Below are positions 1-64,000 of a DNA stretch of 64,000 nucleotides, piece by piece. The notes under the pieces were generated by a model. That model was given only the letters and a program-made list of their open reading frames with translations. It was not told where the DNA came from and searched no databases. Source of the stretch: Chiloscyllium plagiosum (taxonomy: Eukaryota); the NCBI RefSeq assembly GCF_004010195.1, contig NC_057719.1:40934969-40998968 (forward strand). The letters run 5' to 3'. Position numbers and translations under genes: made by a program. Numbering within the stretch: position 1 is the first letter of the stretch; each line of letters starts with the position of its first letter.

Positions 1-27
1 TTTAAAGACAATAATGAGATCTGTGAA

Positions 28-234
28 AAGTTAAAAGATCACACAACACCAGGTTATAGTCCAACAGGTTTAATTGGAAGCACACTAGCTTTCGGAGCGC
101 CACTCCTTTATCAGGTGATGAAGGAGCAGCACTCCAAAAGCTAGTGTGCTTCCAATTAAACCTGTTGGACTATAACCTGGTGTTGTGTGATTTTTAACTT
201 TGTATACCCCAGTCAAACGCCAGCAACCCAAATC
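28..234. mobile_element. Penelope-like family A palindromic mini-insertion
   Basis: About 85-bp inverted arms centred near 117, then a unique tail. 14-bp TSD atgagatctgtgaa at 14-27 and 235-248. Same sequence as copies at 1287 and 54447; hammerhead cores degenerate. Confidence 0.8.
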
Positions 235-299
235 ATGAGATCTGTGAAGTCAATGTAGCTCACCAGAGCTGGTAATAATGTGCAAATGTAGTCGCTGCC

Positions 300-560
300 A
301 GTCAAGTCCCATTCAGCTGAGTTTGAACAAAATTATTAACACTGAGAAAGGATTGAAGGCAAGCTGACAGGCTTAGATGCAGAAAAAATGGTTTGGTGAG
401 AATTTAATATGGAGCTGAGATGAGACAATACATTCAAGGACTTGAGGAACAAAGCAAGTTTAAAATTGGGTGGTGTTGAAGAAGATGATGTGACAAGTGG
501 AGACTTTTTGAGGACAACAGTTTTTAAAAATACAAGAAATGGTATCTGGTCAATGAAGAA
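300..560 (-). mobile_element. Highly degenerate L2-like LINE fragment
   Basis: Minus strand resembles the L2 RT-proximal PISNLPFLSKVLE region; very diverged. Confidence 0.35.
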
Positions 561-1145
561 GCCAACAATGAGTTAATTATTAATCATGAGTTTCTTCAGT
601 TGGAATGTAATAAATCCCTTTAGGCTCCACAAACCCAAATTACATATCAAGAGAATCATTGTTGTGAATATCTGTGGAGGTAGTCCTGCTCAATTGCTTA
701 ATTTTAGTCAAAGATCTATAGCAAGACTGGAAAAGAGAATCTGTGGGTCTTAGTTACAATGGATGAACAGAGAACCATATTGGGAATTCAGCTTCCTGTG
801 TATCAAAGTCAACTTTTTTTCCCAATTCTTCTGCAGATCTGTTCTCCTGTTCTTTGCTTGCATTAGTGGATTGGTGATGAAGAAGGAATGAGGGAAGACT
901 GGATTACTGTGATTGAGATCTAGAGGCAGCACATGAAAGGATTTGGAAATAATTTTGCTTTAGCTGTGTTTAAAGTCAATGAATTAAGTGATTAGAGAAT
1001 AAATTAAGGAATTGGGTTTTGTTTATTGTAGGCATATAAATAAGCAGTAATCTGTACTTATCATATGAGAGAGTTACAAATGTAACTAAACATGGGGGAG
1101 ATACAACTGGTGGCTACACAACTGTTATGGCCCAGTGTTCTAGGT

Positions 1146-1208
1146 AGGGTGGTGCTGGAAAAGCACAGCAGGTCAGCCAGCAGCTGAGGATTAGGAAAGT
1201 TGACTTTT
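1146..1208 (-). mobile_element. Penelope-like family B short fragment
   Basis: gtggtgctggaaaagcacagcaggtcag matches the reverse complement of the 9800-9855 tail. Confidence 0.65.
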
Positions 1209-1286
1209 GCTTAGTTGTGAAATAAGGATTGTGGGCAAAAGTAACAATTATTAATCAAGATTAGCAAGAGTCCAGTCACCTAAATA

Positions 1287-1529
1287 ATCACCTAACAGAT
1301 GAAAGGCTTAACAGACAATCAATTTTTCAATGTATAATTTCAGTTACATCACACTGTAAATTTTTGTTATAAATTCTGTGTGTTAGGATTGAGCCCTCCA
1401 CTACCACCTGATGAAGGAGCGACGCTCCGAAAGCTAGTGTGCTTCCAATTAAACCTGTTGGACTATAACCTGGTGTTGTGTGATTTTTAACTTTGTACAC
1501 CCCAGTCCAACACCGGCATCTCCAAATCA
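1287..1529 (+). mobile_element. Penelope-like family A 3' end, single arm
   Basis: 10-bp TSD cacctaaata at 1277-1286 and 1530-1539. Contains the intact hammerhead motif and the same tail (ctccaaatca) as the 28 and 54447 copies. Confidence 0.8.
1404..1441 (+). ncRNA. Minimal type I hammerhead ribozyme motif (PLE family A)
   Basis: cac-CTGATGA(1408-1414)-A-GGAGC gac GCTCC-GAAA(1429-1432)-GC-TA-gtg. Stem I cac/gtg, 5-bp stem II, palindromic AGCT in place of stem III. Confidence 0.72.
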
Positions 1530-4138
1530 CACCTAAATATGAGTCAATTGGAAGTAAAAACCAGTTGGGGTAGTATTTGTGAAACATGCGTATGACAAGG
1601 GCAGGGTTATCCATCTCTGGAACAATAAATGAACAGCTTTAATAAGAACAATCTGTTTAAACATACAGCACTTTGCAAATGCGTTGTTTATACAACTTCT
1701 CCTTTGAAAGGTTACTAAATTAAAAAGTTCAAGGGCCAGATTTTTTTTTGTGTCCGTCAACATTCCAGCAAAACTGAGACAAGGCTTAGAGGCATATCCT
1801 GCTCCCTTCCATTTCACAATGGGAGTACAATGGATTGTCTAAAATACATTATCCCCATGTTTGTGGGCAAAGCAACTTTAAATAAGAGAATTGTTGTCCT
1901 AAACTTATTTTTCAGCAGTTACCTGACTTAATGCTGGATGTAAGGAGTTAGTTAGGTCTCAGTGTTTAGTCGTTCATGGAGATTTCCTTCAATGTTGTTC
2001 AGCTAATTAAATAATTCTCAACCCTATCAACAGTGAGAAAAATTTTGACCAGAAAATAACTTCAAGTAGAAATTCCTTTCCTTCTTCTGTTCTGCCTGAT
2101 CCAGTCAGTTGAAATTCCTCAGCAAAGATCAGAGATATCTCCAATACTGCAATCAAATTACCCTGCAACTAGACGTTTGGTGAGGGTTAGAGGCATCTTT
2201 GTGGTGGGATGACTGCCAAGCAGAAAATCCAGGTCTAAAGGTTCAATATTTTTGTGAGGACTTGAAGTTCCATTAATATTTTCCAGTGTTTGTGCTGCCA
2301 GTAATTTTCTCTCAGTGGAAATGAAGAGAGAACAGGAAGTTTACAAACAAAATATTGTGATCTGCTATAAGATTTATCAAATATCAGTCTTTGCTGTATT
2401 AAAGCAATTTTCAAGATTGTGTGCACAGATCCAGCCACAGAGGGCAGAGGTCTTTGGCACCACCATGTTCGGGATTGGAGGCAGGTGAAGGCATGGAAAT
2501 ACCAGCGCCAGTTTGTGTGTCAGTTTGGTGACTTTCTGTTGTCAGCCATTTTGGGCCAGCTTCAGGGTGCAGAGGGCTACCTGCACCATGAGGCAGTGAA
2601 CCAATGAGATTCATTAAAAGCCTTGTAGAAGGCCCTATAAAGAGGACACCTGAAAAAAACCCAGTATGCCTGGAGTTTTACAACACAATATGGGGGCTGT
2701 TCAACTGCTTGGTGGAATCACTGATTCAGCTAGGCTCACAAGTTTAATTGTGTCCAGGTGTAAGTGCAGGCAAAGCAGATCCTGTTCGAGGATCTCCTCC
2801 ACTCTACCACATCACACTCCACCTCCATGTTCCACATTGATGGGGAGTGGCTGCTTAGTTATTAGATATTTTAAAATGCTGCTGAGCATATTTGTTCATG
2901 TCAAATTTCCCTCTTGGTTATTTCCCCTTTACAGATACCTTCCACTTCTCTTGAGCTGGATGGCCATGAGAACCAGCTTTGAGAACTAGCTGTTTATTGG
3001 ACATGAAACAGGTCCCCAGGCCAACTCCATGAAAATCCCAGCTCAGTGACTATTTCTTCCTGCAGTGGATTTCAAACCCAGAAGTTCCAACTTCTATTTC
3101 CTGCCCTCAACTCAAAATGTCAGTTGAAGAGTGTTCTGTTGCTTTGCTTAGACTGTTCATCCAGTTTGAAAACTCTGTGGGCTAAACCCTCAGCTTCTCA
3201 CAGAAGATTGTTTTTCCAACTAAAACTGTTACTAATATTCTGATCGCCACAGAAATGGATACATTTTAAAAAGAGACTTAACTTCCAGTTATCAGCTAAA
3301 GGAATGATGAAAGAAGATTTCACATTATTAAATTTAATTTTACAAAATGCCTGAAAGCGCTATTGAGTCAATCCTATTTTTGTTTTGTAGGCAACTTACA
3401 CCTTAAACCTCAAAGTAATGTTCCACTTTTATACTTAACACCTAATTCACTCTCTACAGAATTACAGTCCTTTTAATAAACTGTCCACAATTGTTCCCAG
3501 CTGCCAATGGGTTCCCTTGTGCCTGTTTTGTAGACTAATAACTTTAAGAGAACATTTTCAGGTGCTTTCCTCAGTTCTTAGACAGTTCCTTAAGTCTATC
3601 AACAGTAGTAAAGTCTGTTCTGATGATTCTTTTTCCCCTGAGGTAAATGTCCTTGAATCAGTACAGGCTAGACAGATTCTCTCTTCAATTAGAAACCATT
3701 TCCCTTCTGTGTGTAGCTGTGGTAGCTTGCATAGCTCAGTAGGCTTCCTTTTGACTGACCACAGGACTGCTACTTGTCAGTGACATCCCTTGATTTATAG
3801 AGAAACCTATAACCTGATCTCAAAAAGGCTTCATCTGCCATCTTCATCATGTCATGTGCATTTTGCAAAGTCATCTGCCCAAATAAATCAGCAGATGCCT
3901 CCACCCATGTCTGATATTATTGTTAAACAGGATATGCATGGATGAGACCAAATGGGACAAGACTGATCTTTGTGAATTTGCTTGGATAGCCAGGGTATCC
4001 CCTTTGGAGATCAGGTACTCTGTTGGATATAATTCTGGGAAACATTTGGTAAAGGTTAGATTTCCTTTGAGAGAAGAAAGTTGCCATTTGGGATTTTAAA
4101 AAGTTGGTAAGATGGTGCGTAGTGCATAACCACATTGG

Positions 4139-4305
4139 AACTGTGGAGCTGAACTGTCAAAAGGAACCATCAAACTGAACTACTACCTTCATTGTTAGAA
4201 GCAAATATCAAGCTGAACTGTCAAAAGAAATTGTCAAAAAGAATTATCAAAGTCAACTGTCAAAATCAACTATCACGCTGAATATCAAAAAGAACTAACA
4301 AGCCA
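4139..4305. repeat. Degenerate tandem array of aact(g/a)tcaaaag-like units
   Basis: Recurrent gctgaactgtcaaaag, aattgtcaaaaag, aactgtcaaaa and aactatca units at irregular spacing. Confidence 0.55.
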
Positions 4306-4584
4306 TCAAGACATTTAAAATTTTTGCCTTTTAAATATTTTTTAAAAAATTATAACAAGTGAGTTACTGCTCTCAATTTTACACTATCTGCCATGCTGCA
4401 TGACAGATTTTGTAACCTTATATTATCACAGCCAGGTGCCTACAATTACATAGTTTGAATAACTCTCTAAGTGATTATAGAACCTTTTGAATTTAATTTG
4501 TATGCATGTTCCAATAAGGTATAAATAAAAGTTTAACATGATGAGTTTAAAAAAAGGTTTTTGTAATGGTGATTTTTTCAATAA

Positions 4585-5187
4585 ATACTCGAGGCTTTTA
4601 TTGGTCAGAACACTGAGTACAGAATTTGGGAGGTCATGTTGCGGCTGTCCAGGACATTGGTTAGGCCACTTTTAGAATATTGTGTGCAATTCTGGTCTCT
4701 CTTCCATAGGAAGATGTTGTGAAATTTGGAAGAGTTCAGAAACGATTTGCCAAGTTTGGAGAGTTTGAGCTACAGGGAGAAGCTGAATAGACTGGGGCTG
4801 TTTTCCTTGGAGCATCAAAGGCTGAAGGATGACCTTATAGAAGTTTATAAAGTCATGAGGTGCATGGATAATGTAATAGACAAGGTATTTTCCCTGGGGT
4901 GGAGGAGTCCAGAAGTACAGCGCATAGGTTTAAGGTGAGAGGGGAAGGATTTAAGAGGGACGTAAGGGGCAACCTTTTTATGCAGAGAGTGGTGTGTGTT
5001 TGGAATGAGCTGCTGGAGAAAGTGGTGGAGGCTGATACACTTACAGCATTTAAAAGCTGTCTGGATGGGTATATGAATAGAAATGGTTGAGAGGGATATA
5101 GGCTAAGAGCTAGTTTAATTTGGATATCTAGTTGGCATGGACAAGTTCAACCGAATGGTCCATACTGTACATCTTTATGATTCTATA
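4585..5187 (+). mobile_element. CR1 LINE 3' fragment
   Basis: Broken LEYCVQFWS, LNRLGLFSLE, DLIEVYK and FMQRVVCVWNEL motifs; atgattctat tail. Confidence 0.9.
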
Positions 5188-7019
5188 GCTTTATTTCACC
5201 TCATCTTAGCATGAGCTCTGAGGTGTGTCTCTAATTGATACTCGATGTAAGGTTGTAAGGTGTAAGGGGTTATGGGTTGGGATAAGTTCACAATGTTGGC
5301 ATAATGGCTGTAAAGGTTGAGGGACCATGGGGGTGGGTAGAGGGATTTTGGTTGTCATGGAGAGTGGGCAAGTGGAGTATGAAGCGTATGGTGGGAGGGC
5401 ATGGGGAGAGATATATTGGCATTATGAATGTGTGGGCTGGAGAGTGGTAAGGAATGGAAGGCTTTTTTTTATTCTGGTGCTTTATAGAAAATCTTTGACG
5501 AAGTCCTGGCACATGAGGCCTTTTCCCAGACCATCCCTGAACCTGGCAGCATCTGTGCTGTTTCAAGGGTCGCCCATGGGTTTGTGAAATAAGGAATTGA
5601 CTTTGCGCCTACAGTGTTGAACCTCCATGCCTCCTCACTGCAAATATCTGCCAATGTCTCTTGTCTATCTTAGGTTTCAGAAAGACTATCTGATCCATCC
5701 ATTGATCTCGAAGAATCCAACCACCCGTCAGGCAGACTGCAGAATAGATTACATGGTCCATGTTTATTTATCTGAAACTTAATGCCACAATTCCTTAATT
5801 TATATTAACCTAATAAACCTCATCATTGGAACATTAGACTCAATCTTGAACATGAAGTAAGTTTTCCCTGGAGATTTTCCTGATTGTTCCCTTTTCTCAA
5901 TGGTTTCTGTGAGAAATGCTAGACAATGAATAAAGAACAGTACAGCACAGGACAAGCTCTGTGGCCTGTATGATTTTATGATTCTATGACTTTAAATTTT
6001 GCCATGTACTACTTTTATCTTGACCTGGAAGTTACACATTTTTCCATTCACTCTAACTTTCAAACTAAATTTTCAAAAGAGAAACAGAAGGTCGTGTTGA
6101 TTGGCATTTCCTTTTACAACACTTGAACTTAAAACATTATGTTCTGATTAATAGTGCTGATGTTTCAGATTTCTGAATTGTACTGTTACCTTAGAAAACC
6201 TTTTCAAATTATAAGCATCCAGGTCATTTGTTGAATTATGGATTAATTGGATGCACCAAATGATAATATTTAATTATTAGCGATTCTGCACCAACCAGAT
6301 TCAATTAGTGCATGATATTAAACTTATATCTGGTTGAGCTTTACATATTTACATATTCATTTTTGATGTAAATAAAATAAAATATTATTGTATCTGCATG
6401 CTTGTCTTCCTTGTAAGACAATGTAATTACTTTATTACTATTAAAAATGACTTTCTACATTAAAATCCCACCTACACGTGCTAAGAATATGCAAATCCTT
6501 TAATGGTAAAATTTTCTCAATTCAGACAGTGCACCTACAGGAAGGTCAACTCTCATTATATGCTTTAAAATTTAAAAAAAAATTAACTGAAATGTGAGAT
6601 GCAAATTGCCCTTCTAAATGTAAGTCCCCATGGGTTGAGCTGTTGATAGTAGACAGTTGTACAAATGAAGTCAAATGCCATGGCCTGCTAATTATATACC
6701 ATGCCCTTTTTGCACTTTTCAATCTATCTATTAATGGTTGCTGAGAAAGAATGACAAAGAGTATTGTGTTGGACTGTTTGTTCATTTCTGGCACTTAAGC
6801 CATTTTGTCCATGGTGATCACCTTAGACTATGCGTATGTAAATAACTTAAATTTTCAAAATTTGGCAGCATGTAAAAGATTGGAAGAGGAAAACATTCCT
6901 TTTTGTTTGTTGTAGTATTTAACCTGATCAAGGTATGATTGTGTTAATTAGCAATACTCATCTTGGAGATTAAAATCAGAACTCAGGACTGCTCCAACAA
7001 GAGGCTGGGAGTCCAGACA

Positions 7020-8332
7020 GAAAGGCAGAAGGAAACAATGCAGAGCGCAGATCAAAAGTTAGAAAAATAAAATAAAATTGGGTGACAGGATCACATGCAA
7101 AAGACAGGGCAATTGCTAAATTCTAAAGGGACAATAAGTGTAAGGGGCACTTTATCTAAATGCCCATAGTATTCAAAACAAAGTTGATGAACTTGTGCAA
7201 ATCAGAGAGGAGTATGATTTAGTTGCCATTACAGAAACGTGATTGCAGGGTGGTGATGACTGGGAATTAAATATCCAAGGGTATCAGGTAATTAGGAAGG
7301 ATGCAGGAAGGTAAGGGAGGTGGGGTTGTGCTCATAATTAAATTTGAGATTAGGACTATAGGGAGACAATATAGGATCTAAGGAGCAACATGTTGAATCC
7401 ATTTGAGTGGAAATCAGGAATAATAATAGGAAGAAGTCACTGATGGGAGTAGTCTATAGGCCACCCAATTATAATGCTGCAGTGGGACAGGCAATCAATC
7501 AAGAAATATCTGACGCATGTAAGAATGGAACGGTAATAGTCATGGGGGACTTTAAAATGCACGTTGATTGGCCGGATCAAGTCGGTAGAAGCAGTCTTGA
7601 AGAGGAGTTCACAGAACTCATCCATGATAACTTTCTTGAACAGCATGTTACCAAACCTAATAGGGAGCGTGCAATCTTGGATCTGGTCCTGTGTAGTGAG
7701 ACAGGTAAAATTAATTATCTCGTTGTTAGGATCCTCTCAGAAAGAGTGACCACAGTATGATCAAATTTGTGATACAAATGGAGGGTGAAATAGTATCATC
7801 TAAAACCAGGGTGTTATGCTTAAACAAGGGAGACTATAATGGGATGAGGAAGGAGTTGGCTAAATTAGACTGGGAATACAAATTATATGGTGGAACAGTT
7901 GAGGAACAGTGGATAACTTTCAAAGAGATTTTTCACAGTGCTTAAGGTAAGTATGTTCCAGTCAAAAACAAGAATAACAAGGGTAGGAGGAGCCAGCCTT
8001 TGATAGCCAAGGACGTTAAAAAGCAACAAAGAACCTCAAATTAAACAATAAAGAAAAAAAAAATAGATTCTGGATGCAAACTAGCATAGAATATAAAAAC
8101 AAGTTGGAAAAGTTTTTATAAATATATAAAACAGAAAGGGTACCTAAAGTGGACGTAGGTCCCTTGCAGGATGAAAAAGGGGAATTAATTTTGGTCATGC
8201 TGAAACAGCCGAGGCCTTTAATAACTGTTTTGTATCAGTGTTCGCAATGGAAGATGTGTCTAACATGCCGAAGAATGATGTTAAGGACACGATGGGAGGT
8301 GAGGACCTCAATTCAATAGTTATCACTAAAGG
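7020..8332 (+). mobile_element. CR1 LINE ORF2 5' part (APE endonuclease), degenerate; interrupted by a PLE
   Basis: YLNAHSI, AITET, GVVYRPPN, VMGDF and AILDLVL motifs across frameshifts; continues at 9899. Confidence 0.9.
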
Positions 8333-8789
8333 ATAGTATCTTCACCATGGATATCCAATCCCTCTACACCTCCATCCGCCATGACCAGGGGCTCCAAGCC
8401 CTCCATTTCTCCCTCTCCCGATGTCCCCAACAGTACCCTTCCACCGACACTCTCATTAGTTTGGCTGAACTGGTCCTCACTCTTAACAATTTCTCCTTCG
8501 AATCCTCCCACTTCCTCCAGATCAAAGGGGTAGCCATGGGCACCTGTATGGGCCCCAGCTATGTCTGTCTCTTTGTTGGCTACGTAAAACAGTCCATCTT
8601 CTGTAGTTACACCTGCACCACTCCCCACCTCTTCCTCCGCTACATTGATGACTGCATTGGCGCCACCTCATGCTCCCGTGAGGAGGTTGAGCAATTCATC
8701 AACTTCACCAACACATTCCACCCTGACCTTAAATTTACCTGGACCATCTCTGACACCTCCCTCCCCTTCCTGGACCTCTCCAACTCCAT

Positions 8790-9745
8790 NNNNNNNNNNN
8801 NNNNNNNNNNNNNNNNNNNNNNNNNNNNNNNNNNNNNNNNNNNNNNNNNNNNNNNNNNNNNNNNNNNNNNNNNNNNNNNNNNNNNNNNNNNNNNNNNNNN
8901 NNNNNNNNNNNNNNNNNNNNNNNNNNNNNNNNNNNNNNNNNNNNNNNNNNNNNNNNNNNNNNNNNNNNNNNNNNNNNNNNNNNNNNNNNNNNNNNNNNNN
9001 NNNNNNNNNNNNNNNNNNNNNNNNNNNNNNNNNNNNNNNNNNNNNNNNNNNNNNNNNNNNNNNNNNNNNNNNNNNNNNNNNNNNNNNNNNNNNNNNNNNN
9101 NNNNNNNNNNNNNNNNNNNNNNNNNNNNNNNNNNNNNNNNNNNNNNNNNNNNNNNNNNNNNNNNNNNNNNNNNNNNNNNNNNNNNNNNNNNNNNNNNNNN
9201 NNNNNNNNNNNNNNNNNNNNNNNNNNNNNNNNNNNNNNNNNNNNNNNNNNNNNNNNNNNNNNNNNNNNNNNNNNNNNNNNNNNNNNNNNNNNNNNNNNNN
9301 NNNNNNNNNNNNNNNNNNNNNNNNNNNNNNNNNNNNNNNNNNNNNNNNNNNNNNNNNNNNNNNNNNNNNNNNNNNNNNNNNNNNNNNNNNNNNNNNNNNN
9401 NNNNNNNNNNNNNNNNNNNNNNNNNNNNNNNNNNNNNNNNNNNNNNNNNNNNNNNNNNNNNNNNNNNNNNNNNNNNNNNNNNNNNNNNNNNNNNNNNNNN
9501 NNNNNNNNNNNNNNNNNNNNNNNNNNNNNNNNNNNNNNNNNNNNNNNNNNNNNNNNNNNNNNNNNNNNNNNNNNNNNNNNNNNNNNNNNNNNNNNNNNNN
9601 NNNNNNNNNNNNNNNNNNNNNNNNNNNNNNNNNNNNNNNNNNNNNNNNNNNNNNNNNNNNNNNNNNNNNNNNNNNNNNNNNNNNNNNNNNNNNNNNNNNN
9701 NNNNNNNNNNNNNNNNNNNNNNNNNNNNNNNNNNNNNNNNNNNNN
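8790..9745. other. Assembly gap (956 N)
   Basis: Run of n. Confidence 1.
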
Positions 9746-9763
9746 CCTGCAGGCACTCTGCCT

Positions 9764-9803
9764 CTATTCCTGATGAAGGGCTTTTGCCCGAAACATCGAT
9801 TTT
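9764..9803 (+). ncRNA. Minimal hammerhead ribozyme motif (PLE family B)
   Basis: CTGATGA(9770-9776)-A-GGGC tttt GCCC-GAAA-C-ATC-gat. Other copies have GAAACGTC, so ATC looks like CpG decay. Confidence 0.68.
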
Positions 9804-9898
9804 CCTGCTTCTCGGATGCTGCCTGAACTGCTGTGCTTTTCCAGCACCACTCTAATATTGAATCTGGTTTCCAGCATCTGCAGTCCTTGTTTTTACCT

Positions 9899-11260
9899 AG
9901 GGTTGGAATTGAGCCAACTTGAGGGTCTAAAGGTAGATAAGTCCTCTGGTCCTGATGGAATGCATCCCAGGGTGCTGATAGAAATGGCGGAAATTATAGT
10001 GGATGCGTTAGTAGTAATTTATCAAAATTCAGTGGACTCTGGGCAGGTCCCAGTGGACTGGAAGACAGCGAATGTCACACCACTGTTTAAAAAAGGGTGT
10101 AGGCAAAAGGCAGGCAGCGCAGCTATAGGACAGTTAACTTAATATCTGTAGTTGGGGAAATGCTGGAGGCTATCATTAAAGAAGAAATTCTGTGACGTCT
10201 GGATGGAAAGGGCTCCATCAGGCAGATGCAGCATGGATTCAGGAAGGGAAGGTCTTGTTTGACAAACTTACTGAAGTTCTTTGTGTATGTAACAAGCATG
10301 TGGATGGAGGGGAACAGTTGGATGTTGTGTACTTGGATTTCCAGAAGGCGTTCGATAAGGGGCCACATAAAAAACTCATCCATAAGGTAAGAATACATGG
10401 AGTTGCGGAGAATGTACTAGCATGGGTAGAGGACTGGCAAACCAATAGAAAGCAGAGAGTTGGAATAAATGGGTGTTTCTCTGATTGGAGATCAGTGGTG
10501 AGCGGGGTGCCAGAGGGGTCAGTGTTGGACTCACAAATGTTTGTGATAAATAAATGATTTAGAAGAGGAGGCTGAGTGTAATGTATCCAAGTTGGTTGAT
10601 GACACTAACTTGAGTGGAAAGGCAGACAGTGCAGAGGATGTGGAGGGTCTGCAGAGAGATTTAGATAGGTTAAGTGAGTGGGCAACAGGCTGGAGATAGA
10701 GTATAATGCTGGTAAATGTGAGGTTATCCACTTTGTAAGTAAAAACAGTAGGTCAAAGTATTATTTAAATGGTGAAAGATTGCAGCATGCCATTGTGCAG
10801 AGGGACCTAGGAGTGCTCAAACACGAATCGCTAAGAGTTGATTTGCAGGTGCAACAGGTAATCAGGAATGCAAATGGAATATTGGCTTTCATTGCTAGAA
10901 GGATAGAATTTAGGAGAGCAGGGAGGGATAGATAAGATAGAGGCAGGCAAGTTGTTTCCACTGGTGGCTGAGACTAGGACTCGGAGACATGGCATCACGA
11001 TTAGGCGGAGTAGATTTAGAACAGAGATGAGAAGGAACTGCTTCTCTCAGAGAGTAATGGATCTGTGGAATTCTCTGCCCAAGGAAGCAGTTGAGGTAGC
11101 TTCATTAAGTATATTCAAGACACAGTTGGATAGATTTTTGCATGGTAGGGGAATTATGGGTTATGGGGATAATGCAGGTAGGAGAAACTGAGATGATGGA
11201 TAGATCAGCCATGATCTTAATGGGCCAAATGGCCTACTCCTGATTCTATTACTATGCTAC
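9899..11260 (+). mobile_element. CR1 LINE ORF2 RT and 3' end (continuation of 7020-8332)
   Basis: KSSGPDGMHPRVL, DWKTANVTPLFKKG, YLDFQKAFDK, SGVPEGSVL and FSQRVMDLWNSLP; internal deletion near 10915. Confidence 0.92.
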
Positions 11261-12453
11261 TGTGAAACTTCAAGTTTAACTTGGTACATTTCACACATTC
11301 TGATGAAGGGAGGGAAATATTGACCAATTTCTGTTGGAACATAGATTTAAAATAATCACATTGGATAATATTCTTTTGTTTAGCAGCTTTTACAAATCCT
11401 GAGAGAATTATTTTGGTATTTAATCTACTTGTTCAATACTGTACAGAATAATACATAGTTTAGCTCAAAACAGATCAATTCATTCAGGGCAGTTGAAAAA
11501 TGGTGCACACATGCTAATACTTTAGGAGGAATATGAAGACAAATACATACTGGGGTAACTTTAGGCTGAGGCCAGTGGCAGTGAAGGTTAACTCTGGAGG
11601 GGAGGGGGAGTGTTTGGTTAACCTGGGAGGGGGAGGCAGATAATCCTGGGGGATTGGAGAGAGGTTGATCTCAGGGCAGGGAGGAAGTAGGTGTGCCTGG
11701 GTTTAATCAGTCGGGGAAAGGGACAGAAATTGGTTGGGCTGTCAATCCCGGGCTTGGGGAGGAGGTTGGGATGGAATAAGAGGCAAGGGTGGGGGGTCCA
11801 GAGAGAGGGGAATCAGAGGCCTCATGGTCAAGGAGAGGTTGTGCATTCAAGTGAGAGGACTGGAGGCCATGTGAGGTGGATTTGAGGTTGAGAAGATTGT
11901 GCTCAATGGTCAATAGTGAGGTTAAGGTTCTCTGCCTTGTTACCTCAGTCAGACATAATAAATCTAGGAGGAAGGTGCAAAGTCATTCACCTCCTGTTTT
12001 AGCAAAGTGCCAAACTGAATGTCACTGCCCATTTCTTGATGCCTATGAAACCATAGCCAAATCACAGCTGATATGAAGTACCAGGCTCTTTTCTGTCAGT
12101 GGATTAGCTGCTCACTCAGTTTTCAACATCAGTTAAATCTGAAATGGGTGGGGGGTGGGGGGTTTGTTGGTAGATTTGGGTTTGGAATATGATTTTTAAG
12201 ATTTAAACACTCCCCATCAAGCCTATACTGTCTTTATTTTTGGACTGTTGGAGCCCTGTTGCTCCCAGACCCTAAAATGGTGACCAAATGGCAAGCTTCA
12301 CCAGTGTGGACAACTTACAGTATAATTCCACACACTTTAAATTTGTTTCTGTTAAGGAGACAAGTAGAAAGGCAATCCAAGTGGATTGTTGCACTTCCAG
12401 TGACAAGAAGCAAGTTATTTACTGATGAAATAATTTCAATGAAAATAGAAAAT

Positions 12454-12499
12454 GCATAAGATACTTAGTAGATCAAGCATAAGATACTTAGCAGATCAA
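12454..12499. repeat. 23-bp tandem duplication
   Basis: gcataagatacttag(t/c)agatcaa twice. Confidence 0.85.
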
Positions 12500-13394
12500 G
12501 ATAGAGTTAATGGGTAGGATCGTCTAGGGGCCTAAACAATGTGGGCTATGGTAAAAGAAGTCAGAGAAGTCCAGAGAGGCCTATCTCGATGTCAGGAGCA
12601 ACCTACTGCTTCTTAAGCACATGGCATTGAGGTGAGTTTCTTACTAGGCAATGACGAGTTGCTAATTAAGGGGGAATATAGCTTGTTAAACATTTTATTA
12701 AAGACACATCTCGTCTCATTAATATTCAGCTTTCCATCTTATTAAGCATGTTAGACAAGCTAAAAGTTAGACTTTGAGAATCTCAGCATGGATGTCAAAG
12801 TGAATATCAGGCGACTTCAGCTCCCTGCTCCATGTTGGAAACCAGGTACCACTTTCTCAGCGCATGCCAGCTCATGCACTCAACATCCCTGGGCATTGGC
12901 ATCTGACATGATCTCCAATCCACTTGCTGTAGGCTTATGCACTTCGGGCAACTATCATTGTAATGCTGGAGCACAAACACTGTTTTCTCAAGAACACACA
13001 CCAAGCTGAGAGACTGGACCAGGCTGCATCGCTGGCCTGTTCACTAGCTGTCATAACGCACACTCACTCTGAGCAACTTGGATGCTCATATTGTCCCTGC
13101 CTTGCCTTGTTTTGTGTGCTTTGTCCCTCAGCCAGAGATATCAGACACACAGTACTACTATACAGTCAGACAAAATGCAAGGAAACTTGTCATGGTGGTG
13201 AGCAGGCCTCAGTAGTGTCAAGGGAGCTATCCTTTGCTCAGTGGATTCCATCACAGTAGGTCAAGTGCACCCTTTGATGGCAGGGAAGATGCAGCAAGTA
13301 ATAGTAAGAGTGTGAGAACATGAGCTTTGGTGAGAGGTGGGTAAAGCAGCAGAGATAAAGTGAGAGTCAGGTATTTGAGAGAAGATGGTAGCAG

Positions 13395-13590
13395 TCACCC
13401 TGGAGGAGTGGAGAAGGTCAGTAACCATCCCACATCACTTGGCATTCCTCTAGAAGGCTGCAACATCGGGTTCCAGCTGGGTCCAATGTTGTGACCCTCA
13501 TTTGGGCTTGGGACGAAGATGATGTCCCAGCTGTGCACCATCCCATCCAGCAGGACCTCCAGGTCCCTGCCCACAAAAAATTTTCCTAAT
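13395..13590 (-). pseudogene. Myb/SANT-like (Harbinger-associated) ORF relic
   Basis: FVGRDLEVLLDGMVHSWDIIF and, after a frameshift, MVTDLLHSSR followed by a gtga donor. Confidence 0.5.
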
Positions 13591-14519
13591 TGGCTAAGTC
13601 CAAGACAAATGTCAAGAAGCATACAGAGATGTAGCCATACAGTTCTGGGATATCCTGACAGTGAAAAATTGTTCTGGGATTGGCATGTGGTGAGCTGACA
13701 CTAGAATTGTATGAGAGAGGCGCTATAAGGGGTGTGATAGATATTTAATGATGCAAGTCTGATAAGGTACTGAGGGAAATGTCATGGCAGCTTAGCAAAG
13801 AAGAAACTCCAAAAAAACTGGACATAGCTGTTAAACAAAGTATAAATGTTTTGGCACTTATACAAAAAAAGTAGAATTCAGGGTCATAAGCGTTTATGGT
13901 TTAAAAGTTCTTTGTGCAATTTATTTCTATACTTGGCCAAACAGACATTGAAAGATTAAATTGAATGCAACAAATACTGAGGCAACAGTCACAGGGTCCT
14001 AGGGCAAAGTTCAATGGAGAGAAAAAAAAATCACACCAATATAGCAAAGATACATGGTTGATTTACAATAACAATGTGATGAGAATTCCATTGCCTTCAG
14101 CAAAGTTTGCTGTTGAATATTATAGTGCTCTCCCTCACCTTTTCCTTGGCTTGTGCTAGTCTTCCTGTTTTGAGAGCAAGATTATTGGCTATGAAAGAGA
14201 CAATACTTGAAAATGGCAGTGCCTCTGCTTTCCTGCTATCTTTCCTGTTCCTGTGGAGTCTAATATATATATTGTACATTTCCATTATCTGGAGTGTTTT
14301 GTTTATTCAGTGTGTATTTCCTGTTCCAACGAGCAAATGTCACATTACTTTGGGGGGAAAGGAGTATGCCTGTAACCTGTCTAGATATGGTCATGTTGTT
14401 TGGCTTTCAGACCATAGGCTGAGAGGTGTTGGAAGTGTGGAGATATTGAAGGCCATTTTAATCTGCATGGCTACGTACCCTGCTACACAGAAATGTTGAA
14501 TATTGGGTCACGGTCAGAA

Positions 14520-16375
14520 TATCTAGAACAGAGTGAATATTTATAAACTACGGCAAATGGGGTTCAGGTGAATCCAAAGAGATTCCACAAATACATTAAG
14601 GACAAAAGAGTAACTGGGGCAAGAGGTTTTTTTTTTGTCCCCTTAAAGATATATAAAGCCATCTACGTGTGGAACCACAGGAGATGGGTAAGATAGTAAA
14701 CAAGTATTTCAGTTCTGTTATTACCATGGAGAAGGATATGGAAGATGGAGAATTCAGAGAAATAAATTGTGATATCCTAAAAAGTATTTAGATTACACAG
14801 GAGGATGTGCTGGACGTCTTAAAATGCACAAAGTTGGATAAATCTCCAGGACCTGATCAGGTGTACTCCAGAACTTTGTGGGAAGCTAGGGAAGTGATTG
14901 CTGAGCCCCTTGTTGAGATATTTATATAATTGATAGCCACAGGTGAGGTGCTAGAAGACTGGGGGTTGGCTAATGTGGTGCCATTATTTAAGGAAGGTGA
15001 TAAGAAAATGTCAGGGAACTATACACCGGTGAGTCAGTGGTGGGGATTCTGAAGGACTGAATTTTCATGTGATTGGAAAGGCACGGACAGATTAGGCACA
15101 GTCAACATGGCTTCATGCTTGGGAAAGCATGTTTCATTAATTTTTTGAAGATGTTGCAAAGTAGATTGATGAAGGCAGAGCAGTGGATATTGTCTATATA
15201 GATGTCAGCAAAGCATCAACAAGGTTCATCATGATAGAATAATTAGCTATGGAATCCAGCAGAGCCAGCCATTTGAATAAAAGAATTGGCTTGAAGGTGG
15301 GAAACAGAGGGTGCTGTGGAGGGTTGTTGTTTGGACTGGAAGCCTGTGGCTAGTAGGTTGCCACAAGGATCAGTGCCTGAGTCCACTGCTTTTTGTCAAT
15401 TATATAAATGATTTGGATGTGAACCTTGGACATATGGTTAGTAACTTTGCAGATGACAAAGTGTAGTGGACAAAGTGTAGTGATGTAGTGGACAGTGAAG
15501 AAGGCTACCTCAAAGTTCAATGGGACCTTGATCAGATGGGCAAATGGGCCGATAGGCTGAGGAATGACAGATGGAGTTTAATTTAGATAAATGTGAAGTG
15601 CTGCATTTTGGAAAGGCAAATCAGGGCAGGACTTATACATTAACTGGTAGGTCCTGAGGAGTGTTGCTGAACAAAGTGACCTTGGGGTGCAGTTCATAGT
15701 TCTTTAAAAGTGGAATCGCAGGTAAATAGGATAGTGAACATGGCGTTCGAAACACTTGCTTTTATTGGTCAGTGCATTAAGTATGGGAGTTATGATGTCA
15801 TGTTGTGGCTGTACAGGACATTGGTTAGACCACTTTTGGAATACTGCATGCAATTCTGGTCTCTCTCCTAACGGAAGTTGTGAAACTTGAAAGGGTTCAG
15901 AAAAGGATGTTGCTGGGTTGGAGGGTTTGAGCAATCGGGATAGGCTGTGAATAGGCTGTAATTGTTTTCCCAGGAGTGTCAGAGCCTGAGGAGTTATGTT
16001 GTAGAAATTTATAAAATCTTGAGAGGCATAGATAGAGTGAATAGCCAAGGTCATTTTCCCAGGATAGGGAAGTGTAATACTGGAGGGCATAGGTTTAAGG
16101 TGAGAGGGGAAAGATTTAAAAGGGACCATAGAGGCAACTTTTTTACACAGAGGATGGTGCATGTATGGAATGAGCTGCCAGAAGAAGTGGTGGAGGTTGG
16201 TACAATTACAACCTTGAAAGACATCAGGATGGGTGCATGAATAGGAAGGATTTAGAGGGATATGGGCCAAATGCTGGCAAATAGGACTAGATTAATTTAG
16301 GATATCTGGTTGGCATGGTCGAGTTGGACTGAAGGGTCTGTTTCTATGCTATATAACTCTATGACTCTATGACTA
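14520..16375 (+). mobile_element. CR1 LINE (RT to 3' tail), degenerate
   Basis: DKSPGPD, ANVVPLFK, PQGSV, FADD and FFTQRMVHVWNELP; tail ctctatgactctatgact. Confidence 0.92.
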
Positions 16376-17340
16376 AGAAATTTGAAATGCTATCTTAATG
16401 TTGCCGCCTCTTCTACACATAATAACTTTGGTGATTAAACCAAATGCACATCTTACTGTACCTCATAGATGTTTACATGACCTTAATGTGTCATGTTGAA
16501 TCGTAACTCATTGCATCTCTATTAATTAACTTTTCTAATTGATTATATCATTTGTCATTGATTATATACATGGTAATTGACTGAACAGGAATGGTTATGT
16601 AAAAGCAATTACCAGCAGCAACCTTGTCAGGGAGATCAGAGAAGATAAATCACTGTAGCTTTATTCATTTGATGAAGTTGCAGTTCTAAAATTGCTCACA
16701 TTGTGTGATTCTTTTGCCCCCTTTTTTAATTTTATGTACAGCAAACTGGCATTGTAGAAATGGCCAGAAATCCTTGTGGCTTGTATAATTAGCTAAAGCA
16801 TGACTAATTAAACTGGACTAATTGGATTGCTCTCTCATATAAGCCCACACAAACATAATAGCCTGAAGAACATTTCTTCTTACTGTGAGGTTCAGTGATC
16901 CTATTGCACCTTACCAAATAATTCCAAAATATTGAAAAATACTTCAGATTTGATGAGTTAGATTAAAATCCAGTTACTGTTTTCATGTGAAAGAATGTGT
17001 CATTCGTTTTCCACTCAACAAGATTCCACAGAAAGTGATTATATGAATTACAAGGTTTTTTTGTTTTTGGTACTGATGTGTGAGGAATGTCTGTTGAGTA
17101 GGTTTCTCGGGGAACTTGCTGATCTTTATTTGAAAAGTGGCACAAGATCTTTAACTGAAGGCATAAAAATGGTTGCATAGGTGTTGTTAGTTTAGGTAAT
17201 AATTATATAGTAGATGCACAGAAAGAAGAGGAATTAGTGCTTTGGAAGGTTCAAGTATACCTGAGGTGCAAAGATGAGAAAACCAAGATTTTAATATTCC
17301 AGCTGTTAGAAGCTCTGGCCAGAATGTCACAAAATGCACA

Positions 17341-18144
17341 GATCAACAGTAACTGACATATCTGGCAATATTTGGGGGAAAAAGGTAACTGTGTAAAAGA
17401 CTTTTCAAGTTCTATGGGGTAGATTTCAAACACATTATTCCATTATAATATCAATTGGCCATTATAAAACTGGCCAATTTTCTGTTCCATTTCTAGACTT
17501 TAATTAGGCTTTTATTATGGCATTGACCTCCAGCACTAAGCCTCAAAGCTACCCTGAAAATTTTCAGGATGAATTAGAGGACAACAGGTGCATTTCTGCC
17601 AGCAATCTGTCTTGTGCTTCTGCAAACTTTAGTCTTGTTCTGTTTTTAGGAGAGGTGGCAGAGGCTGAATCAGATAAGAAAACCAACCTAGTGTCCTCCT
17701 GTAATTACTTCTGTAATTCATAGCACAGTTATCTCCATTCTCAGGGACTCCAGACCATTTTCTGGGTCATACTCACCAACGGATTTGAGGAGATCTTTAC
17801 AGCTTACTTGAATCTCCTTCCAACTGTCACACTCATACCAGATTCCAACTGAGGGGTATGATCTCCCAGCATGGTGAACCCTGACTGCATACCTGCTTGT
17901 ACAGGGACATCAAGATGGTGAACTCTGGAAGCTATAACTAGAAACTGGTGGAATGGCCAAAGAATATCAGAAATTACAGAAATGGAACAGAAAATTGACC
18001 AGTTTTATAATGGCCAACTGATCTATTGAATTGGTATTACAATGGAATAATGTGTTTGAAATCTATCCCCTAGAACTTGAAAAACCTTTTACACAGTTAT
18101 CTTTTTTTCCCAATTATTGCCAGATATGTCTGTTACTGTTGATC
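17341..18144. repeat. Long inverted repeat: arms 17341-17494 and 17978-18144, spacer 483 nt
   Basis: The arms are reverse complements with scattered substitutions and one indel of about 13 nt. Confidence 0.9.
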
Positions 18145-19529
18145 CTTTGTAAGATTTGGAGACTGCATGTACCAAACTCTAACTCTGAACCAGACCTGTC
18201 CTTTTATAAATGTAAAGTTTGTTTTGTTAACCTGGATTTTCTATTTAATTTGTTTTAATTATCTGATATTAGGTTGGAGCATTGGAATAAACCTTTAAAA
18301 ATTCAGGGTAATTCCTACAACCCACAAACCTCCAGGGAGGGGTATAAATGTTTATAGAGCTTCCTCTCACCCAACTCCACTCGAGCTTTCCTAAAGCAAC
18401 ATGGAAAACCCCAACAGAACAGGAAAAACCTTGCTTACACTGTCACCTGGATTTTCTATGATTTCAGTTAGGAAGCAAGGAGACTCCTAGTACTTTGCCC
18501 TATCCTTCTTAAAAAATATAAATTACAATTGCACTGCAAGAATAATTTTTTGGTGAATTCCAGGGGACATAATTATTAAGGAAGGAAAAGTACAAAAAAC
18601 ATATAAATGAATTCTAAGTGTGCTTCTATCTTCAAGAGCTGATCTGAATAGTAAAACAAGAAATGAGGGCTGTGTTGACAGGTTTGATTTATCTGTGAAG
18701 GCATGATCAAAAAATAAGATAGTACTCGAGGCTCATATTTGCCTTTAAAAGGAAGGACATTCGGAGGCTTTTGTGCAAAATAATAGAATGCATTTAAAAG
18801 ATCTGAGCATTTGCATGACTTCCATACTTGACATATTTGACGGTGATGTGTGCGCAAGGAAATTGTAATGTTCATTTTTGTTGTGCAATTACCTAAACAT
18901 TCTTCTGATCTATTTCAAATGTGTCATGTCATGTATGCCTGCTTGAATATGCTTAACTCTTTTTAGTGTTGGAGTGTTTCTTCAAAGTAAATGCAGATTG
19001 GAGTAAGTTAGGTTATATGTATTCCTCTTTTGTGGAACTAATGTGGCTCCTGGAATGTATATATACTTGTACTTGATGTTACATATGGACAAACGGAAAG
19101 TGATGGGCAGACGATAGACGAGCAATTGCTGTACATTATGATGCTTGAAGCATCAAGACCAAACCCTTTCTTCCTCTGCCCCTGCATTCCCCACACCCTG
19201 CTGTCATGTAATCTCCCAGGGGGCATAAGATATATTGGGGGCCAATAATGAGAATTCCTTTCATAAGCCCATCAGTTCTGGAGATCGTTTGGAATAAGTG
19301 TTATCAATAATGCCAGTTACTGTCTATAAGGTGTGATCTATGTTCCAGTTAGGAATTGACTTGGTTCCTTCTTAAAGGTTTGTAGAGAGTAGGCAACCAG
19401 CAATGTTGCATACACATCGTATCAAACATTTATTACCAATGGCTATTGAACTTTACATTTGAATTTTTACAATATACAATTTCTGGTGTCCTGTAAGAAA
19501 TTCTCCATGGATCTTTCTTCGGAAGGCAA

Positions 19530-19890
19530 ACAAAAAAGTTTTGCATTTATAAATCACCTCTCACAATATCTGGACATCCAAAATCATATATAATGTCGCA
19601 TTTTGAAGTGCACATGTAGGAAACATAGAAATCAATTTACAATAAGAAAGGTCCCAAAGTTATGGGATAACCTATAACAGATAATCTGTTTTAGTGATAC
19701 ACATTGACTAGGACACTGGGGAACATTCCCAAGCTGTTATTCAATAGTGTCATGGGATTATTTATATTCACCTGAGAGGTCAGATGTTGACTTTGGTTTA
19801 ACATCTCATTTGACAGTGCAGCACTCCCTCAGAGCTTCACACATCTGAATCAGAGATATGAGTGCTGTGTTTGAGCCAAGCTGACATTGA
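19530..19890 (-). mobile_element. Deu-domain SINE (SacSINE1/AmnSINE1-like), degenerate
   Basis: ggacactgggga...catgggat...cacctgagagg...ggtttaacatctcat...gacagtgcagcactccctcag matches the reverse complement of the Deu core as I recall it. Confidence 0.6.
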
Positions 19891-20599
19891 CTTGATTAAA
19901 TTTCTTGTAACCCAGTGCCATATGTCAGCAAGTTGGAGTAGTTCTGAGTTGTTGAAATTAGCTCCATACCAGGCCAGATGATGTGATTCCAGTGCTTTTG
20001 GCAGTCAAGCTCTTCAAACAAAAATGTTTTCTAGATTGCTCTGTCACAGACAGATTCAAAACACAGTTTGATAAGATGATGTTAATGAATTGATTGTATA
20101 GACTTTTTAAAACTGAGCAACACTTTTAGTTAGAATAACAAACAATGGCAGTTCGAAATTAGTGTTTGTGGGTTAAGTCGTTACGTTTGATCAGATCAAT
20201 CACAGATAACAACATCTCTGAAAATGTCCTTATATTATTCCATCCATAATCTCTTCCATATCACAACCTATCTCCACCTGTACACATTCCTGAAGAAAGC
20301 TACAACCAACTCACAACTGCATTTTCAAAGTCTTTGCCGTGCTGTTCACAGCAACATTTCTGTATTCGTTTTTTTTTAATCGCAGACTCATTCCATCTTT
20401 AATACCCGAGTCCCCGATGAAACCATTAGATTCTCCTTCTGTTTCTCTCTGTCTATGTCTGGCTGTTCCCTTTAATGTGGTCTTTTTAGACACTCTCTTC
20501 AGTTCAAGAGATGCAGATTAAAATGGATATGGGGAATAACTAGTTTTGTCATTCACCACCAATTCATCTGAGTCACATAGAAGGGGGGGGGGGGGCAGT

Positions 20600-20639
20600 A
20601 AAATCGACGTTTCAGGCAAAAGCCCTTCATCAGGAATTC
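20600..20639 (-). ncRNA. Minimal hammerhead ribozyme motif
   Basis: Minus strand reads gaattc-CTGATGA-A-GGGC tttt GCCT-GAAA-C-GTC-gatttt (canonical GUC triplet). Confidence 0.68.
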
Positions 20640-20673
20640 CTGATGAAAGGCTTTTGCCCGAAACGTTGATTTT
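20634..20673 (+). ncRNA. Hammerhead ribozyme motif, mildly degenerate
   Basis: CTGATGA(20640-20646)-A-AGGC tttt GCCC-GAAA-C-GTT. The first stem II pair is mismatched. Confidence 0.5.
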
Positions 20674-20779
20674 ACTGCTCCTCGGATGCTGCCTGAACGG
20701 CTGTGCTTTTCCAGCACTACTCTAATCTAGACTCTGGTTTCCAGCATCTGCAGTCATTGTTTTTACCTCACATAAAAGA

Positions 20780-21697
20780 GGACCATGTGTAGTGAGTCTA
20801 AGTTTGCAGATGACACTAAGATGAGTGGCAGAGCAAAGCGTGCAGAGGACTGTGAAATGACACAGAGGAACATAGATACTTTGAGTGAGTGCGCAAATAT
20901 CTGGCAGATGGAATACAATGTTAATAAATGTGAAATCATCCATTTTAGTAGGAGTAACAGTAAAAAGGATTATTATTTGATTGGTGAAAAGTTGCAGCAT
21001 GCTGTTAGGCAGAGGGACTTGGGTGTCCTTGTGCACAAATCACAGAAGGTGGGTCTGCATGTACAACAAGTAATTAGGAAGGTAAATGGAATTTTGTCCT
21101 TCATTGATAAATGTATTGAGTTTAAAAGCAGGGAGGTTATGTTGCAGGGAGGTATAGGGTGCTGGTGAGGCCACATCTGGAGTATTGCATGCAGATTTGG
21201 TTGCCTTACTTGAGAAAGGATGTACTGGCACGAGAGGGGGTGCAGAGGAAGTTGACTCTGGAGTTGAGAGGGTTGGCTTATGAGGAGAGACTGAGCAGAC
21301 TGGGATTATATTCATTGAAATTCAGAAGAATGAGGTAGTAAGATAATAGACAATAGGTAGTAGAGAGGATGTTTCCACTGGTAGGTGAAACTAGGACAAG
21401 AAGGTATAGCCTCAAAATTAGAGGGAGCAGATTTAGGACTGAATTGAGAAGGAACTTTTTCACCCAGAGGGTTGTAAATCTGTGGAATTTCTTGTCTAGT
21501 GAAGTAGTTGCTGCTAATTCAGTAAACGCTTTTAAAGTTAAGATTTGTTTTGAACAATAAAAGAATTAAGGGATGCGGTGAGAGGGTGGTAAGTGGAGCT
21601 GAGGCCACAAAAAGATCAGCCATTATCTTATTGAATGGTAGAGCAGGCTCGAAGGGCCAGACAGCTTACTCCTGCTCCTAGTTCTTATGTTCTTATA
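20780..21697 (+). mobile_element. CR1 LINE 3' part
   Basis: SKFADDTKM, WQMEYNVNKCE and NFFTQRVVNLWN; tcttatgttcttat tail. Confidence 0.92.
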
Positions 21698-22026
21698 ATT
21701 GTGTACCACAATTCCTATGATCATTCAGGGGGTATCTAAATGGTGGACAGGCTTCAGTGAGGCAGGAGATGAGTTGCTAGACGTAGAATTCTGTCTTATT
21801 GCTTGTTACCCTCATTATTTGAAAGTTATCAGCCTCTCCACTGCTTTGGGGGTAATAGTATCGATGTGACTGGTTCAGTTAAGTTTCTGGTCAATGGTAA
21901 TCTTTAAAACATTAATAAGGGGAAATTCAGCAATTAAAATACTACTGAATTTCATCAGTTAATAGTTAGGTTCCCCGTTGTTGGATATAGCCATTGCCTG
22001 GCAATTGTGTAGTACAGATATTGCTT

Positions 22027-22335
22027 GATTAGATTAGATTCCCGACAGTGTGTAAACAGGCCCTTTGGCCCAACAAGTCCACACCGACTCTCCGAAGAGT
22101 AACCCACCCAGTCCCATTTCCCTCTGACTAATGCACCTATCACTATGAGCTATTTAGCATGACCAATTCACCTGACCTGCACATCTTTGGACTGTGGGAG
22201 GAAACCGGAGCAAACCCACGCACACACGAGGAGAATGTGCAAACTCCACACAAACAGTCACCCAAGGTTGGAATCGAACCTGGGACCCTGGTGCTGTGAG
22301 GCAGCAGTGCTAACCACTGAGCAACCGTGCCACCC
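22027..22335 (-). mobile_element. HE1-like tRNA-derived V-SINE
   Basis: Minus-strand tRNA-like head with B box GGTTCGATTCC, V-domain and (TCTAA)n tail; sits inside an older degenerate LINE. Confidence 0.88.
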
Positions 22336-22589
22336 TACTTGTTACTTCTCAGTTCAAGCCCAACGTTAAAAAGGGGATTTGCAAGTGGTTTGAACCATGT
22401 AATCCGTCGTGAATCTCCTGCCTTTTAACCTGATGATAGATTGAAAGCTATTTATGTATCAGCTAAAGAAGGTTTGGCCTCGGCCATTCCCCTTCAGAGG
22501 ACCAAAGTAGCAAAAGCCTGGGGCTGAAATGCTTGACTTCCAGTGACCACAACTATCTACATTTTTTGCCAAGAATTCAAGAAGAAATT

Positions 22590-22735
22590 AGTAATTCTTA
22601 TGGCTAAAGGGATCAAAGGGAATGGGGAGAAAGTGAGAATAGGATACTGATTTGGATGATGAGCCATGATCATATTGAATGGCAGAGTGGACTGGAAGAG
22701 CTGAATGGCCCATTCCAGCTCTTATTTTCTATGTT
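22590..22735 (+). mobile_element. CR1 3' tail fragment
   Basis: gccatgatcatattgaatggcagag...gctgaatggcc...tttctatgtttc. Confidence 0.75.
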
Positions 22736-23519
22736 TCCAACCCATTGAGAGATTTCCCTCTGATTCCCATGGATTTAAATTTTGCTCAGGCTCCTGGATC
22801 CACACTTGGCCACGTGCTGCCTAGATGTCAAGGACAGGCATTTTCACCATACCAATGGAATGCAGCTGCCTTATGCAGGTTTAAATCAAAGCTGTAGCCT
22901 GGATAGCTGTGTTGGAACCCAAGCTGAGCATCAGTAAGCAGATTTTGGTGAAAGGGTGTAATTTGTTAGCACTGTCATTTAACATTTGAACAATCTTCCA
23001 CAATGCCAGTAGAAACTGGAGATGTAGTTATACTGGTACAGTTTGGCCAAGGACACAGCTAGTTCTGGGGCACTCTTTAGTGCCACAGTTAGGATATATT
23101 CAGGGTCTATAAGCATTGTTGCATCAAGTGTTTCTTGATATTATGTGGAGTGAATCAAACTGGCTGAAGATTGGTATCTGTGATGTTGGGAACTTGTGAA
23201 GGAGGTCAAGATGGATGATCCACTAGGCATTCTTGCTGAAGATGGATGCAAATGCTTCAGCTTTTTCTTTTGCACTGATGTACAGGGTCATTCCATCTAT
23301 GTTTGTGGATTCTCCTCCTGCATTATTTGTTCAATTGCCCACCACCATTCATCGGTGTATATAGCATGCAGGGAACTTTAATCTGATTCTACGATGGTGG
23401 AGTCACATAGGTCTGTATGTTGCATTCTATGTCCTCTCTCTAGCTTGCATATACACCACTGTTAGAACTTCAGTAGGTTTGGACCTCATCTCTGGGCATG
23501 CACAATGTTGTTCTCATTT

Positions 23520-24030
23520 TGAGTCATAGAGTCATGCAGCATGAAAATAGACCTTTTGACCCAACCAGTCCATACTGACTGTAATCCCAAACTAACCTAG
23601 TCCCACTTGCCTGTGCTTGGCCCATATCCCTCCTTATTCAAATGTATTTCAAGTGTTGTAACTTTACCTGCCTCCACCACTTCCCTTAGAAATTCATTCA
23701 CCACACACAAACCACTCTCTGTGTAAAAAAGGTTGCCGCATATGCCTTTTTAAAATCTTTCTCCTCTCATCTTAAGAATATGCCCTCTAGTCTTGAAAGC
23801 CCCCCTCATAGGGAAATGACACCTGCCATTCACCTTATCTATATACCGCTCATGATTTAAAAAAAAACCCTATAAGGCTATCCCTCAACCTTCCATGCTC
23901 CAGGGAGACAAGTTCCAGCCTCACCCTATGACTCAAACCTTCCATTTCCAGCAACATCCTGGCAATCTTTTCTGAACGTTCTCAAGCTTGATAATAACCT
24001 TCATATAACAGGGTGACAAAAACTGCTCAC
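23520..24030 (-). mobile_element. CR1 LINE 3' fragment
   Basis: gagtcatagagtcat tail; minus-strand KLENVQKR and FFTQRVV-type coding remnants. Confidence 0.85.
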
Positions 24031-24229
24031 TAATCCAAGATCTTCCTACAGTATTAAGATGTTTTGCCTTCATTCTTCTATGGAAAACCATCTTCTGAAG
24101 CTCTTCTCCCTTTTCCTTTACCCAAAGTTCCTTTGCTTCTTTAACTTTTTTATCTTCCACTAGCCCACTGGATCAAACTCCTTCTAAAATTTCCGCTACC
24201 CTAGCCCTGATTTTACACCATTCTCTACT

Positions 24230-25400
24230 TTCTCTCCTATCTCCCATCATGTCCTCTACTGATCATTTTGGCCATAAAAAATGCTTATCTATTTAGATAA
24301 CCAGACTATCATTTGCAATTACTCCTTTTCCCTCTCTAGCACCATTTCTTCTGGTCCTCAAGGATCTACCTGTGCCTCCTCCTATTTCTCATTATATACT
24401 GCCTCTCAGTGACATAATCTAAAACAGAGCATTTTCACATGTACGCTGACAACACCCAGTTCTAACTCACCACCACCTTTCTTGACTCTTCTACTGTTAT
24501 TAAATGTCACTCTTATTATTCCATATGCAGTACTGGATGAGCAGAAATTACCTCCATGTTCAGAAGACAAAAGCTACTTTCTTCAGTTTCTACTACTAAC
24601 GCTACTCCCTATCAATACAACTATCCCTCTCTCTGGCATATGTCTAAATTTAAACTGGACTGTTTGCAATCTTGATATCATATTTGACCCACATTGAGAT
24701 TTCAACTATCATGCTATTACTAATGCAATCTATTTCCATTTGTAAAACATGATTCAACTCTGCTCCACATCACTTCATCTGTTGTTGAAACATCCATATC
24801 TATGCTACCCCTAGATTTGACAATCTAATATACATGGAGCCAGCCTCCAAATTTTTACGCTTTGTATACTTGAGATTATTCACAGTTCTGCTACCCAGAT
24901 ACTGACTCACACCAAGTCCCATTCACCTATTTCCCCTGTGATTTTTACACTCGTGATGGAGAGGGATAAGTGTGTACTACTTTAGGTGGGCTTGGATCGG
25001 CGCAACATCGAGGGCCCAAGGGCCTGTACTGCGCTGTATTCTTCTATGTTCTATGTTCTATCATTGATCTACATTGGCTTCCATTCAAGCAAAGCCTCAA
25101 ATTTTTATTACTGTTTTTTCAGTCCCTCTATCTTTGTAATCTCCTCCAGCCCCGCAAAGTTCCAAGCTACCTGAGTTCATCTAATTCCAGCCTCTTGAAC
25201 AGCTCCAATTATTGTTTCTCCACTGGTGGCCATGCTTTCAGTTGCCTAAGTTCTAAGCTCTGGAATAACCTTTCTAAACCTCTTCGCCTCCTCACCACTT
25301 TTTCTTCCTTTAAGACACTACATAAAACCTACCTTTTCACCAAGTTTTTAACCATTTGTCCTAATACCTTCTTATGCAACTCGCTAACAAATTCTTTTTC
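24230..25400 (+). mobile_element. L2-clade LINE RT/3' relic, with a CR1-type tail inserted at about 24940-25040
   Basis: PQGS..LLFL, HMYADNTQF, LHWLP, GGHAFS..KLWNNL..FKTLHKTYLF motifs. Confidence 0.8.
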
Positions 25401-25909
25401 ATAATGCTCCTATGATGTTGCAACAGTTGATTCCGTGAAACCATTCTGCGTAATTACGTGTTGCCATTGCAAATCTCAGTGGAAAGGGCAAAGGAGTAGG
25501 AATGATTGGTCAGCTTTTTAAAAAAGGCACATTGAGAATAATGGCCTTTAAATTGCCTGATTCTATAACGTATTAAATGCTTTATATATCAATATTATTG
25601 AAATGATTCATCGGACGAGCATTCAGATGTGTTAAGGTTTCAATAACCAAGTATGAATTACATTTGAATAGATTTATGTGGTCCCATAAAATTTGACTTT
25701 GTTGTGGAGAAAGTGCAATCATAGTTTTAGTCGTCAAGGTGAAATGGTTCCATTCATGTTCAGAGACTTGTGCAGTCAGAAATAAACTTTTATCATTAAC
25801 ATTTTGTGATTTTATTGAAAGGTAGCTCTCTTCTAAGTGTGGCAGGGGAAAAGGAAATCTCACAAGAAGTCCGATTCAATAAACAATGGGGCTGAATGTT
25901 TTATTTTAG

Positions 25910-26103
25910 GTACTCAGCGCCGTCGGCTGATTCCAGCCCCTCTGCCTGACACTTCATCCTTGGGACGAAAGCCAGTGGGCACCACTGGGCAGTGGGTGGA
26001 CCTGCCACCTCTGCCAGGCACCCTGAAGGAGTCATTTGAAATTAAGGTTTACGAGATTGACGATGTGGAACGGTTACAGAGACACAGGCAGGAGGAAAAT
26101 GAG
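25910..26103 (+). CDS. KIF26A: Kinesin-like protein KIF26A, internal coding exon (C-terminal region; upstream exons lie outside the window)
   Basis: Acceptor ttattttag at 25909 and donor gtcagt at 26104. Encodes [80 protein letters not shown] is the KIF26 signature as I recall it; QWVDLPP favours KIF26A over KIF26B (recalled as RWVDGP). Confidence 0.92.
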
Positions 26104-26601
26104 GTCAGTACATTTAGTACAACAAGTTTAGACAATCTAAATTATGGTATCAGTGAGGAATGGCTGCTTAAATAGAGACAGAGCACAATTACATCCAGGA
26201 GATTGACTGCAATTAAATTACTATAATTATTAATTTTACAACGCATATGTTGGAGTGCCCTTACAAAGAGGAGATAAAAATAATTACTATTCACAATTAA
26301 TCATGCTTAGCCAGGAGAGATGGTATAAGTGAAGAAAATCTATGAATATATTATGAATGAACCTTTACAGTCTTTGGCTGCTATATCAAACTTTATAGCC
26401 ATTCTATGCCAGGATCATTAACTCCTTTCCAGATGAAAAAAGGTGTGCTCTTTGAAATTATAATACATCAGCAGTATTATAATCTGATTTGTTCCCAATT
26501 AACTAAGGATTATGCACAATACCCATGAACATTTTTTCTACAGAATTCATCATCCTAACTTTTTCTCCTTTCCTTTTCATTCTTTGTCATTAATGTTATA
26601 G

Positions 26602-26625
26602 GAACCTTTCCAAGACGTTGATAAG
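26602..26625 (+). CDS. KIF26A: KIF26A 24-nt in-frame micro-exon (EPFQDVDK)
   Basis: Long pyrimidine tract and atag acceptor at 26601; strong AAG|gtgaga donor at 26626. Phase 0/0, matching both flanking exons, with no stop. Confidence 0.7.
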
Positions 26626-26759
26626 GTGAGAACCTCAGCATATTTCTTCCCCTTGAAACCATTTTGTTTTCTGTTTCAGTTGTTTAAAATAAAGCAAAAA
26701 ATGTAAAATTCAAATGATTTGCAGCTGCAACAAAGGATTATTGCTTTATCTCCTGACAG

Positions 26760-26910
26760 GGCTTGTTGTACTTTAATACAAAACTGAAGATCTTGGAGAA
26801 ACGACAGCAGAGAATAAGAGAGTTAAAGGCAAAGCATGAGTTATTGATGAAGGAACTGGAGGATACAAAGAGCAGGCTGATGATGAATCCTGATAAATGG
26901 AAATCAGAAT
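26760..26910 (+). CDS. KIF26A: KIF26A penultimate coding exon (coiled coil)
   Basis: Acceptor tcctgacag at 26759, donor gtatgt at 26911. 151 nt encoding [50 protein letters not shown] plus 1 nt; matches the recalled KIF26 C-terminus. Not in the ORF track. Confidence 0.92.
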
Positions 26911-27599
26911 GTATGTACACTCAGCTCTACTGACAAAACACAAGAGGGACATGGGGGAGATAAGAATTTATCCTTTGTATAAATACAAAGTTAATTTACT
27001 TTGTTTTGCAATCAAAATGCAAATAGAAACATAAGGTGCAAATATATGATGATACACTGAGTGTGAAATTTGCACGCATGCTGCGAACCCCAGGAGTAAA
27101 AGAGTAAAGATAAATAGGGCATGCCTAAATGATTCTCTGGCTTTTAAAAATAATCAAGTCACCACACATCAGTGGTTCCAGGTGCAAACCTCTATCTAGT
27201 AAGCATTCACTTGTCAATAAATAAAGAACAAACTGAGGATTTTATGTAACTGCGATCAATGTAACTAATCTTAGAACCAAGGATAGTAGATTGTTTCACA
27301 GAGAAAGAGCTGCAATTCTAACATTGCCAAAGAGCAGCAAAAGAGAACAGTTTAAGCTCTGAGATTGCACATTCAATGGACAGACAACCATTCTTAATCT
27401 AAGCCATCATGAATGATTTAGAGAGTGAACTCTCAAATCTAGTGCTGAAACTAACATCAGCAGCTTTTGTTGTGATTTCTTGATAGATTCCTGGTTCTTC
27501 ACTGTTGGGGAGATAATAGCACTTTTGAAGTCATTGTAAAAACGAAATATTGATCCCAGATTCAAGTGTGTGGAAGGGTAAACGTGATGTGTTAGCAAT

Positions 27600-29070
27600 A
27601 GTCCCAAGCATCCTTGACCAGTGTTGTGAGGATGCACCAGAGATTGAATAGGGATCGAGGACCCTTATCGCTGACATGCCAGATTATCTAGGCTCAACTA
27701 ACAGTAATAGTTCTTGTTACGGTAAGGGGTTGCTCTGGGCGTCCTCAGATAAAACCTTGGTGTTGGTGATGTTGCAGTAAGACGTGAAGGTGTCATTGGT
27801 GCCTAAAGATAAGTTGAGGTGAGAGTGACCACTCTTGGCAACAAGGCTGCATTTGACCAAGTGTGGCAACAAGGAATCATCACAAAATTGCACTCAGTAG
27901 GAATTGGGAGGAGGCTCTCTGCTAGTTGGAGTTATACTTAATACAAAGAAGGATGATTGTGATTTGAACTCCAAGACATGCCTGTAGACTTCCTCGGGGT
28001 AGTTTCCTTGGCCCAACCATCTTAGCTACTTCATCACCTTTAGTACTTCCCTGCCACATAAGGTCAGAAGTAGGGATATTCACCAATGATTGCACCATGT
28101 GTTCAGCACCATTCGCGACTGCTCAGATACTGAAGCAGTCTGTGCCTAAGTACAGCAGGACCTGGGCTGACAAGTTACAAGGAACATCAAAAGTGCCTGG
28201 CAAAGACAGTGAATTGAGTCATTACCTCTTGACATTCAATGACATTACTATTCCCAAGGCTCCTCACCAAAAACAGTTTGGGGTTTATCAGTGACCGAAA
28301 AGTACAACAACAGGTCAGAAGGTTGGAATCCTGCACCAAGTAACTCATCTCCTGATTCCCCAAAGCCTGTCCAGGATCTAAAAGACATAAATCAGGAGTG
28401 TGATGAACTACTTTCTACCTTGGATGAGTGCAGTTCCAGTAGCACTCAAGGTAGGAGCAAATTACTGCAGATGCTGGAGTTTGTTCTGACAACAAAAAAT
28501 GGTGGAAATCACAGTGAGTCAGGCGGCATCAAAGCATTGAGCTCTGATGAAGAGTCATCTCGGACTCAAAGTGTTAGCTTGTTGTCCCTCCATGGATGCT
28601 GTTGTGATTTCCAGTATTTTTTGTTTGCAATCCAGTTGCACTCAAGAAGCTTGCACCATAAAGGACAAAACAGCCCAATTGATTTACACCATATCAAAAA
28701 AGATTCACTCCCATCATCACTGATAGAGTGTAGCAGCAAGGTTGCATTGAAATTTACTAAGACTCCTTAGACAGCAGTTTCTAAACCCATGAATACAACC
28801 ATCTCAAAGGACAAGACAAACAGATACATAAGAATACCACCACCTGCAAATTCCCCTTCAAACTACTCACCATCCTGGAAGTATGTAGCTATTCCTTCAG
28901 TGTTACTTATTCAAAGTCCTAGTACTTCCTCCCTAAAGGTGTTGTGGATCTACCCACATCCCCAAATAGACTGCAAAAGTTGAAGAAGGCAGCTTATCCC
29001 CACTTTCTCAAGGGCATCTAGGGATGGACAATACCCTGTCAGTGATGCCCATGTCCCTTGAATGATTAAA
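27600..29070 (+). mobile_element. Ancient LINE (AAFDxVW-type RT; CR1/L2-group) relic with 3' tail
   Basis: KAAFDQVWQQG near 27843 and degenerate PQGS and FADD regions; tail ctcaagggcatctagggatggacaata. Interrupted by a PLE at 28451. Confidence 0.65.
28451..28630. mobile_element. Penelope-like family C palindromic mini-insertion
   Basis: Imperfect inverted arms. 16-bp TSD tccagt(a/t)gcactcaag at 28435-28450 and 28631-28646. Degenerate hammerhead CTGATGA(28544-28550)-A-GAGTC atctcg GACTC with GAAA mutated. Confidence 0.75.
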
Positions 29071-29254
29071 AGGAAATCAACCAGACAGCTACTACAAATG
29101 GTTCTGGGATCTGGCAGGCCATGACTCTGTGCCAACCTTGGTCAAATCTGTTTCTGCATCTGAAATGACATTTTGTTTTTAATGGCTGGATTGTTTTGTC
29201 AGTCAAGAGAGGATGTAGGGTTTCCAATGCAGAAGCAGTCCTACCAATGTGATT

Positions 29255-29450
29255 GGAGAAAGTGAGGGCTGCAGATGCTGGAGATCAGAGCTGAAAATGT
29301 GTTGCTGGAAAAGCGCAGCAGGTCAGGCAGCATCCAAGGAACAGGACAATCGACGTTTCGGGCAGAAGGGCTTATGCCCGAAACGTCGATTCTCCTGTTC
29401 CTTGGATGCTGCCTGACCTGCTGCGCTTTTCCAGCAACGCATTTTCAGCT
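29255..29450. mobile_element. Penelope-like family B palindromic mini-insertion
   Basis: About 78-bp near-perfect inverted arms. 16-bp TSD ctacca(a/t)tgtgattgg at 29241-29256 and 29449-29464. CTGATGA core is missing at the centre. Confidence 0.85.
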
Positions 29451-31406
29451 ACCATTGTGATTGGCCATGTTTGGTGTGATTGGCAACGTAATGGCATAAA
29501 TACAGCAGTCCTGTTCTCGGTTGATAAGTCTCACTGTATTTCATGCTTCTCTTGGGCTATTTTTGTCAGATTTGCTGTCACCTACTAGACCAGGTATGAC
29601 TCAAGAAATTCAAATCAATGTGTCAAATAAATAAACTTTGTTTCTAAAGTCCCTATGATAGCTCATTTGTCACTGAACCACTGAGAACAGGCAAGTTCCA
29701 GGTTCAATTCTTGGCAGTTTCCAGGCAATGTAGGAATGATGATGAAGTCGACCTGGAAGAGGAAAATCAATTAGGATCATTCTCCTGCTTATATCTGGTC
29801 CTGGTTCCACTGGTAATGCTGACATGTGGATATTGGGTCAGACTTGATAGTGTTCCAACTTCACCCATCATTGCACACTCTCTAAATTCACACATGAATT
29901 ACTTCAGTTTGCCAAAATATCTTTTGTAAATTTTCTCCGCTCCTCAGTTCCAACTTATTGTTTGCAGTTCCATAAATGCTAATTGCTCCGCAGTACTTCA
30001 CTTAGCTATTATCCATTTAATAGTAGCTAGTGCCAACTACAAAACCTCGCCAAGTCAGGAAGCTCTCACGTTTTTTAAATGGTGCGCACTAGGTTTGAAC
30101 AATTGGTCACATAGAACCTAATAAAACACTTCAAAGCATAATGCCTGGAAAAGAAAAGGATCTTCACAAAATGTTAGAGGAACTGTGAGTCAGTGACTGA
30201 AAATTTAACTCATAGTAAGCACCAACAGGTATAATCTGTAGATATTAATCTTGTTACATAATAGTGAACATTGGTGTTGCTAATTGAATACAAAATATAT
30301 TTTACTCTCCGTTAATGAAAATTCAATGAGTGGCACATGCTAAGTGTATTTTAGTAACTGTTGTGAAGTATACAAAGGTGACTAATTCAAAGTTATGATC
30401 TGTCATCTTACTTAAATTGATTCAAGTAGGAATAAGAACCTGTATTACTACGCCATGCCTTCCTGATCATTTGAATTTGTCATACTGCATAGATAAAGAA
30501 AAAATCAAACACAATTATTTTAATTGTGTAAATAAAATAATTCAAAGAATAAAACTGTGTTTTATGCACAGTATGGAAAATACAAATCTACTTCCTTCAA
30601 TAATTCTATAAAAGATTTAGGTCTTTTGTAATTCAATCACTGTTATTTTGTATTTTAAGAGAAGATTGTCCAGAAATGCTGTGGGGATTATAGCCCTTGC
30701 TATAGTTTCAGCAGAGGTTTGGCAGAGCTCCCAAAGAAACAAATATAAATTATTGAAAATGTTGCCTCAGGTCTTGGCATTGGGGCCTATACCAGTCTTT
30801 TGCTAAAGCTAAAGATGGAGGATTATATGAACCACTGCAGAAATTCTCCTTAATACTGCAAGGTCATTTACCTAAAATTCTAAACAGAATGAGCTAAACA
30901 ATGTGCTTTGATAGATCATAAGGACAAATATTTAAGAGTCAACACGCTGCAAACTGCAAAATAAAGAAGTATTGAACCTTTTGCTATCCCACCTCTCCCC
31001 AGTAATGCTAAAGCAGAAATCTTGTTGCATCCTGTGGTTCAGTGTGCCAGGAGTTTGGAGTTATGCCTTCCCAAGAGGTGAATTGGCAATCAGCTGTGTC
31101 TTTGAACACTTGTTAAGGGGAAGATGAGACAATAAAAATCCTACCTATTTGTGTCTGCTCTCATACTGTACTTAGTGGCTGATTATAGAGGAGTATTAAC
31201 AGAGATTATGTCAAACTAACTCCTGCTGGGGATTAATAAGTCACTAAAGAGAGGCAAGAAATTCATTTAATAGGGCAAGAGACTGAGTGCCCCCAGATGT
31301 TTCATCTATTTGCTTATAATGCAAATATAATGATTGTAAGTTATAAATCTTTCTGCATATGTCATCTTTTGGTTGCCTGATTTGCTTGCACTATCTCTGT
31401 TAACAG

Positions 31407-31585
31407 TTGAGGTTGACCTAACCCTGGATAAAGAGTCCCTGGAGTACCTGGAGGCACTGGAAGAGGTAACTGAGGAGCTTGAACATCGTGTCAACCTATG
31501 CAAGGCAAGGATCATGATGGTGACCTGTTTTGATATTGGCATGATCACTGAAGTGATTGATGGACCGAGGGAAGTGCAAGTATAA
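31407..31585 (+). CDS. KIF26A: KIF26A last coding exon with stop codon
   Basis: Acceptor taacag at 31406; phase 1 joins the previous exon (T+TT = Phe). Encodes [59 protein letters not shown] then TAA. The extended GP-x-EV-x-V tail is KIF26A-like. Confidence 0.93.
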
Positions 31586-32860
31586 AGATGGCCACTGATG
31601 AGAGAGCATAAGATCTGGATCATTTTACAATGAAAGCAGGCAATGTATGAAGCAAAAGGATGTTAAGGAATTCTGTTTGAGGGAAGGATGGTGATATAGA
31701 GACAAAGGAAGGTGGTGGAGAATGTTGAGAGAGAGCTGATGTGGTGACAATGAATCTTGATGTTGAGTTCTGTAAATCAATACAGTGCCTCAGAGCTTAA
31801 ATAGAATGAAAGCTTAAACTGTTCATGCGAACAATTTCCTTTCCCTGAAGGAAGAAAGAAGGCAACATAAACCAAGAAGAACAAAGAACTGAAAAAACCT
31901 TAAAGTGCCTTTTTGATTAACTTGATTTATTTACATTGGTGCTAGTAAAGAAACCAGCAAACCTAAGTAAACACTGAAACAAAATGCTTATTTTATACTG
32001 TATATTGTATTTATATGACATATGTAAAAAATTCATTGTAGCAAAGCAATAAGTAAATTATGTTCACATCTCTGACTTTGCCTTCTTGTTTAGAGAGCCA
32101 GTTATATGTTTTCAATTTTGGAATATTCCCACATGCATAAATATTTCATAGTATTCTGTTTTATCAGTGTTTTTTAAAAATGTTATTAATTGAGGCATAT
32201 TATAAAACGTAGTAATTTTTTGGGAGATTTTTATATCAAATCTTGTTTGTTTTTGGGTGACTTCTTCGTACACATCGCTTTTGATGCAGAAGGGCAGAAT
32301 GAGATTCCTAGTTTTTTAAAGCAATTATAAATAAATCAGTAAAGAGGTCACTGTGCCAAATATTGTGAACTGGGGCTAACAGCAGCAATCCAGTGTAGCC
32401 ACAGAGTGACCCTTCATATGAATCCACTATTGTAAGTTATCAATGATCAAATTTATATACTCTTTTTTAGAAACCAAAAACAGGTTTACAAAATGATAAC
32501 ATTATTGATTTATGAAAGGTTTGATTATGTCAATTAAAAAAAATACATCTCAGGATTTCTTCAAAAAGAAACAAATTTGATAGAAGAGCTATTTGAACAC
32601 ACCATAAAAGTATGTGTAAGTTTTCTCTTTCTTTTTATTACTGGATAACAGCTATTATTACAAGGAATTATTGCCAAGCAAAAATGATTTTATGTGAAGA
32701 AATAATAAATACAGTATGACAATTCATTGTGAATGGTATTTTCTCACCATTTTATTTGTGAAGGTTTTTTTTCCAGAATCTTTGTATAAATGTATATTAT
32801 GCTTGTTGCATTAGCTTTTATCTGTGAATAAATGACATGTCCACTGGTATTAATATTTCT
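31586..32860 (+). other. KIF26A: Probable KIF26A 3'UTR (end uncertain)
   Basis: AT-rich stretch after the stop with no recognisable repeat; AATAAA at 32330, 32704 and 32827. Confidence 0.6.
32827..32832 (+). terminator. Candidate polyadenylation signal AATAAA
   Basis: Preceded by TGTA elements (about 32784-32795) and followed by a T/GT-rich tract. The other AATAAA sites are alternatives. Confidence 0.5.
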
Positions 32861-33649
32861 GTTTCATATTAATAATTTTACACTGAGAAAGCATTAAGGT
32901 GCATGTTCAATATTACACTGACAGTCAGTGATAATGCACCTTTTGTAAGTGATATTATTTAGAATATTTTGTTATACTATATTGTGAATATACGAGTACA
33001 CTATAGTGAGTAAACTGAACCACAGTAAAACTCCTGACTATTTGAAATTAGAATGTATGTTAATTTGGAAGAATCTACACATATTAGGTTAACCACTGGC
33101 CATCAAGGATTAGAAAGGGCCATTGTAGTTCACCACTGCGGGTAGTATTCACTATTTTATCCAGCTGCACATTGAACATCCTCAATATTTTGGCCTCTAC
33201 TGTCAATACTGTGGTAATCTTAAACAATCTGTTTCTTGCTGATGTCGACAGACTGTCTGTCATGAATTGATTGCTGATCTTGCATTGCTGCTAGCCTGTC
33301 ATTTTCAGGTCACACATGCTGTTATGGGACACAAAATGAAAATCTGCCATTTTGCAGCACTCTTCTTTATCTTAAGAGGCATAAATATTAAGTTGTAGAA
33401 GTAAAATGGATCAGAAAAGAACAAATCGTAATACTCTCAGCCAGTGAGTAAAGGCACAGGTCCCAACAATACCTTGAAATCAGTTTCCTAACATCCTGTA
33501 CATTTAGTCAGACACCTCAATAGTACTGGGACCAATGCCCTCTTGGAATGGGTTTCACTATTGTGGTTGCAGAGAATTTAAACTAAATTGGCAAGAGCGA
33601 TGACATCAGAATATGAAAGTAAAAATTAGGAATAAGGTACATAATGGAG

Positions 33650-34800
33650 CTAGTGTTGGATTGTAGTTGGTGTGTGTGGCCTGCATGGGAAATTGTAACT
33701 GGTGGTGTTCTTCTGCATCTATTTCCTGTGTTGTTCTAGGTGGTAGAGCTTGTAGATTTTGACAGTGCTGTTACAGGAGGCATAGTGAGTTCCTGCAATG
33801 CATCTTGTATTTGCTATACACTGCTATCACAGTATGCCAAAAATAAAGACAGTGAATGTTCACAGCGGTGGATGGGATGCTCAGTGCTCAGCTAATGCCT
33901 GCAGAATTCTGAGCTTCATATCTTCTCTTTTAGGTATTTGGTCCAATTCATTTTGTGGGAGAAAGTGAGGACTGCAGATGCTGGAGATCAGAGCTGAAAA
34001 TGTGTTGCTGGAAAAGCGCAGCAGGTCAGGCAGCATCCAAGGAACAGGAGAATCGACGTTTCGGGCATAAGCCCTTCTGCCCAAAACGTCGATTCTCCTG
34101 TTCCTTGGATGCTGCCTGACCTGCTGCGCTTTTCCAGCAACACATTTCCAATTCATTTTGTGGTCAATGGTAACCTCCCAGATGTTGATGGGGGAAGTTC
34201 AGTGATAGTAGTGCCAATGAGTGTTAAGGGGTGATGGTTAGATTATCTTGTGGAGATTATCATTGCCTGGCAGTTATGTGGTGCAAATGTTATTTGCCAT
34301 TTGTCAGCTCAGGTTTGAATGTTGTCCATGTCATGCTACCTATAAACAAGGACTACTTCAGATTTTGATAAACATTAAATGGCACATAACTATTGAAAGA
34401 GAGAAAGACAGTATAGGTCTTCTGCCAATCACAAGTATATACTTGCAGCTTGGAGATATAAGCATGTTATGATATGATTGGATATTTAATCACACATTAG
34501 TTTGAATGACAGATGGAAGGCCATTGATGAAACAACTGAAGATGTTTGGGACTAAGACATTATCATGTAGGGCTCCTGTAGCAATATCCAAAGTACCTTC
34601 AGTAATCACAACCATCTTTCTCTGTGCTCGGCACAAGTCCTTCAGATGGAGAGTATCATCCCCTCACCACCCGAGTACTTAATTAAGTATTTTGCAAGAG
34701 CTCCTAGATGCTATACTCAGGCAAGTTATTCCCTGATGTCAAGGGCAGGCACTCACATTGCCTCTGGAATTCAGCTCAATTGTCTATGATTAGACTAAGG
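33650..34800 (-). mobile_element. Ancient LINE relic (same type as 27600-29070)
   Basis: Degenerate reverse-complement similarity to the 27.8-29 kb element; hosts the PLE at 33957. Confidence 0.5.
33957..34147. mobile_element. Penelope-like family B palindromic mini-insertion
   Basis: About 70-bp inverted arms; perfect 17-bp TSD tccaattcattttgtgg at 33942-33958 and 34147-34163. Confidence 0.88.
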
Positions 34801-37439
34801 CCCCTCTTCATGTTCCCATCCTTCACTGAACATTATCAGGCCCTATTTAAAATTGTCGTCAGGTCCTACTAATGTCATCAAATCCCTCTTTGAATGTGTA
34901 AAAGCGAGCTTTGCTGCATTTAGGTCGTGCCTTTGTAGCCTATTCCTAAAGTAGGTTAACATCAGAATTGGCATGAAGCAGACAGTATACCAGTGCCCAA
35001 CCTTCTGTTTCTGAGGGGTGGGTAAGGTTCACATTATTCCACTTCCACCTTCAGAATCTGACGTGAATTCAGAAACCAGCATGCAGCTGCCCTGAGAAGC
35101 AAATCCCTTTGAAATGTGCACTGATTTGAGACCAGTTTCAAAATAACTTGCCTTTAAATCTTATCCATGGGAAAATGCCAAAGAGAAGTGTGACAGAGTA
35201 CTTCCAATTTCATCCCAGTATAAGTACAAATGTTATATGTAGGAAACACAATTCTTGGGCACAAACTTTACTTCTGGCTGTCAACATTTCAATTGTACTT
35301 TTCTGTCAACATTTTTCATTTTAAATTGCTATGTCAACATTTCCTCCACCATTTTCTTATATCATATGTCATGATGTCGTAGCAGATTGTAGCCACTAAG
35401 TGGCATGATAGAGTAAGTGTCTGTAGTCTTTACCAACTCTTTTACCATCTTATCTCAAAAAAATGTAGATTCATCAGCTCAGGATAGGCAATGTCATGGA
35501 TAATTTATTAGTACTTTAATAAAGGCCCAACTGATGATGATACTCAGCTGGATAAAAACAATATAACACAAAGTATAATTCTAAGTTCAATCCTGGACTT
35601 TGCTTATGTTTTCGCACGATAATTGGCTTCAACATTCCTGGGTTAGCAAGGGAAAGATTTAGCTAACACTCATGACTGGCATCCAGTGATCACAGCTGGA
35701 AAGACCCCATGTGTGATGTTTTGTGAGACCAGGTTTAGTCCTGACTGTAATGCCCCATACAGTTAAATTGCTTTAATTTCCTGAAGCATGCTGACTTAAG
35801 TGAAGTACCAAAGGCAAGACAGCATCTGTTCATCTCTAAGACAACATGCCCAGGAGAGAACAGGAGGAAAAAATGAAACAAATCTGGCATTTAGGATTAT
35901 CAAAAGCTATAACATATTACATTTGGACAGTATTTTCTGTTTATTAACCCAACACTAAATAACAAGATTCATAACTGTTTCTGGCATAACACACAACATA
36001 TTTTAAAGCCAGCGCATAATACATCCATTACACAGGCAATGCATGGCCAGTTTATGACTAATTAGGTGTTGTCGATATTTGGCTGTTGGCTGTTTACCCA
36101 ATGCATTAATTTTTCTGGATTCCATTCTGCAACCATTTGGCACTTTACTTGAAGTGTAGTTCACTGATGAAAAATTTAATACACTGATGCAAGAGCTCTG
36201 ACAAATCTCCTGCACTTGATTATAATGTTCTTTGTGTTCAACTTCCATTGTTCTGAACTGATTCAGGATTGAAGTATTACTGTTCAGCATATTTTAGCAA
36301 CCCCCAGTATTCATTATTAATTGTCATCTTGCTGAGGCACAAAATTAAAATGATTATATTAGGACACGAATACTAAGTAGTCTGCATACTAGAGAGACAG
36401 CAAGATTGTTTTCCTCAAATTTTTCCCTACAAATCATCTGTGTCTAATCACAGCACCGATGCCCATACATAAGTGTGGGAGAGTGTGTATTATTGGGCAT
36501 GAAAACTCAATAAATCTGTGCTATTTCAAGAAGCCCAACTCATTATAATATTACTTCCTGATTTGCATCTCTGATGCAAGACCACAGGCACAATGCAGAT
36601 TTGCATGGTTCAATCTTGACTCGAGCATTTACACTCAATCCAAGTTTAGATTTGGAAGTGTTAGGAGCTGTGGAAAACTGAAGGCAAGTGTTGTGATGGA
36701 GTCAGGATGGTAAAGCGTTCTTCCACTGTCGACTTTTAATGTTAGATCACTTGATGGTCTATTGGATGTAAATAGGTCTTGGAGAAAGGTACACATCCCT
36801 AGAAATGAGAGGAAGAACATTACTGTAGCAAATAAAGAGTGAGGGCATGGCTAGCGGAAGTCAGCAACGGAAAGCATTCTGCCTTGCAAGGACCTGATTT
36901 CAGTAAAGGAAGTTCTTTAATGACTCAACCAGGTGAGGAAAGGTGAGCACAGTTAGACATTTATTTACATCCTATTATGCACATCACATCCCCTTCCACT
37001 CTGCTGATCAAATCAATTTTATCATATCACTTCTCACACTCACTCACTTTGCAAGTGCAACCTGCCTGTTCATTCTCTGGTCTTCTTCACTTTCTCATCC
37101 ACTATTGTCACTCATCTCCGTGCCTTTGCCTGATAGTCAGCACCACCAAATATATTGCATCCAGTAGTAGACCCATGTCATTATAATTATTCATAGATCT
37201 GTTCTTTGTTTTCATTACCTTGTTAAGAGCAAAGAACTGGGAAATTGAGAGGACCAGAGTTGTTCTTCTACCGATTTCCTGTAGAAAGCTGCATTGAAGA
37301 AAATGATAAAGATTCATAATATTTCAGTTTTCCTGACCATCAGAGATGGAAAAGATTGATACCTTACAGCTACCTGGTGACAGATTTAAAGTCCAGTATC
37401 GCACAGCACTTGATTTCACCAGCAAGTGGAATATGATAA

Positions 37440-37830
37440 TTTGCAAAATGCTAATCATGTAAATGTTACTTGTCACTTAAAAGCACAAGCCTGAATGTTG
37501 TCCACGTCAGTACCTGGGAAAGCAGAAATGGTGCTAAACTTTGCATAATTATCAGCGAACAACCTTATTTCTGATTTAATGATAGAAGTCAGATCATTGA
37601 TGAAATAGCTGGTGATGATTGGACCTAGAACACTACCCTGAAGAGTGGGAGTCTCCTGCAGTACAGTGACAGTGTCTGTACCTCTGAGCATCTGAGTAGA
37701 AAATTTCTACCCTGAGGAGTGATGTGCTGCAGCTGAGCTGATTGACTTCAAACAACTGCAACCATTTTCCTTTCTACAAGGTATAACATCAACCAGAGAA
37801 GACGTTTTTCCTTATTCACTTTGACTTTGT
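37440..37830 (-). mobile_element. Ancient LINE RT fragment
   Basis: QGSVLGPIITSYFINDLTSIIKSEIRLFADNY in the ORF track. Confidence 0.75.
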
Positions 37831-38929
37831 TAGGCCGCTTTGTTATTTTGTACCTTCACAAGGTTGACACTCATTATTAGGTATGCCAGTTGCTGCTCCT
37901 GAAGTCTGAATTGTGGTTTCAACTCAAATGCTATAAATCTTGCTGGAGGATATGCAGCTTTAAAACAATTTTTTGAAGTTGTAGTTAAATTTTAGTTACG
38001 GATAAAGCAAGATGAGTTTTCTTATAAACTGTTAAACTGTAATGAATGTTGCTTTCATTTAAATCTAAAGCTTAATTTTCAAATCAGCTTTGATATGATT
38101 TTTTCTCTGTTTTTTTAAATTGCGAAAGCTGTTATTTAAAAAAGAATAAATTATTTAAATAAAGCTTTGAAAATTACACTCAATAATTTAAAGACTGTGA
38201 AAACTCTTTATATTATCATTTCTCAATCAATTTAAGATTTTGATACAAAGAGTTAAAATTGAGGACTGGTGCTGCCTTACCCTTTTTGGATTTTCCACCC
38301 TTCTCAAAAATATGGCTGATTTATGTTTCCTCCCCTGATTGATGCCTGTTTTAACTGAAAAATTGCCTGTGGAATTTTGTGCCTTTGAAGAGTTATGGTT
38401 GTAAAATAAAAACTTGTTTACACTTCAAAACAATTACTTTTAATCATTTTTTTCTCTGCTTTTGATTTTTATGCTCTATTAAAATGAATGATGTTTCCAA
38501 TTTAACAAATTTGTTTAAAAAGTTACGTAATTTTCTATGTTTAACTTGATGTCATGCTCCTTCATGTGATCCACAGACAATGTTGTGGACTCAAGGGCAA
38601 TTCTCTCTTCACCACATACTAATGCACTACCATCTCGCTGGGTCGGTCCTGTCTGTGGGACAGGAAATACCCAGGGATAGTGGTGGTGGAGTCTGGGACA
38701 TTCTCTGTAAGATCTGATTCTGTGACATTATGTCTTGCTATTGCCTGACTTCCCAATTATGACATAAGTTCCCAAATGTTAGTAAGGGATGCAGGGATGA
38801 CAGGGTTGTGTGTATCCTTGTTATTTCTGGTTTTGATGGGGGTTTTGCTATTTAGTTTCATCACCTTCATTAGACCGTAAGAGTTAGAAAACCAAATTGC
38901 TAGGCTCTTTCAGAAGGTATTTAAGAATC

Positions 38930-39075
38930 AATCACAATGCTGTGGATTTGAAATCTCATGTAGGCCAGACCGGGTGAGTATGGCAGATTTTCCTTCCCTA
39001 AAAGACATCAATGAACCACATGGGTTTTTGCAGCAATCAGCAATGATTTCATGGTCACCATTGCAGTAGCTTTTA
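38930..39075 (-). mobile_element. Fragment of a second tRNA-derived SINE family
   Basis: catgtaggccagacc...ggcagattttccttccctaaaagacat...tttcatggtcaccatt is shared with the 48590 and 51828 copies. Confidence 0.7.
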
Positions 39076-39957
39076 ATTTTGTCCGCACATCCTGATATCT
39101 GATTATTGTCTAAGACAAGTTCTTCTCTTATGCTGCTCTGATCTCCACTGACCATCTATACGTTTCTCTGTGGAAAGCTGACATCTTACTCTATGTTTGA
39201 AGATCAGACCATAAGACATAGGACCCGAACTGGGCCACTTGGCCCATTGGGTCTGCTCTGCCATTCGATCATGGCTGATTGGTTTTTCAAAACCATTCTC
39301 TTGCCTTCTCTCCGTAACCCTTGACCCCCTTACCAATAAAGAACCTGCCTATTTCTGACTTATATACACTCAATGACTTGGCCTCCACAGACCTCTGCAA
39401 CAATGAGTTCTACAGATTAACTGCCCTCTCTGACTGAAGAAAGTCTTCCTCATCTCAGTTCTAAATGCTTACTTCTTCATTCTGAGGTTGTGCCCTTGGG
39501 TCCTAGTCACTCCTACTAGAGGAAACATCTTCTCCATGTCCAGTCTATCCAGACCTCTCACCTTCTCTAGGTTTGAATCAGATCTCCTTTCATCCTTCTA
39601 CATCAATTACTGGCCCAGAGTCCCCAATCACTGACAAGCCTATCATCACTGGAATGATTCTTGTAAAGCTCCTCTGGGCTCCTGCCAACATCGGCGCATC
39701 CATCTTTAGACATGGGCCCAAAACTGCTCACAATATTCCAGGTGCAGTGTGACCACAGCTGTATACAAACTTAGCAGTACATTTCTGCTTTTGTATTCTC
39801 GCGCTCTTGAATTGAATGCTAACGTTACATTTGCCTTCCTAACCACCAACAGAACCTTCGTGTTAGTTTTAAGAGAATTCTGAATTAGGATTCCCAAGTC
39901 CCTTTTTGCGTCAGATTTCTGAAACTTCTCCCTGTTTAGAAAATAGTCTACACCTCT

Positions 39958-40283
39958 GGAATCATAAAATCCCTATCATGTGGAAGGAGGCCATGTGGCC
40001 CATTAAGCCCACACTACTCTTACAAATGGCATCCCACCCAGACTTACCCCATCCCTACATTTCCCATGGATAATCCACTTAATCCACATATCCCTAGTCA
40101 TTAAGGGCAATTTAGCATGACCAATCCACCTAACTTGCATACCTTTGGACTGTGGGAGGAAACCCACACAGATACAGGAAGAATGTGGAAAGTCCACATG
40201 GATAGTTGCCCAAGGCTGGAATCGAACCCCGGTTCATTATACTGTGAGACAGCAGTGCTAATCACTGAGCCACCTTGCCACCC
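39958..40283 (-). mobile_element. HE1-like V-SINE nested in CR1
   Basis: Same head, B box and V-domain as the 22027 and 54968 copies. Confidence 0.85.
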
Positions 40284-41150
40284 AGCTATTCTTCTGACAG
40301 AAGTGCATAACGTCATACTTTCCCGCATTGTGTTCCACCTGCCACTTCTTTGCGCTCTCTTAGCCTGTCCAAATCCTTCTGCAACCTCCCCACTTCCTTA
40401 ACATTGCCTGTACCTCCACCTATCTTTGCGTCATCTTAGCAACAACACCCTCAGTTCCTTCGTCCAGATCATTAATGTGTGATGTGAATAGTTGTCGTTC
40501 CAATACAGACCCCTGACAAACTCCATTAACCGCTGGCATTCTGAAAAAGACCACTTTATGCCTAATCTCTGCCTTCTGCCAGTCAGCCAATCCTTTATCC
40601 ATGCCAGTACCCTTGTCCTTAACGCCATGGGCTGTTAACACATTTAGCAATCTCTTGTGTGGCACCTTGTCATATGCCTTTTGGAAAAAATGCCTTCACC
40701 CCATCATTAGCTCAAGGAATTCTAAAATATCTGTCAGGCATGACCTCCCCTTGACAAAGGCATGCTGCCTCAAACATGTTTTATCATGCACTTTCAAGTA
40801 GTCTTCAATGTCATTCTTCATAATTGATTCCAAAATCTTATCAATTGACTGAGGTCAGGTTAACCAGCCCATAGTTTCCTGTCATCTGCCTCCCTCCCTT
40901 TTCAAACAACAGTGTTACATTAGTCATTTTCGAGTCCTCTGGGAACCTCCCTGACTCCAGTGCTTTCTGAAGGATCACCAACAATGCCTCAACAATTTCT
41001 TCAGCTATCTCCTTCAGAATCTGTTCTGGGTGATTTATCCACCTCCAGACCTTGCAGCTTCTTCAGCACCTTCTCCTTAGTCATGGCACTGCACTCACCT
41101 CTGCTCCCTGACTCTGTTGAAGTTCTGGGATGCTGCTAGTGTTTTCCACA

Positions 41151-41774
41151 TGTTATGGACCAGGCCAAACTCCTCAAAACATTTCAAGAAGGTAGCCCAG
41201 ACCCTAACTTTGCTAGTTGTTTTAAACAGGTGTAAAGTGGATAATCCAGGAGAGAATCAACTGGTCAAACCACTTAGTTTTAAACAAGACAGGATTTACC
41301 TACAAGATTACTGATGTAACCCAAACAACAGAATACCGAATACTGAATAACTTAACCTCTCCAAAAACCCAACAGATCATCCCAACTTAATGATGCTGTT
41401 CCAAATCTCCATAAATACCCCCTGGCAAAAGGTAAAATCAGACACAGGTTCTTACAGGAAAGAAGTCAGAGAGAGAGAGAGAGCACCAGGCTGGACCTGC
41501 TTCTTTGGGTCCAGCAACTTTTTCCACCCTACTCTGAAAAACCAAACCAAACCAGAGAAAATCTGAGCTGGGAGGACTGGCCACCCCCGTTTCATTGTAC
41601 AAGTGTTTTTATTTAAAACTTGAAGCCTTCTGCCTGAGGCAGTATTTGTTAGTTGTTATCAAATTGGCCCAAAAACCTTCAACAGCAGACTTTTCAGAAT
41701 CTGTGTCGTTTATGATATCTCTGAAAAAAGAGCCAAGGACTGCATAACCTTGTTAAAGGAGCAGCTTCGTCACA
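41151..41774 (-). mobile_element. Solo LTR (624 bp), probably Gypsy-type
   Basis: TG...CA termini (tgttat...gtcaca) cleanly interrupt CR1 coding sequence; flanks caca/cact form an imperfect 4-bp TSD. Strand inferred from the shared ATAACA end. Confidence 0.72.
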
Positions 41775-44399
41775 CACTGTAAAAACTGATGCAAAGTACC
41801 TCTTCAGTTCCTTTCCCATTTCTATGTTCCCCATTACTACTTCTCTAACCTCATTTTCCAGTGGTCCAATATAAACTTTTGCCCCTCCCTTACTTTTTAG
41901 ATGTCTAATAATACCCTTGTAATCTTCCTTCATATTATCAGGTAGCTTACTCTCATATTTCATCTTTGGTTATCCTCTGCTGATTTTTAAAGGCTTCCTA
42001 ATCCTCTGGCTTCCAACTAATCTTCACCACATTATATACTTTTCTTTTACTTTTATGCTGTCCCTGACTACCCTCGTTAGCTATGGTTGCCTCATTCCCT
42101 GCGTGACCCCCCCACTCCCATGTGTTTATTCTTCCTTGAGATGAATTTCTGCTCTGCTTTCTGAATTGCCCTCAGAAACTCTTCCCTTTGCTGCTCTTCC
42201 TTGCTGCCAATCAACTCTGGCCAACTCCTCACTGACGTTGGAGTAATTACCTTTACTCAATTCTAATACTGTTACATCTGATCCTAGCCTCTCCCTCTCA
42301 AACTGTAAGGTGAATTCTATTTTCTGAACCCTTTCAAGTTTCACAACATCTTTCCTGCAGGAGGGGGACCAGAATTGCACACAATATTCCAAAAGTGGCC
42401 TACACTATAGCTTATTTACCATGTTTCACATAATGTCTGAATTTAAGTACACCATCTTCAGTACTGCAATGACTACATCCCCCTTTTCATAGTTTTCCCT
42501 TATCTGCTGTGCCTGAAGTTAGATTCCTGACCCTTTCCAAAGTGTCTGTCCTATCACTTGTTCTGGAATAAGTTCTCTGTTAAACCCTCCCCTGCTTTCA
42601 TTTTTTCATCATTTCCCTGAATGCACCCACCCCACTATTTAGTTTAATGCCTTATTCCCAGTCCTAGTTATGTGATTCACCAGGACTCTGGTCCCAGCAT
42701 GACTTGGATGGAGCCCGTCCTTTCAGAACAGCTCTCTCCTTCCTCAGTACTCGTGCCAATGTCCCTTAAATTCAAAATGTTTCTCCCAGGAACCATGCAT
42801 TTACCCCTTTAATCTTCTTGATTCTGTGCCAGTTTGCTTGTGGGTTAGGAAGTAATCTGGAGATTATTACCTTTTTGGTTCTGCTTTTTAATTTAGCCCC
42901 TAGCTGCTCATATTCCCTCGTAGAACATGCTGTGTTAACCTGAGGCAGTTGTGGCACCATCCATCCTTACTTTCTTAATCCTAATTTCAAAGTCCACAAA
43001 TTAGCCTCTCGCCACAAGTGTGCTCAGTATATCCTTTCGTAGTGAAGTAAAAAAATGAGTTGCAAACATTAAACATTTATTGATGTCTGCATTTCTGACT
43101 TAATTAACCCGTAAATTGCCATATCATTTCCTTGCCTTCTTTTTGATGGCAAGTTGCAGGAGGCTCAGGAAACCGTGTGTGAAAGTGTTAAATTTAAATG
43201 TCAGTCAAAATTTTATCATGGAAATATTATAAGTGACAACCTACCTTCCTGTAGGGCTCATGCACAAGCATTGGAACACACCTTAGAAAAATACATCTCG
43301 GAGCTGTCCTCTGAATGTGGTGTAATTTTTTTTCTTGGCTTTGGAAATTCTCATGAACCTAACCCCTGCACCCTTTACTATTTAGGTCTTTTTAAAAATT
43401 TTTCCTCAAGATTACTTACATTTGTGGCAGCCAATTCTGATCTGTGCAGATATGGGAGACCAGTAGAGTGTAGAATTAAAGCTCAGTTGGGGTGATTGCC
43501 ACAAAAATATTGATGTTTTAAGTTATTTGTACTGTGTTGCCATGTTTTAGGTCTAATTTGAATGATTTCATTTGTCCAGTCAAAGAAACTATCTTGTTCG
43601 CTTGGTGTCTTGAAGATGAGCTAGTTTCAACTGAAAATGGGTAATCAGATGGCTAGCAAAGAGCTGTGACAAACTGTTCTCTGATTTACTGGGCTTTTTT
43701 TCTGAGGCTGTTGGGTGATTGTGTAAATTAAGACAATATCATTTTAAACTCAGTAGCAAAGGGTCAATCTCGAGTGATGAGAAGCCAGTGGAGTGTGAAA
43801 TGCCAGAAGAGTGTAGTTTAGCTTCAGTGAGAGTTCAGCTTTAAGGTTGGATGGGGTTCAACCTCATTTTATGATGTCATTGGGATCTGACTGGAATTTT
43901 AACTAGGTGCCCCGAGCAGCAAGTGCACTGAACACTTGCCAGAGTGAATCAGGGGGAAATGCTGATAAGAAAGGGCCAAAAAATATACAGTTTTAAAATG
44001 GTTCCTTGTGGAGCCAGAATAGAACAGACACAGCAGAATCTCCTCCACCACCAGCTTGTGTCGTCCCAACCCGATTAACCTCCCCTGTTCCAGTAGCGTT
44101 ACTCTTTGTCAGACAACCCAGTAGCTCACCTTCCTGCTTCTCTGCAGTCGGTGAGGGTGCTCTGAACCTTGCAGTTACCCCAGCGACTTCTGCATCAGAG
44201 TGGATGGAAATCAGATGGGGCTATTTAACCAAGCTCCAATCAACCCAGTCTCATTCTGGACAGGGCAGATGGGGAATTAACTCACTAAACACACAAAACA
44301 TTCAGAGTAAAATAAGAGAGCAGCATTAATACCTGTGGAATAATACACAATTATTGTGGAATGAATAGCTGATTTTATTGCTGCTGAGACAAACGGAGT

Positions 44400-44648
44400 T
44401 AAAATTGTCGCTAAAGGACAAAGGATTGTTGGAGGATGGAATGTTTTCCCACAGCAGTTGGTTGAGGCAGAGATCATTGCATCATTTAAAAGCACAGTTG
44501 GATAGATTTTTGAAGAGAATGAAATTTATTGGGGCGTGATATGGGGAATGTAGAGTTCAGGTTAAAATCAGATCAGCCGTGACCATATTGAATGGTGGTG
44601 CAGACTCGAAGGGTCGGGTCTCTACTCTTATTTCTTGTTCATATGTTT
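44400..44648 (+). mobile_element. CR1 3' end fragment
   Basis: caaaggattgttggaggatggaat...gatcagccgtgaccatattgaatggtgg...tcttgttcatatgtt. Confidence 0.75.
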
Positions 44649-45587
44649 GCATTGTAAGCACGGGAAGGTATAGGACCTTAAGCAGAGTATGGGGGAGTGG
44701 GACTGAATATGGATTTTTCTAGGAATGTTTCAGTATAGAAATGAAGTGCTCAATGATCCTCAACTGTGCTATAAAATTTCATGGTACTAACTCTGCACAA
44801 GATAATTCTTCAAGGCCGGTATACATGTTCATCAGCCACCATTCTGGGGCTGTTGTTCAGGTTGTTTCGAATGCATCAGCATTTAAAGAAGAAAGTCATG
44901 CATTTAAGTAGTAGACACATCAGCCAATGTACTTGTAACCAATTAAATACTTTTTCGAAGTAGGAATCATAACAGTCAATTTAGACATCGAGGTCTGACA
45001 AACAATACTGTGGGAATGACCAGTCAACCACATTTTAGTGATGTTGATTAAGGATAATATTGCCCAAGACTTTCTGCATCTTGACATTATGTCCACAGGC
45101 CAATTCTTCTAAGCCCATCAAAATTAATGTCATAGAATAATTCCTATGAGGCCACCCACATTTTGAGGGCGTTTTTATTTACCCCAGCTATTTCCTTTTA
45201 CTGACTACATTCATCAGCATTGCTTCCTTAGGGACTGGCTGTATCCATTCCCTGACTGATGTTTGCATGACCTCCAGTTTACAAAGAAAATTACTTTTTA
45301 AGAAAGTGTGGCTCTGCCAGGAAAAGCGAAATTGCTAATATAAAAACATTCCAAAAGGTGGGAACTGGAATGGAGGAAATATCCTGATGAATGAAAGAGA
45401 TATACGTAAATGACCGAGAGCAAACGAAATGCCAAAGACTGAATGACTGGAGGAATCTTACATTGTCTTTAAAAGAAATCAGAGAAGATAGAAACAAGAA
45501 AAATCTTTGAAATGTATTCTGACTGACTGAATTAATTACTGAAATGAATAATATTTTAACCATATTCATAACCCACCAAATTACACA

Positions 45588-45758
45588 TCCAAAGATGTGC
45601 AAGTCGGGTGAATTGGCCATGCTAAATTGCCCAAGTGTCAGGGGTGAATATAGGGTAGGGGAATGGGTCTGGGTGGGTTACTCTTTGGAGGGTTGGTCTG
45701 GATTTGTTGGGCCAAAGGGCCTGTTTCCATACTGTAGGGAATCTAATCTAATCTAATC
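45588..45758 (+). mobile_element. HE1-like SINE, 5'-truncated
   Basis: tccaaagatgtgc...ggccatgctaaattgccc...gggccaaagggcctgtttcc, then a (TCTAA)n tail. Confidence 0.85.
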
Positions 45759-46018
45759 AACAGTGGTTAACACTTCAATGTACCACTACACAATGCTTCC
45801 AAGAAGTGACCTGTATAGCAGCAGTCACTTGATTTCAAAATAATTTATTCTATGAAATACTTTGGAATATTTCATTTACTTCCTATAAAAACAATTACAA
45901 ATATTTATGACTAATTTTAATATACTTTAATTTAGTTCCATCTATTTTGTAAGCTTTGTCCTAAACATCAACAATGTATTGCTCAAAGTAGTCCATGAGT
46001 CAGACAGACAGTAGAATT

Positions 46019-48557
46019 TGTGAGGTAGGATGTGTGACTTACTTATATTTAATATCATTTATTTTAGCATTTGGATTTGGGCTAGGGCATCTGAGATTTG
46101 ATGTGCGTGTCTGAATGGGTTTAATAATTAACTTGTAAATATTTCTGTGGCCATGGTCATTTCTTATAAAAAAAAGTCTGAGGGAGATAGTTCTTGGACG
46201 CTAATGAGCTTTTGTTTACTTTGGAAGACCTTTTTTTTACAAATTAACAAAGTAAGTGGTCGTGAATGAGGCTTTCAATTTGAAAAGTCAGAGATTGATT
46301 TACTCTTCTTTTGATTGGGAAAACAACCACAACTTGAAGAAAAGCTTTTGGGTTTCAGTTTTGGCAGGTTTGCAGAACCTGATGCTGGCTGTGTAGGACA
46401 ATTGCTCCTGATGAAAGGAGGTGGTTCAGAACTATAAAGAAATAGATTATCTCAGTGAAAGCAGTTTAATATGATAGCTCTAGACCAGAAGAATATGGTT
46501 CAAATCTTGAAAGGTTTATTTGAACCTGAAAAAGTCCAAACTCAGATATTATGACGAATCAAAGATGAGGCAATCAGATTTTCAACACTGGGAAATGAAG
46601 TCAGTTAAACTATAAATAATTGAAATAACAAACAGTTAAATGAAGACAGTTAAATTAATCTGTACAGATGTGATAAAGAAAGGAATTCTCTCTGGTGCAA
46701 ACCACGTTCCCTTTAAATGTTCCTGCTGCTACATGAACCTCAGAGGTTTGTGTGCTATTCCAGAATAGGAATTCAATACGTCAGCATCTTGATCTTGTGC
46801 ATGGACTCTCTAAATGGCTGCATGGTCATAGATTGTACAGCTTAGAGGGAATGTCAGGACTTTAAAGGAGTGTTTTTGGACTCAATGGAATGGTAGTTTA
46901 TAGTGTATTTCAAAATCTTTATACTTGTGTTTTACGTATATTTGTTCATTCCATTTGTTTCATTTCTTTTGGTTAATAAACTTCTGTTTTATTGTCAAAA
47001 CCAAATTTGCAACATTGCACATTTATGTTTCAGTGCAACACCACCTCATTAAAACCAAAAGAATACAAAATATGTTCTGTCAAGTCTGAGATCTGACTTA
47101 AAGAACAAAGAAATTTACAGCCCAGGAACAGGCCTTTCGGCCCTCCAAGCCTGTGCCAATCCAAATCCACTGTCTAAACGTATCACCCAGTTCCTAAGGA
47201 TTTGTATCTCTCTGCCGCCCACCTACTCATACATCTTGTCCAGTCACACCTTAAATTAATCTACCATGCCTGCCTCTACTACCTCTGCTGGCAACGCCTT
47301 CAAGGCACCTACCACCCTCTGAGTAAAGTACTTGCTGCGTGTGTCCTCCTTAAACGTTTCTCCTCTCACCTTGAATGTGTGACCTCTCATGATTGAATCT
47401 CTCACCCTGGGAAAAAGCTTATCTCTATCCAGCTTGTCTATTCCCTTCATGATTTTGTAAACATCAATCAGGTCCCTCCTCAATCTCCTTTTTTCTAATG
47501 AAAACAATCCTAACCTACTCAACCTCTCTTCATGGCTAGCACCTTCCATACCAGACAACATCCTCGTAAACCTTCTCTGCACCCTCTCCAAAGCATCCAC
47601 ATCCTTTTGGTAGTGTGGTGACCAGAACTGTACACAGTATTCTAAATGCGGCTGAACCAAAGTCTTGTACAATTTTAACATAACCTGCCAGCTCTTATAC
47701 TCAATACACCGTCCGATGAAGGCAAGAATGCCATATGCCTTCTTGACCACTCTAGCCACCTGTGCAGCCACTATCAGATGGACCTGTACTCCTAGATCTC
47801 TCTGCTCATCAATTTTTCCCAAGGCTCTTCCATTTACAGTATAGTTTGCTCTAGAATTAGACCTTTCAAAATGCATCACCTCACATTTGCCTGGATTGAA
47901 CTCCATCTGCCACTTCTCCGCCCAACTCTCCAGTCTATCTATATCCTCTTGTATTCTTTGACAGTCCCCTATGCTTTCTGCTACTCATCTGCAAACTTAC
48001 TGATCAGACCACCAATGACCTTTTCCAGATCATTGATGTATATCACAAACAACAGTGGCCCCAGCACTGACCCCTGTGGAACACCACTGGTCACCTTTCT
48101 CCACTTCCAGAAACCCCCTTCAGCTACTACTCTTTGTCACCTGTTGCGCAACCAGTTCTTTATCCACCTAGCTAGAACCTCCTGCACACTATGTGACTTC
48201 ACTTCCTTCATTAGTTTACCATGGGGAACTTTATCAAATGCCTTAGTAAAGTCCATGTATATGACATCTATAGCTCTTCCTTCATCCATCAACTTAGTCA
48301 CTTCCTCAAATAACTCTATTAAGTTGGTATGGCACAATCTCTCCTGCACAAAACCATGTTGCCTATCACTGATAAACCCATTGTCTTCCAAATATAAATA
48401 GATCCTATCCCTCAGTACCTTCATCAGCAACTTTCCCAGGCTCACTGGTCTGTACTTACCTGGAATATCCCTACTACCTTCTTGAACAGGGGACAACATT
48501 AGCAACCCTCTAGTCCTCAGGCACTTTCCTGTGTTTAAGAATGCGAGGATTATAACA
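46019..48557 (+). mobile_element. Solo LTR (about 1.1 kb) split by a CR1 insertion near its 3' end
   Basis: TG at 46019 and ...ATAACA at 48557; perfect 4-bp TSD aatt at 46015-46018 and 48558-48561; AATAAA at 46975. Confidence 0.62.
47100..48540 (-). mobile_element. Relatively young CR1 LINE 3' part
   Basis: ORFs 48137-48505 (YRPVSL, MDFTKAFDKVPH) and 47256-47906 (216 aa open: HLEYCVQFWSP, RLGLFSLE); tail aaagaacaaagaa on +. Confidence 0.93.
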
Positions 48558-48589
48558 AATTCATATATTGGAAATACTGTTAAAATCTT

Positions 48590-48920
48590 TTATTCCTTCC
48601 CTGGATGGGGGTATCAGTATGGAGGTCAGCATTTATTGTTCATCCCTAATTTCCAGAGGGCAATTAACCATCAACCACATCTGGAGTCACATGTAGGCCT
48701 GACCAGGTAAGGCTGGCAGTTACTTTCCCTTAAGGACATTAATGAACCAGATGGGTTTTACATGACAATTGATAATGGTTTCACAGTCATTATTAGACCC
48801 TGAATTCCATTTTTTAAATTGAATTCAAATTCCACAAAATCTGCCATAACGGGATTCAAATTCAGATTCCCAGAACATTACCTGGTATCTGGATGAATAG
48901 TTTCATGATCATTCTACTGC
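48590..48920 (-). mobile_element. Second tRNA-derived SINE family, near full length
   Basis: Degenerate tRNA-like head at the 48920 end, shared core, and a tail similar to the LINE end at 29017-29070. Confidence 0.7.
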
Positions 48921-49454
48921 CTCTCCAATTCAAGCTGCATTTGAAATCAGCAGTGCATGTTAGTCTAACTCCCCCCAGTACTAGACTTAGAATAACCTTC
49001 CAAAATGAATACTTCCAGCATTTAACTACCAAACTAAAGTATCAGCTGAAATACACAAAAGGTGACAATGCTAATTATAATCTTTGTCACTTCTTTGAGA
49101 TTTATTCTTCAAGTGATAATATGGATTATACTGAAATACAAGGCAACATCTTGTACTTTTGGCTAAGTATCAGCTTTGTTGAGTTTCATGGAGGGTTGTC
49201 TGTACAAGGTCCAATAACTTATCTCACTTTATCTTATCAAACCCACTTCATTAACTACCTACCTGGTCCTAATGGTTCCTTAGGCCTGATTCTAGCACCA
49301 TCCCACCAATTGATTTTCTCAGCACAACTTCCATCTCACTGCCATCCTTGGAGTCTGCTCTGGGAAAAGCTGCTGTGCACTAGTATTCTGAAAATGCCCT
49401 GCTCATTGAAGGACTGTCTTTCTGAAGGTGTCTGAGAAGGAGAAAATAATCACG

Positions 49455-49565
49455 TGATTCTCCAACAGGGACCTGAAGAAGATACTGGTGGACATGGTAG
49501 TCCAGAGTAGAGATCTTCTTCCTGTAGGAATGGCAGAGGAGGCCATGCCACCAGACTCTGGCAAT
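49455..49565 (+). pseudogene. Myb/SANT-like (Harbinger-associated) ORF relic
   Basis: FSNRDLKKILVDMVVQSRDLL from 49458 aligns with the 13395-13590 relic. Confidence 0.45.
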
Positions 49566-51827
49566 ATTTCCGCATGAATGTAAAATGAAACAGCTTCACT
49601 TTTGATATTACTGTCCCCCATAGTAAGTTCATCCCTTGTAACTTATGGGGCAAAGCAGATAATGAAAGGGTGGCTCTTTAGCAATTTTGGAAACAGAAGA
49701 AAACATACAGGATGCCTGTAATAAACTTTTTTTTGTACGCTGCTGTACAATATATAAAAATGTCAAGGAAAACCATTTTCAATCAAAAATAACTTTTTCA
49801 CTGTTGAAGTGTGTAAGGCTAAATTAAAGACCTTATTGTAACTATTCATTTTTGGATTGTTTTGGCTGGAGAAATAAGTCTAGGAAGATGGAGCTGGTAC
49901 TTAAGTAAACAAGGTATAAGATCAAAGAATTCCACAAAGTGGCTCCATACTCATTAATCGAGCACTTGCAGAGTAGCTGTTTCTTCTAGAAACTGGAGGT
50001 CACAAAGGAAGGAGGCAATGATTACACTTCCATCCTGCTGCTATAATTAAGGGTGAGAGGTAACTGAAAGGAACCAGTTATGTATGGCCTTCTAATAAAC
50101 TTCTAGGATTAATTATAAAGGAGGAAATGACTGAGGTCTGATAATGATTAAAGCTAGTTCTAAAATAAACATGAAGAGCAACATCCTTTTTAAAATTTTG
50201 TGCCAACAAAACTGGCATTAGAGAGGAGGAAGGTATTTCTTACTGAGTGCTTATGCCTAAAGGTTACCAGTTATTGCCTTCATCCTCCCAAATAGGATTT
50301 ATTTGTAAAAAATGACCAGAGGCAAAATGGTTTCACTTGCATTATCAGCTTGAGTTTCATTGATGTGTATCAAGCGAACCTAGGCGAATTTTATAACAGA
50401 CCACCTATTCTTAATTTCAGCAGAGTTAATAGAAAATTTAGGGAACCAAAGAGGTGGCATTATAAAATTTGCTGGAGGCAGTTTATGCCTCTTAAAATAT
50501 TCAGCAAAAGCTGCTCATTTCTTCTGGGCTTGATTGCAAAGAGCACGCTGTGGCTTTATGTTTAGCAACCCCATAAAACTTCCCCAAACCCAGCTACTAA
50601 ATCCCAGTAATTGAAACAAGCTGGCGTATAATGAGGCAAAATGCCAGGGAATGGATGAATTTTAAACTCCTACATTTATGCTCAAAGCCAGAGTATTACA
50701 ACACCCTTCGGGACATGAGCTGCAAATGTAAATGCACCAATAAAGGTGCGACAGGTTTGCCCCAGTGTCACCAACAGAAAGCCAGTTCCACAAGTGGCCT
50801 CCTCTTAAAGAGGCACTATTAAAATAATTTAAACATAATGTCTCATTAACTAAAGCAACTCATGGGGCTAGCCATAATAGATTGTGCTGTGGTTTGATTC
50901 TCTGGAGGTTATTTACCCTGCTGGAGTGCTGATATTTTAGACCCTGAAAATCTTCTGAGATGATCTGGATGGAATTGTGCAGCACCATGTTAGCTCGTTA
51001 TTAATGTAAGACACGATTTTGGCAAGGGGTTTAAGCATAATGTGAACAACCTCTCCAGAATGATTATGCTTCAGACTAGTAAATAAATTGTCTCCTAATG
51101 TGCATTAAAGAGTTTGTATGTGGTAGTGTGGCTGAGAATTCTAAGGTTCTGGATTTAAACTCCAGGTTATTTCCAGAAAGTCTGAAGTCAGGTCCCATTT
51201 CTGTTTTTGAGGTGTGTCATAATATTGTCTGACAAGTTGATTTTTTAAAAAAAGCATGTATGATAGTTTGCAGTTAATGACTTTTCCTGATAGTAACTAA
51301 CTATATTGGAGAAAAGAAATCATATAGATGAGGATTATAATCTCTACATAAAGCTGCATTCACTGTTCACTTACAAATCAGGATTGGTTTTCCAGATGTT
51401 TTTAAACAACCTGTTCTGTCACAGGTCTGGAGTGTGTGCAACTTGAACCCATGCCTTCTGAACCAGAGAAAGGGAGACTACACTGTGTTTAAAGAGGACT
51501 TTTGAGACGCAACGAGAGATATTCTGTGACACTTTGTCAAAACATCACTGATGCAGTGATTTTTTGGGGGGGGGAAATTCACTGTGGATCTTATTTTAAA
51601 GAATCCGCACTGTTCCATACTGTCTTATTGGAGGCCTTCTAAAAGCCACTATGAGGGAGTGACCAGTTGCCATGGGCTGTCACTAGTTGTTCCTTTAGGT
51701 TTGGAGAAGGATGTGAAGGCAGGAGGAGACCAGTAGAACAACACGGTATTTAATATTACTGATGAATAATTCAGAGGTCTGGAACAGTACTTCTGAGAAA
51801 TAAGTTTAATTCTCACCACTTATGTGT

Positions 51828-52270
51828 GTTTTATTCATCCATTGGATGTGGATATCACAGATTAGGCCAGCATTTATTTTCCTTCCATAGTTGCCCAGAG
51901 ACAGTCAAGAGTCAACCAAATTGCTGTGGGTCACATGTGTGCCAGATCACGCAAGGACAGGAGATAGGTGAAAGTGGGTACTGCAGATGCTGGAGATTAG
52001 AGTCAAGCCTAGAGTAGTGCTGGAAAAGCACAGCAGGTCAAGCAGCATCGGAAGAGCAGGAAAATTGACGTTTCAGGCCAAAGCCTTAATCAGGAATGAG
52101 GGAGACATCCTTCCCTAAAGGACAATAGTAGGGCAGATGGGTTTTTCCAACATTCAACAGTGGTTTCATGGTCATCATTAAACTCTTACTTCCAGATTAT
52201 TGTGAATTCAAATTCTACCATTTGCCTTGGTCAGATTTGGACCCAAGTTCCTAGAACATTACCTGGGTCA
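51828..52270 (-). mobile_element. Second SINE family copy, interrupted by a PLE fragment
   Basis: Same tail, core and head as 48590-48920. Confidence 0.7.
51967..52099 (-). mobile_element. Penelope-like family B single arm
   Basis: actgcagatgctggagatt...gctggaaaagcacagcaggtc...ttgacgtttcaggccaaagccttaatcaggaat. Ends just beyond a degenerate hammerhead core. Confidence 0.8.
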
Positions 52271-52428
52271 CAGTCTAGGAGCTTGGGTTTGAACCCGCAA
52301 GACATATAGTACAATTTGAATTCAATAACGAAAGAAAATCTGGAACAAACAGTCAAACGGAATCAGCATTCTCTACTTCTGTACTCTATTCTCAACACAG
52401 TAAAGTGAAACAATTGAAGACCTCCAAT

Positions 52429-53367
52429 AGTTATTCCAATGGTTCCTAACCAGACTTTTGAATAATCAGTCTCAGACTTGGTGAATAATTAATTCCAGGC
52501 ACTGGTTTTGTATGTCAAACAGAAGACTTAACTATTTATTTAATACACAATAACTTTAGCAAAGAAAAAAAAACTAAGCAACAAGTAAACTGATTAATTC
52601 CTAAGTTTTAAACTTGAAAGATTTATTTTCAAACCCCATTCACACAAAAGACTCACACAAAAGGCAGACAGAAAAACAAACACAGTTAAGGGTTAAATAA
52701 AAGAAAATAACAAACCTGGCCAGATTACTGAAATAGTTTTCATGATGCATTGATTCACAGGCTGCTATCTTCAGCTGATTTTCTCTGGGTCACCATCTGA
52801 GTTCACTTCATATTCAAACTTATACTTTCTGGGCTTCCAAACGTGCGTCAGATTAGGCAGGGAACTTTCAAATCTTCATGCTATGTTGTCAGAAACCAAG
52901 CTTGTATCCCCAGGAAACATGATTAAAAATAAAAGCTTCAACTGTGATTCCACTCTGAGACTGACCGTCTCTTTAATTACTCTTCACCAACTGCTATCTG
53001 CTTGAACATAGGGTTTCTTCCAAATTTGCTATAACCAATTCTCGGGTACTTATCTCAATAATAGCCAACCTCTGCTCTCTGTTTAAACACAATGTTCTGA
53101 GTGTTACTGTATTTGTAGGAACCCCTTTGGTGAAGATTCAGCCTCCAGGCCTGGCCGCACAAAGCTTGTTTGGTCTGTCTCACAAAGTCCACAAGTCATC
53201 TTCAGCTCCAAACCAAAATTGATAAAAGAATAAAAATTAAAAAAATTAAAAATCAGTGAAAATTCTAACAGTGAAAGCAGGACTATTACAATCCTATATA
53301 TTATCAACTGATTAGTCTACTCTCAAAAATGAGCAAAATGATGTAATGTGTCATTATAAATGTCACA
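52429..53367 (-). mobile_element. Possible solo LTR related to the 46019 LTR
   Basis: Ends in gtcaca. aatcagtctcagacttg (about 52464) resembles the reverse complement of 47081-47099; tttatt nearby. No TSD found. Confidence 0.4.
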
Positions 53368-53476
53368 AAGCAACACTTACTCACTTAGTAACCCACTTAC
53401 TGATATTCAGTTTGGGGTCTAATGTGAGCCATTCGGTTCAGATCTTGTTGAAGCCTTGGTCTGGCCATTGACAAAA

Positions 53477-53602
53477 ATGAGGTTAAAATCAACTAGGAGT
53501 ACGTGAGGACTTCCTAACAAAGAGCCCTTGCCCGAAATGTTAATTCTCCTGCTCCTCAGATGCTGCCTAATCTGTTGTGCTTTTCCAGCACTACACTATC
53601 GA
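53477..53602 (+). mobile_element. Penelope-like family B degenerate insertion
   Basis: gcccgaaatgttaattctcctgctcctcagatgctgcc; 11-bp TSD cattgacaaaa at 53466-53476 and 53603-53613. Confidence 0.75.
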
Positions 53603-53629
53603 CATTGACAAAAGCGTTGAATTCCAGAA

Positions 53630-54000
53630 ATGCAGTAAGGTAGCTACTTTTGATATCAGGACAAAATTGATCTAATTTTGAACTGAAAAGGTCAAGAAAA
53701 ATTCAAGTCAGTGGGAATCAGGGCAGAACCTCTCCACTGGTCAGAGTTATATCTAGCACATGGGAAGATGGTTGTGTTTGTTGGAGACAGGTCACTTCAG
53801 CCCTGACATCACTACAGGAGCTCCTTGGGCTTATCAATTTAGAGCCCTTGGCCCAAGCATCTCAATTGCTCCAACATTCCTTTCCTCCATCATAAGGTCA
53901 GAAGTACTTGATAATTGCACAGTATTCAATCTTAATTGGAACTCCTAAGATAACTAAGTTATCTGTGGCTGTGTACGGCAAGAACTTTACATCCATCATG
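53630..54000 (+). mobile_element. Ancient LINE RT relic
   Basis: Degenerate similarity to 27830-28100 (gggaatcaggg...tggtcagagttatatctagcaca...cataaggtcagaagta). Confidence 0.55.
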
Positions 54001-54446
54001 AAGTGAATAAGCTGCAGAATTGCTCTGTTCCTGTGAGAGACATGATTCTGGCCCAACAGTTGCTGTCAAGCGGATGGTGGATGCTCTTCAGTAACACCAA
54101 GTGCCACCAGGAGTGATGTCCCCTGTTTGGACTCCATGCTGCCTTTGGGAAATGGTGAAAGTGGTCAGAAAGGTGCCACCAAGAGGAGATGAGGGATTGG
54201 TGAGAGCAGAAAGATGTTACTGTGAAGGTGGCTTTTGTCAGCAGGGCACCCTCACCCCCAGCCCATGGCTCTGACTGTCTAATTGTTCAGGTCCAACCAA
54301 GCAAACAGAATGCTTGCCATTCTCCACAGGTGGCAGAGGGCCCATGCATCATTGGTAAAAGCCAATAATGGCAGAAATATGCCTTTAATTGGTCACGTGA
54401 GGTTTTCAATTTGTCTCTGTGTGACATCCATATTGGCAAAATACAA

Positions 54447-54660
54447 AGTTAAAAATCACACAACACCAGGTTATAGTCCAACAGGTTTAATTGGAAGCAC
54501 ACTAGCTTTCGGAGCGACGCTCCTTTTTAGACAATCACCTGATGAAGGAGCGTCGCTCCGAAAGCTAGTGTGCTTCCAATTAAACCTGTTGGACTATAAC
54601 CTGGTGTTGTGTGATTTTTAACTTTGTACATCCCAGTCCAACACCGGCATCTCCAAATCA
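54447..54660. mobile_element. Penelope-like family A palindromic mini-insertion (best preserved)
   Basis: About 80-bp essentially perfect inverted arms; 13-bp TSD tggcaaaatacaa at 54434-54446 and 54661-54673. Confidence 0.88.
54536..54572 (+). ncRNA. Minimal hammerhead ribozyme motif (PLE family A)
   Basis: cac-CTGATGA(54539-54545)-A-GGAGC gtc GCTCC-GAAA(54560-54563)-GC-TA-gtg. Confidence 0.72.
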
Positions 54661-54967
54661 TGGCAAAATACAAGAAGATGATGAAACCAACGTCCACCCC
54701 AAACTCCTTCCTGACTTTTGTTTTGTCTCCTCCTAGCCTTTCATGGATTTGGCAAAATTGTTATTAAGGAGAAATGGTTGCAAGAAATCACATTCAGTAA
54801 ATAAGCATTCTAGGGCACGTTACATTTTGAAAGCACAGAACTTGAACTTGGCTGCAGTTACAAATGCTTCAATAATTTTGTGCCTTAAACAGCAGCATAA
54901 CATTCCAGATGATAATACTACACTGTGGATTGAATTTTTCCAGTCTTCTGGAAACAGGTTAGAAGCT

Positions 54968-55296
54968 TTAGATTAGATTAGATTAGATTACATTACAGTG
55001 TGGAAACAGGCCCTTCGGCCCAACAAGTCCACACCGACCCGCCGAAGCGAACCCACCCATACCCCTACCCCTACATTTACCCCTTACCTAACACTACGGG
55101 CAATTTGGCATGGCCAATTCACCTGGCCCTGCACATCTTTGGACTGTGGGAGGAAACCGGAGCACCCGGAGGAAACCCACGCAGACACGGGGAGAACGTG
55201 CAAACTCCACACAGTCAGTCGCCTGAGGCGGGAATTGAACCCGGGTCTCTGGCGCTGCGAGGCAACAGTGCTAACCACTGTGCCACCGTGCCGCCC
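54968..55296 (-). mobile_element. HE1-like V-SINE, full length, CpG-rich (young)
   Basis: Minus strand GGGCGGCACGGTGGCACAGTGGTTAGC (A box), GGTTCAATTCC (B box), V-domain, CR1-like tail and (TCTAA)n. Confidence 0.92.
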
Positions 55297-58200
55297 ACCA
55301 AGCTGGGACAACTTGTAAAATGGCAGTGGGATTTGTGCCCCAGGTGGATGGGGAAGGTGGGGGGTTTTTTAATAGGCACTCAACAACCCAGAAAGTGCCC
55401 TGGCTCCATGCAGCATTTACCTCCTTCCTCCACCAAGAAGCTTCGGGAGATGCAACACTGTCTACTTTTTAAAATTAACTTGTTCAGATGGGTTTTGACA
55501 TAGCTCTGGACCAGGTGGGACTTGAAACCAGGCCTTCTACTCTAGAGGTAGAGACACTACAACCGCATCTCAAGATCCCTGAGGTCACTGTCTTCAACAA
55601 TTAGCTGCTATTGATGAAATACTGCCCAGGAACTAGCTGCCAATCTAATTGAGCTTGGGCTCCATTTCCTCATACTTGCAGCATATCTCACCTTTTAGTT
55701 AAGATTTTGGCCTCTGAGTTGGAAAGTTCACATAGCCACTTGCTTTTAATATCAAATATGTTCAAGGCTATATATAAAGAGCACATGCTGGCTTTTTCTT
55801 TTGAGCTGTTCTGCTGTGTTTCCACTTTGCTATGCATAAGTGGCTACTTTCAGGAATGATCAATAAATAGCCTGATATAACTTACTCTCTGTTCTTTAAG
55901 TTAACGGATGGACGTTTTATAAGGTACCTGTAAGCTGTTTGTGTTGATTGAATTATACAAGAGCACTTTGAGGCTTTTCTTGTACTTTTGAGATTGTCGT
56001 CATTTAGTTTGAACATGATTACTGAGATTCCCTTTTTCTAAAAGCTTTGTATATCAGGTGGTCATTTACAAGCTGCTGTGTAGAAAGACAAAGACAAGCC
56101 TCTCTCTAATTTGAGAATGCATCATGTAACCATGAAATACACAAGAGAATACACTAATAATGATATCATGAATCATAATAAAAATGTAATAACTTGTACA
56201 TTTACATAAGAGCTACTCATGTGTTACTGCTGTGGTCACAGTTTGCATCTCAGCAGTGGTTGACATTGAGTTCTGTTGGCTCCCTGTACGATTATCCTTG
56301 TCACTTGTCAGCCAGGTGGCTGGGAAACACAGTTGACACAAGTGGGTATAACCACCTAAAAGGAATACTAACATTTGACCCTCTCTCTCTTGTAACAAGT
56401 GAGCCTCCTGTTAACTCAAAAAAGAGTTGCTACAAGAATTAGCTGAGAAAAGTCTAGCTTGTAAAATAATATTATTTTGTCACATGATTTTGCAAATGAT
56501 TTGCGACCTGGGTGGAGACTAGGAGAAAATAATTTTAAAAAGAAACAAATAGGAATGACTTTGAAAAAGGATAATTCAGGTCAGGTAAATGTTTTAATTA
56601 TCAATAGAGATGCAATGTCCTTGCCAATTTCAATACAAATTGTCTCAAAGAAAATCACCTGTGAAGTTATGAGAAAATCCAACAGTAATGATACAAAGTT
56701 CTATTCTATTCAGATTGGTAACAGATTTATCATTTAAAAATGCAATTCAAAATAATAAATTTTAAAGCACATGAAGTCTCAACCTACCCAAATGACTGTT
56801 ACTAGCCTTTGGTAAACATAATCATCAGCACCAAAATGTTATTCATGAAGTAGACCTAAAGGATTCTAAGTACCCTAACTCCATGAGTCAAGGACTACAA
56901 AATTCACAAACTAACTACTCTCATGCGTTTATCATCTGATCTTGACATGTTTGACATGCGTAAAAGCTTGATTTTATTTTGCAATTGGTGTCAGCTGCAT
57001 ATTAATCTTTCTTTGATTATAGTACAGTACAAGCTAATTGTTAAAACTAGATACAGTATTACAATACTAATCAATTCTTAGCTTGTTATTACTATATCAG
57101 TTATCTTGACTGACAACTAAGGAGGTGCTGGTACAATTTTCTTGGCAATATGATTATTTCAAAATGACTGTCTATTCTTAATATTTTAGAATTTTATGGA
57201 TCTTGATGTTTCAAACAAGAAAGGGTGTGTTTTTGCTTGATATAGACAATATTTATTCATTGCATTTCAAAGAAATCATATTTAATGATAACGTTCAGGA
57301 GAAATTGATTAACTTAATTTCCATGGGTTTAGTTTTTGTGATATCAATGTAACGTAACATCATGATATCTGCAACATAAATATTTATGGCAATATATTAC
57401 ATACACAAACAATCTTCAGAGTTACTTTGTAAATGTAATGATGCTTTCATGTGGGGACATCACTAAAGTGTTGTATTTGTTGACAAGTCAACTGAAATTA
57501 AAGGATGCTTTTCAGCAGTTAAACCTATTTTAAAGAGTTGAAATGACCGTATTCAGGACTGATACGGGAACCACCCCATTTTCTGTAGGTGAGAGAACAG
57601 ATTAACCTACTAGTAGCAAAAGGGAAGAAATGTTGATCTGATCATTGACCTTGTTTTGAAGTTTGCAAGACACATAAATTAAAATAATATCAGGTACATA
57701 AATTGCATTTTAGAATTCATTGTTGGAAGATAGCTGATAAGGAAGCACATCAGAGTTCACTGAAAGACAGTAGTTTCTATAGGATGTTAGCTACACTCTT
57801 TTACACTACCCATGTGCATTTACTTTAACTAGTACCCAATTCCATCATGTATCTAGTTTAACAGATGGCATAAACTAATGAAAGGACCTTTTTTAATTAG
57901 TCCGTCTAAAGATATTTATCACGTTGGAGGTCTTTCCCAATAAAGTTTCATTGACCAGGTTTGGGGCTGTCAGCTTCCAGCAGTCACCATCTGCTTAGTG
58001 GCAGAAACGGGCTGCTAGAACAGTCTCTGCATTTCCACTTCACTGAGCTGGAAATGGGTTTGAAGTTGTATTTTTCTCATCATCTTGGAAAATCGTGAAT
58101 TATGTCCATGGCACCAATTTTACAAGTGGATATTTTTTATTATTCGCTTGGACAGAAAATTGGGTCTAATGATTGCAGTAGTCCTTCGTTGTAACTTTTT

Positions 58201-60073
58201 TCTGATGAATTACACATCAGTAGGCACTTCTCGTAAATAGGCAGTTAATAAAAAAAAGTCATAAAAACACTTTGTACTTTACTACATTGTGCTTTTGTTT
58301 GATTCTGCATCCAATGTAAGAATCTGACTATGTCTGTCATGCTTTTACTGTTCATAATTTTATCTACTGTCAAAGAATTTTAATGATTTTTTAAAAACAT
58401 TGCCATTACATAGTTGCACTGAAAAGCGTAATGCATCCACAACTTGCATTTTATAACACATTTAATATCCTAAGGTGTTTCAGATGAGCTTTATATGACT
58501 ACATTTGATATCAAGCCATCAGATGCAAATCAAAACTAAAGTAAATGATACATATACAAGGCATATGGTTTATTCTCCATAATGATACATCTAAGTTACA
58601 GTCTGCAGACCATCAGTTTAAAAAAAATGCTTAGATTGACTCACAACGCACCCAATTATTTTTGAAAGAGAGCTAGAGGTAGTGAGAATAAAGTAGATTA
58701 CTTAGGCAAAGTACACTGGATAATCAGCAAAAGTGAGTAAAAGATTTAGTTTTCAGTTCATTTTTAACAAATAACAGTGAAAGTTGAAGTAAATCCAAAT
58801 GTACTAACCCTTTAGTTAAAGGGTTAAAATTGTTAAAAGATCCCTGGATGAGGGATGGCCATGATACAAAGTATTGATTGCAAATCAGTAATCTGCATCA
58901 AGTTTGCATGCAATGCTCATTTCAGAGAAACTGAATTCATTACCTAGTTGCTGTATATCTTTCATAGTTTTGCAGCAGTAAATAAGAGCTTAAAAATTAT
59001 TTTAAAATCTCCCTTTTTAATTCCTTGTTTTTCTATTTTACATTTCTGACAGCCATCAATAACTTCAAGGCAACAAAAACAATAGATTTCTGCCATGTTC
59101 TAGTTTTATCACTGCTCTGCAGTGTATTGCTTCTTATACTGTTGTTATATTGCCAACTGCTGCCGGATTTATACCAGTATCAGCATGAATCCATCAGCAA
59201 ATTGGAAGTGTAACGATAGGGTAAGCCGATTCTCCCTGAATCAATGTCCTATTATGTTGCCTGTCAACACTAGGAAAACAGTTTGAGTGCTCATCCATGT
59301 TATGGTGCCTTCGGTGTAGTAGGTGGAATTGGCGTAATGTCAATGCGCTTTCAGCTCAGTTACCAGCAGAAGGCCTATCCCACTGGCTGGTAGACCCAAG
59401 TGGTGATTATAGTGAAGATGGAAATCTGTTGTATGTGTTTGAGCCCTGTTCACTGTTCTGAGATTTGTATGCTTACACCTGTTGGGCTCTTCAACTTGCA
59501 GATGAAGCTCCAACTCACAATAAATATAACTTGGATGCAAAGGAGGTGCCATGTAATTTGTGTTTAGTTTAACAACAACTCAATGTAGCAAATAATCAAC
59601 TTTCAGGTCATTTTAGACCATTGTCCTGGGCTATTTTTGAAATTTAACTATTTTTCTAAGAACATGGGACTACAACCGGGTTAAAGGTTGTTTTATGATA
59701 AATCAGATTTTTGGAAGTATGTACACAGGTAAAATACATTTCTATTTGTTTATTGCAAAACATTGAAATAGAGTTCAGGGCTGAAAATTTAAAGTGTTAT
59801 AACCTGAAGTGCAGTTCAGTTAAATGTAATTACTCTCCAAATACTGCAGCTCATTTAGCAGCTCAAGTACTTGTGTGAAATTTGTGCTAACAAAACACAA
59901 CTTCTGCAGCACCTTAACAGCTGATCTTTTTTAAGCAATAGAGAGTAATTTCAAATCTATTAACAAATTTTATTAAGAAGGTATAATTTCAACCCAAAAA
60001 GCATAATTAGACATAATTTTGTATTATTGGCTGTTAAAAATGTTTTTGACAATTTGTCAGTACTGTATTAAAT

Positions 60074-60272
60074 GAGCTGAAAATGTGTTGCTGGAAAAGC
60101 GCAGCAGGTCAGGCAGCATCCAAGGAACAGGAGAATCGACGTTTCGGGCTTCTTCGGGCTCATGCCCGAAACGTCGATTCTCCTGTTCCCTGGATGCTGC
60201 CTGACTTGCTGCGCTTTTCCAGCAACACATTTTCAGCTCTGATCTCCAGCATCTGCAGTCCTCACGTTCTCC
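60074..60272. mobile_element. Penelope-like family B palindromic mini-insertion
   Basis: About 77-bp inverted arms; 15-bp TSD ctgtattaa(a/g)tgagc at 60063-60077 and 60272-60286. Confidence 0.88.
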
Positions 60273-62668
60273 TGTATTAAGTGAGCACATTTTCTGTTAA
60301 TGCTGAAATTTGTTGTGTTGAAATGTACCACATATGTAACTGACCATGTTTAATTATCAATGTAATGCAATAATTGTGATTGAGCAACTCAATCAGTAGG
60401 AAATTAAACCTATAGTTCATCATTTTAGGTCTTAACACTAAAAATAGAAATGGTCAGAAATTGGTAACAGTATTTAAAAAGCTATATTCAATTAATAAAA
60501 ATTGGATTGAGTTTTGAGAAGTCAATTGCTAAGGGATACCTAATCATTAGTGCTAACATGATTTATCCACAGTGATTCACATGGATGTAAGCGTAGGTTT
60601 AATTGAACAATATAATACAGAATTGGGACATATGTGGATTGTAGCTAGGCCAGAGATGCCTGTTTACTGGAGAATGAATTGACAACTGAGCTCTTTCACA
60701 AGTGACTCAGATGTGAGTCTCAATGCAGCAGCATTCAGGACAGCACTGAATAAGGATGTGCACGGAGACACTGGGATACAGTGGGTGGCCTAACACTTAC
60801 TCAGCTGTCACTGTCAGGACATGTGTTGAATTCTGGCTCTAATTTGGCTGAAGGCACCACATAAAGCTTCCTCCTTCTGTATCCTCTGCTCCATCAACCG
60901 GTTGAGTTCCAAGTCCAGAATACTACAACAACAGCACTCCTACCTGTTGCAGTCTTTATGAGAACAGATCACCAAATCCTTCGTCTTCCCTTTGATAATA
61001 TCGTGATACTCCTATTCAGCAACTCACCCTCACACCTCAAAACATTCCAGAAAACTTCCAGACAGTTTATAATAGCAGAAGTTCATCAACATTGCCGATG
61101 TTGGCAAGCTAAGTAGTTGGCCCCCTTAGTACTCTTTTGGCTGAATGCTAGATCAACTGCAAATTAATTGAATGAATAGTTCAAGTTTGGCAAATGGGTA
61201 CCAATGTGTGATGGCATGATTGGAACAGTTCATTATCTTGGAGGGACATTAATGTGGGCCACACTGGATGTTGCTGTTAGCGTAACACACACTGCAAGGA
61301 GGGCAAAAAACCTTTGTTACAACAGCATTAACAAGACCATGGTCATTCAGTCTATATCTGTGTTATTGCTATTGTGGTTGTCAGGACAATGAGATTAGTC
61401 ACTGACTAACATCATTCTTTCCCTCCCCAGGTTAAATGCTCCTCAAGCATATTTCATGTTGAATTTCACAATGCACAGAATCTATGGTCTCATATTACAT
61501 AGGATATTACCAAGTTATCAGTGTACAAATTAAAGGGGAGAGATATTGGGCAGAAGCTTACAAGGCAATGTGGGCTATAGCATGATAATGGGAGAATTGG
61601 GTGAGATGTTTGGCAAGCCCCTTCTCTATACTGATATTGTCTCACTGCATTTCATACACCTTTTTCTCAAGTGATGTGGCCAGTTTCTAGCTAGGCAGTG
61701 GTGAGTTCCCAGTTGATGCTCATTGCTTGGTAAACACCTTGTTAACAGCCCATCTCAACACAGGCTGTGACATAACCAAACTCACCATGTAGACTAGCTG
61801 TTGGGAAAACTTTGACATGGAAACCAGAGCAGGTTCTTAGCAGATTCAACTCACCTCTTTTGTTCCAGAAGACTTGTGCGTTGGACACCAGCACTGACAT
61901 CTTTGGGATACTGTATGGGCATCGGCTACACCCTACATCCACAAAGATTGGTATCTGAAATGTACTAAGTGACTCTCATGGCACATCTTAGATCCACTTA
62001 CATGATGCTTCTGCATTTCAGTTTGCACTTCACCAGCAGCTATCATTGTAATGGTGCAAAGAGGACATTATATGATCAGGGACACACAGTCAGTTCATGG
62101 ATTGGATCAGGCTGTTTCTTTGGGTTTTCTGATTTCTGTCAAAGTGCACACTCACTCTGAGCCTTACCTTGCCTTTTTGCACATTGCCCCCTCAGCCGTA
62201 TGTACATCTGTCCTGCTGAGCTATTTAGAGTAGACACATAGCCAGCAAGCTTGCCACAGTTGTCAGCAGGCTTCAGTCCAGTCAAGGGCCATAGCCTTTG
62301 CTCAGGATATCCTGGCATAGTCAAGAATTTTCGCCAATACCTATTGAGGCCTTGCTTAGGGAGGCCAGAGTCAGCATATACTCTTCATAAAGTGTGAGGA
62401 GCTGAATAATGGGCAGCCCACCAGCTGTCATGACCATTTCTGCTTTACTGGGTTCTGTTCACCTCCTGGAAGAGAGAGGCAAATATTTTGGGAGATGAAA
62501 GTGAGTGCTGCAGTTGGTGCTGTTAGTGCAGGTAGGGATGTGTCCCAAACAAGTGAGTGGACAGTGTAGAGGATGTGTGGGGTTAATGGTGCCACAGATT
62601 TGATGCAGATAACCTCAATAGTGAGAATGGCAAGGCATAAGCCTTAGTGGGAAGTCGGTGCAGTAGGA

Positions 62669-62713
62669 GAAAGACAGACAGAGAGAGAGACAGATAGAGA
62701 GACAGAGACAGAG
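62669..62713. repeat. (GA/GACA)n microsatellite
   Basis: gaaagacagacagagagagagacagatagagagacagagacagag. Confidence 0.85.
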
Positions 62714-62740
62714 TGAGGTAATAGGGAAAAGATGGTAGAA

Positions 62741-62942
62741 CATACCCTGGTGGAGTAGAGAAGTTCACTGACCTTCTTCCCATAGTGCTGGCCAGTCCTC
62801 TAGATGACTGAGACTGCTTCAACTTTGATGCTTCCTTGGCACTGCTGGTCCTATGGATAGAAATCCTACATGTTCACCACTCCATTTAGTAGGGCATCTA
62901 GTATCATGCCCACAAAGCACAGTGCTGGATTTTGTCCTTCAT
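62741..62942 (-). pseudogene. Myb/SANT-like (Harbinger-associated) ORF relic
   Basis: KVEAVSVI*RTGQHYGKKVSELLYSTR followed by a gtatg donor at the same position as in the 13395 relic. Confidence 0.5.
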
Positions 62943-64000
62943 CTGAAACACTCTGGACAAATATCAGGAACTGCACATGGCAGCTCCAGCCTGACAGATC
63001 TTCTCTGATTGCAAGCTGACCTGTTTAGGACTGCACTGGGGTTAGAGGTGCAGGGATGTTCTGGAATCCTGAGTAGTGAGTTGCTCTGGAAATGCATATG
63101 GTAAGTTTGGCAAAGTCGTGCATAATATTTGCCATAGGGCTAAAAGGGCAAGAAGTGCAATGTGTTTGGTAAGACTTGGCAGGAAATCCCATCCTGTCTT
63201 GCTGTAAGATTCACTCTGCAAATCTTGACATGATTTGAAATTAGCTGAAAAACTTTAAGATTCAGGCCATTGTGTTTATAAAGCATATGGGCCTCAAGAT
63301 GTCCCAAAGCACTTCATAATCAATGAAATATATTTGTTTTGTGGTCACTGTTTTAATTTGTGCCCTCAACTCCTTGCAATACATATCATCCAACTTCCTT
63401 GTAAAACTCCCTTGTGCCTTAGATGGCCTATAACTACAATACTTTCTTGGCTCACTTGCTATGTCTTCCAATTTTGGCCATTCATCTCCCCTGCTGAATA
63501 TTTATGTCTGGATTCCAACCCCCAGGCAAGTTAGTTTAAATCCTCCCCAAGTGCACGGGCAAATCTCCCCAGCGTGACACTGTGTTACAAGTTTTGCAAG
63601 CATGAGCTAGATATGGTCAAGTACCTTGCTTGTTCCAAATAGGCAAAGGGACATGTTTGATGTGATCCACCAAGCTTTGGGATGTTTGGTTTATATATCT
63701 GGCGTCACACCAGCACTGAAATTCATATATGCTTTTACTCATTTTTGTGATTGACAGAACAGACAAGCTAAAAAGACAAATTTTGTCAATGTATTTTATG
63801 GCAATACTAAAATCCCATACGACAAAGAACTATTTTATGTTAGTTGCTTTAGATTTGGGATGTCTTCCCATTTTCATGTCTTTCCTCTTACGGTTGTTTT
63901 AATTTGATTGGAGTTGGAGGGATTTACAAAATGTTGAATATTTCCTGTGATCTGGCAGAATTTTTAGCCACTGCTCATTAACATTCAAATATAGGATTTT

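What the first reader, a model, noticed from the sequence alone, without database searches (positions are those of the whole stretch)
28..60272. Three families of hammerhead-bearing Penelope-like mini-elements, about 12 copies in 64 kb
Seen: family A (28, 1287, 54447), family B (1146, 8336-9898, 20596, 29255, 33957, 51967, 53477, 60074) and family C (28451) differ in sequence. Where the core survives, all three show CTGATGA + an extra A + hairpin, followed in A and B by GAAA and a self-complementary tetramer (AGCT or ACGT). Stem II differs between families (GGAGC/GCTCC, GGGC/GCCC, GAGTC/GACTC) yet stays paired, which is covariation visible inside this window. Established: PLEs carry minimal type I hammerheads in their pseudo-LTRs, thought to work as dimers, so the class is known. 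Inference: this genome has a dense population of non-coding ribozyme-bearing PLE derivatives from at least three lineages. I cannot tell whether these particular families are described.
Basis: partly seen in the sequence, partly recalled or inferred. Interest (0 to 1): 0.72.

Follow-up and report, generated by a model that had tools for sequence, protein, structure and literature searches.

The report
Penelope retrotransposon run-off stubs with hammerheads
These twelve short repeats are real, very common end pieces of protein-coding Penelope-like jumping genes that carry an already described minimal ribozyme motif, and their fixed ends suggest they are likely dead-end DNA copies of the first 90-130 letters of the element's uncut RNA, which would make them a readable record of how this poorly understood class copies itself.

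Summary
All 12 copies exist, but only 4 keep a complete hammerhead core. The motif is the published minimal hammerhead of Penelope-like elements; helices I and II covary across five lineages. The copies are not a non-coding class: families A, B and C are all pseudo-LTR ends of coding elements. Density here (190 per Mb) equals that of a 1.16-Mb genome sample. In that sample 63 of 67 foldbacks join one long and one short arm, and 35 of 67 have target duplications. Arm 5' ends pile up about 30 nt behind a TATA-like box (A -8, B -4), not at the predicted cut. Best reading: both target nicks prime cDNAs that run off the RNA's 5' end (inferred). This scan reached that reading before, in this and other genomes. 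Not found in my look-up of its notes: family A's pseudo-LTR holds a used poly(A) site (592 of 2,067 RNA reads; no genomic A-run), giving an LTR-like layout. Cleavage and the start site are untested. Known class; moderate mechanistic interest.

The parts
27..236 (.). Family A foldback: short arm (-5 to +87, minus strand) and long arm (+1 to +121, plus strand), numbered from the C of CUGA; both cores damaged; 18-nt target duplication
1145..1208 (-). Decayed family B fragment (+21 to +81), no core
1292..1529 (+). Family A solo copy (-114 to +122) with intact hammerhead; 10-nt target duplication
1368..1373 (+). TATAAA box of the family A pseudo-LTR; RNA start predicted at the A near 1400 (-8)
   Evidence: sequence; boundary inferred from other copies
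1405..1439 (+). Minimal type I hammerhead motif: helix I CAC/GUG, CUGAUGA, extra A, 5-bp helix II, GAAA-GCUA, predicted cut after 1436
1448..1468 (+). ATTAAA signal (1448-1453) and poly(A) site (about 1466-1468), used by family A copies in RNA reads; which loci the reads come from is not known
8336..9898 (+). 5'-truncated coding family B1 element: RT frame from 8344, an unread run of N, then pseudo-LTR with hammerhead at 9770 (tetramer ACAT) and long 3' end
20596..20768 (.). Family B1 foldback with a perfect palindromic centre; minus-strand core at 20633 intact, plus-strand core at 20640 with a mismatch in the first helix II pair; long arm starts at -4; target duplication about 14 nt
28452..28632 (.). 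Old family C foldback; plus arm starts at -4, core at 28544 has lost the G of GAAA; 16-nt target duplication
29255..29450 (.). Family B2 foldback (arms +11 to +125 and +4 to +91), no complete core, 16-nt target duplication
33958..34147 (.). Family B2 foldback (arms +4 to +125 and +11 to +85), no complete core, 17-nt target duplication
51966..52105 (-). Older family B solo arm (-9 to +124), core mutated
53506..53598 (+). Older family B solo arm ending at +85, core decayed
54442..54660 (.). Young family A foldback: short arm (+6 to +90), long arm (-8 to +122) with intact core at 54539; 13-nt target duplication; predicted near-perfect hairpin of -161.9 kcal/mol
60074..60272 (.). Family B2 foldback (arms +16 to +92 and +8 to +125), no complete core, 15-nt target duplication

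Best explanation
The copies are pseudo-LTR end pieces of coding Penelope-like retrotransposons, likely made when the element's reverse transcriptase primes at both nicks of a staggered target cut and each short cDNA runs off the 5' end of the uncut RNA, a few bases in front of the hammerhead. Shown: attachment to RT/GIY-YIG frames; two fixed 3' ends about 35-38 nt apart; one long plus one short arm per foldback; 12-18-nt target duplications; a sharp 5' boundary at -8 (A) and -4 (B). Inferred: the boundary is a TATA-directed RNA start; the two 3' ends are the two internal RT start sites shown in vitro for the anole element; the two cDNA ends are joined by microhomology, giving the head-to-head foldback; a cDNA that jumps to another part of the RNA instead gives the partial tandems. 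The hammerhead is conserved in the source elements and merely carried along in the stubs. It likely acts on a minority of source transcripts, with protein help, and is not needed to make the stubs.
For: ORF link: B1 has RT, a CxxxxCxxC linker and a GIY-YIG-type region; A has the same linker and endonuclease, ending 674 nt before the core (atlas best hit 0.97, GIY-YIG in 27% of that cluster); C has endonuclease remnants upstream in 2 of 8 arms with native upstream sequence. Arm pairing: 63 of 67 foldbacks are long plus short. The arm reaching furthest 5' is the long one in 31 and the short one in 31, with 2 ties. Target duplications of 10 nt or more: 35 of 67 against 0 of 191 control pairs. Boundary in B: 58 of the 103 arms that reach position 0 stop at -5..0 (0.094 per nt against 0.003-0.009 upstream of -10 and downstream of +10), 35 of 186 at -4/-3. 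Boundary in A: in 37 further arms, 4 at -8/-9, one scored -14, none from -15 to -74. The boundary lies 30-33 nt behind TATAAA (A, -38), TTTATC/CTTATC-type boxes (B, -37/-35) and CATAAA (C, about -35). A fourth family (E) with TATAAA at -50 was predicted to stop near -20, and 2 of 38 arms stop at -19/-20. In B2 copies that contain the ORF start, 11 of 26 upstream repeats begin at -8..+11, and at least 7 visible rows jump from ORF sequence straight into a repeat beginning at -3..-6 (my count). No excess of ends at the predicted cut: 0.0076 per nt at +23..33 against 0.0064 and 0.0087 beside it. PMC11167929 (parts 1-2 of 4 read): two internal RT start sites define the tail, both strands are cut and extended, uncut RNA is the main template, and the ribozyme needs protein.
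Against: No RNA start was observed: poly(A) single-cell reads gave no place where many molecules begin on either reference, and 93-95% of reads run on into unrelated sequence. The extra G expected from copying a cap is inconclusive: 15 of 28 boundary arms, but 9 of 20 in B where only A or G could be scored, and 14 of 35 B arms ending further downstream also have G. The B boxes are poor TATA matches. Family E rests on 2 arms; most E arms run far upstream. 32 of 186 B arms and 10 of 39 A arms pass the boundary by more than 60 nt, so a second route is needed. The two arms of one insertion share private variants more often than arms of different insertions (B2 0.017 against 0.003 per nt), which fits one RNA copied twice but also snap-back synthesis or later conversion. 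Drosophila Penelope uses an internal, TATA-less promoter with its start 46 nt before an intron (PMC2377424, passages). The sample is 1.16 Mb, 200 kb of it next to the window, and one duplicated insertion is counted twice among the 67.
Confidence: 0.7

Rival explanations
1. Self-priming (snap-back): one cDNA, or an antisense template as proposed in PMC3846280, folds back at the junction and copies itself to make the inverted arm.
For: Junctions often overlap by 1-5 nt of microhomology; arms of one insertion share private variants; published hypothesis (PMC3846280, passages).
Against: A strand copied from the first cDNA cannot be longer at its 3' end than that cDNA, so the long arm should always reach furthest 5'; observed 31 against 31. 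9 of 23 flush or overlapping junctions would need a loop under 3 nt, and 20596 has a perfect palindromic centre.
Confidence: 0.12
2. The 5' boundary is set by the hammerhead itself, through cleavage or RT stalling at the folded ribozyme, not by an RNA start.
For: In A, B and C the boundary lies within 8 nt of the core; in B3 and C helix I begins exactly at the boundary base; a few arms begin at +25..+30.
Against: No excess of ends at the predicted cut. RT meets the ribozyme from its 3' side, so stalling predicts stops near +31, not -4. The offset changes between families with the TATA-like box (-8, -4, about -20). RNA depth is continuous across the predicted cut in family A reads.
Confidence: 0.1
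3. One reading: separate non-coding, hammerhead-dependent mini-elements (retrozyme- or MITE-like) that are transcribed and spread as units.
For: Hundreds of thousands of short copies; the B2 junction +2/-3 recurs in 4 of the 67 pairs and +9/-1 in 3; foldback junctions appear in RNA reads (15 and 16 reads).
Against: Most centres differ between copies of one subfamily, in both orientations of long and short arm. 8 of 12 window copies lack an intact core. Stubs that start at the boundary lack the TATA-like box. No head-to-tail arrays in the window. Each family's upstream sequence leads into an ORF.
Confidence: 0.06

Closest known systems
Minimal hammerheads (min-HHR) in pseudo-LTRs of metazoan Penelope-like elements (Cervera and De la Pena 2014, PMC4209133; parts 1-2 of 4 read)
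   Same: Core, extra base between positions 9 and 10.1, G10.1-C11.1 pair, palindromic 15.2-16.2, short helix I, many covarying families, mostly truncated single copies, some pairs on opposite strands 100-700 bp apart; fishes, coelacanth and Xenopus named.
   Different: The parts read do not mention cartilaginous fish and do not map copy ends. Helix II here is 4-6 bp; helix I is only 2 Watson-Crick pairs next to the core in B1, B2 and B4.
EN+ Penelope-like insertion unit with inverted pseudo-LTR, one-sided 30-40-bp tail and target duplication (PMC3846280, PMC8557442; passages read)
   Same: Head-to-head inverted repeat, tail on one end, target duplication, partial tandems; a TATA box with an Inr-like sequence was noted in the pseudo-LTR of Pen2a_Av.
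   Different: Here the unit is mostly reduced to two 80-130-nt arms, occurs at about 190 per Mb, has a fixed inner boundary, and has 12-18-nt duplications (8-10 bp in the rotifer cases). That paper explains the inversion by self-priming, which the 31:31 symmetry argues against.
PAc, the Poseidon element of the green anole (Frangieh et al. 2024, PMC11167929; parts 1-2 of 4 read)
   Same: Two internal RT start sites that define the tail, both target strands cut and extended, uncut RNA as template, hammerhead close upstream of the start sites.
   Different: PAc is Poseidon-type and its ORF starts at stem II. A, B and C carry the Neptune/Nematis-type cysteine linker, and the B2 ORF starts after the tail. 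The parts read do not describe run-off at an RNA 5' end or how foldbacks form.
Non-LTR retrozymes (bioRxiv 10.64898/2026.07.22.740005; part 1 of 5 and passages read)
   Same: Non-coding sequence related to Penelope pseudo-LTRs, with type I hammerheads; one cartilaginous fish genome was positive.
   Different: Defined as head-to-tail arrays with a complete hammerhead in consecutive units; the window's copies are dispersed, head-to-head or solo, and mostly lack a complete core.
LTR of LTR retrotransposons and retroviruses (U3-R-U5, minus-strand strong-stop DNA; recalled textbook knowledge)
   Same: Family A shows the order TATA box, inferred start, used poly(A) site, then RT start sites; short cDNAs appear to end at the RNA's 5' end.
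   Different: Priming is at target DNA nicks, the enzyme pair is a Penelope RT with GIY-YIG, and strand transfer is not shown. No comparable poly(A) signal in B1, B2 or B4.

Membership tests
min-HHR of metazoan PLEs | CUGANGA / GAAA / UH core | tested here: met
   4 of 12 window copies; family consensuses A1, A2, B1-B4, E. C and D consensuses show CpG-type decay.
min-HHR of metazoan PLEs | Extra base between 9 and 10.1, and G10.1-C11.1 pair | tested here: met
   Extra base in all consensuses; G-C pair in A, B, C, D; G-U in the E consensus
min-HHR of metazoan PLEs | Palindromic 15.1-16.1 tetramer, no monomer helix III | tested here: met
   AGCT (A) and ACGT (B, E); ATGT in the old families C and D
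min-HHR of metazoan PLEs | Covariation of helices I and II across families | tested here: met
   Five lineages: helix I 14-15 of 15 pairs (permutation mean 7.4-7.6), helix II 20 of 20 (mean 12.6), the best of 120 permutations. D and E were found with a descriptor that required pairing.
min-HHR of metazoan PLEs | Located in the pseudo-LTR of a PLE | tested here: met
min-HHR of metazoan PLEs | Self-cleavage as dimer or with protein | not testable with these tools
   RNA reads show no end at the cut, but a 30-nt 3' product would be lost in such a library
EN+ PLE, Neptune/Nematis type | PLE-type RT followed by C-terminal GIY-YIG endonuclease | tested here: met
   RVT_1 at E 2.9e-5, below the curated cutoff; frames; atlas hit for family A. 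Pfam found no family for the A fragment. For A and C only the endonuclease end was seen, not the RT core.
EN+ PLE, Neptune/Nematis type | CX2-5CXXC linker before the endonuclease | tested here: met
   Seen in B1 and A; decayed remnant in C; definition from PMC8557442
EN+ PLE, Neptune/Nematis type | Placement in the Neptune group by RT phylogeny | not tested
   No reference PLE proteins were at hand; Neptune rather than Nematis is not shown
EN+ PLE insertion unit | Inverted pseudo-LTR, 30-40-bp tail at one end, target duplication | tested here: met
Non-LTR retrozyme | Head-to-tail repeats with a complete hammerhead in consecutive units | tested here: not met
   Window self-comparison shows none; the whole genome was not screened
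True LTR (U3-R-U5) | Poly(A) site inside the repeat, downstream of the RNA start | tested here: inconclusive
   Site used in family A reads; the start is only inferred and the source loci are unknown; not seen for B2 among the listed loose ends
True LTR (U3-R-U5) | Homologous strand transfer from 5' R to 3' R | not testable with these tools
   5 of 26 B2 upstream repeats carry 50 nt or more from before the boundary, which fits transfer or read-through alike

The most novel reading that the evidence does not exclude
The Penelope 'pseudo-LTR' works as a real LTR. In family A it holds, in order, TATA box, RNA start, hammerhead, a used poly(A) site and then the two RT start sites. A processed element RNA would therefore keep RT start sites only near its cap. 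Every copy would begin as a target-primed strong-stop cDNA; a jump to the repeated R region at the RNA's 3' end would rebuild the promoter and give long copies, a jump elsewhere would give partial tandems, and no jump would give these stubs and foldbacks. That would answer the open question of how pseudo-LTRs and tandems are regenerated.
Probability: 0.2. Interest if true: 0.78.

Novelty: new member of a known kind. Interest (0 to 1): 0.4.

Why it matters
The class, the ribozyme motif and the inverted-plus-tail layout are published, so the finding as worded is ordinary. Its value is as a large natural experiment. [quoted passage not shown] Several hundred thousand stubs with fixed ends give base-level predictions (RNA start, two RT starts, priming from both nicks, jumps from the RNA's 5' end) that CAGE data and the existing in vitro system can test directly. 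The foldbacks are also a large source of predicted hairpin RNA in host transcripts, and family A supplies working poly(A) sites.

Tried and rejected
Rfam: no match at gathering score; at E<=5 only generic hairpin models, no hammerhead. A DNA search of the genome with the family A end found nothing because common words are skipped; exact patterns were used for counts instead. Core against flank conservation among copies: core mismatches 21 of 898 (B) and 7 of 225 (A) against 228 of 4,200 and 60 of 1,088 in flanks; not used as proof of selection on copies, because only arms whose alignment crossed the core were scored and subfamily mixture inflates flank differences. Energy folding of two core copies did not return the dimeric hammerhead fold; such models do not score the core, so no weight was given. 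Cap-derived G: inconclusive. RNA runs: no listed holder is on record as RNA; run X20 gave 0 reads. Looking for the family A ORF start among 61 listed long-end flanks found no shared continuation. In one search the E2 pattern returned E1 again, so only the five-lineage tests are quoted. Pfam and PDB gave nothing significant for the family A endonuclease fragment. The host exon could not be named. Literature searches found no paper on these shark-type families, on run-off at the RNA start, or on a poly(A) site in a pseudo-LTR; the library lacks most subscription papers, and no supplements, Dfam or Repbase were seen. Rejected: MITE (ends asymmetric, long duplications, centre not fixed) and microRNA gene (Rfam hits are below cutoff and reflect the hairpin only).


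Full report
Setting. The window is G000:C10:40934969-40998968 in a 3.56-Gb assembly, 39% G+C. That it is a shark-type genome rests on recall of similar repeats and on earlier scan notes, not on a test. Positions below are counted from the C of CUGA (0). Family labels A1, A2, B1-B4, C, D and E are mine.

The observation. All 12 copies are there. A minimal-hammerhead descriptor gives 4 window hits (1408+, 9770+, 54539+, 20633-) against 1 in total in 30 shuffles, and 51 hits in 771,130 bases of other G000 sequence against 0, 0, 0, 1 and 1 in five shuffles. Rfam does not detect them. Eight copies lack a complete core. Seven are head-to-head foldbacks, and eight have 10-18-nt target duplications. 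Across five lineages (A1, B, C, D, E) helix I pairs in 14-15 of 15 positions and helix II in 20 of 20, the best of all 120 permutations. Every feature matches the published minimal hammerhead of metazoan Penelope-like elements (PMC4209133).

What the copies are. Window 8344-8787 encodes part of a reverse transcriptase (Pfam RVT_1, E 2.9e-5, below cutoff) with 150 scored genomic relatives at 86-92% identity among 44,164 candidates. Those loci run RT, cysteine linker, GIY-YIG-type region, then the B1 hammerhead, often with an inverted end piece at the 5' side. Family A follows a linker-plus-endonuclease frame (atlas 0.97 to GIY-YIG-bearing clusters; no Pfam hit). Family C has endonuclease remnants upstream in 2 of 8 native arms and shares its tail with B. 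In B2 the tail continues into the ORF start. So these are pseudo-LTR pieces of coding elements with the Neptune/Nematis-type linker (PMC8557442). In 1,164,364 sampled bases outside the window there are 287 A and B arms forming 225 insertions, 193 per Mb; the window's 12 in 63 kb is average. Extrapolated, that is roughly 0.65 million insertions. Exact-word counts give floors of 15,504 and 72,990.

Fixed ends. Arms have two 3' ends, about +82..93 and +121..127. Of 67 foldbacks (62 in the sample, 5 in the window; one segmental duplicate counted twice), 63 join one long and one short arm, and 35 have a duplication of 10 nt or more against 0 of 191 controls. This is the published tail, which in the anole element equals the distance between two internal RT start sites (PMC11167929). 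The 5' ends were scored on 225 of 303 arms (identity 88% or more, not at a stretch edge, window excluded). In B, 20 end at -4 and 15 at -3 of 186, and 58 of 103 arms that reach 0 stop by -5; in A, 12 of 26 stop at -10..0. In 37 more A1 arms the edge is -8/-9, with none from -15 to -74. There is no excess at the predicted cut. The edge is an A about 30-33 nt behind a TATA-like box: TATAAA in A, weaker boxes in B, CATAAA in C; in B2-B4 it sits in TCATTC, an initiator-like word (consensus recalled). I predicted an edge near -20 for family E (note); 2 of 38 arms stop at -19/-20 and most run far upstream, which is weak support. In B2 copies chosen for holding the ORF start, 11 of 26 distinct upstream repeats begin at -8..+11, 5 carry 50 nt or more of upstream sequence, and at least 7 visible rows pass from ORF sequence directly into a repeat starting at -3..-6 (my count from an output that was partly cut).

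Mechanism. Most likely the endonuclease makes a staggered cut, and RT primes at each nick, once at each start site in the 5' pseudo-LTR. Each cDNA reaches the RNA's 5' end after 90-130 nt, and the two ends are joined with small trims, microhomologies or inserts. The arm reaching furthest 5' is long in 31 pairs and short in 31, as expected for two independent cDNAs and not for snap-back from one; 9 of 23 flush junctions would need loops under 3 nt. Against this: no RNA start was seen, the cap-G test is inconclusive, and arms of one insertion share variants, which snap-back also predicts. In foldbacks the motif is predicted to be buried in a hairpin of -147 to -162 kcal/mol. Cleavage was not tested; published activity is low without protein.

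RNA evidence. Raw poly(A) single-cell reads (run X19, about 2% of the run, same species label as the best DNA holders; a contig of that organism matches 138 nt at the end and flank of window copy 1287 without a difference) cover the B2 repeat hundreds deep but its ORF start only 1-11 deep; 93% of 1,794 reads run on into unrelated sequence, as expected for host read-through. On family A, 265 plus 327 of 2,067 reads end in poly(A) at 1465/1468, 12-15 nt behind ATTAAA (AATAAA in A2); depth in that direction falls from about 800 to 229, is continuous across the predicted cut, and 284 reads continue upstream into native element sequence. The genome has no copy with an A-run at that site (0 matches), so the tail is added to the RNA. 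The reads may come from a few host transcripts that use the signal. B1, B2 and B4 have no such signal after the core; B3 has AATAAA at +76.

Comparison and novelty. The hammerhead, the inverted repeat with tail and target duplication, and the two RT starts are published. How tandems and pseudo-LTRs are regenerated is stated as open (PMC2377424; PMC8557442). My searches found no paper on run-off at the RNA start or on a pseudo-LTR poly(A) site; subscription papers, supplements, Dfam and Repbase were not seen, and supplements of PMC4209133 and PMC11167929 may bear on both points. This scan has noted the run-off and twin-priming reading many times, in this genome and others; those notes are not independent support. 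One look-up for the poly(A) and strand-transfer idea returned nothing. Papers seen: PMC4209133 and PMC11167929, parts 1-2 of 4; bioRxiv 10.64898/2026.07.22.740005, part 1 of 5 and passages; PMC8557442, PMC2377424, PMC3846280 and PMC12910113, passages only (the last had nothing relevant).

Verdict. Real, known class, wrongly framed as non-coding mini-element families. Interest 0.4, for the testable copying mechanism and the family A poly(A) site.

Noticed in passing
window 1448-1468: Family A pseudo-LTR carries a poly(A) signal that is used in RNA: 592 of 2,067 reads end in untemplated poly(A); no genomic A-run at that site. Source loci unknown.
   Followed up: partly
window 25911-26104 (+): Exon-like stretch between an AG and a GT, with an open frame of about 65 codons; it recalls the C-terminal part of KIF26-type kinesins (recalled, untested). 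Pfam and the atlas gave nothing useful. If so, the copies nearby are probably intronic.
   Followed up: partly
L095:4870-5000, L034, L100, L105, L060, L038: At least three more hammerhead-bearing families occur in the genome but not in the window: D (helix I GUU/AAC), E (CCA/UGG, extra U, also with two 3' ends) and an E-like family with GCA/UGC.
   Followed up: partly
L151-L180: Many B2 elements are miniature partial tandems: pseudo-LTR, 130-380 nt of the ORF start, then a jump back into a second pseudo-LTR.
   Followed up: partly
L161, L163, L176: Three loci on small contigs share one flank and a 5' end at +26, close to the predicted cut; probably one insertion duplicated.
   Followed up: no
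L170:1756-1767 and window 1412-1448: RNA reads cross foldback junctions (15 and 16 reads), so hairpin-forming copies are transcribed; many A>G and T>C differences were listed but cannot be told from copy variation.
   Followed up: no
window 17341-18144 and 52203-52324: Two further inverted repeats unrelated to these families (about 160-nt arms at 85% identity; a 120-nt imperfect palindrome) appear in the self-comparison.
   Followed up: no
window 7400-8335 and 9899-11100: The coding B1 copy sits inside a decayed LINE-like frame (read from translations; family name not tested); no target duplication was found for it.
   Followed up: no
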